Shown here: piece by piece, positions 1 through 64,000 of the stretch
How the letters are laid out: each line of letters opens with the position of its first letter
Position numbering within the stretch: position 1 is the stretch's first letter
Assembly: GCA_964639725.1 (NCBI GenBank)
Contig: CAZXFB010000007.1
Coordinates: forward strand, 58,177-122,176
Source of the DNA: an uncultured Rikenellaceae bacterium
GTDB lineage: Bacteria > Bacteroidota > Bacteroidia > Bacteroidales > VadinHA17
Reading direction: 5' to 3'
DNA: 64,000 nt
Program-made: the position numbers and the translations under genes
Notes under the pieces: model-generated
Databases searched by the model: none
The model's input: only the letters and a program-made list of their open reading frames with translations
Told to the model about the DNA's origin: nothing

Positions 1-1119
1 GATTATGGATGGAATGAGATTATTTCAATGTTTTCGGATGATAACGGAAATACATGGCAAACATCAGATAATGGTATAAAAATTCAGGTTGACAGCTCCC
101 AGGTGACTCGTTACGGGGGTGTAGAACCTTCTGTTATTGAATTGAATGATAATAAAGTATGGATGTTGATCAGGACAAATAAAGGACACTTGTATGAATC
201 GTTTTCCGCAAATTCAGGAAAGACATGGACCTCCCCTTCTGCTACAAAATATATTTCATCCGATTCACCGGCAACACTTTTGAGACTTAAAGATAACCGG
301 CTAATAATTTTATGGTCCGGGAACCAGCGCTGGGATGACCAGCGAAGTTATGCAAATGGTGGCAGGGAGGTTTTACATGCAGCTATATCGGGCAATGATG
401 GTAAATCATGGAGAGGGTTCAGAGAAATCTTAGTAAGTCCTGCCGGTCATTTTATTATTAAAAGGGACATCGGAACAGCTTATCCGTCAGCAGTTGAAAC
501 GGATGATGGAAAAATACTTTTTGTCTCTGGCCAGGCCGAAGAGAGGGCAATTGTCATGTTTGATCCCGACTGGCTGGAGGCGAAAAGCGCTAAGGATAAC
601 TTCCTTAAAGGATTGTCTCAATGGACATTATTCGGAGCTGATAGCAATACCTGCCTGAGATCGTTACCTTCGGAGAGAGCTAGGGAGGCGTTACTTATCC
701 GGAAATCATTGAATAGCAGGAACCATGATACTGAAGCAGTATGGAATTTCCCATTGACAACCAAAGGAAAAATTGTGATTGAAATAGTAAAAAATCCTGG
801 ATACAAAGGCATCAATCTTGCTCTTACAGATCATTTTTCAGTTTCATACGATACGCTTGCTTCAGAAAATAGTATTGTAAATATTTCATTAAAAAATGAG
901 ATGCAATTAAATACACCAACGGAATCTAAAATCATAATCCTTTGGGATAGTAATAAGAAAGAGGCATCTTGTTACAATAATAACACACTCCTAAAAATTG
1001 TGCCTTTTCAACGCAGTTCACTGACAGGAATAAATTATCTGCGAGCAGGTATTCCGGGTTCAGATGCTGATCTTGCCGGTTATTATATTCAATCGGTCAA
1101 ACTGGTAATGGGAGAATGA
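1..1119 (+). CDS. Asp-box (BNR) sialidase-fold protein, 5'-truncated by the window edge, with an extra C-terminal domain
   Basis: Frame 1 is open from base 1 (DYGWNEIIS precedes the first Met at 28). Asp-boxes SDDNGNTW, SANSGKTW and SGNDGKSW are present. The MLIRTNKG and TAYPSAV blocks match other sialidase-fold copies. About 170 aa follow the propeller. Confidence 0.7.
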   Translation, partial: DYGWNEIISMFSDDNGNTWQTSDNGIKIQVDSSQVTRYGGVEPSVIELNDNKVWMLIRTNKGHLYESFSANSGKTWTSPSATKYISSDSPATLLRLKDNRLIILWSGNQRWDDQRSYANGGREVLHAAISGNDGKSWRGFREILVSPAGHFIIKRDIGTAYPSAVETDDGKILFVSGQAEERAIVMFDPDWLEAKSAKDNFLKGLSQWTLFGADSNTCLRSLPSERAREALLIRKSLNSRNHDTEAVWNFPLTTKGKIVIEIVKNPGYKGINLALTDHFSVSYDTLASENSIVNISLKNEMQLNTPTESKIIILWDSNKKEASCYNNNTLLKIVPFQRSSLTGINYLRAGIPGSDADLAGYYIQSVKLVMGE

Positions 1120-1155
1120 CTTTAATTATAAAAAGCTTTTTTCCGTTGTATACAA

Positions 1156-2496
1156 TTACCGATCCTTAAGTAATAACCGCATAGTGATCCATTCTGTTGA
1201 TTTATATGCGTTTGTATTGCGTGGATAAGTAAGGATGATGTCCTTTGTCTCCCTGTCTTCAATTAGTGCCATGTGTGAAATATCCAACCGTCCCTTAGTA
1301 AGGTCTTCCTGTTTTTGAGTATCAACTACTAAAAGAGATGACCGGATCAGTTTAAGTGTCTCAGTATTCACCTCTGCCATAACAAGTGGAAACCGTGGCA
1401 AATTGTTCCGGCAATTTACAAATGAGAGGTTTCCAATCCAGAAACATCTTCCACCTGAATGTTTAAATAATGCAGACATTGAGGATGGTGAATAGAATAT
1501 ACTTCCGTCATCGAAAGTCCATTGCTCTGGTTTTGACCATGACTCTCCTCCATCATTTGAAACAGATAACCATTTATAACTTGGCAGCCTGTTTTCCGGA
1601 TCAAGTTTACCACCATTGCTTCCTCTCATTATCATCATTATCCTGCCGTCGTTCAACTCGAGTAATGTTGGTTCGATCATTCCACGAGTCGATCTTACCG
1701 GATCACCGGCTATTCTCTGCGACGCTTTCCATGATAATCTCTTATCATTGTTCCATGTACCAATGAGTACCAACACATCCGTATAGGTAAAGCCTCCTCC
1801 CGGATTGGCCAACCCGCTATCAGAATTTAGAATAGTTGTCTGTGCCGGGACAAGAATTTTCTCCTGTTTTGTGACAATTGGGATTGATCCTACATCACCC
1901 TGGTAAATTGAATTCTTACCAATAACAATACCTTCAAAGGGGTGTTTCTGAGTATAGTTCCCGTTACTTATAATAGGTTCATCAAAAAGCCATGTTGCAG
2001 CTGCATCATCAGAAACAATATATCGCAGATAGTAGGTCTCCTGGGCAACAGGTGGTTCATTTATAGAGGGATCCAGACCAGGAGTATCAAGAGAGTTGAT
2101 AATAACAACTATCCTTCCTGTAAATCTATCAAGCACTGATGTAACCTGATCGCGCCGATAGCCGTATGGAAGATTTGAGAAAAAATCAGGTTTATATATA
2201 TATTTGGTCCAAGTGCGACCATTATTATCTGAAAAATTATTACCGGAAAGAAGACCGAAACCATCAGTTTTTGAATAGATTGCATTATGAATTGAAGGCT
2301 GACCCGGAGAAACAATTCTGCTTTTAATCAGAAGAGCTGTTGAGCTGTTCTCCTTGTTATCCTGCTGTTCCTTTGGTGGTGAGCATGCCATTAGGATCAG
2401 TATACATATTGCAAAAAAAATCCGGGACCAAACATCAGGGATCCAATTTATGGATAGTGAACCAGGATTGTGCACATAAGAAAATCTTTTATTCAT
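1156..2496 (-). CDS. Lipoprotein, divergent Asp-box sialidase-fold protein
   Basis: Lipobox-like leader ILILMAC. Asp-boxes SDNNGRTW, SDDAAATW and SNDGGESW. Blocks EPTLLELNDGRIMMIMRG and PRFPL match the sialidase-fold pattern. Confidence 0.65.
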   Translation of the reverse strand: MNKRFSYVHNPGSLSINWIPDVWSRIFFAICILILMACSPPKEQQDNKENSSTALLIKSRIVSPGQPSIHNAIYSKTDGFGLLSGNNFSDNNGRTWTKYIYKPDFFSNLPYGYRRDQVTSVLDRFTGRIVVIINSLDTPGLDPSINEPPVAQETYYLRYIVSDDAAATWLFDEPIISNGNYTQKHPFEGIVIGKNSIYQGDVGSIPIVTKQEKILVPAQTTILNSDSGLANPGGGFTYTDVLVLIGTWNNDKRLSWKASQRIAGDPVRSTRGMIEPTLLELNDGRIMMIMRGSNGGKLDPENRLPSYKWLSVSNDGGESWSKPEQWTFDDGSIFYSPSSMSALFKHSGGRCFWIGNLSFVNCRNNLPRFPLVMAEVNTETLKLIRSSLLVVDTQKQEDLTKGRLDISHMALIEDRETKDIILTYPRNTNAYKSTEWITMRLLLKDR

Positions 2497-2550
2497 AACT
2501 CTTCTCCTTTTGATAAGTTGTAATTATAGTCATTTACAAACTATTTCTGA

Positions 2551-3798
2551 TCATAAATAATCTTTTTCACTAAGTGATATCTTGAGGTTACCCTGCCCTG
2601 TAGTAATCCATAGGTTACCCGGTTTATTCTCGAAGATGTATGGATAAGCGATAACATTATTCTTTTTGATGACCGCCGAAACAGCAGTGCATCTTGCTAC
2701 AATATGAGGCGTGCTCCAGTTTTTACCATCATCTGCAGAAAACATGATTGCAAGTTCCTCCCTGTGGTTACTGACAGGTACCTCCGACCAGTTGCTATCT
2801 CCACCAGTCAGTGTATATGATGTTTTTCCTTCAGGATAATAACGGTTCCAGATTAGAACAAGTCTACCGCTCTTTAATCTAAACAGATTACCAGGTGCGG
2901 AGCTTGCATCAATTCCTGTTGCTTTGAAATTTTTCCATGTAAGGCCCTCATTGTCGGAAAAAGCTTCCCAGAAGTAGCCCCAGTTTGTCCGCATCAACAT
3001 CCATATCTGGCCATCCCTGAGCTGTTCGATTGTGGCTTCTGTTACGCCCCCATGATGACCAACACCCCCAAGATCAATTATGTTACTGCGAATCCAGCTT
3101 TTTCCATCATCTTTTGAAGTATAAGTTAATACTGAATGACGACCAGGATTATGCTGCATCATCATTGAAGTAAACACAATACTGCCATCGTTTGTTTCAA
3201 TGATATCGCGGATTGATCCGGTCCATTCATCATGAAGTTTCTGAAGGTCCTGCCATGTTTTTCCTCCATCGAGACTTCTGACTGCGTAAGTAGGAAGGAT
3301 TGCTCCCGGGGAATCATGAATAGTCGTCTGCCAATTCCAATTTGACAATTCAGATGTATTATAGAATGCAAGAATAATTATTCCCTGTTTTGTTTGAATC
3401 AAAGCTCTTTCACTGATTGTGTATTTACCTGTTTCAGGAAAGACATTATACGAAGTCCATGAATAGCCTTCATCGTTACTAATAAGACATTTAGTTCCCT
3501 CGGCAGTAAGAATTGATCCATCAGTTAACCTGATAAATGGTCCTGTTTTGAGGCCAATAATTTCGAAAACATTCTCAGGTATCCATAAACCAGTTTTTGA
3601 AATTTTCCAACCCTCAGGAACATACGGATCATACTTACTGACTATCTCTTCCGGCTTCCTGCAACTAAAAAGAAATAAGAGTGACAAAAAGATCCATAAA
3701 ATCCTCACAGGGAAGAATTTAAAACTGATATATTCCTGGTTATGAACAGATTTCAAGTCAACCAGAAGCCATATTTGATGAGTTACAGGTAAAACCAT
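2551..3798 (-). CDS. Lipoprotein, Asp-box sialidase-fold protein
   Basis: Five Asp-boxes: SNDEGYSW, SLDGGKTW, SKDDGKSW, SDNEGLTW and SADDGKNW. Lipobox LFLFSC. The ATG at 3798 overlaps the upstream gene by 16 nt. A GTG at 3708 would give MRILWIFLSLLFLFSC and is a plausible alternative start. Confidence 0.7.
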   Translation of the reverse strand: MVLPVTHQIWLLVDLKSVHNQEYISFKFFPVRILWIFLSLLFLFSCRKPEEIVSKYDPYVPEGWKISKTGLWIPENVFEIIGLKTGPFIRLTDGSILTAEGTKCLISNDEGYSWTSYNVFPETGKYTISERALIQTKQGIIILAFYNTSELSNWNWQTTIHDSPGAILPTYAVRSLDGGKTWQDLQKLHDEWTGSIRDIIETNDGSIVFTSMMMQHNPGRHSVLTYTSKDDGKSWIRSNIIDLGGVGHHGGVTEATIEQLRDGQIWMLMRTNWGYFWEAFSDNEGLTWKNFKATGIDASSAPGNLFRLKSGRLVLIWNRYYPEGKTSYTLTGGDSNWSEVPVSNHREELAIMFSADDGKNWSTPHIVARCTAVSAVIKKNNVIAYPYIFENKPGNLWITTGQGNLKISLSEKDYL

Positions 3799-4856
3799 TC
3801 AGAAGGCAGACTTTTGAGTTTTAGCGAGAGACCGCCTTTATAGTTAAAATATGTAATAAGTGCCCTGTTTCCTATCCAGGTAACAGCAGGATAAGCCCAT
3901 GAATCGTCTGCTATCTCTTCGATGTTCCTGAAATTCACCCATGTTTCACCTTCATCCTTTGAAATTGCTGAGGTTAATGGATTACGACTTTTTGCACCCG
4001 GATTATTGTTCCAGATAGCAAGAATATCGCCTGAATCAGGAATCCTGCTTATTGAAACAGGGGCAGCCGTCCCGAGTAGTGTGGTTGGTACAGGTTCGCT
4101 CCATGTTTCTCCACCATCAGAAGAAACACTTTTATACTGACAACCTAGACCAGTACGCATTAGCATCATTACTTTTCTGTCTTTCAGTTCAATACAGGCA
4201 TTCTCAAAACAGGTTCCGGCTGTGGGTTTTATAAATTGACTATCTCTCCAGGTCTCGCCTTCATCATCAGATATTACACAATAACAGAAACCACCTTGCC
4301 AGGCTTCAAGAAGTATCCTGCCATTACTGAGTCGCAATGATCTTCCGTTTGTAAGACCTGTATATTTCCCATCGGGACTCATCTGCTTTTGATTGATCCA
4401 TGTTTTACCTTCATCAGATGAAGTGCGCATCATAATGCGGCAATCAGTAGCTTCAGTGTTCTTTTGCAGATAAAACAGAGCCAGATTCCCGTTCTTCAAT
4501 CTTAGAAAATTAACTTCCATAACGTTACATCCACCATCATTTTCAATCAGTGTGTATTTATCTCCCCATGAACGGCCACTATCAATGGAAATTTTCCCTG
4601 AAATCCTTGCAGGACCATGATCAGCGCCATTCCCGGCATAAAATTCAGTCCACCCAAGTAATAAGGAGCCATCTTTTAAAGGAATTATTGCAGCTTCACT
4701 GTTCCGTGTATTCTGAGGGCCCACAGGTGCCACAAAATATTCATAAATATCACTTTCAGAACCTTTGACAGAACCTTTATCTCTTTCTTGTCGATTCTTA
4801 CAGCCAGAATTTAACAGGATGGAGACTATAAAACAGATGGAGAATATCTTGTTCAT
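3783..4856 (-). CDS. Lipoprotein, sialidase-like glycosidase (GH33-like, TRNSE variant of FRIP)
   Basis: Lipobox LLNSGC. TRNSEAAIIPL sits at the FRIP position. Asp-boxes SIDSGRSW, SSDEGKTW, SDDEGETW, SSDGGETW and SKDEGETW. Also MLMRTG, SRNPL, SRIPDSGD and WAYPAV. Confidence 0.75.
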   Translation of the reverse strand: MNKIFSICFIVSILLNSGCKNRQERDKGSVKGSESDIYEYFVAPVGPQNTRNSEAAIIPLKDGSLLLGWTEFYAGNGADHGPARISGKISIDSGRSWGDKYTLIENDGGCNVMEVNFLRLKNGNLALFYLQKNTEATDCRIMMRTSSDEGKTWINQKQMSPDGKYTGLTNGRSLRLSNGRILLEAWQGGFCYCVISDDEGETWRDSQFIKPTAGTCFENACIELKDRKVMMLMRTGLGCQYKSVSSDGGETWSEPVPTTLLGTAAPVSISRIPDSGDILAIWNNNPGAKSRNPLTSAISKDEGETWVNFRNIEEIADDSWAYPAVTWIGNRALITYFNYKGGLSLKLKSLPSEWFYL

Positions 4857-4884
4857 ATTATTTTAATGTTAAACATTTGAATTA

Positions 4885-4930
4885 AAATTAACAGTAAAAG
4901 ATTGCCCAAAGTTATCAGACTTCGGGCAAT
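4885..4930 (-). terminator. Putative intrinsic terminator after the 4940-5866 gene
   Basis: The minus strand reads ATTGCCCGAAG-tctgataa-CTTTGGGCAAT, an 11-bp stem with one G-U pair. It starts 10 nt after the stop codon and is followed by CTTTTACTGTTAATTTT. Confidence 0.5.
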
Positions 4931-4939
4931 CAGAGTGCT

Positions 4940-5866
4940 TTAGACTAACTTTCCCAACGCAAAAATTCTGTTTTTTGAAGTCATGGTTACCATTTTTGAA
5001 TAATGATAAACAGTAGCCACCTCTTTATCTCCATCCATTATTGGAGTAGGTGCTTCAATAACGAAGTCGGCAAAATGTGGTTGATTAAATGCAATAAATG
5101 CAAGGCTCAGGCAATCAATCTGAATATCGTAGATTTTCGAAAGGTCAGGGAAAGCAACAGGACCAGTGTCAACCTGATAGATCTTTTTAGGATTACTGAT
5201 ATTCATTGTTTTGCAAGGACATTCAATAATGGCTTTCATTCCTGTATCAGCATTTTGAAATTCAGTCTGTGTCACAATCGGGATCCCGGCAGCAGTCGCA
5301 TCACGTATCTTTTCCCAGGTATCGAGTTCAGTAACCATTTTTGCATAAGGAGTGCGAATTACCGGGTTACCTCCCCACATTTCTTCCATCTTTTTTATTG
5401 AACGATAACGATCATCGCGTTTGGACGAATGACGACGGAAGACAAGTACTTTTCCATCTCCGAAAATCGGCAGAAAATCATAATTATCAATATAGAACAA
5501 ATCCTTCTCCCCAAATGTATTTTCGCTTTTGCAGGATGCCCCCTGATAATAAATAGTATTTGTTCCGGATTTTGTATCAATAATGATCGTCCTGCTTTCG
5601 ATCCACATTCTGACAGAATTAAACTCTGCAGTATTACAGAAGAACGACTGACCATAATCAATGCAGGCGAGTGGATCAGAAGTAGCTGTTCCTGAGACGG
5701 TTTCATTTGCACAGCCAGTTGAAATCTGTGAAACTATTACACCGGATGCTGCAAAAAGACCTCTCTTTAAAAAGTTTCTTCTAGAAGCACCCGCTTTTTG
5801 GCCGGAACTGACTGATTCGATTCCGGAGATCAAGCTCTGATCATCTTTCAAAGTTTTCTTCTTCAT
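4940..5866 (-). CDS. Tat-exported protein of unknown function
   Basis: Near-consensus twin-arginine leader SRRNFLKRGLFAASGVIV followed by STGCA. I recognise no family motif. Several cysteines are present (CIDYGQSFFC, IIECPCK). Confidence 0.55.
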   Translation of the reverse strand: MKKKTLKDDQSLISGIESVSSGQKAGASRRNFLKRGLFAASGVIVSQISTGCANETVSGTATSDPLACIDYGQSFFCNTAEFNSVRMWIESRTIIIDTKSGTNTIYYQGASCKSENTFGEKDLFYIDNYDFLPIFGDGKVLVFRRHSSKRDDRYRSIKKMEEMWGGNPVIRTPYAKMVTELDTWEKIRDATAAGIPIVTQTEFQNADTGMKAIIECPCKTMNISNPKKIYQVDTGPVAFPDLSKIYDIQIDCLSLAFIAFNQPHFADFVIEAPTPIMDGDKEVATVYHYSKMVTMTSKNRIFALGKLV

Positions 5867-5938
5867 ATTTTAAGAGATTAATAATAAATTAATATGAGTA
5901 TCGGTTATCAATAATAAATTTAAAACAATTGGTTATGA

Positions 5939-6075
5939 GATTCCTCGCTAACGCTCGGAATGACAGTATTTTATGTGACATAGGGGAAAGCAGAGGCGAT
6001 TCGCTGAGCGAATCGCCTCTGCTTTCCCCACAAACAACCAACATCGCATGTCATTCCGAGCGCCAGCGAGGAATC
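5939..6075. repeat. Nested-palindrome intergenic element, copy 1
   Basis: Outer arms GATTCCTCGCTAACGCTCGGAATGACA (5939-5965) and TGTCATTCCGAGCGCCAGCGAGGAATC (6049-6075) are complementary at 25 of 27 positions. The inner hairpin (5983-6029) is perfect: GGGGAAAGCAGAGGCGATTCGC-tga-GCGAATCGCCTCTGCTTTCCCC, a 22-bp stem. Confidence 0.75.
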
Positions 6076-6207
6076 CCCCTCACCTATTTTAATAGTATGA
6101 ATTAATCCCATTTCAGTTATTATTCATTCCAGATACTCATTTAAATTAATTATGTAATATTCAGAAAAACTGTTCTAAAAAAATCTTACAATACTATCAT
6201 TCATGTG

Positions 6208-7464
6208 TTATAAAGAAAGCTTGAACCACCTTATATTTGAGACCATTTTCTCATAGCACCAGAAAGCTATATAAACTGAGTTATCAGGAAGAATTGTAAT
6301 ACATGGTGCTCCGAATTTAAGTTCATTAAAATCTTTCACCATGTTATCTGTTTTATCAGTCAGGCTCTTTTCCTGAGTACCCCAGAGCGGTATATCTGTT
6401 TCATTCACCCATTTATTATCTTCAATCCGCACAATAGTGATCCAAAGTCCAGACCTGTCCATTCTCCTGTAAACTGCAAGAATTTTATTGCCAGATAATC
6501 CTGCAATTGCCATTGTTTCTCCTTTAATTTCTGTTGAAGCAGGGGGCATCCAGCTCTTACCCCCATCATTGCTAATAGTATATTGGTTTGGCAGATCTTT
6601 AGCCTCACTTTCATTATAAGCCCATGCAATACCTAATAAAACTCCTTTTGAAAGTTCAATAATCTTACTTTCCCATAAAATGATTTTTTCATTACTTCTG
6701 TTCATGACATCCATGAATTCCGGCCATGATTTACCTTTATCGTTGGAAACCAGAGCTATCATCTTCATACCATTGGGACAATAACCGTCCCATCCACGCC
6801 ATGTTGAAGTTGGCCAGAGCCACCTGCCATCACTTAATGGAACAAGAGGACTACACATTTCAAATGATGGTCCAACAAGCGGAGGAGTGATTTTTTCAGG
6901 TTCGGTCCACGTGTATCCATTATCAAAAGAACCGGCAATAAGCAAGTCTGTCGGAACAAAGCCTAGGTTTTCCGCATTTGCCAATCCATCATCAGGATGC
7001 GATTCACGGTGGCATCTTGTTATATTGGCAATAACAGAACCATCAGGCATAGCTGAAATACGGGCATAATCAGAGACCAGGATCTCTGATTTCTTTTTTA
7101 TCAAACTGATGGGTTCACTCCAGGTCTCCCCCATATCCTTTGAACGAACTACATAGGTATCAGAATTAACTGATTCGAATGCTTCCCCGATAGCAAAAGT
7201 TGCCAGCATTTCACCATTGGCTAACACAGCCACTGAGGGGAAATATGCCTGCCTGCTAACTACATGCGTTTTAGGATTACGATAGATTATTCCGCTTCTG
7301 ATATTTAACTTATGAATATCATTACTTTTTATCTGCCTTTCATTTTGGTTGTTACCGGACTCATTGAAACTTCTACACCCAGGGAATAATATCATCTGAA
7401 AAAGTAATGCCAGGCAGAAAATAATTCTGGCAGATTCTGATAGAGATTCAAATTTTGATTTCAT
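6208..7464 (-). CDS. Lipoprotein, Asp-box beta-propeller protein (family D, secreted copy)
   Basis: Leader with lipobox ILFPGC. Asp-boxes SKDMGETW, SFDNGYTW, SNDKGKSW and SNDGGKSW. Long identical blocks are shared with 12136-13245, for example GRWLWPTSTWRGWDGYCPNGMKM and FNELKFGAPCI. Confidence 0.7.
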   Translation of the reverse strand: MKSKFESLSESARIIFCLALLFQMILFPGCRSFNESGNNQNERQIKSNDIHKLNIRSGIIYRNPKTHVVSRQAYFPSVAVLANGEMLATFAIGEAFESVNSDTYVVRSKDMGETWSEPISLIKKKSEILVSDYARISAMPDGSVIANITRCHRESHPDDGLANAENLGFVPTDLLIAGSFDNGYTWTEPEKITPPLVGPSFEMCSPLVPLSDGRWLWPTSTWRGWDGYCPNGMKMIALVSNDKGKSWPEFMDVMNRSNEKIILWESKIIELSKGVLLGIAWAYNESEAKDLPNQYTISNDGGKSWMPPASTEIKGETMAIAGLSGNKILAVYRRMDRSGLWITIVRIEDNKWVNETDIPLWGTQEKSLTDKTDNMVKDFNELKFGAPCITILPDNSVYIAFWCYEKMVSNIRWFKLSL

Positions 7465-7500
7465 CTGTTTAATTTCAGTAGTGTCCGACCAAAAGCAAGA

Positions 7501-7642
7501 GATTCTTCTCTACGCTCAGAATGACAAGTGTTTATAGAGTTAGTGAGTAGAGGGAGGTGGTTGGAGGTACAGCCTCCAACCACCTCCCTCTTAACAACAC
7601 AAGTATCTGTCATTCTGAGCGAAACAAAGTGAAGCGAAGAAC
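7501..7642. repeat. Nested-palindrome intergenic element, copy 2
   Basis: Left arm GATTCTTCTCTACGCTCAGAATGACA (7501-7526). The right arm TGTCATTCTGAGCG... (7608-7642) is partly degenerate. The inner hairpin (7550-7590) is perfect: GAGGGAGGTGGTTGGAGG-tacag-CCTCCAACCACCTCCCTC, an 18-bp stem. Confidence 0.7.
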
Positions 7643-8072
7643 CGAGCTTTGCGAGCTCACCAAAGGTAATCTCATGCTAATTTCAAATATTATCCGTTTA
7701 ATAATGATTTAATTTACAAAAATATGCAATATTGAATCATCTGCTAACTGATTTTTAAAAACCTGATATTATGACTTTTATTTGATGAATACCACTGATT
7801 TCTTATTCCTTATTCAGATCAGAAAATATTCAGCATAAAACTATGTCCTGATTATCCTGCTTTTTTAAAATCTTACTCCCTTATTATACAAATTTAAGAT
7901 ACAATGGTTATTAAATAATAATACAATTCATCTCATTTATAATATTTTCATACAGAAATAAAGCTATAAGCAATCAACTAAAAGAATCTATGACTTAAAT
8001 AGCAAAATTGAATCATTTTCTATATCAGCTGGCAAACCATTATGGTATTCTATCAGCATATAAATAACTTAG

Positions 8073-9251
8073 CTATTTATATACTAATCCTATAGTAAGC
8101 CTGTTAATATCAATTGAAGAGTTGTTTTTATCAGCACGGTTCCAATAACCAAGGAAAATATTTTGTCCTGAAAAATGTATGGCAGTATAACAGAATGACC
8201 CATTTGGGTCATCCTCAATAACTTTTGTATTGGTCCAGGTATTTCCATCATCCTTTGAGATGGAAATGCATAGGGGTGTCCGTTTCTGGTTAGTGCCATT
8301 TCTATTCCAGGCTAAAATTAAATCACCTGTTGAAGGAATTCTGGATATGGATGCTGGTGAGAGCGGAGATACAATATTGCTCCTCTCAGCAGGAGTCCAT
8401 GTCAAACCTTTGTCTTTAGATATTGATTTATACTGTGCTCCTTTGTTTGTGCGGATAAACATGAAAATATCTTCGTTTTTTAGCTCGACTACTCCAGGTT
8501 CCTGGGTAAGTACGTTTTCATAGTTAGGGACTTCACTACCAGATGTCCAGGTTAATCCCGCATCATCTGAATAATATGTACACAGGGTGAAATATTCAGC
8601 CCATCCATTATACCCTGGTTTATGAACAGCAACGGGAATCAGAATCCGACCATTTTTAAGCTGTATTACCCGGTCATTATTGACGACAAAATAACCAGAT
8701 TTATCTGTGATACATGGAAACGGGTCACTCCATGTAGAAGCTTCATCCTTTGAGATCCTCATCATGGGAATACAATCAGTGGTTGAATTTTTCCTCAGGT
8801 AAAATAAGGCTATCTCACCATTCTTTAACCTCAGTAAGGAGACTGACATTACATTCATTGTACCTTCCTGCTTAACTATTGTAATATCTTCAGGGCTCCA
8901 TGTTCTGCCTCCATCATCCGAATATCTTCCTGCGAGGTATGCACTAGCATTATCGCCACCTGAAGTACCCGTATAATGGCTATATATAAATAGTATTCTG
9001 CCATTATTCAAAGTAATAAAATCACCTTCGCTGTTTCTTGGATTATCAACACCTGGTAAGATTCTGAATAAGGTTCTTTCAGTTACTAAAGTATCTCCGG
9101 CATCATCTTTTCTATATTCGAAATGCGAAACTATTTTCTGATCTGATCTATCTTTTCCCCGGGAGTATCCCAGGAGGCCAGAGAGAAGGAAAATAATAAT
9201 AAATGAATAGAGGAATAACCATTTGCGGGAATATGTTTCAGTTTCTGCCAT
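8073..9251 (-). CDS. Sialidase-like glycosidase, family A (PRNSEGD variant)
   Basis: NPRNSEGDFITLNNGRILFIYSHYTG, SDDGGRTW, GTMNVMSVSLLRLKNGEIALFYL, DCIP, CITDK, SRIPSTGDL, QKRTPL, SKDDGNTW and FCYTAIHF. N-terminal membrane or signal anchor. Confidence 0.8.
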   Translation of the reverse strand: MAETETYSRKWLFLYSFIIIFLLSGLLGYSRGKDRSDQKIVSHFEYRKDDAGDTLVTERTLFRILPGVDNPRNSEGDFITLNNGRILFIYSHYTGTSGGDNASAYLAGRYSDDGGRTWSPEDITIVKQEGTMNVMSVSLLRLKNGEIALFYLRKNSTTDCIPMMRISKDEASTWSDPFPCITDKSGYFVVNNDRVIQLKNGRILIPVAVHKPGYNGWAEYFTLCTYYSDDAGLTWTSGSEVPNYENVLTQEPGVVELKNEDIFMFIRTNKGAQYKSISKDKGLTWTPAERSNIVSPLSPASISRIPSTGDLILAWNRNGTNQKRTPLCISISKDDGNTWTNTKVIEDDPNGSFCYTAIHFSGQNIFLGYWNRADKNNSSIDINRLTIGLVYK

Positions 9252-9381
9252 ATTAATGATCAGTTTGTTAGTAAAAATTATTTATTTGATCATCAATGAA
9301 GATAAGTTGTATTTTACACTCTTGCAAATCTCATAAAGAGAATTCTTTAATCAGGAGAATAAACCGGAAATAGTAGTTCAA

Positions 9382-10995
9382 TTATTTAAAACGCAGAGAG
9401 AAAATATCGGCATCCTTTATCAGAAACCTTATTTTTACTGGTTTCCCCTTCAATGCCGAAAGATCGCTTCCATTCTTCCATGTAACTATTCTCCCGATTG
9501 AATCACCAAATATTGGGGGAGAGTCACATGCGGCATATCCCGGGATTGGTATACCATATTCGTCCATTAATTCTACCTGAATACTTCCGGCTGCAGAAGA
9601 AGAGAAATTAATGACAAGTTTACTACCTGTGAAAGTGAGTGTTCTTGTAATCAATTCACCTCCAGACATTGGTGCATAAACTGAAACAAAGCCATCCACT
9701 CTCATAGTATACCTTCGGAGAGCACTGCTATTACCTGTCCAGTAATTCTCCACTGCATAAATAGAGAGTTCATCAGGAGCCCCCTCAATAGCTGATCTTG
9801 TTTCAACTATTGACCATGCAATATATTGCTGGCCATAGTTCCATGTACCCTCCCGTTCGATTCCAGGGCGGAGAAAAGCCTCGTTCCATCTTTTAAAAGT
9901 CACACCATCACGGCTTGTCATAATCAATCCTTCAGTTAAGGCGGTTCCATAGCGAAGGCTGACACTGGAACGCATTTCACGGTGTTCCGGTTCAGGAAGC
10001 TGGTGCATTGATTCAGACCAGCCTCGATCAATATAACGTGTCGGGAAACCAATTAAGATATGAGGTGCTCTGTAATAGGGTTTTATCTGGTTTGTATAAA
10101 GATGTTCGTCGGGGGAGTCAACATACCTCAGATCAGATTGATTCTCCCAATTAATAAAATCTTTTGAGGTTGCAGTACGTATCGCTCTTATACCTTTATA
10201 AAGGTCTGTTGAACGGCCGGTTTCTTTACCTTCAGTGAAATATCTCCAATATGCCCGGTATACACCATGCTCACTATCCCAGAATGCAAGGTTTTGAGAA
10301 TCGAAAGCACCATCAGAAATTATCGGGTTGTTGCCCATTAGGGACCAATGTATCCCATCGGATGACTTGAATGGCAGCAATCCCCTGGGACCGCCAGAGC
10401 GAATAATGGCTTTATAACGCTCATCTTCGGCTGCATCTGGATTCTCATCCCTGAATACTGCCGGATGTCCAGGATCAGCATTAACATTGCCAATCTTTCC
10501 TGGAGCAATAACAATGTTGTTAGCTTTTGATCCATTGAATTCATGAAGTCCAAGTTCAGGCTTCCTCCAGTGAATCCCATCATTACTCTCGGCGTAACAA
10601 CAGAAGAGAGGATGTGATGTATTATCAAGTTTTCCGGGCATAACAGTTAGTTGCCATGCTTTATAGTACATTCTGTAAAGTTCACCATCTTTAAAAACAC
10701 TATGATAACCACTCCCGCTTCCTTCCCAGGGGGCATCATGAACAATGACTATCTCTTTTGGTTCAGGATGGTGAAGCCGAAGATCAGTTTTGCCGACCAT
10801 GCTTTCAATGAGGAAGTTATCAGTAAAAAGTTCAAGACGTGTACCAAGATTTATTATCGAACTGGCTTTTTCAATCGCTACTAAACTTTCAGGATGAGAG
10901 TCAGAAGGGCTGGCATTCTGTGCAAATACACCGAAGGTACAATATCCTGTCAGGATCGTTGAAATTAGTGTTAAAAAAATAACATTCTTTCTCAT
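9382..10995 (-). CDS. Secreted beta-propeller-like putative glycoside hydrolase, family not identified (family B)
   Basis: Signal peptide ending FAQNA. Paralog of 38342-39769, sharing LFTDxxxIxxxxG...LHHP, PWEG, YRMYY, YAESxDGIxW, FDSQNxxFW, HLYTxQxxPYFRAP, RxDGFxS and a GKPVxxRxxxKDADxxSxRFK tail. The layout suggests a propeller plus a C-terminal beta-sandwich. Confidence 0.55.
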   Translation of the reverse strand: MRKNVIFLTLISTILTGYCTFGVFAQNASPSDSHPESLVAIEKASSIINLGTRLELFTDNFLIESMVGKTDLRLHHPEPKEIVIVHDAPWEGSGSGYHSVFKDGELYRMYYKAWQLTVMPGKLDNTSHPLFCCYAESNDGIHWRKPELGLHEFNGSKANNIVIAPGKIGNVNADPGHPAVFRDENPDAAEDERYKAIIRSGGPRGLLPFKSSDGIHWSLMGNNPIISDGAFDSQNLAFWDSEHGVYRAYWRYFTEGKETGRSTDLYKGIRAIRTATSKDFINWENQSDLRYVDSPDEHLYTNQIKPYYRAPHILIGFPTRYIDRGWSESMHQLPEPEHREMRSSVSLRYGTALTEGLIMTSRDGVTFKRWNEAFLRPGIEREGTWNYGQQYIAWSIVETRSAIEGAPDELSIYAVENYWTGNSSALRRYTMRVDGFVSVYAPMSGGELITRTLTFTGSKLVINFSSSAAGSIQVELMDEYGIPIPGYAACDSPPIFGDSIGRIVTWKNGSDLSALKGKPVKIRFLIKDADIFSLRFK

Positions 10996-11075
10996 TGTTC
11001 AAGTTAAAAAATTATCATTAATAAAATTCAAATAATATGTTCCATAACAAATAATGAAAGTTTTTGTATCAACAA

Positions 11076-12095
11076 TTAAACTTTCAATTCCAGGCATACA
11101 GCTAATAATTCTCTGCCGTTAAGGTTGAAAGTAACATTTTTCCATTTTTTTATAAAGCCACAATTTTCGAACATAGATATTTTTTCTTCATCCATAACCG
11201 CGACTTTCGACCATAATAAATGAGCATTTTTTTTTACGGCCCAGGAGTTAGCGGCATTAATCAAAGACTCCCAGCTTCCTGAGAATTTTGAATCAGTGAA
11301 TCCGTCTATCTGGAATCTATCTGCACCAGTTCGACGAACAGTCGACAATCCTACTATCTGGTTCAAATTGTTCCAGGCTGAAAACCAGGTACCCAATCCA
11401 TTATCAGCCAATGAACTATAACGAGGGAAAAGTCCCATACAAGAGTTTTGTTGTTCAAACTTTGATGAGAAAATATTGGTATTATTATCCATAACCTGCC
11501 AATTGTGAGGAGCAACTATCAATGGTATAATGGGAATACGGTCAGCTGGGGTCCCGTCTTTAATTCGTACAGGAGTAGCTTCTGTTAAGTAGCCGGAAAG
11601 AAATTCTTCAGGTGATTCATCATTAGTGACGTATAACATTACGTTAGTTCCTGGCACCTTTTTCCAACCAAGCCTTTTATAAATTAATGCAGCCACCGGA
11701 TTAGAAGTTCCAAGAAATAGTGCCCTTCCTCCTTCATAACAGAAATCTTTAAGAGCCCGGGAACATAGAGTACTTGCTATACTTTTACCGCGAAATTGAG
11801 GTAGCGTACAAACCTCACCCAGTCCGCCCAGTAGAGAGTTTGCAAGTGATATTGTAAGGTGACAGGTACCCACTATCTGACCATCAATCAAGGCAAAGTA
11901 TATGATATCCCTGTTGTATTCGCATTCTACTCCTGCCAGGATAGAACTAAAATATTGATAATCAGCATCAAACATAAGTGACCATAAATCAATCAGTTGG
12001 ACAATTGTTCTCTCATTCAATGGTACCGCTTCAATTGACAGATTGAATAATTCTTGTCTTCCTGAAGAGTTATTATACATTTCGCTAATAACCAA
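11076..12095 (-). CDS. GNAT-family N-acetyltransferase, no signal peptide
   Basis: Acetyl-CoA motif-A-like block LPQFRGKSIASTLCSRAL followed by YKRLGWKK. No leader is present. A second domain of about 150 aa follows at the C-terminus. Confidence 0.55.
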   Translation of the reverse strand: MVISEMYNNSSGRQELFNLSIEAVPLNERTIVQLIDLWSLMFDADYQYFSSILAGVECEYNRDIIYFALIDGQIVGTCHLTISLANSLLGGLGEVCTLPQFRGKSIASTLCSRALKDFCYEGGRALFLGTSNPVAALIYKRLGWKKVPGTNVMLYVTNDESPEEFLSGYLTEATPVRIKDGTPADRIPIIPLIVAPHNWQVMDNNTNIFSSKFEQQNSCMGLFPRYSSLADNGLGTWFSAWNNLNQIVGLSTVRRTGADRFQIDGFTDSKFSGSWESLINAANSWAVKKNAHLLWSKVAVMDEEKISMFENCGFIKKWKNVTFNLNGRELLAVCLELKV

Positions 12096-12135
12096 TTTTA
12101 TAAAAGCAAATTATTAAAATGAGTAAAAAGAATAG

Positions 12136-13245
12136 TCATATAACCAGTTTAAACCACCTAATATTGGATACCATTTTTTCGTAGCACCAGAATGCAATAA
12201 AGATGGAATTATCAGGGAGAATTGAAATACAGGGAGCACCAAATTTCAGCTCATTAAAATCCTGCACCATATTATCAGATTTATATAATAAACTTTTCTC
12301 CTGGGCACCCCACAAAGGGAAATCTTTTTCGTTGATCCAGATATCCTCATCCAATCGAGCGATAGTTGCCCACAGACCTGGTTTATCCATTCTTCGGTAA
12401 ACACATAGCAGACTTCCATCGGACAATTCAGTTATGGCCATTGTCTCACCATGAATTTCAGCCGAAGTCGGAACCAGCCATGTTTTACCCCCATCACGAC
12501 TTACCGAGTAATGGTTGGTTAAATCTTCACCATTCTTTTCATCATAAGTCCAGGCTACTGCTAACAGAAGTCCATTTTTTAACTCAATAATTTTACTTTC
12601 CCAGTAAATTATCTTATCGTCGCTTCTATTCATCACATTCATGTATTCCGGCCATGTTTTGCCCTGGTCACTGGAAACAAGTGCTACCATTTTCATCCCA
12701 TTAGGGCAATATCCATCCCAACCGCGCCAGGTTGATGTTGGCCATAACCATCGACCATCGCGCAAAGGCAATATTGGGCAACACTGTTCAAATGAAGGTC
12801 CAATGAGAGGAGCAGTAATTAATTCAGGGATATCCCATGTTTTTCCATAATCGTTGGATCGGACCAGAAACAAATCAGTGGGAACCATTCCAATGTTTTC
12901 CGGATTTGCGAGCCCCTCTTCGGGATGCAAATCACGATAACTTAGCACTACATTGGCCACCAGCCTACCATTTGGTAATGCGGTTATACGGGCAAAATCG
13001 GATGACAAATTATTTGTATCCACAGTAAACAGAGGAACAGGATCACTCCAAGTTTCACCCATATCATCTGACCGGGAGATAAAAGTATGCAAATTTACAG
13101 CTTCAAAGGCCTCCCCAATCGCCATTGAGGCAACCATTTCACCATTATCCATAATTGCAACAGACGGAAAATAGGCTTGTCTGCTTAGAACATGAGGTTT
13201 GGGATTTCGGTAAATAAGACCTGTTCCAATGATGAAATTATCCAT
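12136..13245 (-). CDS. Asp-box beta-propeller protein (family D, leaderless and presumably cytoplasmic copy)
   Basis: Starts MDNFIIGTGLIYRNPKPHVLSRQAYFPSV, exactly where the mature part of 6208-7464 begins (GIIYRNPKTHVVSRQAYFPSV). Asp-boxes SDDMGETW, SNDYGKTW, SSDQGKTW and SRDGGKTW. Confidence 0.7.
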   Translation of the reverse strand: MDNFIIGTGLIYRNPKPHVLSRQAYFPSVAIMDNGEMVASMAIGEAFEAVNLHTFISRSDDMGETWSDPVPLFTVDTNNLSSDFARITALPNGRLVANVVLSYRDLHPEEGLANPENIGMVPTDLFLVRSNDYGKTWDIPELITAPLIGPSFEQCCPILPLRDGRWLWPTSTWRGWDGYCPNGMKMVALVSSDQGKTWPEYMNVMNRSDDKIIYWESKIIELKNGLLLAVAWTYDEKNGEDLTNHYSVSRDGGKTWLVPTSAEIHGETMAITELSDGSLLCVYRRMDKPGLWATIARLDEDIWINEKDFPLWGAQEKSLLYKSDNMVQDFNELKFGAPCISILPDNSIFIAFWCYEKMVSNIRWFKLVI

Positions 13246-13288
13246 AATAATATATTAAAAGGTTTCTAAGATAATTTTGATATAAAGT

Positions 13289-14578
13289 CTAAGTTTGTTT
13301 TGATGCTTTCACGAGTAATAGAAGGATTGCGTTGGCCCCAAATATTAATGCCAACATTCGAAATATCATGTTAAAATCTATGTTCGCATCCAATAATATG
13401 CCACTTAGATAAATCCCTATACCACCCATTATACAACCTGCCAGATTAAGAATTCCATAACCTGTAGCTCTGTATCGAGGATCTGAAACCATGCATAATA
13501 CCGGCATCATATTTGGTTCATTAAATGCCAGTGTCAGAAAAATGAAAATAAATCCAAAAATAGCTAAAGGCAATATACTTGTTGTCCCTGACACAAATAT
13601 GGCAGGAGCAGCAGCACATAGTCCAATTACAGGAACGTAGATCCTTGCCCGTAAATTCTTACGACTCCACCGGTCAGCCCAGGCGCCACCAAGTAAAACA
13701 CCTATAAAACCTGCAATACTTGGGTATGCAGTAGCATAAATACTGGCCATTCCCTGGGATAAATTGAATTCTCCTTTAAAATATGTGGGCAACCAACCGA
13801 TAAGAACCCAACCTATTCCCATTACTCCAAAATAAACTAATAACAGAATAAAGGAACTATTGCTGAAGAGGCTCTTCAGGGCATCATGAAAGCGTACCTT
13901 TTCTACTTTTCTTTCTTTTAGTTCATCAGCAGGTTCATATGTACCATGAGGAAGATCCCGTAACAGAGGAACCAGGACTGCTAATGCGTATACAACACCT
14001 ATGATCCCATAAAGCTTGAAGGGAAATGTCCAATCGTTTCTTTCAGACAACCAGCCTCCAGTAAAGCTTAGTGTTTGACCTGCCAATATACCGGCAATAT
14101 GGAGTCCTGTTGCAAATGACCGAGTCGGTCCACGATGATAATCTGCAATAAGTGCAAGAGCAGCAGGGATATAACATGCCTCGCTTAATCCCATTAATAC
14201 CCGTGTAAAAAGTAACTGGTCAAATGTCTTTGCCAAACAGGTACTCCATGTGACTATTGACCATACAAACAGGCTCAGGATGATCACATTGCTTCGTTTA
14301 AACCTGTCTGCGAGGAAACCTGCAAATGGGCTTACAATACCATATACCCACAGGAATACGGAAGTAAGTAGTCCGAACTGTGCATCTGTGAGAGGCATTG
14401 CATCATTTAATGAACCTCTCATATTGGTGATCATTACCCGAACAATATAATTCAGGCAACCAACTACCATAAGTAATATCACAATCAGCCAGGCCCGGGA
14501 AGGAAGTTTTGCATCAGAAGGTGAGGTTATCGAAGGAATAAAAGCCAGATTCCTATTATCGCCCTGGTTTAAACTCAT
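13289..14578 (-). CDS. MFS transporter
   Basis: Hydrophobic throughout, with multiple predicted TM segments. The loop motif GFLADRFKRSNV resembles the MFS signature G-x-L-x-D-R-x-G-R-R. Confidence 0.8.
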   Translation of the reverse strand: MSLNQGDNRNLAFIPSITSPSDAKLPSRAWLIVILLMVVGCLNYIVRVMITNMRGSLNDAMPLTDAQFGLLTSVFLWVYGIVSPFAGFLADRFKRSNVIILSLFVWSIVTWSTCLAKTFDQLLFTRVLMGLSEACYIPAALALIADYHRGPTRSFATGLHIAGILAGQTLSFTGGWLSERNDWTFPFKLYGIIGVVYALAVLVPLLRDLPHGTYEPADELKERKVEKVRFHDALKSLFSNSSFILLLVYFGVMGIGWVLIGWLPTYFKGEFNLSQGMASIYATAYPSIAGFIGVLLGGAWADRWSRKNLRARIYVPVIGLCAAAPAIFVSGTTSILPLAIFGFIFIFLTLAFNEPNMMPVLCMVSDPRYRATGYGILNLAGCIMGGIGIYLSGILLDANIDFNMIFRMLALIFGANAILLLLVKASKQT

Positions 14579-14673
14579 CAGTAAAAAAATAAAATGATTC
14601 TTAATATTTTAACTTCACTCTTCACATCTAAATGAGCTGAGATATAGATTTCTTATTCAGATTTTTAGCCGAA

Positions 14674-15822
14674 TTATTGATAGATCCAATCAATGTCTAT
14701 TCGTCTGATAACTGATCCCATGTTTGCCCAATTTGAATAACCCAATAATAAATATTTATCAGTAAAATGTATTGCTGAATAACAGAAGGTTCCTCCAGGG
14801 TCAACTTCAAGGTTTTTAATTTTCTCCCAGTTAATACCTTCATCTTTTGAAATAGCTATAGTCAGTGGAGTGCGTTTTTGATCAACACCATTATTATTCC
14901 ATACCATCAGAAGATCACCCGTTGAAGGAATTCTTGCAATGGAAGCAGGTGAACAGGGAGATTTTATCTCACTCCTCCCAACAGCACTCCATGAATCCCC
15001 TCCATCCATGGAATAAGAAACATACTGAACCCCTGAAGTAGTCCTCATAAACATAAAAATTCTGCCATCTTTCAATTCAATTAATCCTGGTTCCTGGGTT
15101 ATCACACTGTCAGGATTTGCTGCTTCCTTACCTGCCTTCCATGTTCTGCCGTTGTCATCTGAATAATAGCTCCAGATGCTTCCAATTCTCTCTTTAAAAG
15201 AGTTATGCAGTGCAACAGCCAGGAGAATACGTCCATTTTGCAATTGAATAACCCTGTTATTATTTAACACAAAATAACCAACTTTATCAGTTATACAGGG
15301 TTGCGGATCGCTCCAGGTTTCAGCTTCATCATCCGATATCCGGATTATTGGAATACAGTCGTTTTCTGCATTTATCCTCAAATAGAACAATGCAATCTCA
15401 CCATTCTTCAATCTGAGCAGTGAAACCGACATAACATTCATTTTTCCTTCCTGCTCAATGATCTTAACACTCTCTTTTGTCCAGGATTTACCATTATCAG
15501 TTGAGTATCTTCCTGCAAGATATGCGTTGCCGTTATCATCACCTGAAGACCCGGTATAATGAGTATAAATAAAAAGTATCCTGCCATCTTTAAGAGTAAC
15601 AAAATCTCCTTCACTATTTCGTGGATTATCAGTTCCGGGATCAAGCCGGAGCATAACATTTTTATTATTTGTTCCTGCTTTACTTGTTTCTGGTTGGCTA
15701 TTGCAGCCTGAAATAATAAGAATGAGCATGCTATAGGCAATAGATTTTACAATAGCTGAAAATCCAATCTTATTATAAATTCGTAAAGCCCTTAAGGTCC
15801 AATAGTTTTTAAAATCTTCCAT
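14674..15822 (-). CDS. Sialidase-like glycosidase, family A (lipoprotein)
   Basis: DNPRNSEGDFVTLKDGRILFIYTHYTG, STDNGKSW, MNVMSVSLLRLKNGEIALFYL, CITDK, ARIPSTGDL, QKRTPL, SKDEGINW and FCYSAIHF. Lipobox IISGC. Confidence 0.8.
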   Translation of the reverse strand: MEDFKNYWTLRALRIYNKIGFSAIVKSIAYSMLILIISGCNSQPETSKAGTNNKNVMLRLDPGTDNPRNSEGDFVTLKDGRILFIYTHYTGSSGDDNGNAYLAGRYSTDNGKSWTKESVKIIEQEGKMNVMSVSLLRLKNGEIALFYLRINAENDCIPIIRISDDEAETWSDPQPCITDKVGYFVLNNNRVIQLQNGRILLAVALHNSFKERIGSIWSYYSDDNGRTWKAGKEAANPDSVITQEPGLIELKDGRIFMFMRTTSGVQYVSYSMDGGDSWSAVGRSEIKSPCSPASIARIPSTGDLLMVWNNNGVDQKRTPLTIAISKDEGINWEKIKNLEVDPGGTFCYSAIHFTDKYLLLGYSNWANMGSVIRRIDIDWIYQ

Positions 15823-15843
15823 GTTACGGACAAGGTAAGGAGT

Positions 15844-17103
15844 TTAATACTTAATAAGTTTGTTGGTTTTTGACCAAATGACCCTGGCACTCCATACAGT
15901 TCCATCAGCTCCACGAGGATTTGGTTTATCTCCAACAACGAATTCGGCATCTGTAACCCATGACTCATCCTTTGTGATTGCTGAAGCTCCAAAATTTCCT
16001 AGCATAACACCACGCTCTGGCATAAGTATCTGCTCAGTTGCCCTTATAACTTTTAAGTTTATGGGATCAACCTGCGCAAGAAAAATCGGTGCACGGTTAC
16101 GAGCAATATGATCATTATTGGCACCTCTTCTTGTATATGAGAGAAACAAACCATCGCTATGTACTAACCAATGAGCCTGAGTGTTGTAGCTTCCCAGTTC
16201 CTGTCCGTCATCAAACAGCCATGGTTTGAATGCAGTGTAATTTAATCCGTCTTTGCTTGTTGTCACATAGCCTTTGAAGTCATTCCTCATTGTAAGAAAA
16301 TATGTGCCTTTATAAAGTGCCAGTGAAGGTTCGCCCAAACCACGTCCTCCTTTTACTGTCATCTCATTACCATGCTTTACATATGATAATGTTGTACCAT
16401 CAAAGGAACATTCAAAGACTGCCACTGAAGACTCATCTGACCCCTGTCCGCTAAAATAGAGTGGAAGTAAAATTGTTCCGTCAGGTTTTACAAGCCATTG
16501 CACACAACCCGGATTAACCAGGTAAAATTTAGAATTTAAATCAGGAACCCTGGCAAGCATTTTCCATGTTGACCATGAATTTTTAACAGGATCAAAAACA
16601 GCATACGCAGCGTCATGAGAACGTGGTTTATCTACCAGCTGTTTTCCTTCTTTACTGTACCTCACTTTAATTCCGATAGCTATAAGTTTACCAGTTTTCG
16701 CATGCCATCCCGGAGTAACGTCAGCAACGCTTACTGTTGTGCCATCAGGTTCAAATTGCCATGCCAGTTCTGGTATCTCAACTGGGTCAGACCAAGTCTT
16801 TCCAAGGTCATCAGTCCTCATAAAATACAATCCGGAATAGTAATCACTTACAACAAGATGCTTCTGGATTGTCATAATTACTGCCGGATTTCCACCCTTC
16901 CCAAATCCAGGAATTGCAGCAGCTCTGGGATGAAACCAGCAGAATTTTGGACTAAGTTCCTGATGAGCAACATCAGTCTGGACACGAAATCCAATTTGTT
17001 TTGTTTTTTCTTCAGGTTTTCCGGAAAAACCGCAAAGGATTATAATAGGAACAACCAAAAGCGAGATACCTACTAATAAATTTGTGTGGATGTTGATTTT
17101 CAT
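15844..17103 (-). CDS. Asp-box beta-propeller protein (family C, Sec/lipoprotein-type leader)
   Basis: Leader ending ILCG and the motif TDDLGKTWSDP. The C-terminal half is closely parallel to 37000-38373, for example SYNTQAHW, YTRRGANNDH(I/V)ARNRAP and DE(S/T)WVT. Confidence 0.65.
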   Translation of the reverse strand: MKINIHTNLLVGISLLVVPIIILCGFSGKPEEKTKQIGFRVQTDVAHQELSPKFCWFHPRAAAIPGFGKGGNPAVIMTIQKHLVVSDYYSGLYFMRTDDLGKTWSDPVEIPELAWQFEPDGTTVSVADVTPGWHAKTGKLIAIGIKVRYSKEGKQLVDKPRSHDAAYAVFDPVKNSWSTWKMLARVPDLNSKFYLVNPGCVQWLVKPDGTILLPLYFSGQGSDESSVAVFECSFDGTTLSYVKHGNEMTVKGGRGLGEPSLALYKGTYFLTMRNDFKGYVTTSKDGLNYTAFKPWLFDDGQELGSYNTQAHWLVHSDGLFLSYTRRGANNDHIARNRAPIFLAQVDPINLKVIRATEQILMPERGVMLGNFGASAITKDESWVTDAEFVVGDKPNPRGADGTVWSARVIWSKTNKLIKY

Positions 17104-17177
17104 TTTAATAAGATATGTGAGTGTTTAAAACTTTCGAATAATGAATATCTATAATCATAAGATCATCCTGGTACTTT

Positions 17178-18260
17178 TTACTTCCTGCCAGGAGGAACCC
17201 ACATAACCATCGGATCAGGCCCCAGACCTGTTTTAATAATGGCCTCAACAGTAAGAGTTTTCATGTCAATTACATGAACTCCGTCAGATTTTTGACCTGA
17301 AAAAGTTAATATTTCTTTGCCATTGGGATCAATCTCAGTTTTATCTGAATCCTCACAACCAACAAAAGCCCGTGTGCCATCAGGTGTTAATTCAATACCG
17401 ATAGCATAGTCTCCGACCCTTATTCTTTTTATTTCTTTATGAGTAGCCACATCAATTACAGTAAGTACACCCTCTTTTATCCATCCTGGTATCAGTGCAA
17501 GTTTGCCGTCATTTGTAAACTTAATACGTACAGGCATTCCAGGGCAGTCGAATGTTTCGAGAGCAATATTTGATGCCACGTCAATAATTGTTATCGTACC
17601 ACCTGTCTGATTAGCAGCCCAGAGATATTTTCCATCAGGTGTAAATGCCATACCTTCAACTCCACTACCACACTTTATCTGTGTTATAAGATTACCAGAC
17701 ACCCTGTCGATTACCGAAATATTCTCCGATACGATATTTGCTGTATAAAGTTTTTGCCCATCGGGTGAGATATAAACCATATGGGAGATTTTACCATTTG
17801 TCGGAATACCTCTCACCACTTCATTAGTCTTTGTATCAATCTCAACAACATATCCCGTTTGTCCTGCGGTAAAGTATGCATTTCTGCCATCGGGTGCCAT
17901 GGCTGAACCATGTATACGAGTAAATTCTCCGGTATTTATCTGTTTTATGTGCTTTCTGCCCACCAGGTCAATAAGTGAAATAGTATTACCGGGTGGTGCA
18001 TAATTTGTCAGATAGGCAAATCGTTGGTCTGGTGAAACAATTATCTCGTGCGGATTTGGACCAGTTCTTATTGTCTCAATTACTTTAAGGGTTCTAGGAT
18101 TGATAAAACATAACGAATTGGAATGTTTGTTGGCTACTAGCAAGAGAGGCTCAGGATTACTCTTTTCACTGGCTGACATAACATTAGCAACAAACAAAAT
18201 ATAAACTGTAATAACAGCACTCTTCATTATCTGAGAAATCAGAACTGAACCTCTCTTCAT
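17178..18260 (-). CDS. Secreted YVTN/YncE-type seven-bladed beta-propeller protein (possible lactonase-like)
   Basis: Signal peptide present. Repeated blades of the type G-x-x-P-x-x-I-x-x-S-P-D-G-x-x-x-Y-x-x-N: GPNPHEIIVSPDQRFAYLTN, HMVYISPDGQKLYTAN, GMAFTPDGKYLWAAN and IELTPDGTRAFV. Confidence 0.55.
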   Translation of the reverse strand: MKRGSVLISQIMKSAVITVYILFVANVMSASEKSNPEPLLLVANKHSNSLCFINPRTLKVIETIRTGPNPHEIIVSPDQRFAYLTNYAPPGNTISLIDLVGRKHIKQINTGEFTRIHGSAMAPDGRNAYFTAGQTGYVVEIDTKTNEVVRGIPTNGKISHMVYISPDGQKLYTANIVSENISVIDRVSGNLITQIKCGSGVEGMAFTPDGKYLWAANQTGGTITIIDVASNIALETFDCPGMPVRIKFTNDGKLALIPGWIKEGVLTVIDVATHKEIKRIRVGDYAIGIELTPDGTRAFVGCEDSDKTEIDPNGKEILTFSGQKSDGVHVIDMKTLTVEAIIKTGLGPDPMVMWVPPGRK

Positions 18261-18354
18261 AATTGTTCAATAGTAACAGATAAAAACACTAGCCAACAGA
18301 TATGTAAGTACTTCAGGAAAATCAACTTTTTGAAATGTCGATTCAAATTAATGT

Positions 18355-19266
18355 TCACAATCGGGTAAGATCAATTTTTCTGAAAAACAATTCCGCACCT
18401 TCTGATTGTATCTGGATATGTCCGCTGCGAGGTTGGACATCAATGGCCTGGTTCATTAATGTACCATTCAGATATATTGTTATCTCTTGTCCTTTAACTA
18501 TACACTCAATTCTGTTCCATTTACCAACTGGCTTCTCAATGTTATTCTTTCCACGAAATCCTTTAACATCCTTCCATTCCGGATCACGTCCATACCAATT
18601 TATTCGTCCTCCATTAATTGTTACCGGATTTCCACCTGGTTTGAAGACATACGAGCCTCCTTGTTTTTCAGGTTCTACAGGACAGGTAAGTAAAAATGAA
18701 GGAGATCCGTCACCTACTACCAGCAAGTCGCCAGTTCCACCTTCAATAATCTGACATTCAATTGAATGCATCCATATACCTGAATATCCACCATCTTCTC
18801 CTTTTGAATGCAACAATACACCACTATCTCTTGCCTTATCAATACGTGGGGGAAACGTAATTTCACCATATTTAAACTCAACAACAAGTTTGTAATTCTC
18901 GAACTCATCATTTGTTGTTATGCAACCAAATTCCTCACCGGAGATTCGTATCAGATTTTCCCTGACTGTAAATACTTTATTCGGATCATTATCACGACCT
19001 TTTCCTTTAATAAAAGTGTACCAGCCGTCAAGGTTATTACCATTAAATAATTTGATTGTCGACTCTCCGGATGATTTTTTTGGTTTATTCTTACCACTCC
19101 GTGATTGAGCTGAACCTTGATCAACAATAATCAAAATTGTAAACAGCAAAATAATAGTTGAAACAGTCAGTCTCTTTATTTCAGATGTCATAATTATTTT
19201 TTTTATTAATTTCAGATTGGAGTCATTTCCGGAATGATTGCAGCTTTTTGAATTCAGTATGGTCAT
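18355..19266 (-). CDS. DUF1080 (3-keto-disaccharide hydrolase-like) secreted protein
   Basis: IKLFNGNNLDGWYTF, FENYKLVVEFKY, DSGVLLHS, ECQIIEGGTGDL, GKWNRIECIVKGQEITIYLNG and GHIQIQSEGAELFFRKIDL. The ATG at 19266 overlaps the upstream stop as ATGA. Met at 19191 (MTSEIKRL...) is an alternative start. Confidence 0.65.
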   Translation of the reverse strand: MTILNSKSCNHSGNDSNLKLIKKIIMTSEIKRLTVSTIILLFTILIIVDQGSAQSRSGKNKPKKSSGESTIKLFNGNNLDGWYTFIKGKGRDNDPNKVFTVRENLIRISGEEFGCITTNDEFENYKLVVEFKYGEITFPPRIDKARDSGVLLHSKGEDGGYSGIWMHSIECQIIEGGTGDLLVVGDGSPSFLLTCPVEPEKQGGSYVFKPGGNPVTINGGRINWYGRDPEWKDVKGFRGKNNIEKPVGKWNRIECIVKGQEITIYLNGTLMNQAIDVQPRSGHIQIQSEGAELFFRKIDLTRL

Positions 19267-20282
19267 TTCTTTGCATTCTGTTCTGCCGATTTGTCGGCAG
19301 CAAATACAACTTTGTGTGTTAACATTGCATCAGACAGGCTGGTTAATGGCATTTCCTTTCCCTCGTCAACTGCCTTAAAGAAAGCTTCGAACTGGACCTG
19401 ATAGGGATGATCTGACACATCACCGGAATCAAGCATTTTCATAGAGAGTTCACTCCATTTGCCTTTATTAAGTCCGCCCAGTTTTGTGGAATAGAACTTG
19501 TTATCAAGGAGAGATCCCTCACTGCCAACAAGGTGAAAATGGAAATAGTATGGTTGTAAACAATCAATTATGGAGGCAACTTTACCGACAGCACCATTCT
19601 TGAATTTTATTATTGATACAGAACTGGTAGGATATTCGTATTTCGAAAAGTCTTTATTGGAAGAAGATGCTGAATAACTGCTCACTGTATCAAATTCGCT
19701 GCCCATACATAATAGCAGGGCATCCATAGCATGACATCCAGCTGATAAAAGGCTGCTAACTGCAGCTTCTTTTTTTGTGTTCCAGCGAAACTGGCCATAC
19801 CAAGGTCCAATACCATGATAATAATCTACTTCGCCATAATGAATTTTTCCAAGCAAACCACTGTCAATAACAGCTTTAATAGAAAGGAGCTGACTTGAAA
19901 ACCTGCATTCAAAACAGACACAAGTCTTAACTCCGGCTTGTTTTACGGCTGCTTCAATAGCCATACAATCCTCCCATGTGAGGGCAAGGGGTTTCTCAAT
20001 GATAAGATGTTTTCCTGCTTTGGCAGCAGCAATAGCCTGTTTAGCATGTTCAGCAGGATAACTGCAGATAGAAACAGCATGAATTTCAGGATCAGCAAGC
20101 ATTTTTGAAAGGTCTGTATAGCAAGCTATTGTCCCGCCGTGTTTGGCACTTATTTCTGCAGAATCAAGTTTTCTGGAAGAACAGAGTGCAGTGACCTGCG
20201 CATATGAAGTATTATTTATTGCTGCAATGTGTGCTCCTGCGGCCCAGCTGTAACCAATTATACCAACATTATATTTCTTCAT
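19263..20282 (-). CDS. Gfo/Idh/MocA-family NAD(P)-dependent oxidoreductase (no leader)
   Basis: N-terminal Rossmann motif MKKYNVGIIGYSWAAGAH and the EKP motif in HLIIEKPLALT. Confidence 0.8.
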   Translation of the reverse strand: MKKYNVGIIGYSWAAGAHIAAINNTSYAQVTALCSSRKLDSAEISAKHGGTIACYTDLSKMLADPEIHAVSICSYPAEHAKQAIAAAKAGKHLIIEKPLALTWEDCMAIEAAVKQAGVKTCVCFECRFSSQLLSIKAVIDSGLLGKIHYGEVDYYHGIGPWYGQFRWNTKKEAAVSSLLSAGCHAMDALLLCMGSEFDTVSSYSASSSNKDFSKYEYPTSSVSIIKFKNGAVGKVASIIDCLQPYYFHFHLVGSEGSLLDNKFYSTKLGGLNKGKWSELSMKMLDSGDVSDHPYQVQFEAFFKAVDEGKEMPLTSLSDAMLTHKVVFAADKSAEQNAKK

Positions 20283-20541
20283 AGTTTATGATATTAATTA
20301 AAATTAGTTTTATAAGATTCAAGATGCATGATTGTAATTATACTAATATTCAAATATAATTTTTTTAATAAAGAGATACAATAACATAATTATAAATTAC
20401 AACCTTTACGTAAATAAAAAAAATATTGAACTTATGAAAGTTTGATTTGAATGAAGTTTGACAGAACTTCAATTTGAAAAAAATAGAATATTGACTATAT
20501 TTCCATTGAGTTTGAATAGCAGAAGTAAAATAATTAAAAGA

Positions 20542-21894
20542 ATGAAAAAGCAATCTAGAAGGAAGTTTATTGTTACTTCAGGTTCTGGTGCATTGTTCTC
20601 GATGGCTGCCAGCAGTATACCATCAGTGTTTAGTAATAATGAAGCAGGCAAACTTGCTTTATCAGGAGGAGATCCGGTGAGAAAGACGAAATTTCCATCC
20701 TGGCCTGTTTGGGATGAAAATGATGAAAAAGCAATCATCCCTGTGTTACGAAGCGGAGTATGGTCAAGACGTAATGTTGTTACTCAGGCTGAACAGAAAT
20801 TCGCCAAACTTATGGGTTCCAATTACTGTCTTCTGACTACAAACGGAACAAATGCTCTAGTTGCTGCTTTAAGAGCATTAGGTGTTGAAGGAGGTGATGA
20901 AGTAATTACGACCCCATGGAGTTGGATATCATCAATGGCTTCAATTTTCCTTAATAATGCGCTTCCCGTATTTGTTGACATTGATCCTGAAACATGGATG
21001 TTAAATGCAGACCAGATTGAGGCACAAATTAACGCTGACACAAAGGCAATTCTAGCTGTCCAGATCACCGGTGGAATATGTCATATGGATAAAGTAAATA
21101 ATATTGCCAAAAAGCATAATCTAAAGGTGGTTGAAGATGCCTGTGAGGCCCACATGGCAGAATGGAAGGGAAAGAAAGCAGGAACTCTCGGTGATCTTGG
21201 GTGCTTTAGTCTGCAAAATGGAAAACAGTTAACCTGTGGAGAGGGTGGTGCCATACTTGGAAACGACGAACGGATCATGGACCTATGTTATTCAGTACAT
21301 AATGTCGGAGCAGTATATGGCAAGTATATGCCTAGAGATAAAGGTACATTTCCTGTTTTAGGGACAAAAGCCAGAATGGCAGAATACCAGGCATCAATGG
21401 TAATAACACAGATGGATACACTTGAGCTGGAAACACAAAAAAGATGTGAAAATGCTGATTATCTATCATTAAAAATCGGGGAAATTCCCGGAATTGTTCC
21501 AAGGAAAGATTATCCTGAGACAAACCGTACTTCATACTATTATTATGGATTCAGGTTTAAAGAAAAAGAATTTGGTATAACTCGCGATGCTTTTGTGAAA
21601 GCTATCCAGGCAGAAGGCCTTCCTCCAAGTACCAATCTTGGTGTTACTTCCTATCCTCTTTATCAAAATGGTGTCGTAGATTCTGTAATCAGTTCAAGAA
21701 CATACCAGAAATTGTATTCTAAAAAGAGACTTGATGATTACCGTGCTTCATTAAATCTGCCGGAAGTGGAAAAATTATGTAAAGAAACTGTAGGTTTTCA
21801 TAGCAACACTTTGCTGGGTCCGAAATCAGATATGGATGATATTTACCGGGCTATACTTAAAGTATATGAGAACAGGAACCAGCTTAAAGGATAA
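20542..21894 (+). CDS. Tat-leader DegT/DnrJ/EryC1/StrS-family PLP aminotransferase
   Basis: I chose Met at 20542, giving MKKQSRRKFIVTSGSGALFSMAASS (a twin-arginine leader). Other motifs are TNGTNALVAALRAL, GDEVITTP, VVEDACEAH and the PLP-lysine block CFSLQNGKQLTCGEGGAI. The longer ORF from 20458 adds 28 aa that do not resemble a leader. Confidence 0.85.
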   Translation: MKKQSRRKFIVTSGSGALFSMAASSIPSVFSNNEAGKLALSGGDPVRKTKFPSWPVWDENDEKAIIPVLRSGVWSRRNVVTQAEQKFAKLMGSNYCLLTTNGTNALVAALRALGVEGGDEVITTPWSWISSMASIFLNNALPVFVDIDPETWMLNADQIEAQINADTKAILAVQITGGICHMDKVNNIAKKHNLKVVEDACEAHMAEWKGKKAGTLGDLGCFSLQNGKQLTCGEGGAILGNDERIMDLCYSVHNVGAVYGKYMPRDKGTFPVLGTKARMAEYQASMVITQMDTLELETQKRCENADYLSLKIGEIPGIVPRKDYPETNRTSYYYYGFRFKEKEFGITRDAFVKAIQAEGLPPSTNLGVTSYPLYQNGVVDSVISSRTYQKLYSKKRLDDYRASLNLPEVEKLCKETVGFHSNTLLGPKSDMDDIYRAILKVYENRNQLKG

Positions 21895-21952
21895 ACTATT
21901 AACCTTCATTACAAATGAAATGATAATCAAAAATAGATTTACAGGAGGAACC

Positions 21953-22936
21953 ATGAAAACAGAAAACTTTCTATTAAAACGTCCAGTGTTAATAACTATT
22001 ATTGCTCTTTTAGTTTTAGTTACAATTATAACATCTTTCAAATTATCTGATCCACGTTTGGTTCGATATGATGGACAAGAAAACATATCGGTTGAAGCTG
22101 CTAAAAAAAATCCCTCAATAGCTCCGGTTGCATCTCTAAGGATAGCTCTTGCCCAGGTAAGAAGGTGTGTATATATAAATGAGGGCATTAGGAAAATCGA
22201 CTCTATTTTGTCGGTATGCAGTCTTCAAAATGTAGATATAGTTTGCTTTCCTGAAACGTATATACCCGGTTTGCGTGGTGGAGGTGATGATTCCATGCTG
22301 CCTCCTCCTGATCAGCCGGCAATGGAAAAGGCACTTAAAGAAATAGAGAGATCATGCGGTAAATACAAAGTTGCGGCAATAGTAGGGATGGAATGGTTAA
22401 GCATTTCCGGACTTGAAAACCGTGCTTTTGTAATTTCAGATGAAGGTAAATTACTGGGACATCAGACTAAAAACCAGATTACCCCTGGGGGAGAAGAAAA
22501 ACATTATGTTCCTGAAGATACCCGAAGTCTATTTGTCCTAAAAGGTGTCACATTCGGAATTGTCATATGCCATGAAGGATGGCGTTTTCCTGAAACGGTA
22601 AGGTGGGCAGCGGTAAGAGGAGCTAAAATTGTTTTTCAACCTCAGGTGACCGGAGGTAATGAACCTGGAATATTTAAACCAAAGCCATGGGGAGACTCTT
22701 ACTATGAAATGGCAATGGTACTGCGGTCAAAAGAGAACTCTATCTATTTCGCAAGTGTAAATGAATGCATGAATAAGCAAAATTCCTCAACATCACTTAT
22801 TGACCCGGAAGGTAATATGATTGATCATTTACCCTGCGGTATTGAAGCAATAATGATAAAAGATATTGACCCTGCAAAAGCTACAGGATTTTATGCATCA
22901 CGGTACAGACCGGAACGATACAAGGAAGCCAAATAA
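21953..22936 (+). CDS. Membrane-anchored carbon-nitrogen hydrolase (nitrilase superfamily)
   Basis: Met at 21953 is preceded by AGGAGGA. The N-terminal TM segment is PVLITIIALLVLVTIITS. The Glu motif is CFPETYIPG and the catalytic Cys block is FGIVICHEGWRFPE. Confidence 0.7.
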   Translation: MKTENFLLKRPVLITIIALLVLVTIITSFKLSDPRLVRYDGQENISVEAAKKNPSIAPVASLRIALAQVRRCVYINEGIRKIDSILSVCSLQNVDIVCFPETYIPGLRGGGDDSMLPPPDQPAMEKALKEIERSCGKYKVAAIVGMEWLSISGLENRAFVISDEGKLLGHQTKNQITPGGEEKHYVPEDTRSLFVLKGVTFGIVICHEGWRFPETVRWAAVRGAKIVFQPQVTGGNEPGIFKPKPWGDSYYEMAMVLRSKENSIYFASVNECMNKQNSSTSLIDPEGNMIDHLPCGIEAIMIKDIDPAKATGFYASRYRPERYKEAK

Positions 22937-22969
22937 TCTTAATATACTTTCTGATATATCTATATAACC

Positions 22970-23896
22970 TCAGCTATTTTGAATTATTTTCTGGAGATAA
23001 TCTTTGGTTTTCAGCAAATATTCACTGTTTCTGCTGGCAAGTTCATATTCAATTGTAATACTGCCACTAAAATCCAGTTGCCTTAGAAAGGAGATTACCT
23101 CAGGAAAATTAACCTCTCCTGTTGGTATAGGAACCTCTTTCCCCAACTCATAGGGATTTGTCGGATAATTACCATCTTTTGCATGAAGAGCTCTGACATA
23201 TTTCCCCAGTACCTTTAATCCGTCAACAGGATTTGATTTCCCGTACATAACAAGGTTAGCCGTGTCATAATTCACGAACAGGTTACCTGTTCCAATATCT
23301 AAAATTGCACGTAAAAGGGCAACAGGAGTCTCCTGTCCTGTTTCAAAATAGATGTCAATACCTTTATTGAGTGCATATTCTCCCAGAGGTTTCATAGTGT
23401 CAACAAACTCAATATACAGGATATCCTTCGGGTCTTCAGGGATAAAACCAAAATGGGCATGAACTGCAGGGATACCTGCAGCTTTACAAAAATCAATACC
23501 CTGTTTAAATCGTTCCACCCGGGCAGTCCGGTTTTCGCGAGGAACAAGACCAATTGTTGAGGGGCCATCAGGGAAATTGTATTTGTAAACTCCGGGGCCC
23601 ATACAGATCAATGAAGTTGGCAATATCCTGTATTTTTCTAGTGTGGTAACCAACCTTGCTGCCAGTTCCGGTGAATAGCTCTTAAGGTTAAGCTGGCATG
23701 TAGGAAAACCCAGGTCTCTGACAATTTTTAAATCTTCTTCGGGATTATTGGCGGCAGAGATCACACCAAGTAAAATATCCTTAGAAGCTACTTTTATATC
23801 TGAGACCGGTGCTCTCCCGAAAGAGGAAATAGCAGCAGGCATGGCAGCAATTACAGCTGCGGAACTGATAAACTTCCTTCGATTTATTTTCGCCAT
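22970..23896 (-). CDS. Tat-leader xylose-isomerase-like TIM-barrel protein (sugar phosphate isomerase/epimerase family)
   Basis: Leader MAKINRRKFISSAAVIAAMPAAISSFG. Metal-ligand-like positions are spread as in the AP-endonuclease-2/xylose isomerase fold: AVHAHFG, YFETGQE, ALHAKDG and TIEYE. Confidence 0.7.
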   Translation of the reverse strand: MAKINRRKFISSAAVIAAMPAAISSFGRAPVSDIKVASKDILLGVISAANNPEEDLKIVRDLGFPTCQLNLKSYSPELAARLVTTLEKYRILPTSLICMGPGVYKYNFPDGPSTIGLVPRENRTARVERFKQGIDFCKAAGIPAVHAHFGFIPEDPKDILYIEFVDTMKPLGEYALNKGIDIYFETGQETPVALLRAILDIGTGNLFVNYDTANLVMYGKSNPVDGLKVLGKYVRALHAKDGNYPTNPYELGKEVPIPTGEVNFPEVISFLRQLDFSGSITIEYELASRNSEYLLKTKDYLQKIIQNS

Positions 23897-23908
23897 ATGA
23901 TTAATGTT

Positions 23909-25180
23909 TTATTTATCAAATTGTGAAAGATTTAACATTGGATCAAGTTTTGCATTTGAAAATATCATTTCGTCCCATAAAATTTCTTCACCAGCCATTG
24001 CAGCTGTTCTGCCCAATATTCCTGAGAGTGTCGATTCGGATCCTGAACGGGCTTCGTTGATATAGTTTCCTGTTTCTATACTCCTGACAAAGTCTTTATC
24101 CTTATTTGCATCAGCATCTGATAATGAAGAGAGAAAAATACCGGCAGCTCTCTGTTCCGGTGTCAGGACTGTATCCTTATTCTTCACAACACCTGAATCC
24201 CAGGGTTTTTCACCTGTAATAAATACTCCTCCACTGTAATGTGCCTCAGCTATACCTTTAGTTCCGATAAATCTGGCACATACATCACCTGATTGTTTTC
24301 CCTGCTGAACATTATAGTAGACAACTTTCACATTTTCAGGATAATCATAAAGAATCTGATAATTAGACCATGTGTCACCAAAACCGGTTCCTCCTTTTTT
24401 ACTTCCGGTACCAACTGCTTTTAACGGGTGTGCCTGTAAAGCCCAGTTACAAACATCAACCATATGTATTCCCTGGTCAACCAGACTACCCCCCGACAAT
24501 GCCTGAAAGTGATAATGATTCCTTATCCTTGCTTCATCATACGACATATTTTCATATGGTTTAACCGCCAGACCTGCTGCAATATAATATAATTGAGCAT
24601 TTACTATTTCACCCAGATCACCCTGCTGAATTCTTCTAATCATTTCAACATAAGCAGATGCAAACCTGATCTGAAAACCAATTGCAAGGCTGAGTTTACC
24701 TTTCGCCAATTCACCAAGCCTGATAACCTGCTGACATCCTGCAACATCTACAGCCACCGGTTTTTCAGAATAAACATGCTTACCAGCTGTAATTGCCGCC
24801 TCAATATACCCGGGATGCGAATAGCATGGAGAGGAGATGAGAACAGCATCAACATCTTTATTATTCAGAAGGGAAAGATATGCTTTTGAACCCTGATAAA
24901 TATTTGCTTTTGGTATCTCGGGCAATCCTTTTTCAGTATTTAGCTTATTTAAAACATTATTTGCATTCTGAATCCTGTCACTTAGCAGATCAGCCATTGC
25001 TATAATCGCAACGCCGGCGTTTTTGGACATTGAGGTGATAACGGCTGTTCCTCTGCCTCCGCAACCAATAATACCCATGCGTATTGCAGAATTGGCCTGT
25101 GACCCGAATGCTGTTCCAGGCTTTAGCAGCGTTATTGCTGATACAGCTGATGCGCTCTTTAGAAATGATCTTCTTTTCAT
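23909..25180 (-). CDS. Tat-leader Gfo/Idh/MocA-family oxidoreductase (candidate glycoside dehydrogenase)
   Basis: Leader MKRRSFLKSASAVSAITLL, Rossmann motif IRMGIIGCGGRG and EKP motif VYSEKPVA. The gap to the downstream TIM-barrel gene is 12 nt. Confidence 0.85.
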   Translation of the reverse strand: MKRRSFLKSASAVSAITLLKPGTAFGSQANSAIRMGIIGCGGRGTAVITSMSKNAGVAIIAMADLLSDRIQNANNVLNKLNTEKGLPEIPKANIYQGSKAYLSLLNNKDVDAVLISSPCYSHPGYIEAAITAGKHVYSEKPVAVDVAGCQQVIRLGELAKGKLSLAIGFQIRFASAYVEMIRRIQQGDLGEIVNAQLYYIAAGLAVKPYENMSYDEARIRNHYHFQALSGGSLVDQGIHMVDVCNWALQAHPLKAVGTGSKKGGTGFGDTWSNYQILYDYPENVKVVYYNVQQGKQSGDVCARFIGTKGIAEAHYSGGVFITGEKPWDSGVVKNKDTVLTPEQRAAGIFLSSLSDADANKDKDFVRSIETGNYINEARSGSESTLSGILGRTAAMAGEEILWDEMIFSNAKLDPMLNLSQFDK

Positions 25181-25227
25181 TTTATACTTTTTTTAAATTA
25201 ATGATAATCATGTTATAAGATATTTGG

Positions 25228-28182
25228 CTATTGTTTTGGCAAAGGGATTCCTTCACTTATTACTGTTACCTGAACCCGGGGATTAATTCCTCCTTCAGAC
25301 TTGCAGTTGAAAGAGATTTTGTTTTCTCCATCCCTGATTGTGGGAATAGTTCCTTCAAATGAAACATCTTTAATGAACTCGCCTTTTTTTCCGAATAACT
25401 TGCAATCGGAAGCTGATTTGAATTCAAGATACATTCCAGGTTCCATTTTAACCTGAAAGAGTATCTTTTCACTACCAATGGTTACAGAAGGGTTTTCAAC
25501 CAAAACCGGAACCATTTGCAATGCCTTAACCGGGCTTATGAGACATCCCACATCCCTCCCCATTGGAATATTATTGTACCATAACTGAAGTTTATCTACG
25601 CTTTTAAATTGTACTGTGTGACGATATGAATCGTAAACATAAAAACCGGAATCGGGCCAGATGTAATTACTGAATTCAGCTGATTCAATCTCAACAAGTT
25701 CAAAATATTTCCAGCCTTTGAAATCTATTTTCACAAAATGGTCACCACGTGCACCATGAGAAATTTGTTTTGGGCTTTCAATCCTCAGATTCAGTAGTTG
25801 TCCGTTGCCATCTCCCTTTATCCATACTCCAAGAGCCTGATTTTTATCAAGATCAAGCCATGGATCAAATTTCTTCTCCATTTTGATCCACATACCTTCC
25901 TGCTGAGTTGAGTTTTTGTTCACAGCAGAAAACAGTGCAGTTCTCTCCCCTTTTACTTTTTCTACTGACACCTTTAACTCACCATAGACTCCTCCAGCTT
26001 TTCCTTCAACAACAAACTCGTCATTTTTTGAAAAATCAGCGATAACAACTGATGTAGGATCATTATATGATTTGACAGACATTAAAGGTTCTATCCTCAG
26101 CTTAACAGGTTGCCGGGCAAACTCATTATTCACAATCCATTCTGATGAAGGATGATCAGGTCCTGCAACCTTGTGTTTTCTGTACATAACAGGTTTAAAG
26201 TTCCAATCACCGTTCTCTTCCTTAAACAATGTGAACTCTCTGCCAGGCTGACGAAGAATAGCACGTACATTATCACTGAAATAATTCTGATGTCTTAATG
26301 TTTCGTATTGTTTTATAATTTCTGTGATTCGCCTGAAAAGAGGGGTCTCATCAAGTGTTTTTTTGTCAACACCTCCCAGCATCGACAAACCGGCATTATT
26401 ACCTATCATTTTACAGCACAGATATTCAATATCATCAGGAAAAGTGGGTTCTACCTGTGGAGGATTCCAAGTTTGATTGCCCCACCATCCGAGATGAAGA
26501 GGGAGAAGAAGTCCACCATTTTCAACCACCGAATATTTTTCAATCAATGGTGAATGGCCACGCCATAAACCATGTTCATTTTCATTTGACTTTATGATGG
26601 GTGGGAGGAACAACCGGGTTGATTTGATAGCTGCGGAATGAATGTCCTCAAATCGTTTATATCCACGAACAGGCCTGTCCCATGCCTGCCAGCGAGAACG
26701 GTAATGCCACCAGTGATGAGACATTGAACTCATCTCCATTCCAACAGGATGCTCCAACTGCCTTGCAACGGCAAATATAAACTTTGTTCCATAATACCAG
26801 AAGTTTTCTTCCCCGCCAAGTATATCACTGCCATCGATGGCATCGAAATATATTCCGTCAAATCCACAGTTGCTTACAATTTCTGCTGTTCTGCGAGCTA
26901 TTTCATCAAATAGGGCAGTTTCGGGGCCTGGTACAAACCTGCCAAACATCTCACGAAGGTGAAAGAGTTTCTCATCAACCGGGTGAGATGAAGCTTTTGT
27001 TCCGTTGACACCTCGTTTGCAGCCAGTAAATTTATATGGAGGTGTATCGGTAACACCACTGAATTCAATCAACTCACCACCAATTCGCAGAGATAGACTG
27101 TTTCTTACAAAAAAGCCGGTTGTAGTTGATATATCTGAAGTGGACTCCCTGACAATAATCGCACTATCATCGGCACCCATTGGTTCTGCCAGAGTAAATG
27201 AATTGAAGTATCCAAGATCTTCACTCGGAACAGGTGTTACATATTTTGAATTTTTATCAATAAAAAAAGCATAAGTATGAAAAATGGATGAAATTCCAGC
27301 TTCATGCAGTTTGTCATTTATGCGTTTATATGAATCCCAACCGTCAGGCCATTTTTCTTTATTAAGTTCAAAATCTCCAAATTTAAAAAATGCACCCCCA
27401 CCATGATTATCTATCTGATTAAAACCTAAACTTCGACACATCTCAATCCACTCTTCTACAGTACTTTCTGTAAGGGTTCCAAAGTTCATTAGGTATGAAC
27501 CATAACCCTCTTTCTGCATCAGAGCCCAGGCACCTCCCTTATCAGAATGAGGAACATCTTTTGCTTTCTCCATAATACTCCGGATAGCAGGTAATACTTT
27601 TGGATAAGGAAGACCAAGCAGATTAATTTCTGCTCCAACCAGTCCAAACCTGCTGTAACATGTTGCCCACAGATCAGTCTGGAGAGCAGGAATCTGACGG
27701 ACATGAGTAAATAGATTCATTGAAAGAACACATGCCCCAAACGGTTCGTATGGCATACCCTCTAGCTTTAAAGGAACATTAAGAAATGTCAGAGATTCAA
27801 TATCTCCGGTAACAGATTTAACTTTTAAAGTAATGTGGTCCTTTGCTTTCCTGAGAAGAATATCGGCCTTAACACCAGAATCACCAAAATCCATTAAAAG
27901 GTGATTACCTGAAATTCTTAACGAGCTAATATCATATTTCTTACTTTTACATGTAACAAAGGCACATTTTGAAACCGTGTCAGTATCGAGGTAATCCGTA
28001 CCTGTCACTTTATCAGTAAAATGAAGGTTTTTCCCGTCGCAACCAATCTTATAGAAAAAATTGCCATTTTCAATTACAACTGATTCTTCTGTTGCAGAAG
28101 AGCATTGATATAAGATTATACCAGCTAGAATAAAGCAGAATAACTGTAATATACGGTTCATTCTAAAAAAGATTATTTTCAT
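25228..28182 (-). CDS. Large secreted protein (984 aa) of unknown family, possible glycoside hydrolase
   Basis: A long uninterrupted ORF with a signal/lipobox-like leader (ILYQCSS). The central region alternates hydrophobic strands with helices and has Asp/Glu/Trp-rich loops (GFNQIDNHGGG, IYFDAIDGS, HLGWWGN). I recognise no named motif. Confidence 0.45.
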   Translation of the reverse strand: MKIIFFRMNRILQLFCFILAGIILYQCSSATEESVVIENGNFFYKIGCDGKNLHFTDKVTGTDYLDTDTVSKCAFVTCKSKKYDISSLRISGNHLLMDFGDSGVKADILLRKAKDHITLKVKSVTGDIESLTFLNVPLKLEGMPYEPFGACVLSMNLFTHVRQIPALQTDLWATCYSRFGLVGAEINLLGLPYPKVLPAIRSIMEKAKDVPHSDKGGAWALMQKEGYGSYLMNFGTLTESTVEEWIEMCRSLGFNQIDNHGGGAFFKFGDFELNKEKWPDGWDSYKRINDKLHEAGISSIFHTYAFFIDKNSKYVTPVPSEDLGYFNSFTLAEPMGADDSAIIVRESTSDISTTTGFFVRNSLSLRIGGELIEFSGVTDTPPYKFTGCKRGVNGTKASSHPVDEKLFHLREMFGRFVPGPETALFDEIARRTAEIVSNCGFDGIYFDAIDGSDILGGEENFWYYGTKFIFAVARQLEHPVGMEMSSMSHHWWHYRSRWQAWDRPVRGYKRFEDIHSAAIKSTRLFLPPIIKSNENEHGLWRGHSPLIEKYSVVENGGLLLPLHLGWWGNQTWNPPQVEPTFPDDIEYLCCKMIGNNAGLSMLGGVDKKTLDETPLFRRITEIIKQYETLRHQNYFSDNVRAILRQPGREFTLFKEENGDWNFKPVMYRKHKVAGPDHPSSEWIVNNEFARQPVKLRIEPLMSVKSYNDPTSVVIADFSKNDEFVVEGKAGGVYGELKVSVEKVKGERTALFSAVNKNSTQQEGMWIKMEKKFDPWLDLDKNQALGVWIKGDGNGQLLNLRIESPKQISHGARGDHFVKIDFKGWKYFELVEIESAEFSNYIWPDSGFYVYDSYRHTVQFKSVDKLQLWYNNIPMGRDVGCLISPVKALQMVPVLVENPSVTIGSEKILFQVKMEPGMYLEFKSASDCKLFGKKGEFIKDVSFEGTIPTIRDGENKISFNCKSEGGINPRVQVTVISEGIPLPKQ

Positions 28183-28228
28183 GGATTCTTAAATAGTTAT
28201 TAGATCCCCATAAAGATATGAAAATTAA

Positions 28229-29029
28229 TTACCAGCTTGTCCAACCGCCATCCACTAAAAGGTTATGACCTGTAATATATGCTGATGCCTCTGAAGCCAG
28301 AAAAACTACAGGACCTTTGATATCATTGTCTTCGGTAAATCTTCTTAAGGGAGTCAGCCGGAGGTAATTCTGAATAAATTCTTCCGGTAATTTATTCTTT
28401 CTTATTCCTGGGCCGTATCCTCCGGGGCTGATACAATTTGCCCGGATGTTGAATTTTCCGTAATAATTGGCAATCCATTTTGTAAATCCTACCATTCCCC
28501 ATTTCTCATAAGTATATGTTACAGCGCTGCTCATCCCCGTATCGCCATATACCCTGAAATTTGGACCAACAGCACCCTGAATAGAGCTGATATTGATGAT
28601 ATTCCCATCTTGCTGCTCTACCATTACCTTAAGTACTGCCTGTGTAAGCAGCATCAGTCCGGTGTAGTTGATCTGCTGGGATTTCTCCAGATCTTCTTTG
28701 GTAAGGATATCCAGATCTTTGCATCCTTCGCGGGACACAGCATTATTAACCAGAACATCAATATGCTTAAATCTTTTTACTATTGAATTCGTAAAATCAG
28801 TAATTGATTTTTCACTACCCTGGTCAAGTGCCATTCCCTCCACGTTAAAATTTTTCTTACTCAGTTCTGCTGCATACTCTTTGCATTTTTCCTCGTCCCG
28901 GGAGGCAATAATAACATGAGCTCCTGCCTCAGCGAGAGCCAGAGATATAGGTTTTCCATAGAGACCAGCTCCACCTGTAACGATAACCACTTTCCCGTCT
29001 AACCTGAACATTTCCATAAATTCTTTCAT
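28229..29029 (-). CDS. Short-chain dehydrogenase/reductase (SDR)
   Basis: VVIVTGGAGLYGKPISLALAEAGAHVIIASR (the TGxxxGxG motif), NNAV, and a catalytic S...YxxxK region (SSIQG ... YTYEKWG). Confidence 0.85.
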   Translation of the reverse strand: MKEFMEMFRLDGKVVIVTGGAGLYGKPISLALAEAGAHVIIASRDEEKCKEYAAELSKKNFNVEGMALDQGSEKSITDFTNSIVKRFKHIDVLVNNAVSREGCKDLDILTKEDLEKSQQINYTGLMLLTQAVLKVMVEQQDGNIINISSIQGAVGPNFRVYGDTGMSSAVTYTYEKWGMVGFTKWIANYYGKFNIRANCISPGGYGPGIRKNKLPEEFIQNYLRLTPLRRFTEDNDIKGPVVFLASEASAYITGHNLLVDGGWTSW

Positions 29030-29126
29030 TTATTGATAAATATTAAAAACTATTTTCATACAGTCTTATGTGCTCCCTAAACTATAAATAATCAATGATA
29101 AAAGAAAGCATATATTGATAGATTTG

Positions 29127-31550
29127 TTAAACCCCAGCCAATACCGATATCAGGTAACTACCGGAATTTAGTTTATATCCATTTCTGAAATCTCCATTTT
29201 TTAAATGAACAAATGATTCCTTACCATTCAATTGTCTGATAATGACTTTCTGTTGTCTGCCAATCTGCAATCTGACTGAGGCAATACTTCCTTCAGGAAT
29301 TTTTATTTCGTACTCCTGGTGATTTTTTTCCACAATTCTCCAATTTGAAATTATTTCCCCAAAAGGTGAATTATAAATACATTTTGCATAATCGAGACCA
29401 GGTGGAAGAATAGGTGCGATAATAAATCTCTTAAAGCCAGGATAATCCGGATCAGGACTTATACCTCCAAGACGACTGAAGAACCATTCAGTAACAGAAC
29501 CAAACATAGGATGGCAATTGGAATAGACATTATCACTCTCCTTCCATGTTTCCCACAGAGTTGTTGCTCCTCTGTCAATCATAAAACCCCAACCAGGATA
29601 AGAGGTGTTATTAACAACATTATACACTTCCATTGCATAATTGCTATCTGGAAGTGAATTCAGAATGTTCCTTGTTCCGAAAATGCCAGTAGTGAAGTGT
29701 CCGTGTGGGGTCGCTTTCAAAGCTTTTAAAAGAGAATCTGTGGCTCTACTAATTTCATGATCAGGAATTAAATTATAATATAACAACGTAGAAAAAAGAG
29801 TTTGCCTGTTAACAGGTTCCTGAACCGGTTTTCTCCAGTACATATCAAGTAACAATTCACTTAACTTATCAGTTAATACTGAAAATTTTTCAATATTTGA
29901 TCTGTCATTCATCAATTTGGCAAATCTTATCATTATTCTTGCGCACTCAAGGTAATGGGCTGTTCCAATCAGTTGGACAGGCACTTTTTCAAGCGACTCA
30001 TGATCGCTTAAACCTTTATCCACTATACCTGAAGGGTGTAGCCTTGCGACTTTCTCCATCCATTTAAGATCAAGGTTATACAAGTCTTTTACCAGTTGAG
30101 TGTCATTGTAATAAAGGAGTAGTTTGTATTGTGTAATAAGGAAAGCTGATTCCCAGCTTAAGCCACAATTTTTTATACCGACATATGGAGCTGTATCAAT
30201 AAAAATTGAATCCTGCATTGCATCTACCCAGTCATATACTGTTTTGCGGTAGAATGTTTGCATGTTAAAATTATAAATGAACGATTCACACACTGCATTA
30301 AGGTCGCCTCCATAACCGAATTTTTCCCGACCGGGACAATCAGACTGAACACTTACAAGGTTATTTAAGAATGTTCTTTTTGTCGCCTTCTGAATTGAGT
30401 TAAGGAGTTCAGATGAGCAGGTGAAAGTGTTGATATTTTCAACATTTGAGTTAAGTGCTAATCCCTCTATATCATTTTTATCAGGTTTTTTGGTCAATCC
30501 TGAAATTTCCATATACCTGAATATATGAAAAGTAAACTCCGGACTATACCAAATCTCTCTATTGTTTCCAAATATATAACTATCTGTCTGGCATGCTAAT
30601 GATGGTGATCCTGGCCCTCCCATTCTCTCTCTTTTCAGCTGTCCGGCTACTGTTGTCATTGGATTAAGCATACCATTTTCATAGAGTCTCTCTCCAAAAC
30701 GAAATTTAATAGTATCCCCTGCATTTCCTCTAAGTCTGATTTTATAAAGTCCGGTGAAGTTCACACCCATGTCAACAATATAAACATCTTTACGGGGTGA
30801 TAAAATATTTACAGGTGCTATAATTTCAGTGACCTGAACTGCAGGAAAAAAGGACTTTTGCAATCCGCCGCCGGGTCCATCCATAATTTTTACCTCTTTC
30901 CATTTAGAGTCATCAAAACCTGCTTTGTTCCAACCGGGAATCTCTTTTGCCGCATCAAAAACTTCACCCGTATATATATTGTTTTTAAGAATAGGTCCAT
31001 AAGCAAATTTCCAGGAATTATCTGAGTATATTTCTTCTTCCTTTCCATCAAGATAAACCAGTTTCAGATTAGCTATAAATCTGCTCCTTCCTACCGGAAG
31101 AGCATCACGAAGATTGTATCTTCCCCACATTTTCATCGGCAGAGGATTATAGAATCCGTTACCAGTTGTTACTCCGATACAATTGATACCTGCATGGACA
31201 CTTGATGTAATATCATATTCAGAGTAATAGATCCTTTTACTATAATCAGTCCAGGCAGGATCGAGATAATTTTTACCAGTTTTTTCTCCGTTGACTGATG
31301 CAATGTAATAGCCGGCAGCAGTAATATAAAGAAGAGCCGATTTAATATCCTCTTTTACTGTAAACTCTCTTCTGAACAAAGGTGCAGGGTCGTCTTCGTA
31401 GAACAGTGAGTCGTTAACAGGTGGCACTCTGGTATCGCTAATCCAGGAAGCTTTGCCCAGATCATCTGAGACTGGGACATATACTTTATTATCAGATCTG
31501 CTACAACTGTAACATAAACAAACTAAGAATATGAAAATTAGACGGTTCAT
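29127..31550 (-). CDS. GH78 alpha-L-rhamnosidase
   Basis: PLFRREFTV...ALLYITAAGYYIASVNGEKTGKNYLDPAWTDYSKRIYYSEYDIT matches the GH78 N-terminal domain signature. DCPGREKFGYGGD and TTLWETW are also present. An N-terminal signal peptide is present. Confidence 0.85.
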   Translation of the reverse strand: MNRLIFIFLVCLCYSCSRSDNKVYVPVSDDLGKASWISDTRVPPVNDSLFYEDDPAPLFRREFTVKEDIKSALLYITAAGYYIASVNGEKTGKNYLDPAWTDYSKRIYYSEYDITSSVHAGINCIGVTTGNGFYNPLPMKMWGRYNLRDALPVGRSRFIANLKLVYLDGKEEEIYSDNSWKFAYGPILKNNIYTGEVFDAAKEIPGWNKAGFDDSKWKEVKIMDGPGGGLQKSFFPAVQVTEIIAPVNILSPRKDVYIVDMGVNFTGLYKIRLRGNAGDTIKFRFGERLYENGMLNPMTTVAGQLKRERMGGPGSPSLACQTDSYIFGNNREIWYSPEFTFHIFRYMEISGLTKKPDKNDIEGLALNSNVENINTFTCSSELLNSIQKATKRTFLNNLVSVQSDCPGREKFGYGGDLNAVCESFIYNFNMQTFYRKTVYDWVDAMQDSIFIDTAPYVGIKNCGLSWESAFLITQYKLLLYYNDTQLVKDLYNLDLKWMEKVARLHPSGIVDKGLSDHESLEKVPVQLIGTAHYLECARIMIRFAKLMNDRSNIEKFSVLTDKLSELLLDMYWRKPVQEPVNRQTLFSTLLYYNLIPDHEISRATDSLLKALKATPHGHFTTGIFGTRNILNSLPDSNYAMEVYNVVNNTSYPGWGFMIDRGATTLWETWKESDNVYSNCHPMFGSVTEWFFSRLGGISPDPDYPGFKRFIIAPILPPGLDYAKCIYNSPFGEIISNWRIVEKNHQEYEIKIPEGSIASVRLQIGRQQKVIIRQLNGKESFVHLKNGDFRNGYKLNSGSYLISVLAGV

Positions 31551-31668
31551 TGTCTCTATCAGGTATTATACTAAAGAATAATCATCATTCAAAAAATCCA
31601 TCCCGAAACCAGTTTTCTGTTAAATCCTTATTAAATGAGTTGTTGTTACTCAGTTTAATAGTCTGGTA

Positions 31669-32601
31669 TCAACTAATATTATTCCCGGCTTTACGTAAAA
31701 TATTGTTAAAATTCTCAAAGAATATTTTTTTCTTCTGACGTTCATTTAATTTTGAAGCCATAATAGTTCCAACACCTTGATAATATGAACCATCTGTGCC
31801 AAAGAATAGTCTGTCCTCACCCAGATATTTAAGAGCAAAATCAATCATATTTCCTTCATTATTACTGCCAGCAGTATCAACATAAATATTCGGGTAATCT
31901 TTTATTGCCTTGCATGCGTATTCCCAGTCACCGCCTCCGCCAGTATGAGCGTACTGAAACATCGCTTCAGGATATCTTTTTGCTGCATCAACAAAGTTTT
32001 CCGGTATTGAACCATTAGGTTGTTTATTTCCATATTTTGTTCGCTGACCGCCAAAACCGAGGGAAGATGCAGCATGCACAAGAATAATCATCCTGAGGTC
32101 GATGAATTTTTCAATTATCGGATAGAATAATGGATCGTTTATTTTGACCTGATTATAAACCTTTAATCCTATCATTCCATGATCAATACATCTTTTTATC
32201 TCTTCAAGGGATTCTTTACTATAAACTGGATTAACAAAACAGCTCCCCAAATACCTTTCAGGATATTGTTTCATTGCCTTGAGTACGCTATCGTTGCACT
32301 TTCTGAATTCTTCAGGGGTTGCGATTGTTCCTGATGCTTCTGATATTGGCCTTGAGATTTCCAGTTTTTCAATTCCCAGTCTGTCAGCATAATCTATCTG
32401 AGATTCAATTGTACCACCAAGACCAACATGCTCATGGGCATCGATCTTCCTGTACTTCATCACCTCTGTCATAATAGTGAAATTTGGAGGTTCTGTCTTA
32501 CCTGTTGTACAAAACTCTGCATGATTATTACCAAGCATAATTCCTGCTGCTGAAAAAGCGCTAACCCTTATAAAGTTTCTCCTATTGGTTATTTTTGTCA
32601 T
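31669..32601 (-). CDS. Tat-leader amidohydrolase-superfamily metal hydrolase (amidohydrolase_2-like)
   Basis: Leader MTKITNRRNFIRVSAFSAAGIML. Motifs IDAHEHVG, ILVHAASS, YAHTGGG and FGTDGSY fit the TIM-barrel metallo-hydrolase pattern. Confidence 0.6.
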   Translation of the reverse strand: MTKITNRRNFIRVSAFSAAGIMLGNNHAEFCTTGKTEPPNFTIMTEVMKYRKIDAHEHVGLGGTIESQIDYADRLGIEKLEISRPISEASGTIATPEEFRKCNDSVLKAMKQYPERYLGSCFVNPVYSKESLEEIKRCIDHGMIGLKVYNQVKINDPLFYPIIEKFIDLRMIILVHAASSLGFGGQRTKYGNKQPNGSIPENFVDAAKRYPEAMFQYAHTGGGGDWEYACKAIKDYPNIYVDTAGSNNEGNMIDFALKYLGEDRLFFGTDGSYYQGVGTIMASKLNERQKKKIFFENFNNILRKAGNNIS

Positions 32602-32792
32602 CCCGGTGATAGATTTAAGTATTTTTAAAATTTATTCCATCGTGATCCTTAATTACTTATGTGCAACACATTGAAAAAATTGAAGAGAGTTTTTAAATAA
32701 ACATTTTTAATATAACACAGGATAAATATCCGTTAATTACAAACCCCGATTACCGGTTAATCTCACTTCATGTATTGTGTTTTAAAATTTTG

Positions 32793-33923
32793 TCAGAACA
32801 ATTCCTGGCAGGGTATTTCAACAAAAACTATCCTTTTATATTCATCCGCCTCATAAAGAAGACCAATATTACCATTTGGTAATTGTGTTAAACATGAATA
32901 GGCCGCACTACCATCATATACTGGAACTTCCTTTTGCCAATTGATTCCTTCATTATTGCTGACACGAACAACAAGATTTTTCCGTAATTTTCTATCAGCG
33001 GGATTTGAGAAAATAAGAAGAGATTTACTGTTAAATTCATAATTAATAAAACTACCCTGACAACCTGATTCAATTAATGCCAAATCATCAGACACTTCAG
33101 ACCATGATTCGCCAAAATCTTCAGTTACAGAAACTTGTCTGTATTCCTCACCTCTAGGCCTTCTCATATTTGCCATAATCCTGCCTCCACTCAAAACCGT
33201 GATCTGAGGTTCAGGATTATAGTCACCAACACCTTTGCTCATTTTCCATGTTTTTCCATGATCATTACTGTAAATTAGAAGTGTCTGTTGAGGCCCTTTA
33301 CCTCCCCTTGTCACAGTATACATTGGAAATACAATAACTCCATTTACATACAATCCGACACCAGGCCCATTCTGAAGCCAGAAATTCTTCCCTTTTGCTA
33401 AATAACTAAGATCAACAGGAGACGACCAAGTGTTTCCATCATCATTACTTTTTATAAGATGAATCCGCAAAATTCTCCCTATGTCACCTTGCGGATCTTC
33501 AACAGCATAGTCATAAGCGAGCCAGATGGTACCTGTTTGTTTATCAACAACCATACTTGGATCACACGCAGCATCATTATCAGGAAAATCAACAATAACC
33601 TTTGCTGCTGACCAGGTTTTCCCTCCATCCGAGCTTCTTTTCATAACAAGATCAATATTATTAGGGGCATCGCCCGGTTTATCCACACGGGCATCGCAAA
33701 CAGCAATTAATCTGCCACTTTTTGTTGTGACAAGCGATGGTATTCTGTACTCATTTACATTATTCTCCCCGCTTACAAATAAATTTTTGCTGAAAAATTT
33801 TTCCTGTGATGCGGCAGGCTCCTGAGAAGTTTCATAACTACTACCATGAATGATGAGAGATAAAGCCGGTATACCTGAGGCAATAATCAGTAAACTGAAA
33901 ATTTGATTTTTCATGATTTCCAA
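32793..33923 (-). CDS. Canonical GH33 exo-alpha-sialidase
   Basis: EYRIPSLVTTKSGRLIAVCDAR is the FRIP motif. Asp-boxes SSDGGKTW, SNDDGNTW, SNDHGKTW, TEDFGESW and SNNEGINW. AAYSCLTQL carries the Tyr nucleophile context. Signal peptide present. Confidence 0.9.
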   Translation of the reverse strand: MEIMKNQIFSLLIIASGIPALSLIIHGSSYETSQEPAASQEKFFSKNLFVSGENNVNEYRIPSLVTTKSGRLIAVCDARVDKPGDAPNNIDLVMKRSSDGGKTWSAAKVIVDFPDNDAACDPSMVVDKQTGTIWLAYDYAVEDPQGDIGRILRIHLIKSNDDGNTWSSPVDLSYLAKGKNFWLQNGPGVGLYVNGVIVFPMYTVTRGGKGPQQTLLIYSNDHGKTWKMSKGVGDYNPEPQITVLSGGRIMANMRRPRGEEYRQVSVTEDFGESWSEVSDDLALIESGCQGSFINYEFNSKSLLIFSNPADRKLRKNLVVRVSNNEGINWQKEVPVYDGSAAYSCLTQLPNGNIGLLYEADEYKRIVFVEIPCQELF

Positions 33924-33965
33924 TATATTTTGTTAAGTTGATAAATTGCATTTAATCAGTGTATT

Positions 33966-33984
33966 ATTCTGATAATATCAGAAT
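33966..33984. promoter_or_regulatory. 8-3-8 palindrome upstream of the GH33 sialidase gene (candidate operator)
   Basis: ATTCTGAT-aat-ATCAGAAT has perfect 8-bp arms. It lies about 43-61 nt upstream of the start codon at 33923, in the 87-nt gap after the Gfo/Idh/MocA gene. Confidence 0.3.
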
Positions 33985-34010
33985 CGAATCTTAAACAGGA
34001 GATTTGATAA

Positions 34011-34934
34011 TTACCTGTTTATAAAAATTGTTCTTCCACCCTGTTCTAGACTCTCTTTCCCTGCTATGAGTGTACGTATTATGTTACTAGTTTTAGCAAA
34101 TTCAAGCCGTGATTTTCCTTCCTCAACAGATCTTATAAATTCAATTATATTGTCACGGAACATTGAATATGAATTTCTGATTTCAACTATTTTCCATCCC
34201 TTCTGGCCAAATAATGAAATCTGAAATGTAGGAGTAATGTCCATGAAAATATTGATTATAACCTGAATCCCGTTATCATATTCGATATAAACAATATCTT
34301 TTTGTTCCCTGCCAATATTTTTAACAGAAACAGGATTAGGATCATCGAGAATTGCAACAACAGCTTCAAGTAAATGTACACCATATTTAATCCAGTCTTT
34401 TTTTCCAGTAGCAGTTACAAGTTCAAGTTTTCCCAGAGTTGCCGCTTCAGTTTTTGCCGTGCGGCACTCATTTGAATAACGCATTGATGAACCTGACATT
34501 ATCAATCTGCCTTTGGCATTTTCTCCTGCAAAATAATCAAGATCCTTCAGTGTAATTGCAAGTGGTTTATCAATAAAAACTGGAATACCTTTATCAATGA
34601 AATGCTTTGCCATCACTACATGGTTTTCAGGATCGTCACGTGTAAGTAAAACAGCATCTACTTTGCCGATCATATCTTCAATATTTCTTGAAATATTTTG
34701 TATACCTGTTGTTCCGGCAATACTCTGAGATATTTTCATATCCTGGGTCCAGACATGAGTAACAATTGCTGAATTTAATCCTATGGTATCCCTGTTAGCA
34801 TCTAGATAGGCAGATACTCCGGGGTACCCAACCTTTGTAATTTCCTCTGCATCATACTGACCGTTTATTATTGCAGCCCATGAATATGGATGAGCATTAC
34901 CCGGACTCATACCAATTATACCAAGCTTTAACAT
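34011..34934 (-). CDS. Gfo/Idh/MocA-like oxidoreductase (cytoplasmic)
   Basis: MLKLGIIGMSPGNAH N-terminus and an FIDKPLA (EKP-like) motif. No leader. The gap to the aldolase gene is 4 nt. Confidence 0.65.
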   Translation of the reverse strand: MLKLGIIGMSPGNAHPYSWAAIINGQYDAEEITKVGYPGVSAYLDANRDTIGLNSAIVTHVWTQDMKISQSIAGTTGIQNISRNIEDMIGKVDAVLLTRDDPENHVVMAKHFIDKGIPVFIDKPLAITLKDLDYFAGENAKGRLIMSGSSMRYSNECRTAKTEAATLGKLELVTATGKKDWIKYGVHLLEAVVAILDDPNPVSVKNIGREQKDIVYIEYDNGIQVIINIFMDITPTFQISLFGQKGWKIVEIRNSYSMFRDNIIEFIRSVEEGKSRLEFAKTSNIIRTLIAGKESLEQGGRTIFINR

Positions 34935-34938
34935 TATC

Positions 34939-35730
34939 TTAATATTTATTTTTTACACAATTTTTAAAAGAGCTCATTAATGTATCACAATATTGGTGTA
35001 ATCCGACAACATCAGCTCCTATATTAATAAATTGATAGCCCATATCAATAAACTCATTAAGTTTTGATATACTCCCTGTTGTTGCAGCAAATTTACCATG
35101 TTTATTGGCTAATTTTGCTACCAGTTTTCGTGTTTCAACCAGGAAGGGATTATTCCAGTCACCCGGAGCACCAATTCCCTGGCTGAAATCACCAGGTCCG
35201 AAAAAGAGCATATCATAACCTTCAAGTGCAGCAATAGCTTCCAGATCCTCAAGTGGTTCAGGGTCCTCAATCTGTAATACAACAAACCGCTGTTCATTAG
35301 CCTGTTTAAGATATTCATTAAAATCGAGACCCGTGTAGAATCCGTCTGCATTACCTCCATCTACAGGACGACGGCCTACTGGATGAAACCTGGTCATATT
35401 AACAACCCTTTTTGCATCTTCAAGATTCATAATATGAGGTACTAAAATACCTGTTGCATCCATTTCAAGCGGCTTGATATAATCGCTGTAACCTCCGCGA
35501 GGAATACGAACCATAACATCAACATTGTGAGCTTTTGCTGCCCAGTTCTGAGCATTAAGTATATCCCAGTCACCAGACTGATGCTCCCTGTCGATCCAGA
35601 TACAGTCAAATCCTTTTCGTCCAACTAGATCGACAGCCTGTCCGTCGCAAAAGTTTACTTTAAAACAATTCACAATTTCTCCTGCTCTCAGTTTTTTTAA
35701 AACCCTGCTTTCTCTCATTCTTATTACCAT
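34939..35730 (-). CDS. HpcH/HpaI-family class II (metal-dependent) 2-keto-3-deoxy-acid aldolase
   Basis: GFDCIWIDREH, VMVRIPRG, GILVPHIMNLEDAKRVV, FHPVGRR and LQIEDPEPLEDLEAIAALEGYDMLFFGPGDF. Confidence 0.8.
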   Translation of the reverse strand: MVIRMRESRVLKKLRAGEIVNCFKVNFCDGQAVDLVGRKGFDCIWIDREHQSGDWDILNAQNWAAKAHNVDVMVRIPRGGYSDYIKPLEMDATGILVPHIMNLEDAKRVVNMTRFHPVGRRPVDGGNADGFYTGLDFNEYLKQANEQRFVVLQIEDPEPLEDLEAIAALEGYDMLFFGPGDFSQGIGAPGDWNNPFLVETRKLVAKLANKHGKFAATTGSISKLNEFIDMGYQFINIGADVVGLHQYCDTLMSSFKNCVKNKY

Positions 35731-35773
35731 AATTGTATACTTATTAAGTTAACCCTCTTTAATGTGACATGTT

Positions 35774-36877
35774 TCAATATTGGCCATATTCCTCAACAAT
35801 ATCATAAACCAGTTTTATTCTTTTTAATTCTGTTCCCGGAGGTACCTGATCGCCTGCTGATTGCACCAGACGGCTGTTTATTTTTTTCAGATCAAGCCAC
35901 TCTATGACATGTGATATAAATTTCCTTTCATTTGTTGAAGGCAGCCACATAACCGGTGAAATACCTCCCATCAAGATCATGTTGTTACCTGCCTGTTGTC
36001 TTATCTCCAGAGGAGTTAAGTCGCCGGTAGGTTTAGGGGTACAAGCATCAGCAACATCAATCCCTGCCTCAGCAGTAATTCCAATTATTCCGCTTAGCAT
36101 TCCATCGATATGAGTTGATACAGTCTTTCCAGCTTTATGAAAATGTTCAGCAATATCTTTATAATGGTCAAAGCTGTATTTCCTGAATATATCTGGTGAT
36201 TGAACATCGCCCGATAAATTATCAGTGAAAATGATGTGCGGAGCTGGTGATTTGCAATAAAGGGCTACAAGTTCAAGATGCATTTTATTATAGGTACTAA
36301 TATACCTTTCCATTAGTTCAGGATATTCATACAGAGCATAAATTGTATTCTGAACACCCATATAATACGACATTAGTGAACCCAGTCCGGTATATCCAAG
36401 ACTTGGAAATCCTAGACCGACATCGCCTCCAATCAGTTCAATCATCTGCCAGTTATCATACCGGGGTATAAATCTTCTCCGCTCAATTGCATATAACAGG
36501 ATTTGGAGGTCCTTCATGTTTTCTACCATCAGTTTTGCAATGTCCCACGAAAAGCTTACCGGGCTCCATTTTCTTTCCATATAAATCTCACCAATGGGTG
36601 TAATAAATCTTTCAATGGCGCGATCACCTGTCAATTCCCTTTCCCTTACTACATTATCTTCATAAAATTCATCATGCAAACTTCCCACTTCTACATACCA
36701 CCCTGACCTGACCTCCCTGTGAAGGTCAGCTATCTCCTTGGTGCAATTACTAATATTAAATAAGTTCCACTGTTGTCCGCTCTCGGCTCTGAACCAGTGT
36801 CCCAGGTCAGCAAACCATGGAACCCTGTCGGGAGTTTCTCCTTTAAGAACTTTTATCAACCTTTCTCTTTCAGTCAT
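35774..36877 (-). CDS. Uroporphyrinogen-decarboxylase (URO-D)-like family protein
   Basis: N-terminus ERLIKVLKGETPDRVPWF is typical of the URO-D/MtaA-like family. The length is about 367 aa with no leader. The assignment rests on motif resemblance only. Confidence 0.5.
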   Translation of the reverse strand: MTERERLIKVLKGETPDRVPWFADLGHWFRAESGQQWNLFNISNCTKEIADLHREVRSGWYVEVGSLHDEFYEDNVVRERELTGDRAIERFITPIGEIYMERKWSPVSFSWDIAKLMVENMKDLQILLYAIERRRFIPRYDNWQMIELIGGDVGLGFPSLGYTGLGSLMSYYMGVQNTIYALYEYPELMERYISTYNKMHLELVALYCKSPAPHIIFTDNLSGDVQSPDIFRKYSFDHYKDIAEHFHKAGKTVSTHIDGMLSGIIGITAEAGIDVADACTPKPTGDLTPLEIRQQAGNNMILMGGISPVMWLPSTNERKFISHVIEWLDLKKINSRLVQSAGDQVPPGTELKRIKLVYDIVEEYGQY

Positions 36878-36999
36878 GAAGCCAACATTTCAGTTACTCA
36901 AATAATATTAAAATAATTATGTTAGGGAATTATACATCAGATTTTTCCTTTGTGCTTAATTTAATGCTCACAATCTTTCATTTAATAAATATTATAAAT

Positions 37000-38325
37000 C
37001 TATCCGAATAACCTGTTAGATTTGCTCCAATGGATCCTTGCAATAAATATGCTTCCATCACTACCATATTTTTCTACCCCTTTAGGTTGCATCCATTCAG
37101 AAGTAGTAACCCAGGTTTCGTCCCTGCTAACATCTGTTACTCCGAAGTTACCCTGTTGTGCTCCCCTGTTAGGTGTTAATGCAATTTCAGTACTGCGGAT
37201 TATACATAACCTGTCAGTATCAACCTGAGCCATAAAAAGAGGAGCCCTGTTTCTGGCAACATGATCATTATTTGCACCTCGCCGTGTATAAACAAGGAAA
37301 AGAGCATCACTGTGAGTGACCCAATGTGCCTGAGTATTATAACTTCCAAGATCAGAATTATCATCAAACTTCCATGATTGTATCGGATCAAAGTTTAATC
37401 CATCCTTACTCCTTGTAACAAACGCTTTTTTATCATTTCGAATTGTCAGAAAAAACTCGTTATTGAATTTTGAAAGTGAAGGTTCATGAAGACCCCTGGT
37501 TTCATCATCAATCTTCAATTCATTGCTATGAGAGAGGTAATGCAGAATTTTTCCATCAAATTTACACCGGAGAACTGTAACTCTTGAGTTTTTACCTAAC
37601 GGTACATAGTATACAGGCAGAAGTATTGTACCATCTTTTTCATCGAATCGTTGTACACATCCGGCACCAGAATCGTGAAATATACCTGTATCCGGCATTT
37701 TAAGTTTCTGCCATTCAGCCCATTCATCTGTATCAGAGTTATAAATAGAAAATGTCGTATCCCGCGGGCGTTTGGCTCCGGGAGTCATAACTTTCCAATC
37801 TTGTGTGTAAGCTACCGTGTGCCCTGTGCCCAGAAGTGTCTTTGTTGCAGCATGCCATTTTGGCCAAAAATCACTTGCTGCAACCGGACGTTGAACACCA
37901 TCAATCACCTCCCAGCGATAGGTCATATTCTTAAGTTCCCCAGGTGTGGTCCATGACTTTCCAAGGTCATCGGTCTTCATTGAAAACATACCCTTGAAAA
38001 CATCACTCCCGGTTAGCTCAGCGGTATTCATCGTCATAATAATTTGAGGTAACCCATTTTTTCCTGCTCCCGGAATAATTCCTGCACGAGGATGTGCCCA
38101 ACATCTTTGACCATCAAACAGTTTAGCGGGTATGTCAAGAGACAGGTTAAAACCCGGTTTACGCTGTTTTACAGATTCATCGGACTGGAACATTCTTCCT
38201 GCTGTCAGTGGCAGAGATAATAATGAAATGCCACTGACAAGAGATTTCTTTATAAAACTACGTCTCTCTATATTAGTATGACCTGAATTTATTTTATTAT
38301 TCCTTTTCATATCAATATTGTTCAT
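37000..38325 (-). CDS. Asp-box beta-propeller protein (family C, Tat-leader copy)
   Basis: Leader ...NIERRSFIKKSLVSGISLLSLPLTAG and motif TDDLGKSWTTP. The C-terminal half parallels 15844-17103. The longest ORF starts at 38373 but overlaps the upstream gene by 32 nt, so Met at 38325 or 38310 is more likely. Confidence 0.65.
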   Translation of the reverse strand: MNNIDMKRNNKINSGHTNIERRSFIKKSLVSGISLLSLPLTAGRMFQSDESVKQRKPGFNLSLDIPAKLFDGQRCWAHPRAGIIPGAGKNGLPQIIMTMNTAELTGSDVFKGMFSMKTDDLGKSWTTPGELKNMTYRWEVIDGVQRPVAASDFWPKWHAATKTLLGTGHTVAYTQDWKVMTPGAKRPRDTTFSIYNSDTDEWAEWQKLKMPDTGIFHDSGAGCVQRFDEKDGTILLPVYYVPLGKNSRVTVLRCKFDGKILHYLSHSNELKIDDETRGLHEPSLSKFNNEFFLTIRNDKKAFVTRSKDGLNFDPIQSWKFDDNSDLGSYNTQAHWVTHSDALFLVYTRRGANNDHVARNRAPLFMAQVDTDRLCIIRSTEIALTPNRGAQQGNFGVTDVSRDETWVTTSEWMQPKGVEKYGSDGSIFIARIHWSKSNRLFG

Positions 38326-38341
38326 AATAAGATCCAAAACA

Positions 38342-39769
38342 TTATTTAAACCTGATAGAGTATAAATCTGCATCCTTCATATAAATACGCAACCGTACAG
38401 GCTTATTTGCCAGTTTTTTTAAACTTTTATTATCTTTCCAGGAGGCAATACCGGCTATCTCATTGCCAACAAGTGATTTTGATTCACTAAAAGAAAAACC
38501 CGTAAATGGCTGACCATTAATATCCTGAATCTCAATCTTAATCTCTCCGGCTACAGAAGTAGAATAGTTTAATTCAAGTTCATCACCTGAAAAAGTAAAT
38601 TGTTTTGTAATCAATTCACCTCCAGTATAAGATGCATTCAAAGAAGTAAAACCGTCGAGCCGCATAGAATAGCGATGAAGATGGGCTGTTGGCTGTGCAT
38701 AATCCTGGTTAACATAGAGAGACATCTCTTCCGGTCCTGTCTGAACAATATTAAGACAAGGATAATTTGTACGTGCTGACCAGTTATTCAAACCTATTCC
38801 TGGGCGAATGAACGACTCCATAAATGTCCGCTCATATCTATTCCCTCCCCGAGTAGTCATAATATACGCATCTGACAATCCTTTGAATTGTGTAGGATCA
38901 ACTTTTAATTTTTTAAGTTGCTCCTCTGTCATTATCTGCCTGTCAGGAATAAATCTAGCACCAATGGAAAGATAAATCTGAGGAGCCCTGAAATAAGGGC
39001 TTGTCTGTTGGGTATAAAGATGCTCAGTTGGAGTATCACCATATGTCATCACAACTGGCTCAGACCAATTGAGAAAGTCTTTGGATGTACTCCTGCTGAT
39101 TCCACGAAATCGTTTATCAGAAAAAATGCGGAAATAACAAACATAGAGTTTTTCACTTTCTGACCAGAAAGAAACGTTTTGAGAATCAAAAGCACCTTTT
39201 CTTATAACTCCTTCATCTTTAATCTTTCTCCAGTGAATACCATCGGGCGAAACAAATGGAATCAAACCCGTTTTTGAATTTCCCCCAAAAGCTTTATATT
39301 TCTGATCAGATGTTATGTCAGGATTGGAATCCAAAAAAGGAGAGAAATTATGGGTTACCGGTTCCGTTAAGAGCACTACATTATTCTGCATTGACCCCTT
39401 AACTTCATTCAGATCCAATATTGGTTTCACCCATTTGATACCATCATCCGACTCGGCATAACATGTTAGCTGTGGACCTGAAATCTCATCCATCCCACGA
39501 TAATAGAGTCGAAATATATCTTTATCCTTTATTATGGTACTGTAAGTACAAAATTTACCCTCCCACGGTTTATCAAAATAAACAACAGCTCCTTCGTCAT
39601 GTGGATGGTGCATAACAATCTTTATGCCTTCAAGTTTATCAATAATATAATAGTCGGTAAAGATCTCCCTGTTATAACCTAACCGGATGATCTCATTTCT
39701 GCCAGTTTGGGCAGACTCTTTAAAACCGGATAATGCAATAAGAATTATTAAAAAGAAGAACTTACTCAT
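38342..39769 (-). CDS. Secreted beta-propeller-like putative glycoside hydrolase, family not identified (family B)
   Basis: Signal peptide present. Paralog of 9382-10995, sharing YRGMD/YRMYY, YAESDDGIKW, SPDGIHW, FDSQNVSFW, HLYTQQTSPYFRAP, RLDGFTS and NKPVRLRIYMKDADLYSIRFK. Confidence 0.55.
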   Translation of the reverse strand: MSKFFFLIILIALSGFKESAQTGRNEIIRLGYNREIFTDYYIIDKLEGIKIVMHHPHDEGAVVYFDKPWEGKFCTYSTIIKDKDIFRLYYRGMDEISGPQLTCYAESDDGIKWVKPILDLNEVKGSMQNNVVLLTEPVTHNFSPFLDSNPDITSDQKYKAFGGNSKTGLIPFVSPDGIHWRKIKDEGVIRKGAFDSQNVSFWSESEKLYVCYFRIFSDKRFRGISRSTSKDFLNWSEPVVMTYGDTPTEHLYTQQTSPYFRAPQIYLSIGARFIPDRQIMTEEQLKKLKVDPTQFKGLSDAYIMTTRGGNRYERTFMESFIRPGIGLNNWSARTNYPCLNIVQTGPEEMSLYVNQDYAQPTAHLHRYSMRLDGFTSLNASYTGGELITKQFTFSGDELELNYSTSVAGEIKIEIQDINGQPFTGFSFSESKSLVGNEIAGIASWKDNKSLKKLANKPVRLRIYMKDADLYSIRFK

Positions 39770-39870
39770 TTTATTTTTTTATCATGATTGTTAATAATAC
39801 CGGGGTGATTAATGTAACTGACGAAAAGAGGTTATAATAAACTTAAGTATACTCTTTAATTTCAAAATAA

Positions 39871-40713
39871 TCAATGATCTCCCTCATAATATTCACCTCC
39901 GCAAACTGAAGAATTAACATCATAAATTGAGAGTTCCTTAAACATCAGACGTGCAATCTGGGAATGCCCATTCCCATTTGGATGAAGTGGATCATTTAAC
40001 CAATCCTTATAAACATTAATTGTTGCACTATTTTGAAATGTATCCTGCCAATGGTAATAATTATCAATAAGAATTAGTTTCTCTTTTTCAGCAACCTTCC
40101 TGATTACAGATACATAGTCAGGTAATTTTGTTCTTTCAGGAGATTTTCTGAATATTATCAGGTTTGGAGTATGAAGTATAGGTACCGCTTTCATATCCCT
40201 TATAGCATTAACCAGCAGAATAAGGTTCTTTTCAAATAGTTCAATCTGAATCCTTTCTTTTGAACAATCATTGGTCCCTATCATCAGAGACACAACGTTT
40301 GGCTTGAACTGTTTAATCCTCCACTCCAAATCATCAAGAATAGTTTGAGTTGTATTACCACTAATACCTGTATTGATAATGATATCCCGCATCCTGGACA
40401 ATTCCCACCTGATACGTTCTGCAAAGATCTCAGGATAAGAACGATATCCTTGTGTATGTTTTGCCCCATGGGTTATACTGTCACCTGTAAATAACCAAAT
40501 GATCGGATCTTTTAGTTTTAAGTGACCCGAGATCCATTCATGATCCGGAAGTTCCTTTCCGGATGCAACATTTCTATCATATACTCTTATTTTACTATTG
40601 CCTGCTGCAATCCGTTGAGATTTTGCTGAAAGAGCAAAAGTGAAGGTTGAAAAGTATAAAGATTTCTCAAAGAATCTTCTTCTGGAAATTCTGATCTCTT
40701 TCATACCACTCAT
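39871..40713 (-). CDS. SGNH/GDSL-family esterase with an RR leader (candidate sugar O-acetylesterase)
   Basis: Leader ISRRRFFEKSLYFSTFTFALSA. Block I is LFTGDSITHG, block III is GTND and block V is DPLHPNGNGH. Confidence 0.75.
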   Translation of the reverse strand: MSGMKEIRISRRRFFEKSLYFSTFTFALSAKSQRIAAGNSKIRVYDRNVASGKELPDHEWISGHLKLKDPIIWLFTGDSITHGAKHTQGYRSYPEIFAERIRWELSRMRDIIINTGISGNTTQTILDDLEWRIKQFKPNVVSLMIGTNDCSKERIQIELFEKNLILLVNAIRDMKAVPILHTPNLIIFRKSPERTKLPDYVSVIRKVAEKEKLILIDNYYHWQDTFQNSATINVYKDWLNDPLHPNGNGHSQIARLMFKELSIYDVNSSVCGGEYYEGDH

Positions 40714-40757
40714 GATCTGAAGTTTTTGTATTTTTCAGGATTATACTATTTATTATC

Positions 40758-41849
40758 TCAACGAACAAACCAACGGATTCTGTATTTTCCCTCTTTGCGT
40801 TGAAACTTTAGTGAATAAGGATCAACAATCCATAAGCTGACATTACCATCCGATTTTGGCATCAACCAACCAAAATCCCATTCCTTACTTTTGTATTTTA
40901 AAGGAATGGCAGGTTTAACCCTGACCACTGGCTGTGATGCTGCCATAAATTCTTTTCTACCGGTATAATAATAACATGATCCGCAATGAATAAATACCTC
41001 ATGGTTTATTGTTTCTGTCTTGGCAGGAGACAAATCACTACACAATCCACTAATTCCTACTTTAACCTCTTTCCCATGCTCAAATGCTTCAGCCAGAGCC
41101 TCAATTGAACCTGATAAAACCTTATTGTCGGCACTATTTGAATAAACCTCTTCCCAGCTATCGCATACCCAGAATTTATATATATCAAAGTCATATACAA
41201 AATTGCTGCTTGGTGCGTTTGTACCAGCATCCCAGCTATCGAACTGGTGATACTTAGGCATGTCACTATGATCATCAATTGGGGATTGTCCAAAGTCTTC
41301 TGAGGCAGGTATTCCATCCAGATATGGACGGGCAATAGCCTGGTCAGCATTCTGATTGTAGAGAAAGAATGACATTGATGGTCTCGGACCAAAACCTTTT
41401 GGAAGATCAATAGGTTGACGAAGATTTATTATACCGGCAACCCAGCGGTTATCCAATAAGTAAGTGATCCTGAAATCAGCTACTTCCCTGATTAGTTCAG
41501 GATCTGAAGATTTAGTGTCAATATGCTCATTATGATGAAATTCGGTATAGATCCTCAGATCTGCACCACGTCGGATAGCTGCAACCAGCATTTCCTCACT
41601 GCCTGATATTACCTTCCTGTCGCGGTCAAGTACCAGCATACATTTCCAGTTACTGTTTTCATTCATTTTGTTGTTCCCATTTAAGAGTTCCCCAGGTGAC
41701 ATATTTCCTCTGAATGTTGATGCCATATTTCCATAATTATTTACGGAATCTGACTCTCTATTAAGAAATGCAATTCTTTGGTTTCCCGTTCTGTTCCGGC
41801 AACCTAAAAGTAAAAGAATTAGCAAACAAAAAGCCAGTGTTCTATTCAT
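40758..41849 (-). CDS. Lipoprotein of unknown function
   Basis: Lipobox LLLLGC and an uninterrupted 363-aa ORF inside the co-directional array. I recognise no motif. Confidence 0.5.
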   Translation of the reverse strand: MNRTLAFCLLILLLLGCRNRTGNQRIAFLNRESDSVNNYGNMASTFRGNMSPGELLNGNNKMNENSNWKCMLVLDRDRKVISGSEEMLVAAIRRGADLRIYTEFHHNEHIDTKSSDPELIREVADFRITYLLDNRWVAGIINLRQPIDLPKGFGPRPSMSFFLYNQNADQAIARPYLDGIPASEDFGQSPIDDHSDMPKYHQFDSWDAGTNAPSSNFVYDFDIYKFWVCDSWEEVYSNSADNKVLSGSIEALAEAFEHGKEVKVGISGLCSDLSPAKTETINHEVFIHCGSCYYYTGRKEFMAASQPVVRVKPAIPLKYKSKEWDFGWLMPKSDGNVSLWIVDPYSLKFQRKEGKYRIRWFVR

Positions 41850-41920
41850 TTCAGATATTTATTATAGCTGAAGTATGTAAAGAATAAAGGATAAATATAA
41901 ACTCCCTTGCAGGATTTGTC

Positions 41921-43012
41921 CTATTTATATATCCAGTCTAGGTCCATTCTTACCAGAGTCGATCCCCAGTGAAACCAGTCTGAGTAGCATAATAATACAT
42001 AATTATCAATAAAATGGAGAGCAGGATAGCAATAGACACCATCTGGTTTGTCGGCAAGGACCTTATTTTTCATCCATGTTTTCCCATCATCTTTTGAAAC
42101 AGCAATATTTAATGGGGTTCGTTTCTGGTTGAGTCCATTATCATTCCATACCATAAGCAGATCGCCCGTTGAAGGGATTCTTGTTATAATCGCAGGGGAA
42201 CAGGGAGATTTAATGTTGCTGGGTTCAACAGCACTCCATGTTTCGCCTTTATCCTTAGAATAAGAGAAATATTGAACTCCGGCAGTTGTACGTATATACA
42301 TAAGTATTTCACCATTATTTAACTCTACCATACCAGGCTCCTGTGTAACAATGGCAGCTGGATTTTCTACTTCCTTACTTGCTTTCCAGTTTCGACCATT
42401 ATCATCAGAATAATAACTCCACAAACGTCCCACTGCAGCAGCTTTTGTTTCACCCGGGCTCTGATGCATTGCAACAGCTAATAAAAGCCGGCCACTTTTA
42501 AGTTGAATTACGCGATTATTATTTAGCACAAAATAAGCTGCTTTATCTGTTATACAGGGTAAAGGATCACTCCATGTTTTAGCTTCATCATTCGATAAAC
42601 GTATTAATGGAATACAATCTGTTTCAGAATTCTTTTTAAGATAGAACAAGGCTATTTCACCATTCTGTAACCTCAGTAGTGAGACTGACATGACATTCAT
42701 AGTTCCTTCCTGCCCGACAATTTTCACATCCTCTTCTGACCATGTTTTACCTTTATCGTCTGAGTATCTTCCTGCCAGAAAGGCACTTGCATTATCATCC
42801 ATTGAAGTACCGGTATAATGGCTATAAATAAAAAGAATTCTGCCATCCTTCAAAGTGATAAAGTCACCTTCACTATTTCGCGGATTATCAGCAACAGGGA
42901 GAAGCTTAAGTACATCTTCCATTCCCTGAGCTACTTCATTACTCTTACTGGCAGACCTGTTCCCGCAACCATAACCTATTAGTATTAACAAACAGAGAGC
43001 TGATATTTTCAT
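41921..43012 (-). CDS. Sialidase-like glycosidase, family A (lipoprotein), tandem copy 4
   Basis: DNPRNSEGDFITLKDGRILFIYSHYTG, SDDKGKTW, GTMNVMSVSLLRLQNGEIALFYL, CITDK, TRIPSTGDL, QKRTPL, SKDDGKTW and YCYPALHF. I chose Met at 43012 (MKISALCLLILIGYGC). The longest ORF reaches 43084. Confidence 0.8.
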   Translation of the reverse strand: MKISALCLLILIGYGCGNRSASKSNEVAQGMEDVLKLLPVADNPRNSEGDFITLKDGRILFIYSHYTGTSMDDNASAFLAGRYSDDKGKTWSEEDVKIVGQEGTMNVMSVSLLRLQNGEIALFYLKKNSETDCIPLIRLSNDEAKTWSDPLPCITDKAAYFVLNNNRVIQLKSGRLLLAVAMHQSPGETKAAAVGRLWSYYSDDNGRNWKASKEVENPAAIVTQEPGMVELNNGEILMYIRTTAGVQYFSYSKDKGETWSAVEPSNIKSPCSPAIITRIPSTGDLLMVWNDNGLNQKRTPLNIAVSKDDGKTWMKNKVLADKPDGVYCYPALHFIDNYVLLCYSDWFHWGSTLVRMDLDWIYK

Positions 43013-43099
43013 AATATCAGAGAAATGAATACAGGCATCAATATGTGCTGTTCCTGGTTCGCAAATGGCAGAGATCTTTTTCATTTTCTTCTATTTATT

Positions 43100-44200
43100 T
43101 TAATTATAAATCCAATCAAGACTTATTCTAGCTACGTCCAAAACTGCCCAATTTTTCCCTTTAGATGTGCTGCCGGCAGTATAGCCCAATAAAACATTAT
43201 CCCCGGTAAAATGAATTGCAGTATAGCAATAACGCCCTTCAGGATTCTCTTCAATACTTTTAATATTATTCCATGTGATTCCTTCATCTCTTGAAATGGC
43301 AATTTTTAATGGAGAACGTATCTGGTTTAAACCATTGTCATCCCAAACCAGAAGTAAATCACCGGTAGAGGGTATTCTTGCTATTGATGCAGGAGCAACC
43401 GGAGAATTTATTTTACTTCTTTCTGAAGGACTCCAGGATTCTCCTTTATCTTTTGAATAGGATATATACTGTACTCCCGCATTAGTGCGTATTAACATAA
43501 ATATATCACCATTTTTCAGCTCAACCAGAGCCGGTTCCTGAGTCAGTACATTATCCGGATTAGGGACTTCAGCACTGGACCTCCAGCTTCGACCATTATC
43601 ATCAGAATAGTAACCCCACAGACGATCTGTATAGAGTTTTGATTCTTCTGAAACAGCAAAAAGAATCCGTCCGTTACTTAATTGGATAACATGATTATTG
43701 TGAAGGCAAAAGTAACCTTTCTTATCAGTGATGCATGGTCTGGGATCGCCCCAGCTAACAGCTTCATCATCTGATATTCTAATAATGGGAATACAGTCTG
43801 TTTCAGAATTTTTCCTTAAATAAAACAACGCTATTTCGCCATTTTGTAACCTGAGAAGTGATACAGACATTACATTCATTGTACCTTCCTGGTCAACAAT
43901 TTTCTTATCATCGGTGGTCCAGCTTTTACCCTGGTCACTTGAGTATCTCCCAGCCAGGTATGCATTCGCATTGTCATTATCTGAAGAACCAGTATATCTG
44001 GTAAAAACAAATAATAACCTTCCATCCTTAAGAGTAATAAAGTCACCCTCACTATTTCGTGGATTATCAAGACCTGACTCGAGTCTGAGAACAATCTCCT
44101 TTCCACTTGCTGAACTTTTATTTTCTCCCTGTCTTGTCTTACACCCTGAATTGATAAGTATTAATATTAAAATAACAAATATCTTAATCACTCCTGCCAT
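43100..44200 (-). CDS. Sialidase-like glycosidase, family A (lipoprotein), tandem copy 3
   Basis: DNPRNSEGDFITLKDGRLLFVFTRYTG, SSDQGKSW, GTMNVMSVSLLRLQNGEIALFYL, CITDK, ARIPSTGDL, SRDEGITW and YCYTAIHF. I chose Met at 44200 (MAGVIKIFVILILILINSGC). The longest ORF reaches 44251. Confidence 0.8.
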   Translation of the reverse strand: MAGVIKIFVILILILINSGCKTRQGENKSSASGKEIVLRLESGLDNPRNSEGDFITLKDGRLLFVFTRYTGSSDNDNANAYLAGRYSSDQGKSWTTDDKKIVDQEGTMNVMSVSLLRLQNGEIALFYLRKNSETDCIPIIRISDDEAVSWGDPRPCITDKKGYFCLHNNHVIQLSNGRILFAVSEESKLYTDRLWGYYSDDNGRSWRSSAEVPNPDNVLTQEPALVELKNGDIFMLIRTNAGVQYISYSKDKGESWSPSERSKINSPVAPASIARIPSTGDLLLVWDDNGLNQIRSPLKIAISRDEGITWNNIKSIEENPEGRYCYTAIHFTGDNVLLGYTAGSTSKGKNWAVLDVARISLDWIYN

Positions 44201-44267
44201 TTTAAATATTACAAATGTGTTTGATTTGCGGTTTATTAATAAGTTTGGCATTTTACAAATAAATCAA

Positions 44268-45356
44268 TTATTTATATATCCAGTCTATGCTTATTTTTTT
44301 TACGGTAACTCCTGTTGCTGTCCAGTCGAAATAGCCTAAAAGGAGATCATTACCGGTAAAATGAATTGCGCTGTAGCAATATGACCCTTGGGGATCATTT
44401 TCAAGAATCTTATTATTAATCCAGGTTTTTCCATCATCTTTAGAAATCGCCAGATTAAGAGGAGTTCTGTTCTGATCCACACCATTATCATTCCAAACAA
44501 CAAGAATATCTCCAGTTGACGGAATTCTTGCCATTGATGCAGGAGAGCAGGGTGATTTAAGTGAACTGGGTTCAACCTGGCTCCATGTTTCTCCTTTATC
44601 TTTTGAATATGAGAAATACTGAACCCCTGCAGTAGTCCGGAGAAACATCAGGATATCACCATTTTTTAATTCAATTAAGCCAGGTTCCTGAGTGATAATC
44701 TGGCCTGGATTTGGGACTTCAGAACTAGACTTCCATGTCCTTCCATTATCATCTGAATAATAATTCCAGATCCGGCCTATTCTATAAAAGGTTTTATCAC
44801 CGGGGATTCCATGCATTGCAACAGCAAGCATAAGTCTGCCGTTCTTTAATTGGATCACCCTGTTATTATTAAGTACAAAATAACCCTCTTTATCAGTTAT
44901 ACATCTTGAAGGTTCACTCCAGGTTTTTGCTTCATCGGTTGAAATCCTTATCATCGGGATACAATCAGTAGTAGAATTCTTCTTCAGGTAGAAGAATGCT
45001 ATCTCACCATTTTGTAACCTGAGGAGAGAGACTGACATAACATTCATTGTTCCTTCCTTGTCAAGAATTTTCGTATCAGCCGTTGTCCAGGTCTTTCCAT
45101 TATCGGATGAATATCTTCCTGCAAGAAAGGCACTGGCATGATCATCATTTGAAGTTCCTGTGTAATGGGAGTATACATATAGAATTCTACCATCCTTCAG
45201 GGTAATAAAGTCACCCTCGCTATTACGGGGATTGTCAGGGCCTGTTGTGAGTTTAAGCACATCCTCAACTCCAGAGCTCTCGCTTTTGATTCCGGCAGGT
45301 TTATTACGGCAACTTCCGCTGATTACAATAAGGAAACAGAGTGCCAATATTTTCAT
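44268..45356 (-). CDS. Sialidase-like glycosidase, family A (lipoprotein), tandem copy 2
   Basis: DNPRNSEGDFITLKDGRILYVYSHYTG, SSDNGKTW, GTMNVMSVSLLRLQNGEIAFFYL, CITDK, ARIPSTGDI, SKDDGKTW and YCYSAIHF. I chose Met at 45356 (MKILALCFLIVISGSC). The longest ORF reaches 45446. Confidence 0.8.
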   Translation of the reverse strand: MKILALCFLIVISGSCRNKPAGIKSESSGVEDVLKLTTGPDNPRNSEGDFITLKDGRILYVYSHYTGTSNDDHASAFLAGRYSSDNGKTWTTADTKILDKEGTMNVMSVSLLRLQNGEIAFFYLKKNSTTDCIPMIRISTDEAKTWSEPSRCITDKEGYFVLNNNRVIQLKNGRLMLAVAMHGIPGDKTFYRIGRIWNYYSDDNGRTWKSSSEVPNPGQIITQEPGLIELKNGDILMFLRTTAGVQYFSYSKDKGETWSQVEPSSLKSPCSPASMARIPSTGDILVVWNDNGVDQNRTPLNLAISKDDGKTWINNKILENDPQGSYCYSAIHFTGNDLLLGYFDWTATGVTVKKISIDWIYK

Positions 45357-45525
45357 AAAAACAGATGGATGAATAAGAGTGGCAATCTTGAACATGTTAT
45401 TAAGGTTTTTTAAATTCATTTTATTCGATTTAAAGTTAATAATCAAAGAATCCTAGTTCGTACCCGGAATATTGCTTAATGACAGTAAGTGATTACCCTG
45501 CTCACTGCTCCCAACTTACTATTCA

Positions 45526-46683
45526 CTATTTATAAATCCAATCCAAACTTAGTTTTGTTATCTGGGTAACCTGCAGACCGGTACGCTTAGGGCGGTTCCC
45601 CGCACAATGTCCTAACAAAACATCTTTCTCTGTAAAATGTATGGCAATATAACAATACCATCCATCGGGGTCAGTTTCGATGTTTTTGATCTTTTCCCAG
45701 GTTGTGCCTTCGTCCTTAGATATTGCCACTGTGAGTGGTGTACGTTTGCCTTTAATTGCCGGATCATCTCCTCCATTATTGTTCCAAACCAGCAAAAGAT
45801 CGCCTGTAGAAGGGATTCTTTCTATTGATGCCGGAGATACCGGGGATTTAATATTGCTTCGTTCAACAGGGCTCCAGGTCTCCCCCTTATCTTTTGAATA
45901 TGACTTACACTGTACTCCTGCATCTGATCTTATTAGCATCAATATATCTCCGTTCTTTAGTTCAACCAGACCTGGTTCCTGAGTCAGTACTTTTTCAGGA
46001 TTTGAGACTTCAATCCCGGATTTCCAGCTGCGCCCATTATCATCTGAATAATAGCTCCATAAACTTCCCTTATTTAATTGTGATCCTTCCTGAGTATTAT
46101 AAAGATTTACTGCCATCAGAATACGTCCATTCTGTAACTGGATTACACGATTGTTATTAAGTACAAAATAACCTGCTTTATCTGTTATACATGGTATAGG
46201 ATCGCTCCAGGATTTCGCATCATCATTTGAAAACCGAACCATCGGTATACAATCTGAATCTGAGTTTTTCTTCAAATAGAACAAAGCTATCTCATCATTT
46301 TGCATTCTTAAAAGTGATACTGACATAACATTCATTGTACCTTCCCTTTCAACAATTTTCACATCTTCGTTGGTCCATGTTTTTCCACCATCAGATGAAA
46401 ATCTTCCGGCAAGAAATGCGGGATCATTATCTCCACCGGAAGCACCAGTATAGTGGGTATAAATGAAGAGAATACGATTATCCTTTAAAGCTATAAAGTC
46501 TCCTTCACTGTTACGTGGATTATCAAGACCTGGCTCAAGCCTAAGAGCAATCTCCCTGCCCTTATCCGGACTACCACATCCTGTATTCACCAGGATCAAC
46601 AAAACAGCTACTAATAAGATTATTAAAGGTATTGAAAGAGAGTTGCCGGAATCTGAATCGTGAAGTTTTATTTTTTTGTCCAT
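45526..46683 (-). CDS. Sialidase-like glycosidase, family A (lipoprotein), tandem copy 1
   Basis: DNPRNSEGDFIALKDNRILFIYTHYTG, SSDGGKTW, GTMNVMSVSLLRMQNDEIALFYL, CITDK, ERIPSTGDL, GKRTPL, SKDEGTTW and YCYIAIHF. Lipobox LVNTGC. Confidence 0.8.
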   Translation of the reverse strand: MDKKIKLHDSDSGNSLSIPLIILLVAVLLILVNTGCGSPDKGREIALRLEPGLDNPRNSEGDFIALKDNRILFIYTHYTGASGGDNDPAFLAGRFSSDGGKTWTNEDVKIVEREGTMNVMSVSLLRMQNDEIALFYLKKNSDSDCIPMVRFSNDDAKSWSDPIPCITDKAGYFVLNNNRVIQLQNGRILMAVNLYNTQEGSQLNKGSLWSYYSDDNGRSWKSGIEVSNPEKVLTQEPGLVELKNGDILMLIRSDAGVQCKSYSKDKGETWSPVERSNIKSPVSPASIERIPSTGDLLLVWNNNGGDDPAIKGKRTPLTVAISKDEGTTWEKIKNIETDPDGWYCYIAIHFTEKDVLLGHCAGNRPKRTGLQVTQITKLSLDWIYK

Positions 46684-46720
46684 ATTAAATTAAATTTAAT
46701 TGTTTTTAACTATTAATCAA

Positions 46721-46790
46721 CTGAAACTCCTCACTGCAATTCACCGCCTAAGCTTTAAAGTGTCAGCGGGAAGCGGTGAGGAGTTTTCAG
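46721..46790 (-). promoter_or_regulatory. Long imperfect hairpin between SusD and the first family A gene
   Basis: CTGAAACTCCTCACTGC (46721-46737) pairs with GCGGTGAGGAGTTTTCAG (46773-46790). The enclosed roughly 35-nt segment contains sub-pairings (TTCACCGC/GCGGGAA and the palindrome CTTTAAAG). No clear U-tract follows on the minus strand. Confidence 0.35.
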
Positions 46791-46881
46791 ATAATTTAAT
46801 TTCCTGAATTTTTTATCTTCCTTAGGTTAATGCGAAAATCAATTACCCATCAACATTTAGAAGATCATAACTTATAATATA

Positions 46882-48360
46882 TCAGTATCCGGGATTTTGT
46901 ATCACTTTTGGTTCAATAGCCAGTGTTGAGAGCGCTATTGGAAATAGCTCCAGGTAAGTTTTCCCTACTTTGGTTGTAAGTGATGGCACCAATTCGAAAG
47001 CTTTTCCAAATCTAAGCAGATCCCACCAGTATTTTCCTTCAAAAGCTGTTTCAAAAAGCCTTTCCTTCAGGATAGCAGCATCGTTTGCTGCCTGTGTACC
47101 ATTAACAAAAACGTGACTTGAATAACTTGTACCATAAGCACGTTTACGTATTAATTCCATTTCGGCTGAAGGGTCCTGTCCAAGGGCATTTTTAGCTTCA
47201 GCGATCATTAATAAGATATCACCATACCTGTAAATTACCCTGTCATCATACCAGTATCTTAAGCCTCCTATTAATGTACCATGATATTTGTAAACAATGG
47301 AAGAGTAGTAAGTTTTAACACCGCCCGGGTACGCATATATTACTCTGTAAGAAGCATCCCTGCGCTGATCATCAGCAGTAAATTGTGCCTGTATATGAGG
47401 TTCCACTTCAAGTACGGAATATCCGTTTGCTCCTTTGAGTATCTCTTTGGTAGCATCATCAATAGTAGCAGGAATATATGCAGGGTAGAGCCACATATGG
47501 TTATAAGGCTGTATATCACCAGTCTCAAGATCAGCATGTTTTACTGCAAAAATAACCTCTTTGTTGCCTTTATTTCCATAATCAAATATGCTGGCATAAT
47601 TAGCCAGAAGCGTGACATCTGTTGTTTTTATATCATTGAGAGCAGTAAGTGCAGCATTAAAGTCAGCTGCTCCTCCACTCTCTCTTTTCCCGGTCCAGAG
47701 ATATACTTCTGCTTTGAGAGCGTTAGCTGCAGGTTTTGAAAAGATATTCCTTCCGTCGGGGTATGTGTTATTTGGATAAAGTGCAAGGGCGTCATCAATA
47801 TCCTTTTTGATGAATTTGAATATATCAGCTTTAGGGCTTCTCTCCCTTTGAACTTTAATGGGATCAAATCCAAGAGTAGGTTCATCAACAAGAACAAGGT
47901 CGCCCCATGTTTTTGTCATAACAAAATAACAAAATGCCCTCATTGTATGAGCCTGTGCAAGAATATTGTTTTTGTTATCTTCCGAAAGAAATTTAATACC
48001 CGGCACAAATTTCAAGAGTAAATTTGCGTCATGAATTACAGTGTACATACCCTGCCATGTTGAGAGCGCAGAACTTGATGTTAATGTATTATAGAACATT
48101 TCAAGTTCATTCTGATTGTTACCTGCAACTCCATTTCCGAGTGTCTGACTTCTCATTTCACCCCAGTAATAGAGATCCTGTCCCAGATTGCGGAACCTTC
48201 CATACATTCCATAAAGAGCACCTTTAGCATCATTCTCTGTCTGCCAGAAAGAGGAATTGGATATCTGGCTTATTGGTGCCAGATCCAGATCTTTCGTGCA
48301 GGAGACTATCATAAAGACAGCTATTGAAAAGCTTGTCAATATTTTATTTATTCTTTTCAT
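46882..48360 (-). CDS. susD: SusD/RagB-family outer-membrane glycan-binding lipoprotein
   Basis: Lipobox MIVSCTKD and N-terminal SFWQTENDAKGALYGMY. C-terminal blocks LKERLFETAFEGKYWWDLLRFGKA and FPIALSTL are present. It lies immediately downstream of SusC. Confidence 0.9.
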   Translation of the reverse strand: MKRINKILTSFSIAVFMIVSCTKDLDLAPISQISNSSFWQTENDAKGALYGMYGRFRNLGQDLYYWGEMRSQTLGNGVAGNNQNELEMFYNTLTSSSALSTWQGMYTVIHDANLLLKFVPGIKFLSEDNKNNILAQAHTMRAFCYFVMTKTWGDLVLVDEPTLGFDPIKVQRERSPKADIFKFIKKDIDDALALYPNNTYPDGRNIFSKPAANALKAEVYLWTGKRESGGAADFNAALTALNDIKTTDVTLLANYASIFDYGNKGNKEVIFAVKHADLETGDIQPYNHMWLYPAYIPATIDDATKEILKGANGYSVLEVEPHIQAQFTADDQRRDASYRVIYAYPGGVKTYYSSIVYKYHGTLIGGLRYWYDDRVIYRYGDILLMIAEAKNALGQDPSAEMELIRKRAYGTSYSSHVFVNGTQAANDAAILKERLFETAFEGKYWWDLLRFGKAFELVPSLTTKVGKTYLELFPIALSTLAIEPKVIQNPGY

Positions 48361-48413
48361 AATTTTTATATTAATGATTTATTTATTGCGATATATCAGT
48401 GTGTTTCCAACAA

Positions 48414-51400
48414 TTATAGGGTCACATTAACACCAAAAATAATGTTCCTGGGAATAGGAAATCTGCCATATGTCCGGCCACCTTCTTCAGGGTTAACTCC
48501 CCTGTATTTAGTGAAATAGTGCAGGTTGTTGCCGGTCACATTTACTCTAAGGGCCGATATTTTAGCCTTCTGCAGAAGATTCTTTGGAAGATCGTATGAA
48601 AGTGTTAACTCCCTTAAAGAGAGAAAATCACCTTTTTCATACAGGAAAGATGTATAATTTCCGCCCCTGTAAAGGTTATTACTTGCCTGCTGATCGGCCC
48701 AGTAATACCTTGGAATATCAGTTACATCTCCTTGTTTCTGCCATGATCTCAGGAGGTCCTTTGACAATCCGTTATCGCCCTGGAACTGGCCAATAAGTGT
48801 ACCATAGGTGTAATTATAGATTGTCTGCCCAAGGGTATAGTCCATACGAACATTAAGTGATAAGTTTTTATAAGAGAATATGCTACCAAAACCACCAGTA
48901 GCTGTTGGATACTGATTACCCACATAAACCATGTCTTTGGAATCAATAGTATTATTGCCATCGGCATCAAGGAAGTCAACATCACCCCCACGTTTCTTTT
49001 GAAAATCACCAGTTTGCGGTACCTGGGTATCCAGAGGAGCATTAGCTGCTTCAGCATCTGTTGCAAAAACTTTAAGGTGTTTGTAAGCATAATAATCTCC
49101 CATTGTGCCTCCTTCCTGCAAACCACCTTTCCATGCGTAGTCACCTATTGAAGCATCCCATACGTAGAATCCTCCAACCCTGTTCTTCTCAACCCCATTA
49201 TTGGGGAGTTTAAGAATTTTATTCTTGACTGTTGATGCGTTAAAGGATATATCCCACTGAAATTCAGATGTTCTGGGCAAAATACTAGCTCTCAATTCAA
49301 CTTCCACACCTTTGTTTTCAAGGCTGCCTGAGTTAGTAAGTATACTGCCAAATCCAGTAGATTGAGGTAGTGCAAGACTTGCCAGGAGGTTATCAGTGAC
49401 ACGACGGTAGATATCAAAAAGAATCGAAATTCTTTCATCCAATACGCCGAGATCTATACCAAAATCGAGAGTTTTTGATTGTTCCCATTGTAGCTCGGAG
49501 TTTGCAAGGGAAGTGTTCTGAACCATTGCTATACCATTGTACTTTGATCCGACACTATAACTTCCCTGAGCTGTATAGTATCCCAATCCACTTATATTAC
49601 CATTTACACCATAACTGGCTCTTAACTTTAACCTCAGTAATTTTTCAGGAAGCATTTTCCAGAACTCTTCATTATAGACATTCCAACCAGCTGAAATACC
49701 CGGGAAAAATCCCCATTTATTTCCGGAACCCAGATTAGATGCTCCATCATATCTTGCATTAAGGCTTAAAAGATATTTTTCATTAAAATCGTAGTTGATC
49801 CTTCCAAAATAACCATAAATTAACTGTTCTGCTTCAGTTCCGCCAACACTAACCGGAGTAGCAGATGCATTAAGGGTTGAAATAAGATCAGTAGCAGCCC
49901 CTTTTCCTGCAGCACTTAAGCTGGAATTCATTGTGCCAAAATATGAGAAACCAGCTTTGGCATCAACATGATGTACATTAATATCTTTTGTATAAGAGAA
50001 AATAGCATCAGCTTGTTTCTGAAGAACTTTTGAAAAAGAACCATTGGCATTACGATCAGTATTATATGCTTTAGGACCGTTAAAATATGCTCTTTCAAAG
50101 TATCTTGACGAATACATTGTCTGATACAATGAAACAAGTGGATCAAAGGATAAACCAGGAAGAATCTCCCAATGCGATCCAAGTGATACAGATAATTTAT
50201 CGGAACTGTTTTTTGTATCAACATAACCTACAACGTATTCGGGATTACCCAGAGAGGTATTTACACCTGAGGCGAGTGTCCCGTCCTCATATGTATATTT
50301 AGCTGTTGGAGGGATCCCCTGGGTTCTTCCGAATAAGTTAGTACCTGTGGGAGGTTCATTGTTGGATGAATTTGTATAGATAATTCGTCCCGATACTCTT
50401 AATTTGTCCCTAACCTTCAGATCGCCATTTAAATGGGCACTAAGCCTTTTATACTTTGAAGTGATTACAATTCCATCCTGGTCAAGGTATCCTATCCCGG
50501 CACTAAATGTTGCAGCATCTGTTCCTCCTGATGCAGACAATGAGTGGTTATGTGCAATACCAGTCTGGAATAGTTTAGACTGGAAATCGGTATCAGAGAA
50601 GATAATGGTTTTATTTGGGTCAGCAGGATCAGCCATACTTTGCCACCCTTCATTTAATTTATATTTATTCAGATCAGTCAGGTACTGAGTAGAAAATGCT
50701 GTAAGATTTGTGAGGTCATTCCCGGTACCTGCTGAGTTGGCCTGTGCAAGCATTGAAAGCTGTGCCGGTTTTCGTTCAGCAGATGCCATAATTCCCATTC
50801 TCTGAAAATAGATATAATCTCTGGCATTGAGAAGGTTCAGGTCATCAACATTCTGTGAAGTGGTCAGATCATATTTATAGTTAATCTGAGTTTTTCCAGA
50901 CTTACCAGACTTTGTAACGATAATAACAACGCCATTAGAACCACGCGCACCGTAAATTGATGTAGCAGCGGCATCCTTCAACACCTGTAAAGATTCTATA
51001 TCTGACTGATCCAGGTCATTCATATTTTCCCTGATAACACCATCAACTATGTATAAAGGTGAAGCGCCATTAGGATTATTAATCGAAGTTCCTCCTCTTA
51101 TTATTATACGAGGTGAGGCACCAGGCATACCAGTTGTGGTCTGAACCTGCAAACCAGCAATGGCACCCTGCAATGATGAAGCAACGTTTGAATATGAAAC
51201 GTTGGCAAGTACTTTTGTATCGAGTTTGGAAATTGATGTTGTAAGTCGTGAACGAGTCTGCTGTCCGTAACCAACAACCACAACTTCATTCAATCCTACT
51301 AGGCTTTCAGTAAGTGTGACATCATAGACATTTCCGGAACCCAAAGCTATCTCTTTTGATTCCATACCAACAAATGTAAAAACAAGGGTCTTCGAATCAG

Positions 51401-51641
51401 GTGTAACTGATAGTGAAAATTTACCATCAATACCGGTGATTGTACCTACAGTGGTGCCTTTCACAACAATAGAAACTCCTGGTAGCGGATTATTATCAGA
51501 TCCGGTTACAGTACCTGTAATTGTTTTTTGTGCAAAAACCATAGAGGTACTTAGCATGAAAAACATCAGAGCCAGAAGAATCTTTCCTGCGTCTGATGTA
51601 GCCGACAAAAAATGGCATTTGAACGTTTGTAGTTTTTTCAT
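48414..51641 (-). CDS. susC: SusC-family TonB-dependent outer-membrane transporter
   Basis: The carboxypeptidase-regulatory-like N-domain reads ITGTVTGSDNNPLPGVSIVVKGTTVGTITGIDGKFSL. The plug region has VVVGYGQQ, IESLQVLKDAAATSIYGARGSNGVVIIVTK. It is a 1075-aa barrel with a typical C-terminal ...IFGVNVTL. Confidence 0.95.
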   Translation of the reverse strand: MKKLQTFKCHFLSATSDAGKILLALMFFMLSTSMVFAQKTITGTVTGSDNNPLPGVSIVVKGTTVGTITGIDGKFSLSVTPDSKTLVFTFVGMESKEIALGSGNVYDVTLTESLVGLNEVVVVGYGQQTRSRLTTSISKLDTKVLANVSYSNVASSLQGAIAGLQVQTTTGMPGASPRIIIRGGTSINNPNGASPLYIVDGVIRENMNDLDQSDIESLQVLKDAAATSIYGARGSNGVVIIVTKSGKSGKTQINYKYDLTTSQNVDDLNLLNARDYIYFQRMGIMASAERKPAQLSMLAQANSAGTGNDLTNLTAFSTQYLTDLNKYKLNEGWQSMADPADPNKTIIFSDTDFQSKLFQTGIAHNHSLSASGGTDAATFSAGIGYLDQDGIVITSKYKRLSAHLNGDLKVRDKLRVSGRIIYTNSSNNEPPTGTNLFGRTQGIPPTAKYTYEDGTLASGVNTSLGNPEYVVGYVDTKNSSDKLSVSLGSHWEILPGLSFDPLVSLYQTMYSSRYFERAYFNGPKAYNTDRNANGSFSKVLQKQADAIFSYTKDINVHHVDAKAGFSYFGTMNSSLSAAGKGAATDLISTLNASATPVSVGGTEAEQLIYGYFGRINYDFNEKYLLSLNARYDGASNLGSGNKWGFFPGISAGWNVYNEEFWKMLPEKLLRLKLRASYGVNGNISGLGYYTAQGSYSVGSKYNGIAMVQNTSLANSELQWEQSKTLDFGIDLGVLDERISILFDIYRRVTDNLLASLALPQSTGFGSILTNSGSLENKGVEVELRASILPRTSEFQWDISFNASTVKNKILKLPNNGVEKNRVGGFYVWDASIGDYAWKGGLQEGGTMGDYYAYKHLKVFATDAEAANAPLDTQVPQTGDFQKKRGGDVDFLDADGNNTIDSKDMVYVGNQYPTATGGFGSIFSYKNLSLNVRMDYTLGQTIYNYTYGTLIGQFQGDNGLSKDLLRSWQKQGDVTDIPRYYWADQQASNNLYRGGNYTSFLYEKGDFLSLRELTLSYDLPKNLLQKAKISALRVNVTGNNLHYFTKYRGVNPEEGGRTYGRFPIPRNIIFGVNVTL

Positions 51642-51908
51642 AGATTAAATAATTAGGGTTATTCCTGCTTAATTTGACTAAGCTGGCATTTTCGGAAATG
51701 AGTACTTAAAATTTAGAAGAGTTATATAGAAGAAAAAAGAATTCATCATAAAAAAATAAATTCCTGAATATTCCATTAAAAATAAAGGAATTCAGCACTC
51801 TTAAATGATACTTTCCACTTAATAAATGGTATTTTCATACAATTTTTTGGAGATTATTTAAATCATATTTAATATTTTTGAATGTAAATACCATATAATT
51901 GCAATAAC

Positions 51909-52778
51909 ATGAAAATAGCAAATATCAGGCTTCTCCAGGAACCAAATAAATCTTTTATAGTATATAAGGAGAACCACCCTTTTTCTCAATGGCATCATCA
52001 TCCTGAGTATGAACTTGTTTTAATTACCCGTGGAAGAGGAAAAAGAATGGTTGGGGATCAAATCAGCCGGTTTGAAGATAATGACCTGGTCTTTGTAGGC
52101 TCATATACACCCCATGAATGGCTATGTGATAGTGAATATTTCGAAGGTAAGGACGGATTTCTGGGTGAAGGGATTGTTATTCAGTTCCTTTATGACTTTC
52201 TTGGTGAAAAGTTTTTTGAAATACCGGAAAACGTATTATTGAAGAAATTCCTGTTGGAATCATCAAGAGGTTATGAGTTTTCCGGAGAGACCAAGAAAAA
52301 AATCGTAACCTTAATGCTGAGCATAGTTGACATGAATGATTTTGACAAACTCCTGGCACTCTTTTCAATTTTTAAAGTATTTACCCAAACAAAGGAACTC
52401 AATATCCTTTCAAGTCCGATCTTCACAGAAGCTTTCTACCTGAATGAGCATGAACCGATGCAGAAAGCCCTGAAATTTATTCTGCAGAACTTTCATAAAC
52501 CGATACTCATCAAAGATCTTCTTGAAGTGACAAATATGTCAAATTCTTCATTTTGCACTGCTTTTAAGAATGCTTACAGAATGACGTTTAAAGATTACCT
52601 CCTGAATGTACGGGTAGGTTATGCGTGTAAACTGCTCACCGATTCGACACAGAATATTTCAAGAGTGGCGTATAATTCAGGATTTGAGAATTTATCAAAT
52701 TTCAATCGTCAGTTTAAAAAAATCAAAGGTATCACTCCTTCCCAGTTTCTAAGAGAAGTGGATATTATACAGAATTAA
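51909..52778 (+). CDS. AraC-family transcriptional regulator (cupin sensor plus HTH)
   Basis: Cupin-like N-terminus HHHPEYELVLITRGRGKRMVGD. The C-terminal AraC HTH reads ISRVAYNSGFENLSNFNRQFKKIKGITPSQF. It is divergent from SusC across a 267-nt AT-rich region. Confidence 0.9.
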   Translation: MKIANIRLLQEPNKSFIVYKENHPFSQWHHHPEYELVLITRGRGKRMVGDQISRFEDNDLVFVGSYTPHEWLCDSEYFEGKDGFLGEGIVIQFLYDFLGEKFFEIPENVLLKKFLLESSRGYEFSGETKKKIVTLMLSIVDMNDFDKLLALFSIFKVFTQTKELNILSSPIFTEAFYLNEHEPMQKALKFILQNFHKPILIKDLLEVTNMSNSSFCTAFKNAYRMTFKDYLLNVRVGYACKLLTDSTQNISRVAYNSGFENLSNFNRQFKKIKGITPSQFLREVDIIQN

Positions 52779-52791
52779 AAAAATGCAAATT

Positions 52792-52845
52792 CCGGGAACT
52801 GGTCACTTGACACAGTTTTAAATAACTGTCGCTACCAGAACCCGG
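52792..52845. terminator. Possible bidirectional terminator structure between convergent genes
   Basis: CCGGGAACTGGT ... ACCAGAACCCGG forms outer pairing with two central mismatches. It encloses ACAGTT-ttaaat-AACTGT. The structure lies between the AraC stop (52778) and the DUF1080 stop (52878). Confidence 0.3.
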
Positions 52846-52877
52846 CTGTTGACTACAATTTATTTAAAATCCAGGTT

Positions 52878-53681
52878 TTATTTGTTAAGATCACGTATCT
52901 TAATATTTCTGAACCATGATTCATCGTTATGGTTTTGCAGAACAATATGGGCTTTGCGTTTATCATGGAAGCCGGCAATTTTATTGAATTTACTTACTTT
53001 ATAGGCTTCGTCCAGCACAGTTGATCCAAACTCATACTCAAGCACTTTAATTCCGTTAAGCCAATGTTCCACATGTTTTCCATCAACAAGTATCCTGCTG
53101 CTGTTAAACTCACCAATCGGCTTAAGCACAACATTTTTTGAAGGCAGCAGATCATAAAGAGAACCCGAGAACTGTGAAAGCTTTAATTTTCCTTTGTAAA
53201 TATCAGCTCCATCATCAAGTAATTGATACTCAAAACCCAATGCTGAATACTTTGAGCCGTTCTTTTCTGACATCTCTTCAGAAACATTATACTTAAGTCC
53301 GCTGTTGCCTGCTTTATTAATTTTCCACTCAAAAGACAATTCAAAATTATCAAATGTTTCTATGGTCATAAGGTCACCACCCTCAACAGGTCGTCCATCT
53401 GGTAGTTTTTGTCCTGCACTGGTATTAACTTTATTTATAACCCCATCCTTTACAATCCAAAGACCGGTCGGAACATGATCCCTTCCAATTCCTCTCCAGC
53501 CATTAAGTGTCTTTCCATCAAAAAGGAGCCTCCATCCGGCATTTTTTTCAGCTTTGGTAAGAGTATTGATTTTTGATGCCTTTTCTCCCTGGGGACCAGG
53601 TATAACAGTCCAATTAATTAAAAAAACAGATAAGGTCAGAGCAAGAATAATTGAGCTAACTTTTAAATTTCTGGTTTTCAT
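52878..53681 (-). CDS. DUF1080 (3-keto-disaccharide hydrolase-like) secreted protein
   Basis: GWRLLFDGKTLNGWRGIG, LWIVKDGVI, FDNFELSFEWKINKAGNSGLKY, FEYQLLDD and HIVLQNHNDESWFRNIKI. I chose Met at 53681 (MKTRNLKVSSIILALTL). The longest ORF reaches 53732. Confidence 0.75.
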   Translation of the reverse strand: MKTRNLKVSSIILALTLSVFLINWTVIPGPQGEKASKINTLTKAEKNAGWRLLFDGKTLNGWRGIGRDHVPTGLWIVKDGVINKVNTSAGQKLPDGRPVEGGDLMTIETFDNFELSFEWKINKAGNSGLKYNVSEEMSEKNGSKYSALGFEYQLLDDGADIYKGKLKLSQFSGSLYDLLPSKNVVLKPIGEFNSSRILVDGKHVEHWLNGIKVLEYEFGSTVLDEAYKVSKFNKIAGFHDKRKAHIVLQNHNDESWFRNIKIRDLNK

Positions 53682-53798
53682 TTTAAGATATTTTAATTTA
53701 TAAATATTACATGATATTTGTTTAACTGACATTTCAAATTATTTTTTAAATGTAGTATATCTGTATAAATCAAAAATATTTATTTTAATTAAATATTG

Positions 53799-56030
53799 TT
53801 AATTTTTACCATACAGTTTCCTGAATTCATTGAATGCTCCGATAGCCTGGGTAGCTTCAAAACCATCAGGGGCGTTACCGTCAGCGGAAGATACATGAGC
53901 TACAACAACCATATTCCTTAGCTCGTCTGCATATTTTTCTACAATTGCAAACTCCCTGGATGCCAATATTATATTGCCTTTTTTATGAAATAGAGAGGTT
54001 CGAATCATATGATAGATGAACCTGTACATCGAATAACCATAATCAAATCTCTCCTTGTCTTCTTCCAGACGCTTTTGTTCTAAAGGATTAAGGCAATTTA
54101 GCAGAGACTCTTCGAGATACCTCTTTGCCAATTCCATGGCATCCATCATTTCAGTCAGATCAGGTCCGTCGTTAAGTAACGGATGAAATTCATCATATTG
54201 TAAATGATCGAGAGGAAAAATCTCTCCCTTTAGCAGTCGGCTTCTCAGAGTATAGCTTTTCCCGTTTCCGGTTTCTACGTAATGTTTAAATACTTTAATA
54301 TTTGAAGTAGCAAATTCAAGCTGTTCATAGAATTTTTCTGAAGTTGCAGTTGTGGTAGGATAATATTTTTTGAAATAATCACCTTTAATTAAACCGGAAT
54401 TAGAGTTAATATCCCAAAGAAGTTTCCCCATAAGGTATTGATTCAGAGTCCATGTACCCCATAATGTATCAGGAGTATGCATATAATGGAATTGTCGTGC
54501 CCCATTGTGATAATACCATGGTATATCAACAGCCATTATCCTGGAAAAAACCACTGGCATATTTTTGAAAGAACTGACGTTGAAATATTCACCAACAAAC
54601 ATTGATCCTTTGTAGTACCTTTGATCACCCATTGTCCAGCCCTGAAAGGCCTTTAACTGCCATTGATTTATTTCAGTACAGACAGGATCTGCAAATGGGT
54701 GAACATAACATCTTCCGATAGGAAAAAAAGTTATTGAACTGTTTTTATAATCATAATCTTCAGGTAAAGGTTTTGTTGGAGGTTCAAGAGTTGCATGATA
54801 AGCAATACTGCTCACTTCGACACGGCGATTAAGTTTGCCAGACTGATTTAGCTTTTTCAGCTCTTTCAGAATATCATATGTCACTATAAGCAGTCTGTCT
54901 GAGTATGAACCAGCTGATTGCTTACATAAATCGCAACTACACCACAGGTTTGGACCTCCGTCAAATAGCCAGAATTCAAACAAATCGACATATTTCCATT
55001 GCCCGTCAATTAACTGTTGGGCAATTTTTTTTGCAAATTCTTTCCGGGCATCAACATTTGAAGTGCAGAAATTAGTCCCTGTCTGGGAGGCGTTATCAGA
55101 ATAAGTAATTTTCATCCGCTTACCATCCTTCATTCCATACCATTCAGGATGAGCTTCAAAATATGACAGTTTTCCGTCATTATTTACATCACCTGCATAC
55201 TCATTGCTTACTTTATTCGGATCATCCGGTTTCAACTCATCACCTTTAAAAACCGGATGATTATATGAATATTCATCATCAGAATTGAAAACGATGCCCT
55301 GAGTACGATGACCACCAGCGCTGAGTTTTATTCCAAGCTTTTTTAAAAAACTGACAGGTTGATTCTCAGTGGTCCAGTAGTTAAGTTTATTTCGTGCCAT
55401 CCACAGGAAGAACTCAGAATCAGTTTTCCTGTCGTTCCATGTATAGAATCCTCTTGTTAGATAAGATGGATTCTCTATGATATTAATACCTGTGGGAATT
55501 GTAACACTGGAATCAGGAAATATAGTGCCTTTTTCACCGAGACCAATGAATTTTATTCCAAGTTCTTCAAGGTAACGGTAAACACCATACAAAGTACCAA
55601 TTCTGTCTGCACCTTCAATAATTGTCAGCAATCTTCCATTATCTGAAAAGCTCCTGATACTATAAGATTGCTCGTTTTCAAGGAGCTTCCCTTCAGGCAG
55701 ATCATATTTACCAATAAGTGGATTTGATTTACGGCTGCCTATCAGGAAAACATTACCACTCTTTGGCAAGAAATCTTGCTGGACAATTCTAATTTCAGCT
55801 TGATTTATATTAGTTGCTTCCGGGAGAAATCTTGCAAGTTCCATTGCTGCAAAGCTTTCAGTACAGGCGCGGTCGTCAGACAGATCGCTGTCAAAAAAAT
55901 CAACTTTATCCTCCCCTGTTGCTGCATCCTGAACTGTGGCAAATTTTCCCTTTGTAACAATCATACTTACCTGTGCATGACTTACTAATACATTTAGGGA
56001 TAATAAAATTATTGATATTACTGATTTCAT
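53799..56030 (-). CDS. Secreted DUF4838-like putative glycoside hydrolase
   Basis: Signal peptide from Met 56030 (MKSVISIILLSLNVLVSHAQ). ADRIGTLYGVYRYLEELGIKF resembles the N-domain of the GH20/GH67-like DUF4838 family. The cysteine cluster WCSCDLCK is present. Assigned from memory of the family pattern only. Confidence 0.45.
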   Translation of the reverse strand: MKSVISIILLSLNVLVSHAQVSMIVTKGKFATVQDAATGEDKVDFFDSDLSDDRACTESFAAMELARFLPEATNINQAEIRIVQQDFLPKSGNVFLIGSRKSNPLIGKYDLPEGKLLENEQSYSIRSFSDNGRLLTIIEGADRIGTLYGVYRYLEELGIKFIGLGEKGTIFPDSSVTIPTGINIIENPSYLTRGFYTWNDRKTDSEFFLWMARNKLNYWTTENQPVSFLKKLGIKLSAGGHRTQGIVFNSDDEYSYNHPVFKGDELKPDDPNKVSNEYAGDVNNDGKLSYFEAHPEWYGMKDGKRMKITYSDNASQTGTNFCTSNVDARKEFAKKIAQQLIDGQWKYVDLFEFWLFDGGPNLWCSCDLCKQSAGSYSDRLLIVTYDILKELKKLNQSGKLNRRVEVSSIAYHATLEPPTKPLPEDYDYKNSSITFFPIGRCYVHPFADPVCTEINQWQLKAFQGWTMGDQRYYKGSMFVGEYFNVSSFKNMPVVFSRIMAVDIPWYYHNGARQFHYMHTPDTLWGTWTLNQYLMGKLLWDINSNSGLIKGDYFKKYYPTTTATSEKFYEQLEFATSNIKVFKHYVETGNGKSYTLRSRLLKGEIFPLDHLQYDEFHPLLNDGPDLTEMMDAMELAKRYLEESLLNCLNPLEQKRLEEDKERFDYGYSMYRFIYHMIRTSLFHKKGNIILASREFAIVEKYADELRNMVVVAHVSSADGNAPDGFEATQAIGAFNEFRKLYGKN

Positions 56031-56164
56031 TGTCTGATGATTAAGTATTTTTATTAATAATTCTTCAACATTTGACAATATGTACAGGAATACAAATTAA
56101 AAGAAATGCCAGAATGGTTTTATTCTGGCATTCCGTGCGTATTTCAGATCAAATACGATGAATT

Positions 56165-57547
56165 TTATTTTTTAAACGGACCGGGGAAACTTATTAGATC
56201 GGTTCGTGTCTTTCCGTTCTCTGTGATCCTGCCCAGAGTATATACAGTACCGTCATCACCTATTGCAATCGAGTTCACATAAAGAGGCCGTGAGCCATCA
56301 GGATAAAATACAGCACCATGATCCAGATATTTACCTGTAGGTATATCATATGTGATCAGATGAAGATCTTCAAGTCCTTTTGCCTCACCTTTTGCAGTTG
56401 AAGAGGCACCCATTACACGTTTGCCATCGACATAAATCGGACCACCGGTCAGATAATAAATTGTCCGGCCATCAGGTCCAAGTTTGAAACCCAGATATCC
56501 GTAACTGAACTGGTCGCCCATACCTGTAAGTTTTGAAGGAACAGATGTAAGTCTTTCAAGAACTTCCATACGTGGGATTGCAGGATCGAAACGAAACAGA
56601 TATCCTGAATTACCATGAACACCATAAACTTTTTTATCAGGAGCATACCAGAATACCTGGCGCCAGTTGTAGGCCATACTTCCTGAAGTAAAAATATCAT
56701 ATGTTCCAAAGTAATCCTTCTTCATATCTTCCCCTTCAATTGTTTCAACAACATCCGATCCGAGTTTGAGGCGCTTTATCTGTCCCTCTGCATTAGTCAG
56801 ATACACAGTGCCATTATCAGGATCAATGGCAATTGACCGGCAAACTACGCGAAAATCTTTATCCCAACCATCTTCACCTTTACCTGTAAACGGACCAAGA
56901 TCTTTCATTTCCTTTTTTGCAACATCATAACGGAAGAGGATACCTGTAGGCCATGACAAACCATAGATCAGACCACGCTGGGGATCCATGTTCATTGTAA
57001 TAATACCTTCCTTATTCGGACCAATTCCAAGATCTTCAAATTTCTTCGTTTTCATGTCATAGGCAAGCAGATGTCCACCACGATATGCTTTGTAGTCCCC
57101 GGTAGGAAGACCTGTTTTTTCCATACCTTTGATTATACTATAGTAACCAAGGTGAGTGGCAAAATAGAGTTTACCGTTTGATTCTACAAAGTTCACATGG
57201 CTTTTACCCTGGGCAACTACTTTCATATCTTTCTCACCGCAAATCTCAGTAAGGTCACCAAGAAATTCAGTCGCATTGGACTTGGGATCAAATACGAACA
57301 TCTGACCGGCAACATCCATTAACTGTGAGCAAAGTACATAATAAATCTTCCCATCGCTGGCAGAAGAAATGCCATTATATGTGTCATGGGCATGTACAAA
57401 GCCTGAGTTATAAACCGTAGCTGGAATCTTCTTATCAGGAGTTGATTCAACTGCAGGAGCTTCAACTACAGGTTTTGGGGCCTGCTGGCATCCAGCAATT
57501 ATAAACCCAAGTAGTATGATTGTTAATAAAAGTTGGTGTTTTTTCAT
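56165..57547 (-). CDS. Lipoprotein, predicted beta-propeller, function unknown
   Basis: Lipobox IIAGCQQ. Repeated strand-turn units contain DGKIYY, NGKLYFAT, RGLIYGL, GTVYLT, DGRTIYYLT and DGTVYTL. Confidence 0.5.
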   Translation of the reverse strand: MKKHQLLLTIILLGFIIAGCQQAPKPVVEAPAVESTPDKKIPATVYNSGFVHAHDTYNGISSASDGKIYYVLCSQLMDVAGQMFVFDPKSNATEFLGDLTEICGEKDMKVVAQGKSHVNFVESNGKLYFATHLGYYSIIKGMEKTGLPTGDYKAYRGGHLLAYDMKTKKFEDLGIGPNKEGIITMNMDPQRGLIYGLSWPTGILFRYDVAKKEMKDLGPFTGKGEDGWDKDFRVVCRSIAIDPDNGTVYLTNAEGQIKRLKLGSDVVETIEGEDMKKDYFGTYDIFTSGSMAYNWRQVFWYAPDKKVYGVHGNSGYLFRFDPAIPRMEVLERLTSVPSKLTGMGDQFSYGYLGFKLGPDGRTIYYLTGGPIYVDGKRVMGASSTAKGEAKGLEDLHLITYDIPTGKYLDHGAVFYPDGSRPLYVNSIAIGDDGTVYTLGRITENGKTRTDLISFPGPFKK

Positions 57548-57673
57548 AAGTCTTTCGTTTTTATCTTTCTGATTTATTAATAGTTTTTCCTAAAAGTTCT
57601 CTGTTTTAATGTGATTCAGTCTGCTTTCAGAGTGAATCAGAATAATTAAATGCAGAAGAGTAACAGATCAGGA

Positions 57674-59053
57674 TCATTTTTTATTTTTGATCTTGTCGGC
57701 ATTTTTATATATTCTTCCTATTGCTGTAGCAATATCATCCATATCAGACTTCTCAGCAAGTAACATGTTCTGCCCAAACCAGACTGCCTCTTCACATAAA
57801 ATATCATTTACAGGGCATTCATTACGCTCCATATATTTTTTATAATCAAGCAATTCGGCAGGATGCATAAGCTGAAAATTCTTTGATTTAAAGGCATTTT
57901 CTAAATATGGCATCTTATTAAGCGGAGTGTATCCGGATGAAGCAGGAATTCCTTCTGCACCCAGAGCTTTCAGGAATTCTCCTCTTGAAAGGTCTTTAAA
58001 CTCTTCTTTCTTGTACCGGAAGGGGAACAGATGGAAAGCAGCCCGTGTAACCTTGTCGTTAAATTTATAGGGTAAAATACCAGGGGTCTTCTTTATCTGT
58101 GCTCTAAGGTAAGCTGCATTCTCATTTCGTTTTGTTGTTTGCTCTTCCAGGCGCTTTAGCTGGGCAAGACCAATAGCAGCCTGATATTCAGCCATCCTGA
58201 GTTTTGTTCCGGCAATTACAGTTCCTGCACCTACTTCACCAACCATGGTTCCGTAAGCATTTCCATAATTATGAAATGAGTAACACCTGTCCATTAATGC
58301 ATCGTCATCACTCACAATAGCACCCCCTTCACCAATTGGAATGTTCTTGGAATTCTGAAAACTGAAACAGCCTGCATTACCAAAAGTTCCAACTTTTTTG
58401 TGGTCTATTTCTGCAAGCCAACCCTGGCATGCATCTTCAACAACAAGAAGGTTATGTTTTTTAGCAATAGCCATTATTTTAATCATATCTGCAGGTAACC
58501 CTAAAATATGAACTGGAACAATTGCTTTTGTTCTGGGAGTTATTTTAGCTTCAATTTTAGCAGGATCAATCTGGAATGTTTCCGGATCTGTGTCAGCAAA
58601 AATTGGCATCGCTCCAGTCTGAAGTACTGCTGCGATAGTTGCTATAAAAGTATAGGGAGGAACAATTACTTCGTCCCCACCCCCTATTCCGAGCTGTATC
58701 ATAGCAGCAATAAGAGCATTGGTCCCATTTACAACAGCAAGACACCTTTTTGCACCGATAGCTTCAGCCCATTTCTTCTCGAATTCAGTAACAACGCCTG
58801 CACGCGACCAGGTGCCACTACGGATAACTTTCATAAGTTGCTCCTCATCAGTGGCAGGATTCCACATTGGCCACTCAGGCCAGCCTTTGGTTCTTATTTT
58901 CTGACCACCAAGAATAGCAGGAACAGCAGTATCAGTAGCGCAATTTGCCAATAGAGTAGGTGTTACACCCAAAGCGACAGCGGCACCAATACCTGCCAGT
59001 GAATTTTGTTTTACAAATTCACGTCTTGAAAAATTTTTCTTTGACATAATCAA
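57674..59053 (-). CDS. Tat-leader DegT/DnrJ/EryC1/StrS-family PLP aminotransferase (tandem copy 3)
   Basis: Leader SKKNFSRREFVKQNSLAGIGAAVALG. Other motifs are VNGTNALIAAMIQL, GDEVIVPP, VVEDACQGW and the PLP-lysine block CFSFQNSKNIPIGEGGAI. It is most similar to the 20542-21894 copy. Confidence 0.85.
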   Translation of the reverse strand: MIMSKKNFSRREFVKQNSLAGIGAAVALGVTPTLLANCATDTAVPAILGGQKIRTKGWPEWPMWNPATDEEQLMKVIRSGTWSRAGVVTEFEKKWAEAIGAKRCLAVVNGTNALIAAMIQLGIGGGDEVIVPPYTFIATIAAVLQTGAMPIFADTDPETFQIDPAKIEAKITPRTKAIVPVHILGLPADMIKIMAIAKKHNLLVVEDACQGWLAEIDHKKVGTFGNAGCFSFQNSKNIPIGEGGAIVSDDDALMDRCYSFHNYGNAYGTMVGEVGAGTVIAGTKLRMAEYQAAIGLAQLKRLEEQTTKRNENAAYLRAQIKKTPGILPYKFNDKVTRAAFHLFPFRYKKEEFKDLSRGEFLKALGAEGIPASSGYTPLNKMPYLENAFKSKNFQLMHPAELLDYKKYMERNECPVNDILCEEAVWFGQNMLLAEKSDMDDIATAIGRIYKNADKIKNKK

Positions 59054-59077
59054 TTTCTTTTATGATTTTCAATAATA

Positions 59078-60448
59078 TCAGATAGAATTTAATTTATCTC
59101 TGTTATCATACACTTTCATGATTGCATTGATAACATCATCCATATCGGCAAGTGTTCCAAGTAAAGGACCTGATGCCCAAAGCATTACCATATCTTCACA
59201 TACCTTATCACACATAGGAAGTGCCAGTTCAGTCTGGAATTTCTTGAGTCTTGCTGAACCATAAAATTTCTTGTATTCAGGTAATGTCTGAATATGCTGG
59301 GTCCAGGGTTCTTTATGCAAGCCATTTGCAATGTAAGGACTAAGTACAATACCTTCAGCGGAAACAGCTTTCAGAAATTTATCGCGTGGTGCGTTATTGA
59401 AATGTTCTTTTTTATAAGACCATGTATAGAGGTAAAATGAGCCAGCAGTAGTTCCTTCGTATAACTTCTGAGGAACAAGACCCGGGCAACCTTTGAGTTT
59501 TTCAGTAAGGTATTTTGCATTTCTGTTACGCAAGTTATGACGCTCCTTAACACCAGGTAACTGTCCAAGAAGAACAGCACCTTCAAATTCATTCATACGA
59601 TACTTCGAACCAATAGTCTCTGTTTTACCACGTTTTGAAGTACCATGATTCTGAACAGTATAGCACTTATCCATCAATTCATCATTATTACTGATGATTC
59701 CTCCTCCTTCACCGCATGATATGACTTTGCTTGTCTGGAAGCTGAAGCAGCCGACATCACCAATAGTTCCCAGCACTTTACCTTGGTATTCAGCAAGATG
59801 TGCCTGACAGGCATCTTCAATCACCAGTAAGTTGTTTTTCTTGGCAATTGCCATAATACGTTCCATATTAGCAGGTTGTCCCATAATATGAACAGGCATA
59901 AGCGCCTTTGTTCTTTTTGTTATCTTCCTTTCTACATCATCCGGATCAAGCTGGAATGAATCAGGATCCAGATCTGCCATAACTGGAAGAACACGGCTGA
60001 CCAAAATTCCCTGGATTGTACCCGGATCTGTATAAGGTGAAGTAATGATCTCATCGCCAGGTCCGATTCCCAAAGCTTCAACAGCTGTATTCAGTGACTG
60101 GGTACCTGAACCGGTACATACACTGGATTTTGTTCCCATTAACTTTGCAAACTCTTTTTCAAAAGTCGGAACAGTTCCATTTGCGGACTGTATTCTGCAC
60201 CAGATACCACTGCGGGTAGTCTTCACAATCTCTTCAACAACTCTCTCATCAACATATGGCCAATCGGGCCAAACTTTTGCCGGAGCAACAGGTGTACCAC
60301 CCAAAATAGCGAGTTTGCCGGAATTATTGTTAATTGAAGTAATTCCGCCAAATGATGGGATAGCACTTGAAACAACCGCTGCTGCTGACCCTGCTGATAC
60401 TGTTGAAATAAAATTCCTTCTTGTAAATTCTTTCTTTTTCATTTGCAT
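59078..60448 (-). CDS. Tat-leader DegT/DnrJ/EryC1/StrS-family PLP aminotransferase (tandem copy 2)
   Basis: Leader KKEFTRRNFISTVSAGSAAAVVSS. Other motifs are GSGTQSLNTAVEAL, GDEIITSP, VIEDACQAH and CFSFQTSKVISCGEGGGI. Confidence 0.85.
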   Translation of the reverse strand: MQMKKKEFTRRNFISTVSAGSAAAVVSSAIPSFGGITSINNNSGKLAILGGTPVAPAKVWPDWPYVDERVVEEIVKTTRSGIWCRIQSANGTVPTFEKEFAKLMGTKSSVCTGSGTQSLNTAVEALGIGPGDEIITSPYTDPGTIQGILVSRVLPVMADLDPDSFQLDPDDVERKITKRTKALMPVHIMGQPANMERIMAIAKKNNLLVIEDACQAHLAEYQGKVLGTIGDVGCFSFQTSKVISCGEGGGIISNNDELMDKCYTVQNHGTSKRGKTETIGSKYRMNEFEGAVLLGQLPGVKERHNLRNRNAKYLTEKLKGCPGLVPQKLYEGTTAGSFYLYTWSYKKEHFNNAPRDKFLKAVSAEGIVLSPYIANGLHKEPWTQHIQTLPEYKKFYGSARLKKFQTELALPMCDKVCEDMVMLWASGPLLGTLADMDDVINAIMKVYDNRDKLNSI

Positions 60449-60478
60449 TGATATAAAAATTTATAATATTCTGTTAGG

Positions 60479-61843
60479 TTAAATTGTAGTCAATAGATCT
60501 CTGTTATCGTATACTTTCATAATTGCATTGATTATATCATCCATATCCTCTTTAGTTCCGAGAAGAGGGCCCGGTCCTGCAAGAACGATAACATCACGGC
60601 AAACATTATCACAGTTTGGAAAATTAAGTCCATCATGATACTCCTTTAGTCTTTGTGGGGAATACATCTTCTGATATACTTTCATATTCATAATATAATC
60701 GGTCCATGGCTCTTTATGTAAACCATGTGCGATATAACCACTTAGCCCGATACCTTCAGCAGCAATTGCTTTCAAAAATTTACTGCGTTCAACACCATTA
60801 AATTGTTCTTTGTGATATGTCATTGCAAATTTGTAATAAGCACTGCTGGTTGTTCCTTCGTACTGTTTCTGTGGAGTGAGTCCCTTGAAATCTTTAAGTT
60901 TTGCTCTGAGGTAATTGGCATTACTATTTCGGATTTCATGACGCTCTTTAAAACCTGGCAACTGACCCATCAGGATCGCACCTTCAAATTCAGTCATCCT
61001 GTATTTTGGACCTATTCTCTCTGTAACACCTTTACGTGTAGTTCCATGGTTCTGAACAGTAAATATCCTTTCCATCATCATCTCATCATTACCTACAACA
61101 CCACCACCTTCACCGCATGAAATGACTTTACTTTCCTGAAAGCTGAAAGAACCCAGATCACCAATAGTTCCAATTTTTTTACCTTGATATTCAGCAAGAT
61201 GGGCCTGACAAGAATCTTCAATCACTTTAAGATTATGTTTTTTGGCTATTGCCATGATTTTTTCCAGATTACATGGTACACCCATTATGTGTACAGGCAT
61301 AATTGCTTTTGTATTGGGAGTTATTTTTCTTTCAACATCAGCAGGATCTATCTGATACGATTCCGGATCAAGGTCAGCCATTACTGGTAATGCCCTGCAA
61401 ACAAGTATTGCAGCAATTGTTCCCATATCGCTGTAAGGAGAAGTTATAACTTCATCTCCTGCTCCTATTTCCAGTGCTTCAACGCATGTATTAAGTGCCT
61501 GTGTTCCAGATCCTGTCCCAACGAAAAATTTTGCACCAAGCATGCCGGCAAACTGCTGTTCAAAGGCCGTAACTGTACTATTCTTTACTCCCATTCTGCA
61601 CCATTTTCCACTGTTAGTAGTGGCAACGATTGAATCAACTACATTTTTATCAATAAATGGCCAGCTGTGCCATGGTTTATTTTTCCGTACAGGATCTCCA
61701 CCAAGAATTGCCAGTTTACTGGCTGCATTGGTAGTACCCGAAATATTCATAATTGAAGGAATAGTACCTGAAGCAACTGCAGCAACAGAACCTGCTGAAA
61801 CAACGGAGACAAAGCGCCTCCTGGTAAAATCTTTTGTTCTCAT
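60479..61843 (-). CDS. Tat-leader DegT/DnrJ/EryC1/StrS-family PLP aminotransferase (tandem copy 1)
   Basis: Leader MRTKDFTRRRFVSVVSAGSVAAVASG. Other motifs are GSGTQALNTCVEAL, GDEVITSP, VIEDSCQAH and SFSFQESKVISCGEGGGV. It is a close paralog of 59078-60448. Confidence 0.85.
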   Translation of the reverse strand: MRTKDFTRRRFVSVVSAGSVAAVASGTIPSIMNISGTTNAASKLAILGGDPVRKNKPWHSWPFIDKNVVDSIVATTNSGKWCRMGVKNSTVTAFEQQFAGMLGAKFFVGTGSGTQALNTCVEALEIGAGDEVITSPYSDMGTIAAILVCRALPVMADLDPESYQIDPADVERKITPNTKAIMPVHIMGVPCNLEKIMAIAKKHNLKVIEDSCQAHLAEYQGKKIGTIGDLGSFSFQESKVISCGEGGGVVGNDEMMMERIFTVQNHGTTRKGVTERIGPKYRMTEFEGAILMGQLPGFKERHEIRNSNANYLRAKLKDFKGLTPQKQYEGTTSSAYYKFAMTYHKEQFNGVERSKFLKAIAAEGIGLSGYIAHGLHKEPWTDYIMNMKVYQKMYSPQRLKEYHDGLNFPNCDNVCRDVIVLAGPGPLLGTKEDMDDIINAIMKVYDNRDLLTTI

Positions 61844-62092
61844 AATATATGTATTGTTTATAACAGATAAATACAGAATTAAAATTTATTTAAAGACGTC
61901 CTGCAATGAAAAAACCACATTATTAAAATATTTTTCAGCAAATTAACAGGGCCATTCTTTAATATGTTTGACATATAACAAAAATCTACTATTATATTAA
62001 ATTAAAACAGGCAATTTAAAATAAAATTTTCACATTTTTATAATGATCTGCCTAATAATCTAATTCTTTGCTATCCAGAGATAATTATACTT

Positions 62093-62130
62093 AAAATAAA
62101 GGTGGGTAAATCATTGAGATTAACCCACCC
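62093..62130 (-). terminator. Putative intrinsic terminator after the DUF1735-like gene
   Basis: The minus strand reads GGGTGGGTTAA-tctcaatga-TTTACCCACC followed by TTTATTTT. It begins about 20 nt after the stop at 62153. Confidence 0.5.
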
Positions 62131-62152
62131 TATCATAAAAAACTTCAATTAA

Positions 62153-63130
62153 TCAATAATTAGCCTGATTTTCATCCTGCCATTCGTTAACGCCATCGCG
62201 GAGTCTGTTTCTGAAGGTAAGGGTATCCTTGGCAAAACAGGTGTTACCAGCAGCGTTTACATATTTGTAACTCAGATATAGCTTTCTGTCCTGAAGGAGT
62301 TTTGGCCTGTTAAAGGTACTTGCTCCATCGGGTAAAAATGTAAAAGTCGATCCTGCTGCACTTCCGATCGTTACATTATTTCCATCAAGGGTGAGAAGTA
62401 ACTCCTTTTTTGTTGAAGCTACACCGCTGTATCCATTAACAGCCAGTTGATTTGGTGCAACTGTTACAAGCGACCATGTCTTTGCCTGTGGCTGTGGAAT
62501 GGTTGTGTAATATGGCTGAGGCTGGGTGGCGATCAAATTGCCTGATGCATCTTTCTCAACAGTCAAACCTCCATGCCAGTAGCTCCCAAACAGCATATTC
62601 TCATACTTAACACCTATAACAGCAAACCGTTTAGGCTCAAGTATTGAATCAGCATCTGCACTTTTAATGTAGAAGGGGATTACATAGCCAGCATTAATAG
62701 TTGCTGCATCGGCAAGAAATTTAGCTGAGTCGGCTTTCACCAGGATAGTTCCGTTATGCTGACCTGCCTTTATCACTATCCTGCTGGTATTACTAAGAGT
62801 ATAGTAATTAGCAGGAAGAGCAGTCAGGGCTGTAACAGCTGCCGGGACAGAATTCTTAATGTAAGCGGCTGCGGCTTTCATTGCTGTAAGTCTGGCAGGA
62901 GTGATGAATGTGTTATCAAGAACGAAATCAACATTCCGGTCCCTGGTGTTCTCCATTACCCCGCCAAGTGCAGCGCCTACCTCTATACTCATCCCTTCAC
63001 CGACAACAAATGTGCGAACATCTATCTGGTAAGGGAAGTAGACAGCATCAAAGTCATAGTCCTTTATATAATCATCGTAGCACGATACCATGGCTACAGA
63101 CAGAATAAGAAATGCTAGTATTTTTTTCAT
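62153..63130 (-). CDS. DUF1735-like PUL accessory surface lipoprotein
   Basis: I chose Met at 63130, giving MKKILAFLILSVAMVSCYDDYIKDYDFDAVYFPYQ (a lipobox followed by a start typical of SusD-adjacent DUF1735-type proteins). It lies directly downstream of a SusD-like gene. The longest ORF reaches 63184 but overlaps the SusD stop. Confidence 0.5.
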   Translation of the reverse strand: MKKILAFLILSVAMVSCYDDYIKDYDFDAVYFPYQIDVRTFVVGEGMSIEVGAALGGVMENTRDRNVDFVLDNTFITPARLTAMKAAAAYIKNSVPAAVTALTALPANYYTLSNTSRIVIKAGQHNGTILVKADSAKFLADAATINAGYVIPFYIKSADADSILEPKRFAVIGVKYENMLFGSYWHGGLTVEKDASGNLIATQPQPYYTTIPQPQAKTWSLVTVAPNQLAVNGYSGVASTKKELLLTLDGNNVTIGSAAGSTFTFLPDGASTFNRPKLLQDRKLYLSYKYVNAAGNTCFAKDTLTFRNRLRDGVNEWQDENQANY

Positions 63131-63149
63131 ATTTTCTTTTTTAAAATTA

Positions 63150-64000
63150 TTAATTCCATCCATCCCATCCTTCGTTCTGAACAAGATTGCTCATCCTTAG
63201 TATCTCGCTGTATGGTATTGGAAGGTATGCTGATGAAAAGGAACGTGCTCCAACCTCATAATTAAGATTGTATGTAAAGGTAACACCGTCAGGGTTTTTG
63301 GTAACACCTGCACCATGCACTGATTTATTCAGTTCAGTCAGGTCAGTTGTCCAGCGGCGAAGGTCATAAAACCTCATTCCTTCGAAACATGTTTCGATTC
63401 TTCGCTCGTTTTTAACCAGAGCTGCAAATGCAGTTTTTCCTGCAGCAGAAACTTCAGCCAGATAAGCATCGGGGGCACCTGGAGGAACGACGGTTGAAAT
63501 TCCATTATCACCGTCTGTTGTTTTCCTGGTACGCAGATATTGAATTGCAGTTGTAGCAGACATTCCATATTTTGCAGCATCAGTAGGTCCTACAACCTGG
63601 TTTGCTGCTTCGGCAAATGTAAGACACATATGTGACCAGGTGATAAAGAATTTGGCATGAGGCTGTCTGTTAATCACATTATCGCTCCAGTTAAGTCCCA
63701 TAAATACCATCTTCTTGATATGGTAGTTTGTAAGACTGTTATTTGAATTAATCCCGGCAGCATCCTTGCCTCCGTTAACCCAGTTTTCGAAAGTGTACAT
63801 TAAAACGCCCGTATTACCCTTCTTAGCCTGAACACCGTTATAAAAAATGGAGCTGTAAAACCTTGGATCGCGGTCTTTATAAGGATCTGTTGCACTATAT
63901 CCTCCTCTGTTAGCGGGGTCGTTAATCGGATAACCGTTTTTCATAGGGAAGGCATTTGCAAGTTCCTGTGTTGCTCCAATGGAACCGGTACCCTGAAATC
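63150..64000 (-). CDS. susD: SusD/RagB-family protein, C-terminal part (5' end lies beyond the window)
   Basis: The frame stays open to base 64000 (FQGTGSIGATQELANAFP precedes the first Met). Motifs include ERRIETCFEGMRFYDLRRW and LPIPYSEI. Confidence 0.8.
   Translation of the reverse strand, partial: FQGTGSIGATQELANAFPMKNGYPINDPANRGGYSATDPYKDRDPRFYSSIFYNGVQAKKGNTGVLMYTFENWVNGGKDAAGINSNNSLTNYHIKKMVFMGLNWSDNVINRQPHAKFFITWSHMCLTFAEAANQVVGPTDAAKYGMSATTAIQYLRTRKTTDGDNGISTVVPPGAPDAYLAEVSAAGKTAFAALVKNERRIETCFEGMRFYDLRRWTTDLTELNKSVHGAGVTKNPDGVTFTYNLNYEVGARSFSSAYLPIPYSEILRMSNLVQNEGWDGWN

Follow-up and report, generated by a model that had tools for sequence, protein, structure and literature searches.

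The nan loci of Bacteroidota combine a NanOU SusCD pair with NanH, a NanL/NanA lyase, NanM, NanT and a sialate esterase (PMC10017367). GH33 enzymes (BTSA, 4BBW; M. viridifaciens, 1EUS; P. gingivalis PG_0352, 8T1Y) have a six-bladed Asp-box propeller in common with the genes described here, and GH181, represented by Amuc_1547 of Akkermansia muciniphila (PDB 8AXI/8HLS), is an inverting sialidase in which the nucleophile Tyr is replaced by Gln and which still hydrolyzes sialosides (PMC10067855). We compare these systems with a 64-kb window (the whole stretch of DNA analyzed), in which exactly 15 of the 47 ORFs are sialidase-superfamily propellers (Table 1).

Table 1. Features of the window discussed in the text.
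Coordinates	Strand	Feature	Basis or remark
1..1119	+	Family p1, sister of 2551	N-terminus cut at window edge
1156..2496	-	Family 1156 lipoprotein	Invariant columns, profile links
2551..3798	-	Family 2551, sialidase-fold lipoprotein	hhalign, phmmer
3783..4856	-	Family A'	36-40% identity to A
4940..5866	-	w4940 protein, TAT signal	Accompanies the sialidase-fold genes
6208..7464	-	Family B copy with lipoprotein signal	hhalign, invariant columns
8073..9251	-	Family A paralogue	
12136..13245	-	Family B copy without signal peptide	Between MFS (13289-14578) and GNAT (11076-12095)
13289..14578	-	MFS transporter	Pfam MFS_1
14674..15822	-	Family A paralogue	
15844..17103	-	Family D lipoprotein	AF2, Foldseek, invariant columns
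29127-31550		GH78 rhamnosidase	Flanks canonical GH33
32793..33923	-	Canonical GH33 exo-sialidase catalytic domain	376 aa; phmmer, Pfam
34939-35730		HpcH/HpaI aldolase	Flanks canonical GH33
37000..38373	-	Family D paralogue	44% identity to 15844
39871..40713	-	GDSL/SGNH esterase, TAT signal	Pfam
41921-43084, 43100-44251, 44268-45446, 45526-46683	-	Four tandem family A genes	Immediately 3' of SusD
46882-48360	-	SusD	Pfam
48414-51641	-	SusC	Pfam
51909-52778	+	AraC-type regulator	Divergent from SusC/SusD

Results

The initial annotation had counted fifteen sialidase-fold genes, and all 15 listed coordinates correspond to real ORFs. The strict Asp-box S-x-D-x-G-x-x-W occurs 46 times in the propeller proteins (5,941 aa) and not once in the other 32 ORFs of the window (13,947 aa), which bears out that count. 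The gathering score of Pfam BNR_2 (PF13088) is passed by 13 of the 15; 15844-17103 reaches 19 bits, under the cut-off, and 37000-38373 has no Pfam match. A profile of the 1156 family finds all 15 at E <= 2e-8, and the family profiles match no window ORF outside this set. The genes form about eight families, each with hundreds to thousands of homologues. Among A, B, D, 2551, p1 and 1156, no protein hit a curated NCBIfam model, and literature searches found no characterized member of these six. Rather than a new type of system, the propellers are uncharacterized variants within an established superfamily.

The sole bona fide GH33 among the 15 is 32793-33923. The pattern [FYW]R[IV]P occurs nowhere else in the window, and (F/Y)RIP is absent from the other 14 propeller genes, as had been claimed. 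This full member of GH33 (YRIP R60, D85, E238, R254, R314, Y342) is nearest in the PDB to the Bacteroides sialidases 9db6/4bbw (phmmer, E 2e-48), with which it aligns residue by residue; it lies above the Pfam cut-off for both BNR_2 and BNR_3, and is without an N-terminal CBM.

The Glu, second and third Arg (Arg2, Arg3) and nucleophile Tyr of GH33 are kept in 10 of the 15 genes: six of family A, A' (3783), 2551, the window-cut 1-1119 and the canonical GH33 gene itself. These residues are in register with GH33 in A and, by profile alignment, in 2551, and are present by motif in A' and p1. The motifs listed in the initial annotation were all recovered (NPRNSEGD/NTRNSEAA, the QEP/FEN Glu, h-h-R-T, (K/I/N/S)R(T/S/N)PL and CY-x-A/WAYPAV), as were the LMRT/LIRT Arg and AYP Tyr of 2551 and 1-1119.

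The four tandem family A proteins (pairwise identity 60-69%) are all lipoproteins, and all carry NPRNSEGD where GH33 has FRIP. Residues R44, D72, E224, R240, R297 and Y328 (44268 numbering) are invariant among 32 homologues, and the candidate acid/base Asp is retained in register with GH33, alongside the Glu/Tyr pair and the second and third Arg. Family A aligns to GH33 with an hhalign probability of 99.6%, and its AlphaFold (AF2) model (pLDDT 88.8) has GH33 as its top Foldseek matches (E 1e-17, TM 0.73-0.76), at just 17-22% identity to solved GH33 structures. The Arg of PRNSE had been placed at the FRIP position, but the profile alignment puts it 2-3 residues upstream, in a low-confidence stretch, and its equivalence to the first triad Arg is therefore putative. 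Judging from the alignment to GH33, the O4-binding residues of classical sialidases appear to be swapped in family A (D-x-R Arg to His/Tyr, Asp to Asn). The A' protein, with five Asp-boxes, keeps NTRNSEAA, the Glu in FENACIEL, LMRT, SRNPL and WAYPAV; its orthologues (61-78% identity) adjoin family A in six loci, and more distant matches (32-35%) lie beside family A in two further loci.

Family 2551 (E254, R270, R346, Y385) aligns to GH33 with an hhalign probability of 98.8%. Its nearest solved sequence is the Akkermansia GH181 8axi/8hls (phmmer, E 1e-10), in which E218, R234 and R305 align with E254, R270 and R346; where GH181 has His-Gln, both 2551 and p1 retain the Tyr (AYP), and 2551 showed neither a GH181-type B domain nor a CBM. 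Its sister p1 (hhalign probability 99.8% against the 2551 family) keeps the VEPS Glu, LIRT Arg, GGRE Arg and TAYPSA Tyr. As seen, p1 consists of the last ~160 propeller residues (residues 2-163 match BNR_2 profile positions 142-275) followed by an unassigned ~200-aa C-terminal domain; the family alignment has 565 match columns, and full-length relatives must therefore far exceed the 363 aa seen here.

Five of the 15 genes (15844, 37000, 1156, 6208, 12136) lack the Tyr. Two families had been reported as Tyr-less, and are; the 1156 family lacks it as well, so that the total is five rather than four. In family D, 15844-17103 keeps E258, R273 and R337 (NRAPL), has N370-F371 at the Tyr position and FHPR R60 close to the N-terminus, and its one Asp-box is degenerate (TDDLGK[ST]W). 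Its AF2 model (pLDDT 89.5) recovers GH33 sialidases, or fusion constructs containing one, throughout the Foldseek/PDB top 50 (E 7e-13 at the top of the list), at 11-16% identity to solved GH33 structures. The Glu/Arg2 register occurs only in sub-optimal hhalign alignments (7-14% probability), and the Glu/Arg assignment, drawn from these and from motif spacing, is tentative. The family has 2,728 homologues; the second copy, 37000-38373, bears a TAT-type signal (ERRSFIKK). Family 1156 (595 representative homologues) keeps E275, R291 and R368 (PRYPL), with S-N-F at the Tyr position and a single strict Asp-box. The Asn-Phe of D and 1156 differs from the His-Gln of GH181.

Family B is further modified. 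In 6208-7464 the Glu is kept as E265, Arg2 is replaced by W281 and the Tyr by A386 (invariant G-A-P), a mapping drawn from the same alignment that links B to A (hhalign probability 98.7%). The family has its own FRIP-like Y-R-N-P motif close to the N-terminus, missed in the initial annotation. The 12136-13245 product, without a signal peptide, is predicted to be cytoplasmic; most family B homologues (~369 aa) share its start position, and the family is predicted to be mostly cytoplasmic. A DHDPS-family gene lies near the B gene in 11 of 35 long metagenome loci, and an SSS transporter occurs in 8 of 80 family B loci.

SusD and SusC (46882..51641) head the minus-strand gene array. The GDSL/SGNH protein is a candidate sugar O-acetylesterase and the MFS transporter may import the acidic sugar once it is released; 4940-5866 has no match in Pfam or NCBIfam, and its orthologues lie between sialidase-fold genes in 12 loci. 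SDR and Amidohydro_2 genes also flank the canonical GH33. The window further encodes four TAT-exported DegT aminotransferases, GFO/IDH/MocA oxidoreductases, and the amino-sugar-type enzymes GNAT and CN-hydrolase. Unlike nan loci, the 64-kb window contains no NanA-like lyase or NanM, nor a GntR gene. It is therefore through orthologues in other genomes that the locus is tied to sialic-acid catabolism; given the HpcH/HpaI aldolase, GH78, DegT and GFO/IDH/MocA genes, the target sugar here could differ.

The family A context set comprised 79 loci from GTDB genomes of other Bacteroidota, 43 of them complete 21-kb loci. A NanA-like lyase or NanM is present in 29 of these 43. Across all 79, we found a DHDPS-family gene in 34 (for the tested representative, the top 25 PDB matches are all N-acetylneuraminate lyases, E down to 1e-34), NanM in 28 (PF24996, 119 bits against a cut-off of 45), GntR-FCD in 22, an adjoining GDSL orthologue in 28, an MFS orthologue in 19-20, SusC/SusD upstream in 36-38 and 2551 orthologues in 27. 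Such PULs repeatedly bring together families A, A', 2551, p1, D, B and 1156 with the w4940 protein (e.g., loci L008, L030, L005, L049 and L068). This operon-style array of SusCD, NanA-like lyase, NanM, MFS, GntR and GDSL genes resembles nan loci and fits glycosidases for sialic-acid-type sugars. Unlike nan loci, however, the sialidase gene is family A, with canonical GH33 in only 5 of 79; each 21-kb locus holds at most 7 sialidase-fold genes from at most 5 families, against 15 genes in this window; and NanE/RokA-type genes are not among the recurrent neighbor families, the loci containing instead genes for SDR, SMP-30 lactonase, AstE/AspA deacylase, PLP enzyme, RidA, RraA-like aldolase and M81 proteins.

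Discussion

The window probably encodes a multi-family enzyme suite for glycans with N-acylated nonulosonic acids. It is one large Bacteroidota polysaccharide-utilization locus that includes SusC/SusD and an AraC regulator, its enzymes being for the most part lipoproteins or TAT-exported, and with about eight sialidase-superfamily families (CAZy clan GH-E-like) as its main content. The ten Tyr-bearing proteins are predicted to be, most likely, retaining exo-glycosidases that would free a sialic-acid-type alpha-keto acid sugar at the cell surface or in the periplasm, with paralogues probably differing in specificity for linkage or sugar variant. By analogy with GH181, the two D proteins and 1156 may hydrolyze the same sugar class via activated water, or may instead perform related non-hydrolytic chemistry. 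The likely substrate of family B is a derivative that has been imported, at a step before a DHDPS-type lyase. Fold, homology, residue conservation and genomic association are direct results here; substrate class, mechanism and division of labor are inferred.

The initial annotation had proposed glycosidases for carboxylated keto-deoxy sugars, including Kdn and Kdo. The sialic-acid-type context of the loci agrees with the general proposal, but Kdn and Kdo are less favored than N-acylated sugars, since related family A loci hold N-acyl deacylases, a PLP dehydratase and RidA. It is nevertheless conceivable, if unlikely, that the window's enzymes target non-amino ulosonic acids (Kdo, Dha, Kdn) of plant, algal or LPS glycans, such as the Rha-alpha-1,5-Kdo of rhamnogalacturonan II, and that the class II HpcH/HpaI aldolase, in place of a NanA-type lyase, would cleave the released 2-keto-3-deoxy acid. 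The GH78, SDR, Amidohydro_2 and HpcH/HpaI genes around the canonical GH33, together with the absence of a DHDPS-family lyase from the window, are consistent with such a role, as is the HpcH-like gene just 5' of SusC in L005, a locus with the same sialidase-fold set. BT1013 of B. thetaiotaomicron has a GH78 domain joined to a Kdo hydrolase domain, the latter acting on RG-II chain C (PMC13501991). Against this stand the orthologous loci, in which the deacylases, PLP dehydratase and RidA accompany NanA-like lyase and NanM and are in keeping with an N-acylated amino sugar as the product; the abundance of amino-sugar enzymes in the window itself (four DegT, GNAT, CN-hydrolase); and the proximity of 32793 to genuine Neu5Ac sialidases.

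Less probable still is that many copies are non-enzymatic, serving as glycan-binding surface lipoproteins or persisting as decayed paralogues of which only the propeller scaffold remains. The loss of Arg2 and Tyr in B and of Tyr in D and 1156 would suit such a role, and the Akkermansia BNR-domain protein Amuc_0623 showed no sialidase activity (PMC10067855). Yet among homologues at 55-85% identity, A, D and B show no variation at the candidate catalytic positions, and E275, R291 and R368 stay invariant in the more divergent 1156 family (identity down to 29%); the size of each family also counts against this reading, and a mostly cytoplasmic family B is a poor fit to surface binding.

Membership in other Asp-box propeller glycosidases unrelated to keto-acid sugars (GH93 arabinanase-like, GH74-like, GH143-like) is very improbable: a marginal match of 2551 to the GH93 exo-arabinanase 3a71 (E 0.02) and the spread of Asp-boxes over several GH families (PMC2716378) are set against full-length profile alignments to GH33 at 98.8-99.6% probability, conserved carboxylate-clamp Arg residues, and Foldseek top 50 lists for A and D that hold GH33 or GH33-containing fusions, plus Dfer_1899 for A. 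This last protein (5HX0), an uncharacterized structural-genomics BNR protein, is the only non-GH33 among the top matches of family A and the second-best of them (E 2e-17, TM 0.70). It shares 19-20% identity with family A, belongs to a different family, and comes from Dyadobacter fermentans, of the same ecological group of Bacteroidota.

Sialidase-fold genes and layout of the window

Statements on gene content refer to the window, 64 kb of a 138,582-bp contig. With about 38% GC and 47 substantial ORFs, nearly all on the minus strand, it has the layout of a Bacteroidota polysaccharide-utilization locus (PUL), and lipoprotein and TAT signal peptides are numerous. The initial annotation described 15 sialidase-fold genes, one of them with the canonical FRIP motif, and both observations hold: every one of the 15 is a real ORF, and [FYW]R[IV]P is confined in the window to 32793-33923 (YRIP), the other 14 genes lacking (F/Y)RIP. 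Thirteen of the 15 pass the Pfam BNR_2 (PF13088) gathering threshold of 31.4 bits, at 38–126 bits. The remaining two belong to family D: 15844-17103 reaches 19.2 bits, below the threshold, and 37000-38373 has no Pfam match, while many of their homologs carry a precomputed PF13088 match. Per-family profiles retrieve exactly the 15 ORFs and none else in the window, the profile of the 1156 family matching all of them, and the 46 strict Asp-boxes encoded in the window all lie in these 15 proteins, with none in the remaining 32 ORFs. This density is unusual, with 15 genes of about eight families in 64 kb compared with a maximum of seven per 21-kb related locus.

Division by BLAST yielded the families listed in the table. 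The truncated gene 1-1119 (p1) is a sister of 2551 (hhalign probability 99.8%); the window copy shows a propeller end of about 160 residues and a C-terminal domain of about 200 aa, and full-length relatives are much longer, because the p1-family alignment has 565 match columns. The genes 3783-4856 and 2551-3798 share 16 nt (3783-3798), an overlap that fits translational coupling in one operon.

Features of the window, with sialidase-fold families given by the start coordinates of their genes
Feature	Coordinates	Strand	Remarks
Family A	8073, 14674, 41921, 43100, 44268, 45526		mutual identity 60–69%
Family A'	3783		36–40% identity to A
Family B	6208, 12136		66% identity
Family D	15844, 37000		44% identity
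Singletons	1156, 2551, 32793, 1-1119		1-1119 truncated
SusC	48414-51641
SusD	46882-48360
AraC regulator	51909-52778		divergent from SusC/SusD
DegT/DnrJ/EryC1 aminotransferase paralogs (four)	20458-21894; 57674-59053, 59078-60448, 60479-61843	+; the last three -	twin-arginine RRKFI, RREFV, RRNFI, RRRFV
GFO/IDH/MocA oxidoreductases	19263; 23909		23909 with TAT signal
3-keto-disaccharide-hydrolase/DUF1080 proteins	18355; 52878-53732
Xylose-isomerase-like TIM protein	22970		TAT signal
w4940, 308 aa	4940-5866	-	TAT signal, conserved Cys residues
GH78 rhamnosidase, SDR, Amidohydro_2, HpcH/HpaI aldolase	28229-36877	-	Amidohydro_2 with TAT signal
URO-D/MtaA-like protein	35774-36877	-	weak methyltransferase-family matches; adjoins GH78 group
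Secreted/lipoprotein ORFs (five), 363–984 aa	25228-28182, 9382-10995, 38342-39769, 40758-41849, 56165-57547	-
DUF4838 protein, 759 aa	53799-56078	-	between DegT cluster and DUF1080 gene
ORFs of about 150 aa	16615-17076, 47281-47739	+	antisense inside 15844-17103 and SusD

Fold and catalytic residues

A six-bladed beta-propeller sialidase fold is indicated by AlphaFold2 models and Foldseek for families A and D, by profile homology to GH33 or family A for 2551, p1, B, and 1156, and by sequence match for 32793. The family A model (44268; pLDDT 88.8, pTM 0.86) has GH33 enzymes as its best PDB matches, including those of P. gingivalis (8T1Y, E 1e-17) and M. viridifaciens (TM 0.76), with the uncharacterized Dfer_1899 (5HX0) also near the top of the list; for the family D model (15844; pLDDT 89.5), the top 50 matches are all GH33 sialidases or GH33-containing fusion constructs (E 7e-13, TM about 0.6). 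The initial annotation had allowed for a GH93- or GH74-like propeller, an alternative that is removed for A and D because no GH93, GH74, or GH143 entry occurs in either top 50, the sole GH93/GH74 match being a marginal one of 2551 to GH93 3a71 (E 0.02).

The canonical gene 32793 matches Bacteroides sialidases at E 2e-48 and carries R60 (YRIP), D85, E238, R254, R314, and Y342. Family A aligns over its full length with the GH33 profile (probability 99.6%); E224, R240, R297, and Y328 fall in GH33 columns and are invariant in 32 homologs, and D71/D72, of which D72 is invariant, are candidates for the acid/base Asp of the loop that follows strand 2, as they align within one column with D85 of 32793. 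The earlier assignment of an Arg to the FRIP position in family A is not borne out by the alignments: hmmsearch and hhalign both put the Arg of PRNSE 2–3 residues upstream of that position, within a part of the alignment that has low confidence. In the family A model, R44 lies immediately before strand 1 (E45-52), like the FRIP Arg in the GH33 motif. The suggestion of a remodeled subsite fits the alignment, in which the D-x-R Arg and an Asp, both of them O4 contacts in classical sialidases, appear to be replaced by His/Tyr and Asn, respectively.

Beyond family A, gene 3783 (A') keeps the Tyr and, as LMRT and SRNPL, the second and third Arg (Arg2 and Arg3); 2551 keeps E254, R270, R346, and Y385, and p1 keeps the same four residues, with Arg2 in LIRT and Arg3 in GGRE. 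The 1156 family has E275, R291, and R368 (in P-R-Y-P-L), with S-N-F at the Tyr position. Family D has E258 and R273 at GH33 spacing, R337 in N-R-A-P-L, and G-N-F-G at the Tyr position, its Glu/Arg2 register being seen just in sub-optimal alignments of 7–14% probability; with default settings, aligning D to A or to GH33 recovers just the Asp-box, and the -glob option yields nothing. Family B, aligned with A at 98.7% probability, keeps the Glu alone (E265): W281 stands in for Arg2, the column of Arg3 varies between K and R, and an invariant G-A-P places A386 at the Tyr position. The Glu is present in all families, Arg2 and Arg3 of the carboxylate clamp are found in 13 of the 15 genes (family B being the exception), and the Tyr occurs in ten (the six of family A, A', 2551, p1, and 32793) and is replaced in five, by G-A-P (B), N-F (D), or S-N-F (1156). 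Judged from these alignments, the Glu/Arg/Arg/Tyr set of GH33 appears to be kept by ten genes, of which 32793 alone has a confirmed first Arg; three appear to hold a Tyr-less set of Glu and two Arg; and two appear to have lost most of the set.

A precedent for replacement of the Tyr comes from GH181, an inverting family in which Gln350 takes its place; the GH181 signature comprises His-Gln for Tyr, Gln for the FRIP-equivalent Arg, and additional B and CBM-like domains (PMC10067855). The best solved-sequence match of 2551 is the Akkermansia GH181 enzyme (8AXI; E 1e-10 over 118 aa, blades 4–5 only), whose E218, R234, and R305 align with E254, R270, and R346. However, 2551 keeps Tyr385 (AYP) where GH181 has Gln350, and so fails the GH181 signature. 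By analogy with GH181, an inverting, water-mediated mechanism is plausible for family D and 1156.

Family A loci in other genomes

Among species-representative genomes, the NPRNSEGD pattern picks out at least 583 relatives of family A, with hosts including Dyadobacter, Larkinella, Spirosoma, Cyclobacterium, Parapedobacter, Chitinophagaceae, and Prolixibacteraceae; the closest (75–79% identity) are in Prolixibacteraceae, Bacteroidales, Cyclobacteriaceae, and Daejeonella genomes, and the family is common among soil, freshwater, and sludge Bacteroidota. ORFs were called and clustered for 79 family A loci, with 10 kb on each side. The recurrent neighbors are SusD (38/79) and SusC (36/79), a PLP enzyme (PALP, 35/79), an SDR and a DHDPS-family protein (34/79 each), an AstE/AspA-type deacylase (32/79), a GDSL esterase, NanM (PF24996, 119 bits), and RidA (28/79 each), M81/MlrC and an SMP-30 lactonase (27/79 each), a GntR-FCD regulator and an RraA-like aldolase (22/79 each), and an MFS transporter (19/79). 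The one DHDPS-family representative tested has N-acetylneuraminate lyases as all of its top 25 PDB matches (E down to 1e-34). A NanA-like lyase or the mutarotase NanM is present in 29 of the 43 loci with complete flanks, and a canonical GH33 gene in just 5 of the 79.

The conserved order is GntR / SusC-SusD-(2551)-(p1)-A(xN)-GDSL-AstE-SDR-PALP-DHDPS-MFS-RraA-RidA-MlrC-SMP30-NanM. Other sialidase-fold families travel with the family A locus: a Terrimonas locus (L008) reads SusC-SusD-A-A-A'-D-2551-w4940-A-B-NanM, and loci L030 (Daejeonella), L005, L049, and L068 resemble it. A second, window-like type of context combines DegT, GFO, A, and GH78 with a relative of the secreted protein gene 25228 (L007, L010, L012). 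The sialidase-type gene that resides in nan-like PULs of environmental Bacteroidota belongs to family A, whose products are, on the simplest reading, predicted retaining exo-glycosidases for a sialic-acid-type sugar.

A fixed operon of Cytophagales, Chitinophagales, and Sphingobacteriales combines the NanA-like lyase and NanM with the SDR, SMP-30 lactonase, AstE/AspA deacylase, PLP enzyme (PALP), RidA, RraA-like aldolase, and M81/MlrC (family A loci L034, at 11000-21000, L019, L018, L040, L060, L073, and about 25 further loci). No NanE/NanK-type gene is among its recurrent neighbor families, and no paper on the operon was found in the literature; it has the look of an oxidative pathway, so far undescribed, that leads from N-acylmannosamine to a 2-keto-3-deoxy acid.

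A metagenome scan for family B returned 80 loci, of which 8 hold a sodium:solute symporter; a DHDPS-family gene is present in 11 of the 35 loci longer than 9 kb, and the proteins mostly lack a signal peptide. For this family, the data go no further than a mostly cytoplasmic propeller without clamp and nucleophile, sometimes near a DHDPS-type lyase and a transporter.

Probable substrates

The partner enzymes that would act on the lyase product in the related loci (a dehydrogenase and then a lactonase, an N-acyl-amino-acid deacylase, a PLP dehydratase with RidA, and an aldolase) suggest that this product is an N-acylated amino sugar. From them we infer N-acylated nonulosonic acids as substrates, Neu5Ac/Neu5Gc and possibly legionaminic-/pseudaminic-type sugars; the same enzymes argue against Kdn or Kdo in these loci. 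For the window, a Kdo-type sugar is a real rival. SusCD, MFS, and GDSL of the nan-PUL gene set are present, and by gene annotation neither a NanA-like (DHDPS-family) lyase nor NanM lies within the 64 kb. The canonical GH33 gene is surrounded by an HpcH/HpaI aldolase, GH78, an SDR, and Amidohydro_2, and a precedent for a Kdo-type target is BT1013 of B. thetaiotaomicron, in which GH78 and a Kdo hydrolase are joined (PMC13501991). Whether the conserved SDR at 28229-29029 is an N-acylmannosamine dehydrogenase is not decided by its best PDB matches, which are generic FabG or gluconate-5-dehydrogenase-type SDRs.

The GH78 group could be a non-phosphorylative L-rhamnose module, and the URO-D/MtaA-like protein might be a sugar O-demethylase. 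The window also holds DegT, GFO/IDH/MocA, 3-keto-disaccharide-hydrolase-like, and xylose-isomerase-like genes. The last three of these groups, at 18355-25180 and 52878-53732, may resemble the gene complement of pathways for oxidative (3-keto) glycoside cleavage. Their twin-arginine signals make the four DegT paralogs predicted periplasmic PLP enzymes inside a catabolic PUL, an unusual setting given that the family is known from nucleotide-sugar biosynthesis in the cytoplasm.

Novelty and implications

Sialidases are usually recognized by the FRIP/Arg-triad/Tyr signature; here 14 of 15 genes lack FRIP and five lack the nucleophile, although the homologs of each family number in the hundreds to thousands. 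Source databases label them "sialidase family protein" or "hypothetical," and there is no curated NCBIfam model for A, A', B, D, 2551, p1, or 1156, nor for eight unannotated ORFs. No characterized member of these seven families was found in literature on sialidase/BNR and DegT PULs, GH33 and Kdo, Sphingobacterium KDNase, or Leg/Pse degradation in Bacteroidetes; in the parts of the literature covered, no paper on a legionaminidase was found, and pseudaminidase appeared in passing mentions only. The families are divergent variants within a well-known superfamily, in a familiar type of locus, and do not amount to a system of a new kind. Good candidates for new glycoside hydrolase families are those without the Tyr that are inherited together with nan genes.

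A much broader reading, which we consider unlikely, takes D, 1156, and B as new Tyr-less sialidase-clan families with invariant Glu/Arg sets, co-inherited with the GH33-like families A, 2551, and p1. All these families, combined with the TAT-exported DegT, GFO/IDH/MocA, and deacylase genes, would constitute an environmental pathway, the first to be described, that dismantles bacterial nonulosonic-acid glycans (legionaminic-/pseudaminic-type or other N-acylated, for example in EPS, capsules, or flagellin), with D and 1156 as inverting or otherwise non-classical ulosonidases and B converting an imported derivative in the cytoplasm to supply a DHDPS-type lyase.

If the genes are active, annotation by canonical motifs badly under-counts the environmental capacity for nonulosonic-acid release, the locus offers a candidate panel for activities without an assigned gene, such as bacterial Kdnase, and the families without the Tyr could become CAZy families in their own right, following the example of GH181.

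Other genes of the window

The two antisense ORFs are most likely spurious. The DUF4838 protein, without an NCBIfam match, may be glycosidase-like. Orthologs of w4940, which has no Pfam or NCBIfam match, lie between sialidase-fold genes in 12 related loci (54–73% identity). The five secreted/lipoprotein ORFs have no significant Pfam or NCBIfam match, the 984-aa protein showing a weak CBM11 match only; relatives of 25228 are found again next to family A and GH78 in locus L010, and relatives of 9382 in five family B loci.

Follow-up and report, generated by a model that had tools for sequence, protein, structure and literature searches.

Two probable MITEs with SRM-like arms and perfect inner palindromes beside a BNR_2 gene of an uncultured Rikenellaceae bacterium

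The locus described here lies in a window of 64,000 nt, the whole stretch of DNA that was analysed, and holds at least 10 BNR_2 (sialidase-fold) genes. One of them, at 6208-7464 on the minus strand (Pfam BNR_2, E=1e-12), is a bystander between two palindromic elements. An earlier note had taken this gene for a duplicate of the one at 12136-13245. The two are indeed paralogues, but with a protein identity of 66% the pair is old and does not reflect a recent duplication. The same note had described nested arms and perfect stems on both sides of the gene, which are present where it placed them; the true elements are longer. Homology to other copies reaches 5894-6141 for element 1 and 7476-7706 for element 2, and the family alignments continue for about 40-60 nt past the arms, up to conserved termini. 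Neither element holds an open reading frame of 80 aa or more.

Element 1 (5894-6141, 248 nt) belongs to the class termed el1. It is flanked by a target-site duplication (TSD), TAAATTAAT, read from the sequence at 5885-5893 and repeated at 6142-6150 with a 9/9 match. Its left terminal inverted repeat (TIR), ATGAGTATCGGTTATCAATAATAA at 5894-5917, pairs with the right one, ...TTATTATTCATTCCAGATACTCATT at 6117-6141, and both are kept across el1-class copies, the termini of which read ATGAGTATCGG... and ...GATACTCAT. Within these ends lie two SRM-like hairpin motifs, the left arm at 5939-5965 (minus-strand reading TGTCATTCCGAGCGTTAGCGAGGAATC) and the right arm at 6049-6075 on the plus strand (TGTCATTCCGAGCGCCAGCGAGGAATC), each of 27 nt and together 93% complementary. 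The unit of the left arm also flanks GIY-YIG genes at other loci. Between the arms is a perfect palindrome at 5983-6029 with a 23-bp stem (5983-6005/6007-6029) and a loop of a single nucleotide, which is G in element 1 and C in the copies L102, L192 and L217.

Element 1 is 82-85% identical to the copies L022 and L102 across 250-285 nt, and the neighbouring genes are unrelated. Twelve further el1-class copies were found in metagenome contigs; this number counts only the palindromic matches of a scan with a 17-mer of the stem, which otherwise gave mostly single-strand chance matches. The el1-class copies elsewhere likewise bear flanking direct repeats of 8-9 bp.

Element 2 (7476-7706, 231 nt) belongs to the el2 class, and the nhmmer profile of this family matches 7461-7708 with E=1e-51. 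Its termini, 5'-CAGTAGTGTCCGA...TTTAATAATG-3', are common to about 50 related copies among the loci compared; in the class as a whole, the conserved ends are CAYTRNTGTCCG... on one side and ...CGGACANYARTG or the variant ...AAACGGAT on the other. The flanking duplication, G/ATTTAATTT, matches at 8/9 positions between GTTTAATTT at 7467-7475 and ATTTAATTT at 7707-7715. The left arm at 7501-7526 reads TGTCATTCTGAGCGTAGAGAAGAATC on the minus strand, and the right arm at 7608-7642 on the plus strand consists of TGTCATTCTGAGCG, the insertion AAACAAAGTGAA and GCGAAGAAC. The asymmetry of this right arm is an insertion of 10-12 nt typical of the whole family, and the core arms (7513-7526/7608-7621) form 14 perfect base pairs. 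In locus L023, the motif that immediately follows the GIY-YIG gene has exactly the sequence of the family consensus arm, AGATTCTTCGCTTCGCTCAGAATGACA. The inner perfect palindrome (7549-7591) has a 19-bp stem (7549-7567/7573-7591) of the main stem class and a 5-nt loop. A 26-nt insertion at 7642-7667 in the right flank, within which a small hairpin (GAGCT..AGCTC) is found, is shared only with the copies L024 and L092 and is a gap in most copies, as seen from blastn blocks.

The position of element 2 relative to the BNR_2 gene was also revised. The 36 nt that had been given as its distance from the start codon shrink to 11 nt when the full element is measured from the ATG at 7464. A pattern scan found the box TATTTTTG at 7717-7724 on the minus strand, 1 nt outside the element, which perfectly matches the Bacteroidetes-type -7 promoter consensus. 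From its sequence, this box is likely the original promoter of the gene at 6208-7464, now parted from the ATG by element 2, and because the element lies between the promoter-like box and the ATG, it is probably transcribed. Element 2 is probably an insertion that disrupts a promoter in a polysaccharide-utilisation locus, and it might affect BNR_2 expression. A scan for sigma-70 promoters gave no more matches than shuffled sequences, and the sigma-70 model is inapplicable to Bacteroidota.

The flanking duplications recur in the family. With exact boundaries set for 37 el2-class copies, 9 carry perfect 9-bp flanking duplications and 17 match at 8/9 positions or better; mismatched pairs of left and right flanks, used as a control, give 0.08% and 1.1%, respectively. 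The duplicated sequences are 94% A/T, and the boundary model of the class is a 9-bp TSD with CA...TG termini. The nested pattern of arms and stem occurs in at least 116 stretches from many MAGs, beside unrelated genes, in Bacteroidota, Armatimonadota, Chloroflexota, Acidobacteriota, Verrucomicrobiota, Firmicutes and Bifidobacterium. The impression that the arm repeat is widespread in Bacteroidota-like genomes was therefore correct and extends to many phyla; confinement of the arms to these two places, under which the earlier note would have given up its reading, is not what was found. Several copies may share one MAG (JAPLDU01, JAJFVL01, CAXXEH01), and all 46 scorable copies are intergenic. 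Both families number dozens of copies, scattered over unrelated intergenic positions in environmental Bacteroidales. Inside the 64-kb window, the 14-nt core of the arms occurs at four places only, namely the four arms, against 0.37 expected by chance. The nested pattern had no match in viral contigs, and blastn of element 2 found none in the plasmid and phage collections.

Each inner palindrome belongs to a conserved stem class that is present in other genomes (GGAGGTGGTTGGMGGC for el2, GAAAGCAGAGGCGATTCGC for el1). The inner stems do differ between the two elements and both are perfect, as had been noticed; they are not, however, free in sequence. In element 1 the stem class is kept with compensated changes, for example GGGG/CCCC versus GGTG/CACC. 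Across 56 copies, double-sided changes were found at 15 of 16 inner-helix pairs, with 200 double-sided-change cells observed versus 42 in shuffles; only copies with stems of 13 bp or more had entered this set, and the percentage of paired positions is thereby inflated, though not the count of double-sided changes. One-sided (G-U) cells number just 0-5 per helix pair, so that pairing is almost exclusively Watson-Crick. Stems are perfect over 18 bp in 51 of 75 copies, and about one third of the copies carry mismatches. The expectation that other copies would keep perfect stems while changing in sequence thus holds for the majority and fails for the degenerate third.

The loops exist as reverse-complement pairs, such as ACCC and GGGT in two copies of one MAG, and the copy L087 is fully symmetrised into a perfect palindrome of 36 bp. 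The presence of loops in both orientations (flip-flop) indicates palindrome dynamics at the level of DNA rather than RNA structure. The inner palindrome is kept perfect as DNA, probably by template switching or recombination within it, which would also flip the loop, together with the spread of intact master copies; an RNA fold under selection is an unlikely reason. Quasipalindrome correction by template switching and small hairpin-loop inversions are known from E. coli mutagenesis and from chloroplast non-coding DNA. Such events, to which here the comparison of copies points, would explain stems that drift yet remain Watson-Crick-perfect, loops that read both ways and symmetrised flanks. Watson-Crick-only covariation is, however, equally expected from selection for the folding of both strands.

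All four arms read (T)GTC-ATTCY...RGAAT-C, an oriented hairpin with a 5' GTC tag and a C directly 3' of the palindrome. The NTS, CGTCATTCCCGCGMAVGCGGGAATCYRG, is a target of Ssn nucleases; cutting depends critically on its GTC, and binding on the C that follows the palindrome (Chenal et al., Nat Commun 2025, PMC11893778). Both critical features are kept in the arms. Ssn proteins are GIY-YIG single-strand DNA nucleases that act on NTS/SRM motifs; the motifs related to them usually border small GIY-YIG ssn genes, and binding and cutting, the latter a few nucleotides 5' of the motif, occur only on ssDNA (PMC11893778). The arms share the skeleton GTC + ATTCC...GGAAT + C with these motifs and are also oriented, intergenic, multicopy and present in several phyla, and they adjoin genes for GIY-YIG proteins of about 95 aa on both sides. 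They differ in that the interior of the arm is GAGCG-N3-GCGAG and not an extended GC stem; the arm's own stem is therefore limited to 5 bp, and the arm falls 2 substitutions short of the published pattern. The degenerate pattern HGTCWYN(0-2)YYVSBRHN(0-5)WNVSBRGN(0-2)RNCYNB has no strict match in the arms or in the whole window; when 2 substitutions are allowed, three of the four arms match and the right arm of element 2 still fails. By sequence, the arms closely resemble Ssn targets and may be a variant of the SRM/NTS motif. An inward-facing pair around a long palindrome, placed inside a MITE with TIRs and TSDs, is an arrangement absent from PMC11893778, the main text of which does not contain the string 'Bacteroid'. 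A full-text literature search for the arm sequence and related units returned nothing relevant.

The association of these arms with GIY-YIG genes was observed from both directions. Nine of the at least 116 loci with the nested pattern contain a GIY-YIG gene flanked by the arms, and the loci with ssn-like genes and flanking arms include L035, L078, L023, L007 and copies in JAIRVY01. When five GIY-YIG homologues chosen regardless of repeats were used as the starting point, the arms either framed the gene or formed a cluster immediately upstream of it at all seven loci reached. The proteins are single-domain, about 95 aa long, and assigned to GIY-YIG (PF01541) at the level of the Pfam domain. When 1050 ORFs of the loci were compared all against all, GIY-YIG was the only recurrent family directly adjoining the repeat, and no transposase appeared. 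The 64-kb window itself contains no GIY-YIG (ssn) gene. In Bacteroidales, a module of reverse SRM, short hairpin and forward SRM lies just 3' of ssn genes (L023 and the JAIRVY01 cassette); the JAIRVY01 cassettes are multicopy, and contig breaks fall inside their gene.

Taken together, elements 1 and 2 are probably non-coding, nearly palindromic MITEs of about 230-250 bp that were inserted separately and carry SRM-like arms around a palindrome. Two separate insertions, not the ends of one cassette, are indicated because each element has its own TIRs and its own 9-bp AT-rich TSD. A trans-acting transposase, perhaps of the DDE type, would insert such an element into AT-rich intergenic DNA through cuts staggered by 9 bp. 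The elements would represent two related families with different termini that landed independently, element 1 downstream of the BNR_2 gene and element 2 upstream, between its likely promoter and start codon. Both families would carry two inward-facing 27-nt motifs (GTC-ATTCY-loop-RGAAT-C) around a GC-rich perfect palindrome. Ssn cuts are predicted a few nucleotides 5' of the motif (TGTCATTC), on ssDNA only; it follows that the predicted cut sites in the MITEs lie at both borders of the inner palindrome, one per strand. No transposase partner was found in the 64-kb window. The search for an autonomous IS that shares these termini was negative there, in the 116 8-kb loci and in the plasmid and phage collections, and it revealed no extra copies of the el2 terminus in the window and the 8-kb loci.

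A different origin would follow if a GIY-YIG (Ssn) nuclease drove an ssDNA mobile element of which the SRM-palindrome-SRM module was the working part. The MITEs would then be non-autonomous ssn cassettes, not clients of a DDE transposase; each strand would be nicked at the palindrome borders, and hairpin-primed synthesis would regenerate and flip the palindrome, keep its stem perfect and let the module, like the ssn cassettes, multiply. The native position of the module just 3' of Bacteroidales ssn genes (L023, JAIRVY01), the multicopy JAIRVY01 cassettes with contig breaks inside the gene, the flip-flop loops and the symmetrised copy all fit such a system, and NTS-ssnA-NTS has been likened to an IS (PMC11893778). 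Clean 9-bp TSDs outside separate TIRs, however, point to staggered double-strand cuts by a transposase and are unexpected for a nuclease that acts only on ssDNA. The same module also occurs in two MITE classes with different termini, which suggests that it is cargo, and no Ssn is known to have a mobility function. This origin is thus considered unlikely; if true, it would mean a GIY-YIG-based ssDNA mobile element system in bacteria, with the Bacteroidales MITEs as its most successful non-autonomous derivatives. Equally doubtful are structured cis-regulatory RNAs, that is, 5'UTR or 3'UTR hairpins, mRNA stabilisers or unusual terminators under selection for their fold. Folding predictions give very stable structures (-72 to -103 kcal/mol, z-scores of -9 to -15), the inner helix covaries strongly, element 2 is probably transcribed from its place between the promoter-like box and the ATG, and effects on mRNA stability are known for other bacterial MITEs. 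Selection on RNA structure is nevertheless unlikely because the orientation of the copies to neighbouring or downstream genes is unbiased (29 vs 27), with all intergenic configurations occupied. G-U pairs, which an RNA helix would accept, hardly occur, the loops flip, one third of the copies are decaying, and the TSDs show that copies arose through insertion. The view that the hairpins are not ordinary intrinsic terminators was confirmed: there is no T-tract, and a terminator scan finds none at either element. On either strand, T-rich sequence comes before the stem and A-rich sequence after it. The proposed Rfam search was run and gave 0 matches in the window at gathering thresholds, and with E up to 10 only sub-threshold microRNA-like hairpin noise. 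As to the choice once offered between selection on structure and a templated origin, the former loses ground as far as RNA is concerned, and the latter gains some support from the Watson-Crick-only covariation, the loop flip-flop and the fully symmetrised copy.

The suggestion that the gene at 6208-7464 arrived within a composite cassette bounded by the two elements is largely refuted, and we give it very little credence. It drew on a single bracketed gene with a paralogue nearby, and a related population contig (L118) has a hipBA locus instead of the BNR gene beyond element 1. Yet the two elements are of different classes with unrelated termini, their TSDs are separate (TAAATTAAT versus TTTAATTT) with no common duplication outside the pair, and the paralogue is only 66% identical. 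The other copies, about 70 in number, stand alone beside unrelated genes, and none brackets a BNR gene. In L118, homology to the window begins exactly at the terminus at 6141 (only this junction was used, as the comparison also contains a 2-nt indel), which is expected from assembly across, or recombination between, identical MITE copies. REPINs, the REP doublets moved by RAYT, an IS200/IS605-like tyrosine transposase, are just as remote an explanation, although the short hairpin unit occurs widely here as inverted doublets, which in some genomes cluster in a BIME-like manner. Duplications of 9 bp are not a known feature of the single-strand 'peel and paste' transposition of IS200/IS605. The recurrent neighbour is a GIY-YIG gene and not one for a Y1 transposase. 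The arms also carry neither GTAG nor CGTC, the tags by which REP superfamilies are defined (PMC3733652), even though the same analogy is drawn in the discussion of the Ssn paper (PMC11893778). Integron attC sites (no integrase nearby, no R/L core sites) and retron msr/msd (no reverse transcriptase nearby) were considered and dropped, and TSD-bounded multicopy dispersal fits neither.

The probable MITEs described here resemble known bacterial ones, such as Correia/NEMIS of Neisseria, RUP of Streptococcus, ERIC/IRU and Nezha, in being small, non-coding and near-palindromic, with TIRs, TSDs, many dispersed intergenic copies and probable co-transcription with neighbouring genes. They differ from them in their termini (5'-CAYTRNTGTCCG in el2 and ATGAGTATCGG in el1), in the AT-rich TSD of 9 bp where Correia elements duplicate TA, and in their hosts, which are environmental Bacteroidales with no partner IS found in the window, the 8-kb loci or the plasmid and phage collections. 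Their cargo also differs, consisting of two nuclease-target-like hairpins and a flip-flopping perfect palindrome. In the neisserial intergenic mosaic elements (NIMEs; dRS3 flanking RS), hairpins of the ATTCC(C)...GGGAAT type similarly bracket intergenic repeat segments of 50-150 bp; NIMEs sit around surface or host-interaction genes, and dRS3 overlaps NTS. NIMEs, however, form arrays without defined TIRs or TSDs, and their intervening segments are not perfect palindromes. The REP/REPIN-RAYT system shares the inverted short-hairpin doublets that fold into a longer hairpin and the single small nuclease-type gene flanked by its own repeats; here there is no GTAG/CGTC tag, a GIY-YIG gene replaces the HUH-Y1 gene, and TSDs are present.

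Ssn nucleases and the repeats they target are a recent discovery, published in 2025 and drawn mostly from Neisseria and other Proteobacteria. The current work shows that a motif variant missed by the published pattern is common both in environmental Bacteroidales and in half a dozen or more further phyla. Among the Bacteroidales, bona fide MITEs with target duplications of 9 bp appear to spread it as their cargo, and it stands in pairs around a palindrome with the behaviour of a flip-flop hairpin. These elements may offer a testable model of repeat expansion and natural substrates for Bacteroidales Ssn enzymes. Copies of this kind also account for contig breaks in short-read assemblies of such genomes. 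The contigs retrieved for this locus are near-identical to the window and contain the elements, with no empty site among them. In the same population, contigs assembled from short reads end within both elements.

The two nested-palindrome elements on either side of gene 6208-7464 contain the arms and perfect inner stems that the earlier note had described. In element 1, the 27-nt outer arms (5939-5965 and 6049-6075) are 93% complementary and enclose a perfect 23-bp stem (5983-6005/6007-6029); in element 2, a perfect 14-bp arm core (7513-7526/7608-7621) surrounds a perfect 19-bp stem (7549-7567/7573-7591). Within the 64 kb, exactly four sites have the arm core TGTCATTCYGAGCG, all of them in these elements, where 0.37 would be expected, and folding z-scores are -9 to -15 against shuffled sequences on both strands. 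The sites had been placed correctly, but the true elements are larger, as conservation runs past the arms to inverted termini. By the boundaries of its class (el1), element 1 covers 5894-6141, with target-site duplications (TSDs) of perfect TAAATTAAT at both sides (5885-5893 and 6142-6150). Element 2 covers 7476-7706 by the exact boundaries of the el2 class, with TSDs GTTTAATTT (7467-7475) and ATTTAATTT (7707-7715). These are the sole copies found by a family profile search of the window.

The nested arm pattern was searched in one genome per GTDB species and matched at least 116 stretches, so the arms are not limited to the two window sites. The window-type layout is present in approximately 70 of the matches listed, nearly all in environmental Bacteroidales, Bacteroidia, Prolixibacteraceae or Lentimicrobiaceae MAGs. 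In 56 such copies aligned with their flanks, conservation extends 40-60 nt beyond the arms on each side, up to the inverted termini. Elements of the el2 class end in 5'-CAYTRNTGTCCG... and ...YARTG-3'. Of 37 copies of this class, 9 have the same 9 bases outside both ends and 17 agree at 8 or more of these positions, against 0.08% and 1.1% in a control of mismatched left/right pairs; these TSDs are 94% A/T. The el1 class is a second class with other termini (ATGAGTATCGGTTATCAATAATAA / ...GATACTCAT). Its copies at loci L022 and L102 share 82-85% identity with element 1 over 250-285 nt, beside unrelated genes, and metagenome contigs yielded 12 further copies, many of them flanked by AT-rich repeats of 8-9 bp. 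All 46 scorable copies are intergenic, across every gene configuration, and neither end preferentially faces the downstream gene (29 vs 27).

Small, lacking an ORF, and present as dispersed copies with terminal inverted repeats and target duplications, these elements are MITEs. In these features they behave like the classic bacterial elements Correia, RUP, ERIC and Nezha. The 9-bp staggered cut implies a transposase acting in trans; no partner transposase or IS was found in the window, the 116 listed 8-kb loci, or plasmid and phage collections. Element 2 carries a 26-nt insertion (7642-7667) with a small GAGCT..AGCTC hairpin, absent from most family members and common to copies from other MAGs (L024 and L092); it thus marks a MITE sub-lineage. 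Two copies (L117, approximately 3000-3350, and L009, right flank) lie within short tandem repeats, minisatellites of the ATGAATT type and the GATAACT/GATAATT type. After the right terminus of the el1-class copy in L169, both the 9-mer AAAAATATA and ATGAG, with which the element starts, are repeated; this suggests a longer duplication or insertion beside an older fragment.

Gene 6208-7464, on the minus strand, encodes a BNR_2 sialidase-fold protein. The window (1-64000) is a Bacteroidota polysaccharide-utilisation locus (for example at 48414-51641, 46882-48360, 41921-46683, 2551-4856, 8073-9251 and 12136-15822) with SusC-like, SusD, rhamnosidase and AraC regulator genes, and nearly all genes in it are on the minus strand; four BNR_2 paralogues stand in tandem at 41921-46683. 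It had been proposed that gene 6208-7464 arrived as a repeat-flanked cassette. This finds no support: the gene is one of at least 10 BNR_2 paralogues in this SusC/SusD locus, with only 66% identity to 12136-13245, and the different termini and separate TSDs of the two elements indicate independent insertions, for which reason a composite cassette was rejected. The full element 2 comes to within 11 nt of the start codon, not 36 nt as first measured. A pattern scan placed a candidate promoter box, TATTTTTG (7724-7717, minus strand), 1 base beyond the far TSD; it is a perfect match to the Bacteroidetes-type -7 consensus. From these two positions, the insertion probably parted the predicted promoter from the ATG, with a 231-nt hairpin leader now between them.

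The inner stems of the two elements are unrelated to each other, and both have relatives elsewhere: that of element 2 in the main class (GGAGGTGGTTGGMGGC-loop-complement), that of element 1 in the second (GAAAGCAGAGGCGATTCGC). The expectation of stems that always differ and are always perfect held in part. Pairing over 18 bp is perfect in 51 of 75 copies with a hairpin, but the stems fall into classes and the other 24 copies have 1-4 mismatches, so copies do decay. In the 56 aligned copies, both sides of the inner helix have changed at 15 of its 16 pairs (200 double-sided change cells against 42 in shuffles), and sliding the partner by one column destroys the helix. An RNA helix would tolerate one-sided G-U states; these are nearly absent (0-5 per pair). 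When elements were oriented by their asymmetric spacers, reverse-complement loops appeared at similar frequency (TTC 4/GAA 4, TTT 4/AAA 3, TGT 4/ACA 3). Two near-identical copies with the same spacer orientation in MAG JAJFVL01 (L060 968-1076 and L061 5301-5409) have the loops ACCC and GGGT, exact reverse complements, and thus a clean loop inversion. The copy in L087 has turned into a 36-bp perfect palindrome through gaining the same spacer on both sides. Selection on an RNA fold is argued against by the G-U rarity, the loop flips and the lack of orientation bias; together with the covariation and L087, these point to palindrome behaviour at the DNA level. The templated origin raised in the earlier note is therefore partly upheld by the double-sided changes, loop flips and L087; as for the mechanism, we infer that one palindrome arm would be copied onto the other and the loop flipped, by template switching or arm-to-arm recombination.

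The arms are associated with GIY-YIG genes. Among the matches listed, the arm pattern also occurs in Armatimonadota, Chloroflexota, Acidobacteriota, Verrucomicrobiota, Desulfobacterota, Firmicutes and a Bifidobacterium isolate, and outside the window-type layout the 27-nt unit takes other arrangements in these phyla. When all ORFs of the loci were clustered, a single small family was seen repeatedly to adjoin the unit directly in different phyla, namely 93-102-aa single-domain GIY-YIG proteins. In a repeat-blind test, loci were fetched for five GIY-YIG homologues from the protein database: TGTCATTCTGAG...GAAGAATCT-type units adjoin the gene at all seven loci, and at five of the seven a unit lies approximately 50 nt upstream of the ATG with AGATTCTTC...GCTCAGAATGACA just downstream. 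In L023, the unit after the GIY-YIG gene has a sequence identical to the el2-class consensus arm. The 64-kb window contains no GIY-YIG gene.

Ssn nucleases and their NTS/SRM repeats were described by Chenal et al. 2025 (PMC11893778), whose main text does not discuss Bacteroidota. Ssn binds the hairpin of its target (NTS, CGTCATTCCCGCGMAVGCGGGAATCYRG) exclusively in single-stranded DNA, and its cut falls a few nucleotides to the 5' side; cleavage depends critically on GTC, and binding on the C that follows the palindrome (PMC11893778). GTC, ATTCC...GGAAT and the C next to it are all retained in the window arms, and units flanking GIY-YIG genes are the arrangement reported for Ssn. The interior of the window arms, however, differs, and the published degenerate search pattern is missed by two substitutions; the arms are therefore termed SRM-like. 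They resemble the Ssn target motifs and are probably relatives of them. In the MITE core (arms plus inner palindrome) the TGTCA ends face inward, whereas in ssn cassettes they face outward; predicted cuts would thus lie at either edge of the inner palindrome, each on a different strand. A module of reverse SRM, short hairpin and forward SRM is found natively just 3' of Bacteroidales ssn genes, including a cassette with at least five copies in one MAG; the MITE core could plausibly derive from it. That the elements are instead a single-strand mobile system, with the module processed by a GIY-YIG nuclease, is quite improbable, as the clean 9-bp target duplications speak against it.

Among other known systems, REPINs were rejected, since a GTAG/CGTC tag is lacking and the gene found with the arms is no RAYT. 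A terminator scan was negative at both elements, in agreement with the note's view that they are not ordinary intrinsic terminators. No Rfam family matched the window at curated thresholds; lower scores brought up nothing but microRNA-like hairpin noise. Although MITEs of Bacteroidota have been catalogued in bulk, a MITE with an inward-facing, nuclease-target-like hairpin pair around a flip-flopping palindrome appears undescribed in the searchable literature.

Short-read contigs of the same population stop within the hairpins of both elements, L123 at window 7562 and L119-L122 at 5889-5949. The first ~30 nt of L001 (1-30) differ from window 7562-7591, inside the element 2 inner stem, probably by read-through into another copy. 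The sister-sample contig L118 (JGI 3300044991) shares 99.6% identity with the window over the sequence labelled p308 and element 1; from window 6142 onward, an HTH/HipA toxin-antitoxin pair (L118 1-2671) replaces the BNR gene. Its homology begins exactly at the element terminus, joined there to the hipBA locus. A second identical copy would give such a junction by recombination or assembly: in the one case a rearrangement mediated by the MITE, in the other a chimera assembled across two identical copies.

Several arrangements were observed near GIY-YIG genes. At least five copies of one unit are present in the Bacteroidales MAG JAIRVY01 (L025, L029, L051, L052, L077, L015, L072), with a GIY-YIG 3' end, a pair of reverse SRM-like motifs, an inner segment of 76 nt and one forward motif; on the right, the copies share one sharp boundary (..CTAATTTTTAACC). 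Contig breaks fall within the GIY-YIG gene, so the ssn cassette looks multicopy and mobile. In a Chloroflexia MAG (L078 1-900), 3-4 tandem units of ~220 nt, each an inverted arm-motif pair, lie directly upstream of a GIY-YIG gene and resemble a BIME or NIME. Beside ssn genes (L125 1438-1480, L127 1428-1482, L129 1437-1484), the loop of the SRM-like motif, flanked by the conserved halves TGTCATTCTGAGG and CGAAGAATCT, contains a further hairpin that varies and is perfectly paired, the theme of conserved flanks and variable perfect stem on a smaller scale.

Follow-up and report, generated by a model that had tools for sequence, protein, structure and literature searches.

Putative keto-sugar cassette of a Bacteroidota PUL, interrupted by a DegT aminotransferase/CN_hydrolase pair: a possible entry for amino sugars into oxidise-and-eliminate glycoside cleavage

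What is the role of a group of six genes that brings together two Gfo/Idh/MocA (GFO) proteins, a DUF1080 protein, a xylose-isomerase-like TIM barrel, a DegT aminotransferase and a CN_hydrolase? They lie in a SusC/SusD-type PUL of ~50 kb that belongs to an uncultured bacterium, probably one of the Bacteroidales, within the stretch of 64,000 nucleotides analysed here (the window). An earlier note on this DNA had read them as an oxidise-and-eliminate module for glycoside cleavage, fused to an aminotransferase/amidase pair and set among sialidase-fold enzymes. The last point is borne out by a Pfam search of the window, with BNR_2 matches in 14 ORFs, of which 13 pass the gathering score. A 3-keto-glycoside pathway has been characterised for BT2156-BT2160 of Bacteroides thetaiotaomicron and AL1-AL5 of Alistipes (Liu et al. 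2021, PMC8121099; Nasseri et al., bioRxiv 10.1101/2024.03.25.586180). Our tentative answer, to which we give slightly less than an even chance, is that four of the genes form a keto-sugar cassette and that the DegT/CN_hydrolase pair feeds amino sugars into it.

The six ORFs were confirmed at the coordinates and with the families first given for them, each scoring above the gathering score of its Pfam family. The minus strand carries the secreted DUF1080 protein (18355-19266; PF06439, 3keto-disac_hyd, 105.7 bits, E = 3.9e-30) and a leaderless GFO (19263-20282; GFO_IDH_MocA). An AT-rich divergent intergenic region (20283-20541), where promoter-like matches reach consensus level only, is presumed to serve as promoter region for both operons, that of the leaderless GFO and that of DegT/CN_hydrolase. 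DegT (ORF 20458-21894, 281 bits) and the CN_hydrolase (ORF 21836-22936, 72 bits) are the sole gene pair on the plus strand of the window, as had been noticed before, and converge with the minus-strand TIM barrel (22970-23896; AP_endonuc_2, 98.7 bits), the stop codons being 33 nt apart. The TIM start codon follows, after 12 nt, the stop codon of a GFO of 423 aa, the Tat-GFO (23909-25180, minus strand; GFO_IDH_MocA). The Tat signals proposed for three proteins are supported by the twin-arginine motifs of DegT (SRRKFIV), the TIM barrel (NRRKFIS) and the 423-aa GFO (KRRSFLK), whose RR pair is invariant across homologues; in those of the TIM barrel R6, R7 and F9 are all invariant. The leaderless GFO was rightly taken to lack a signal, since its N-terminus opens straight into the Rossmann motif.

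Some gene starts have to be moved. The ATGA overlap described between DUF1080 and the leaderless GFO is present in the sequence, but it presupposes translation from the first ATG of the DUF1080 ORF, which is improbable: Met26 (ATG 19191) is the first residue of the signal peptide, the JGI annotation of an identical contig (L001) starts the gene at this codon, and in relatives the two genes are spaced by 10-63 nt, without overlap. The true start is probably Met26, followed by a Sec-type signal peptide. For DegT, ATG 20542 is most likely the start rather than TTG 20458, giving a protein of 450 aa with a Tat leader of ~30 residues, and the CN_hydrolase probably starts at ATG 21953, with a 58-nt gap behind DegT in place of an overlap.

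Tat-GFO, Tat-TIM, leaderless GFO and DUF1080 are one conserved unit. A metagenome contig (L095) carries their orthologues as an unbroken co-directional quartet with gaps of 12, 63 and 63 nt, and with identities of 79% (Tat-GFO), 78% (TIM), 83% (leaderless GFO) and 75% (DUF1080). Clusters of TIM orthologues number more than 120, with identities of 70-88%. In 24 of 63 related loci the gene just upstream of TIM is a Tat-GFO orthologue, and in 10 of 62 the gene just downstream is an orthologue of the leaderless GFO (77-83% identity). The arrangement goes beyond chance, because GFO genes are enriched beside TIM: they make up 40/128 of the ORFs adjoining TIM orthologues versus 14/231 of the non-adjacent ORFs of the same loci (odds ratio 7, p = 6e-10), where locus counts include near-duplicate contigs and the statistics carry no phylogenetic correction. 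A family-less protein of 984 aa (25228-28182, minus strand) is co-conserved with the Tat-GFO/TIM pair, which it adjoins upstream in the direction of transcription. Its orthologues (69-77% identity) adjoin the pair in L008 and in the P0004 contig and lie directly beside TIM in 6 more loci. Searches of Pfam, NCBIfam and the PDB with this protein returned zero matches; it is possibly a glycan-binding or glycan-cleaving partner.

Against the PDB, the Tat-GFO profile matched DgpA (1.5e-19) and inositol dehydrogenases (3e-19), then GH109 (3e-13) and AL3/BT3 (5e-7), while the nearest solved relatives of the leaderless GFO are DgpA (7xr9, 2e-25) and levoglucosan dehydrogenase (6a3f, 4e-18). That both are nearest to enzymes oxidising secondary alcohols of glycosides or cyclitols supports the keto-sugar reading. 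Tat-GFO is a candidate for a periplasmic dehydrogenase of secondary alcohols in glycosides, keeping its NAD tightly bound. The same matches could be taken to mean that Tat-GFO is a self-contained NAD-dependent glycosidase of GH109/GH4 type, with TIM unrelated, or that the pair serves cyclitol catabolism like IolG/IolE: GH109 enzymes, too, are GFO proteins with Tat export and a comparable length, inositol dehydrogenases score equally to DgpA, and IolE turns up as a distant AP_endonuc_2 hit. We hold both versions to be highly improbable, given that the Tat-GFO/TIM operon spacing is strict (7-13 nt over many loci), which argues for joint function, that similarity to GH109 is below that to DgpA or inositol dehydrogenases, and that inositol pathways are cytosolic, whereas Tat-GFO and TIM are exported and encoded within a SusC/SusD locus.

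In the subfamily of the TIM barrel no protein has been characterised. Of solved structures, 3tva is nearest to it (2e-34 for the sequence alone, 3e-40 for the profile) and is itself uncharacterised; the TIM profile did not find AL1/BT1 even at E <= 1. AtHYD is a weak match, by profile (0.005) and by structure. The structural comparison with keto-glycoside enzymes suggested in the earlier note did place AtHYD, a 2-hydroxy-3-keto-glucal hydratase, among the Foldseek neighbours of the TIM model, but many ketose 3-epimerases and the 3-keto-glucoside 4-epimerase YcjR (6wn6) are there as well, and the model is of low confidence (pLDDT 61). We thus speak of a candidate metal-dependent enzyme acting beside a sugar carbonyl, be it beta-eliminase, hydratase or epimerase. 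If it were an epimerase, Tat-GFO and TIM would tailor a sugar residue by oxidation, epimerisation and reduction, like YcjQRS and with no glycoside cleavage, and ordinary glycosidases (GH27 in relatives, GH78, the 984-aa protein) could act afterwards. Besides the Foldseek neighbours, this agrees with 3-epimerases being the best NCBIfam matches of the TIM barrel, with DUF1080 lying within 3 genes of TIM in 4/77 loci only, and with the GH27, GH78 and GH106 genes that flank the pair in several loci. On the other hand, the model, from which the resemblance to YcjR derives, is too poor for ranking functions, and DUF1080 and a cytosolic GFO accompany the pair in L095, L117, L008 and the window, as in BT2156-59; pure epimerisation requires neither. 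We regard epimerisation without cleavage as unlikely.

The DUF1080 family profile matches the BT2/AL2 structures 8tda/8tde at 3.5e-30, and orthologues (68-75% identity) come after the cassette in L095, L117 and L008; the protein is a candidate 3-keto-glycoside lyase/2-hydroxy-3-keto-glycal hydratase. The leaderless GFO is a candidate cytosolic reductase of the imported keto-sugar and the positional counterpart of BT2159/AL4. By analogy with BT2156-59/AL1-4, NAD-bound Tat-GFO would act in the periplasm on a sugar residue, oxidising one of its secondary hydroxyls, most likely that at C3; Tat-TIM and secreted DUF1080 would then exploit the acidified neighbouring proton, with elimination of the glycosidic substituent and rehydration of the enone; and the released keto-sugar, once imported, would be reduced by the leaderless GFO. 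Because none of the four proteins is orthologous to a characterised enzyme and the TIM subfamily is without a characterised member, we infer the oxidise-and-eliminate chemistry, and its elimination step in particular, since the TIM barrel is indistinguishable from a keto-sugar epimerase or hydratase. Of the module originally claimed, what stands is a conserved cassette matching BT2156-59/AL1-4 in families and compartments; its proteins are not orthologous to those enzymes, and elimination is a proposal.

Judged by its sequence, the DegT protein is a Tat-exported PLP aminotransferase of the DegT/DnrJ/EryC1/StrS family, with the arginine pair (residues 6-7) and the PLP lysine K228 invariant in 18 homologues. 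Its closest solved relatives are the L-glutamine:2-deoxy-scyllo-inosose aminotransferases 5w71/2c7t (~1e-59), with nucleotide-sugar enzymes behind, and this proximity to aminotransferases of un-activated keto-cyclitols again supports the keto-sugar reading. Tat-exported DegT aminotransferases of ~450 aa are a separate, widespread and undescribed family in PULs. Three further Tat-DegT genes lie in the window at 57674-61843. The CN_hydrolase is a nitrilase-superfamily protein with a signal anchor at its N-terminus; its Glu/Lys/Cys motifs (CFPETY, QTKNQITPGGE, ICHEGWRFPE) are kept in 120 homologues, and the positive-inside rule predicts a catalytic domain on the periplasmic side.

The DegT/CN_hydrolase pair is a lineage-specific insertion, on the opposite strand, between the two halves of the cassette. 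To call it fused, as was done at first, overstates the link, because the insertion is confined to close relatives and each gene can be missing from the slot: L008 has the CN_hydrolase without DegT, and L089 has GH106 and DegT without the CN_hydrolase. The pair could be an unrelated accessory serving another step of the PUL, for instance together with the Tat-DegT genes at 57674-61843, and biochemically uncoupled from a real cassette. Neither gene was found in any of the 77 TIM loci, TIM lies within 3 genes of DegT once in 74 DegT loci, 3 of 7 contexts of the DegT orthologue group are without the cassette (L090, L091, L174), and CN_hydrolase homologues also turn up in unrelated contexts. Still, the pair sits exactly where the two halves of an operon that is otherwise unbroken meet, and three syntenic relatives keep it wholly or partly; an independently arranged locus (L009, DegT 60% identical) also puts a Tat-DegT beside a Tat-TIM/Tat-GFO pair; and all the products are periplasmic, with compatible target functional groups. 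We consider an uncoupled accessory somewhat doubtful and prefer, tentatively, a functional connection with the cassette.

In this connection, it is tempting to propose that the CN_hydrolase strips the N-acyl group from N-acylated amino sugars and that DegT then turns the free amine into a ketone, which would either undergo elimination by the TIM barrel and DUF1080 or be reduced by a GFO enzyme. This channelling into the same keto-sugar chemistry is put forward with lower confidence, and we know of no nitrilase-superfamily sugar N-deacylase. The association of an amidase with a transaminase is general, as the labelled gene that most often comes directly after DegT encodes a secreted ceramidase-like amidase (16/89 genes); Tat-DegT loci are enriched for it (25/74, odds ratio 17.6, p = 2e-8) and for Tat-GFO genes (odds ratio 2, p = 0.046, 74 genome loci). 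The aminotransferase/amidase pairing noticed earlier does recur, then, but with a different amidase family, whose slot the CN_hydrolase occupies here. In Dyadobacter (L032) the amidase/Tat-DegT module lies beside NagA- and NagB-like genes.

The pair could instead be a glutamine transaminase/omega-amidase couple, in which keto-sugar amination would depend on glutamine and hydrolysis of 2-oxoglutaramate would make it irreversible. L-glutamine is the amino donor of DegT's closest solved relatives, and omega-amidases are nitrilase-superfamily hydrolases that adjoin glutamine transaminase genes elsewhere and act as a ratchet (PMC6302742). The CN_hydrolase, however, does not specifically resemble omega-amidases of the Nit2 type, and its top matches in NCBIfam and the PDB are weak and mixed, none being specific for a characterised subfamily; 0/74 other Tat-DegT genes have a CN_hydrolase within 10 kb, the ceramidase-like N-acyl amidase recurring instead; both window proteins are periplasmic; and in a catabolic locus there is no evident use for amination. 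Such a couple is very unlikely in our view, and we retain the amino-sugar feed.

Among known systems, BT2156-59/AL1-4 come closest: a TIM-barrel 'sugar phosphate isomerase', a DUF1080 protein, a Tat-signal GFO and a cytosolic GFO in one cassette, the same split between exported GFO, TIM and DUF1080 and cytosolic GFO, and a Bacteroidota host. They differ in that the window GFOs are not orthologous (Tat-GFO, 52 bits against BT_2158_fam, equivalog cut-off 750; leaderless GFO, 38 bits against BT_2159_fam, cut-off 650), and the window TIM barrel is of another subfamily, with a Tat rather than a Sec signal. Gene order also differs, and no SusR/DUF6377-type regulator is adjacent; the window cassette, unlike theirs, is placed inside a PUL of SusC/SusD type whose other genes include sialidase-fold, GH78 and unknown ones, and is interrupted by DegT/CN_hydrolase. 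In the 3-keto-glycoside route of Agrobacterium (AtHYD, 8ro4) and in C-glycoside cleavage by DgpA/DgpBC, a GFO or other 3-dehydrogenase likewise feeds AP_endonuc_2 TIM barrels working on the keto-sugar, and among solved structures DgpA matches both window GFO proteins best; these matches are at superfamily level only (for DgpA with Tat-GFO and AtHYD with TIM, the values given above), and the systems themselves are either cytosolic or rely on a flavoprotein dehydrogenase, with neither DUF1080 nor aminotransferase. YcjQRS of E. coli (glucoside/guloside 3-dehydrogenases and the 4-epimerase YcjR) also joins GFO and AP_endonuc_2 TIM proteins on a 3-keto-glycoside, but it is cytosolic, epimerises instead of cleaving and lacks DUF1080.

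The partnership of a dehydrogenase with a DegT-family enzyme has its own precedents. WbpB/WbpE and GnnA/GnnB switch a single sugar carbon between C-OH, C=O and C-NH2. In gentamicin biosynthesis, GenD2/GenS2 act in this way on C3'' of a plain glycoside (PMC4340712). BtrR (2c7t) and 5w70/5w71, which act on substrates that are not nucleotide-linked, are cytosolic antibiotic-biosynthesis enzymes without a signal peptide. All three dehydrogenase/DegT systems are cytosolic and biosynthetic and run in the direction of amination, whereas the window enzymes are Tat-exported in a catabolic PUL, where the inserted pair hints at a route for amino sugars into the oxidise-and-eliminate pathway.

The six focal genes lie where the earlier note had placed them, and each matches its assigned Pfam family above the gathering score. 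On the minus strand are a DUF1080 gene (18355-19266), a leaderless Gfo/Idh/MocA oxidoreductase (GFO) gene (19263-20282), a gene for an AP_endonuc_2, xylose-isomerase-like TIM barrel (22970-23896) and a gene for a 423-aa GFO with a Tat signal (23909-25180). On the plus strand, between these two halves, are a DegT aminotransferase gene (20458-21894; PF01041, 281 bits) and a CN_hydrolase gene (21836-22936; PF00795, 72.4 bits against a cut-off of 23.2 bits). The Pfam HMM search that the earlier note had suggested thus matched the GFO, AP_endonuc_2, DUF1080 and CN_hydrolase families, and the spacing of 12 nt between the Tat-GFO and TIM barrel genes is exact in the sequence. The ATGA overlap described between the DUF1080 and leaderless GFO genes is also present, and it requires the first ATG of the DUF1080 ORF to be the start. 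However, the DUF1080 signal peptide begins at Met26 (19191), where JGI also placed the start on an identical contig, and in relatives the gap between the two genes is 10-63 nt. The most likely starts of DegT and CN_hydrolase are ATG 20542 and ATG 21953, respectively. Export by the Tat pathway is predicted for DegT, for the TIM barrel and for the 423-aa GFO, as their N-termini show a twin-arginine motif and then a hydrophobic stretch, conserved in homologues; the invariant residues in the alignments are R6 and R7 in DegT, R6, R7 and F9 in the TIM barrel, and R3, R4 and F6 in the GFO. The observations in the earlier note are therefore confirmed with minor corrections.

The four minus-strand genes make up a real cassette, laid out like a known pathway. 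We fetched 80 metagenome loci with TIM barrel orthologues (46-81% identity) and based our counts on up to 77 of them, after simple ORF calling and labelling by jackhmmer profiles that started from window proteins. Counting raw loci, some of them near-duplicates and irrespective of kinship, a Tat-GFO orthologue (53-80% identity) lies immediately 5' of the TIM barrel gene on the same strand in 24 of the 63 loci having an upstream gene, and a leaderless GFO orthologue (77-83% identity) lies immediately 3' in 10 of 62. GFO genes account for 40 of the 128 ORFs adjacent to the TIM barrel gene, compared with 14 of the 231 other ORFs (odds ratio 7, p = 6e-10). One related locus (L095) contains the contiguous, co-directional quartet Tat-GFO, TIM barrel, leaderless GFO and DUF1080 (79, 78, 83 and 75% identity), with gaps of 12, 63 and 63 nt and a GH78-like gene following, while another (L117) shows the order GFO-TIM-DUF1080. 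Consequently, the cassette halves on either side of the window's plus-strand pair belong together.

Relatives differ in the slot that separates the TIM barrel gene from the leaderless GFO gene. This slot contains DegT and CN_hydrolase in the window and in the P0004 contig (79% identity), CN_hydrolase alone in L008, a GH106 gene and DegT in L089, and nothing in L095. Neither DegT nor CN_hydrolase was found in any of the 77 TIM barrel loci. In the DegT orthologue group (at least 60% identity), a Tat-TIM/Tat-GFO pair is nearby in four of seven contexts and missing in the other three; of the four that have it, three are syntenic relatives and one (L009) is an independent arrangement. The plus-strand pair is a lineage-specific insertion. 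The earlier note had joined it to the cassette, and such a coupling is plausible. L009 (positions 1787-6773) comes from 'Bacteroides sp. SM23_62', a MAG. Its Tat-DegT shares 60% identity with the focal protein and is divergent from an operon encoding an enolase-superfamily (MR_MLE) protein with a Tat signal, followed by Tat-TIM barrel and Tat-GFO genes. It is unusual for an enzyme of the enolase superfamily to be exported.

DegT belongs to a widespread family, about 450 aa in length, whose Tat motif is invariant and whose members occur in Bacteroidota, Planctomycetota and Acidobacteriota. Its PLP lysine K228 (FSLQNGK) is invariant in 18 sequences. The closest solved relatives are L-glutamine:2-deoxy-scyllo-inosose aminotransferases, whose substrates are not nucleotide-linked, and NCBIfam equivalog scores are all far under their cut-offs. 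We compared ORFs within three genes of DegT with those farther away in 74 genome loci, ignoring kinship and with some near-duplicates among the loci. A secreted ceramidase-like amidase was strongly enriched near DegT (32 of 371 ORFs versus 2 of 375, in 25 loci; odds ratio 17.6, p = 2e-8), as were homologues of a 460-aa protein encoded in the window (14 versus 0, p = 5e-5). GFO genes showed a weaker enrichment (25 versus 13, odds ratio 2.0, p = 0.046), and TIM barrel, DUF1080 and CN_hydrolase genes showed none in these 74 loci. Of the labelled genes that lie directly 3' of DegT and are co-oriented with it, the ceramidase-like one is the most frequent (16 of 89 DegT genes); CN_hydrolase fills this position in the window. 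In SusC/SusD loci we also observed a recurring module of Tat-GFO, Tat-DegT, secreted ceramidase-like amidase (PF04734-related), 460-aa homologue and second Tat-GFO (loci L009-L088, for example L032:8946-19253, L050:9998-14143 and L037:9986-14040). In L032, from Dyadobacter sp. SG02, the order is LacI, Tat-GFO, Tat-DegT, ceramidase-like amidase, 460-aa homologue, Tat-GFO, MFS, NagA-like and NagB-like, and the last two genes tie the module to amino-sugar catabolism.

In 120 homologues, the motifs bearing the Glu-Lys-Cys triad of CN_hydrolase are at least 95% conserved, and the triad is intact in CN_hydrolase itself. It represents a branch of the nitrilase superfamily with more than 7,000 matches at E <= 1e-10, 55-60% identical across phyla and with no characterised member. 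Among the top 120 matches, about 60% are at least 285 aa long, enough for an extended N-terminus, and a hydrophobic anchor or signal stretch is clear in roughly a quarter. Homologues elsewhere (L005, L006, L007, L172 and L173) lie in contexts unrelated to the cassette; in two contigs (5.6 and 8.1 Mb) a homologue adjoins a 680-aa metallophosphoesterase. As the ceramidase-like amidase is the commonest labelled gene 3' of DegT elsewhere, we read CN_hydrolase as probably the non-orthologous amidase of a general pairing of amidase and transaminase. A minor alternative is that it serves DegT as an omega-amidase of the Nit2/YafV type, in a glutamine-transaminase/omega-amidase couple. The L-glutamine preference of the nearest solved relatives of DegT would fit such a couple (PMC6302742). 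However, the NCBIfam matches of CN_hydrolase are weak and mixed (NAD synthase, 46 bits; deaminated-glutathione amidase, 32 bits) as is that among solved structures to carbamoylputrescine amidase (1e-6), so a specific sequence relation to omega-amidases is lacking, and no CN_hydrolase gene occurs near the 74 other Tat-DegT genes.

If CN_hydrolase is the amidase of the pairing, it would take off an N-acyl group and DegT would turn the free amine into a ketone. The GenD2/GenS2 system shows that the same carbon of a plain glycoside can be a target of both a dehydrogenase and a DegT-family enzyme (PMC4340712). We put forward, as an idea that we consider unlikely, that periplasmic transamination is a step of polysaccharide catabolism in Bacteroidota and other glycan degraders. 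A secreted amidase would deacylate a rare amino sugar and Tat-DegT would convert its amine into a ketone, followed by reduction to an ordinary sugar by Tat-GFO or, here, by beta-elimination of the glycosidic bond by the TIM barrel and DUF1080 proteins. If this were true, a transaminase and not a dehydrogenase would install the keto group, and such 'deacylate-transaminate-eliminate' cleavage would reach glycosides without a free oxidisable hydroxyl. Deamination of bacterial or other amino sugars by DegT enzymes in the periplasm, if it takes place, would explain the digestibility of the N-acylated amino-deoxy sugars of microbial necromass, and would provide a new enzyme class for PUL annotation. 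Our literature search returned no relevant description of periplasmic or Tat-exported DegT enzymes or of ceramidase-like genes in PULs; a large Tat-exported, PLP-dependent DegT family in glycan-utilisation loci, with secreted amidases and Tat dehydrogenases as regular partners, is undescribed in the literature searched. The pattern of Tat-DegT and secreted amidase in PULs deserves follow-up by itself.

Nearly the whole window (about 38% GC) is a single minus-strand gene array of SusC/SusD loci, with SusC at 48414-51641, SusD at 46882-48360 and an AraC regulator at 51909-52778. Matches to the BNR_2 sialidase fold were obtained for 14 ORFs, spread over 28-17103, 32793-33923 and 41921-46683, the last with four in tandem, and most of the 14 carry lipoprotein or Sec signals. 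Other genes encode a GH78 rhamnosidase, an SDR, an HpcH aldolase, a URO-D-like protein, a GDSL esterase, an MFS transporter and a GNAT protein, and several window proteins have no family match. Identical genes were found on metagenome contigs only, the closest named relatives being Bacteroidales metagenome-assembled genomes. Promoter and terminator scans gave consensus-level matches, uninformative for a Bacteroidota genome. Four more twin-arginine proteins are encoded at 4940-5866, 31669-32601, 37000-38373 and 39871-40713, comprising two family-less proteins (308 and 457 aa), one Amidohydro_2 and one GDSL esterase; the periplasm of the host seems to take in unusually many pre-folded, cofactor-bearing enzymes. 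The URO-D-like gene (35774-36877) has as neighbours a gene for a 307-aa GFO-like protein and that for the HpcH aldolase, and a PF01208 gene directly follows the TIM barrel orthologue in 11 of 62 loci (among L139-L150 and L096-L098). A 984-aa protein (25228-28182), with no match in Pfam, NCBIfam or PDB, is co-conserved (69-77% identity) adjoining the Tat-GFO/TIM pair, and six loci have it directly beside the TIM barrel gene; loci with this protein include L104, L105, L113 and L008 (14969-17920). It may represent a glycan-active enzyme not yet described. In L008 a GH27 (Melibiase_2) gene (13324-14880) stands between those for the Tat-GFO and the 984-aa protein. GH27 genes with an added He_PIG domain adjoin Tat-GFO in L089 (13726-15300) and CN_hydrolase in L172 (10977-12500), and the window has no GH27. 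Next to the cassette, rhamnosidases (GH78 and GH106) are recurrent as well.

A second PUL (52878-63944) occupies the window's right end. It includes a SusD fragment (63150-63944), a BT_3987-like N-domain protein, three Tat-signal DegT paralogues in tandem (60479-61843, 59078-60448 and 57674-59053; 40-42% identical to the focal DegT), the 460-aa lipoprotein with no assigned family (56165-57547), a DUF4838 protein (53799-56078) and a second DUF1080 protein (52878-53732).

The stepwise oxidise-eliminate route has been characterised only recently, in gut Bacteroides. In BT2156-BT2159 of Bacteroides thetaiotaomicron and AL1-AL4 of Alistipes, the Tat GFO BT2158/AL3 oxidises glycosides at C3, the TIM barrel BT2156/AL1 eliminates beta-glycosides, the DUF1080 protein BT2157/AL2 carries out alpha-glycoside elimination and glycal hydration, and BT2159/AL4 is a cytosolic GFO (Liu et al., PMC8121099; Nasseri et al., bioRxiv 10.1101/2024.03.25.586180). 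Orthology to this group was rejected for both oxidoreductases, as Tat-GFO scores 51.9 bits against a cut-off of 750 for BT_2158_fam (NF058561) and the leaderless GFO 38.4 bits against 650 for BT_2159_fam (NF058563). The Tat-GFO profile matches the AL3/BT3 structures at about 5e-7 and the C-glycoside 3-dehydrogenase DgpA and inositol dehydrogenases at about 1e-19. Its matches to GH109 (2ixa, 3.4e-13; 6t2b, 3.8e-10) are weaker than those to DgpA or inositol dehydrogenases. A NanOx/YjhC-like sialic-acid role of the GFO proteins was set aside, the similarity (1e-6 to 1e-9) being weaker than to DgpA or inositol dehydrogenases. The DUF1080 profile matches the BT2/AL2 structures 8tda/8tde at 3.5e-30, a family-level relation, and is closer to the uncharacterised 4jqt/3hbk; a single-sequence search of solved structures gave no match at 0.01. 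Searched against PDB by single sequence and by profile, the TIM barrel did not match AL1/BT1 at E <= 1, and only the uncharacterised 3tva and MJ1311 fell below 1e-4. In the structure comparison proposed in the earlier note, an AlphaFold model of low confidence (15 close orthologues as input, mean pLDDT 61, residues 204-262 disordered) had as Foldseek neighbours ketose 3-epimerases, the 3-keto-glucoside 4-epimerase YcjR and the 2-hydroxy-3-keto-glucal hydratase AtHYD, and epimerase, hydratase and lyase relatives were inseparable. All these neighbours deprotonate beside a sugar carbonyl, from which a keto-sugar substrate can soundly be inferred for the modelled TIM barrel; its step may be elimination or epimerisation.

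The interpretation of cassette and inserted pair in the earlier note is thus partly supported. Its oxidise-and-eliminate module agrees with the families, the compartment pattern and the conserved clustering, but not with orthology to BT2158 and BT2159 or a match to AL1/BT1. The cassette is a distant, uncharacterised version of the BT2156-59/AL1-4 pathway, and by analogy we infer oxidise-eliminate chemistry for it. This distantly related four-gene version is abundant in wetland and sediment Bacteroidales, here embedded in a very large PUL, and widens the reach of the mechanism past the characterised orthologue group. As in BT2156-59/AL1-4, the same four families are clustered (an AP_endonuc_2 TIM barrel, a DUF1080 protein and two GFO proteins) and, as predicted from the N-termini, one GFO has a Tat signal, the TIM barrel and DUF1080 proteins are exported and the second GFO is cytosolic. 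Unlike the reference TIM barrel, which has a Sec signal, that of the window carries a Tat signal.
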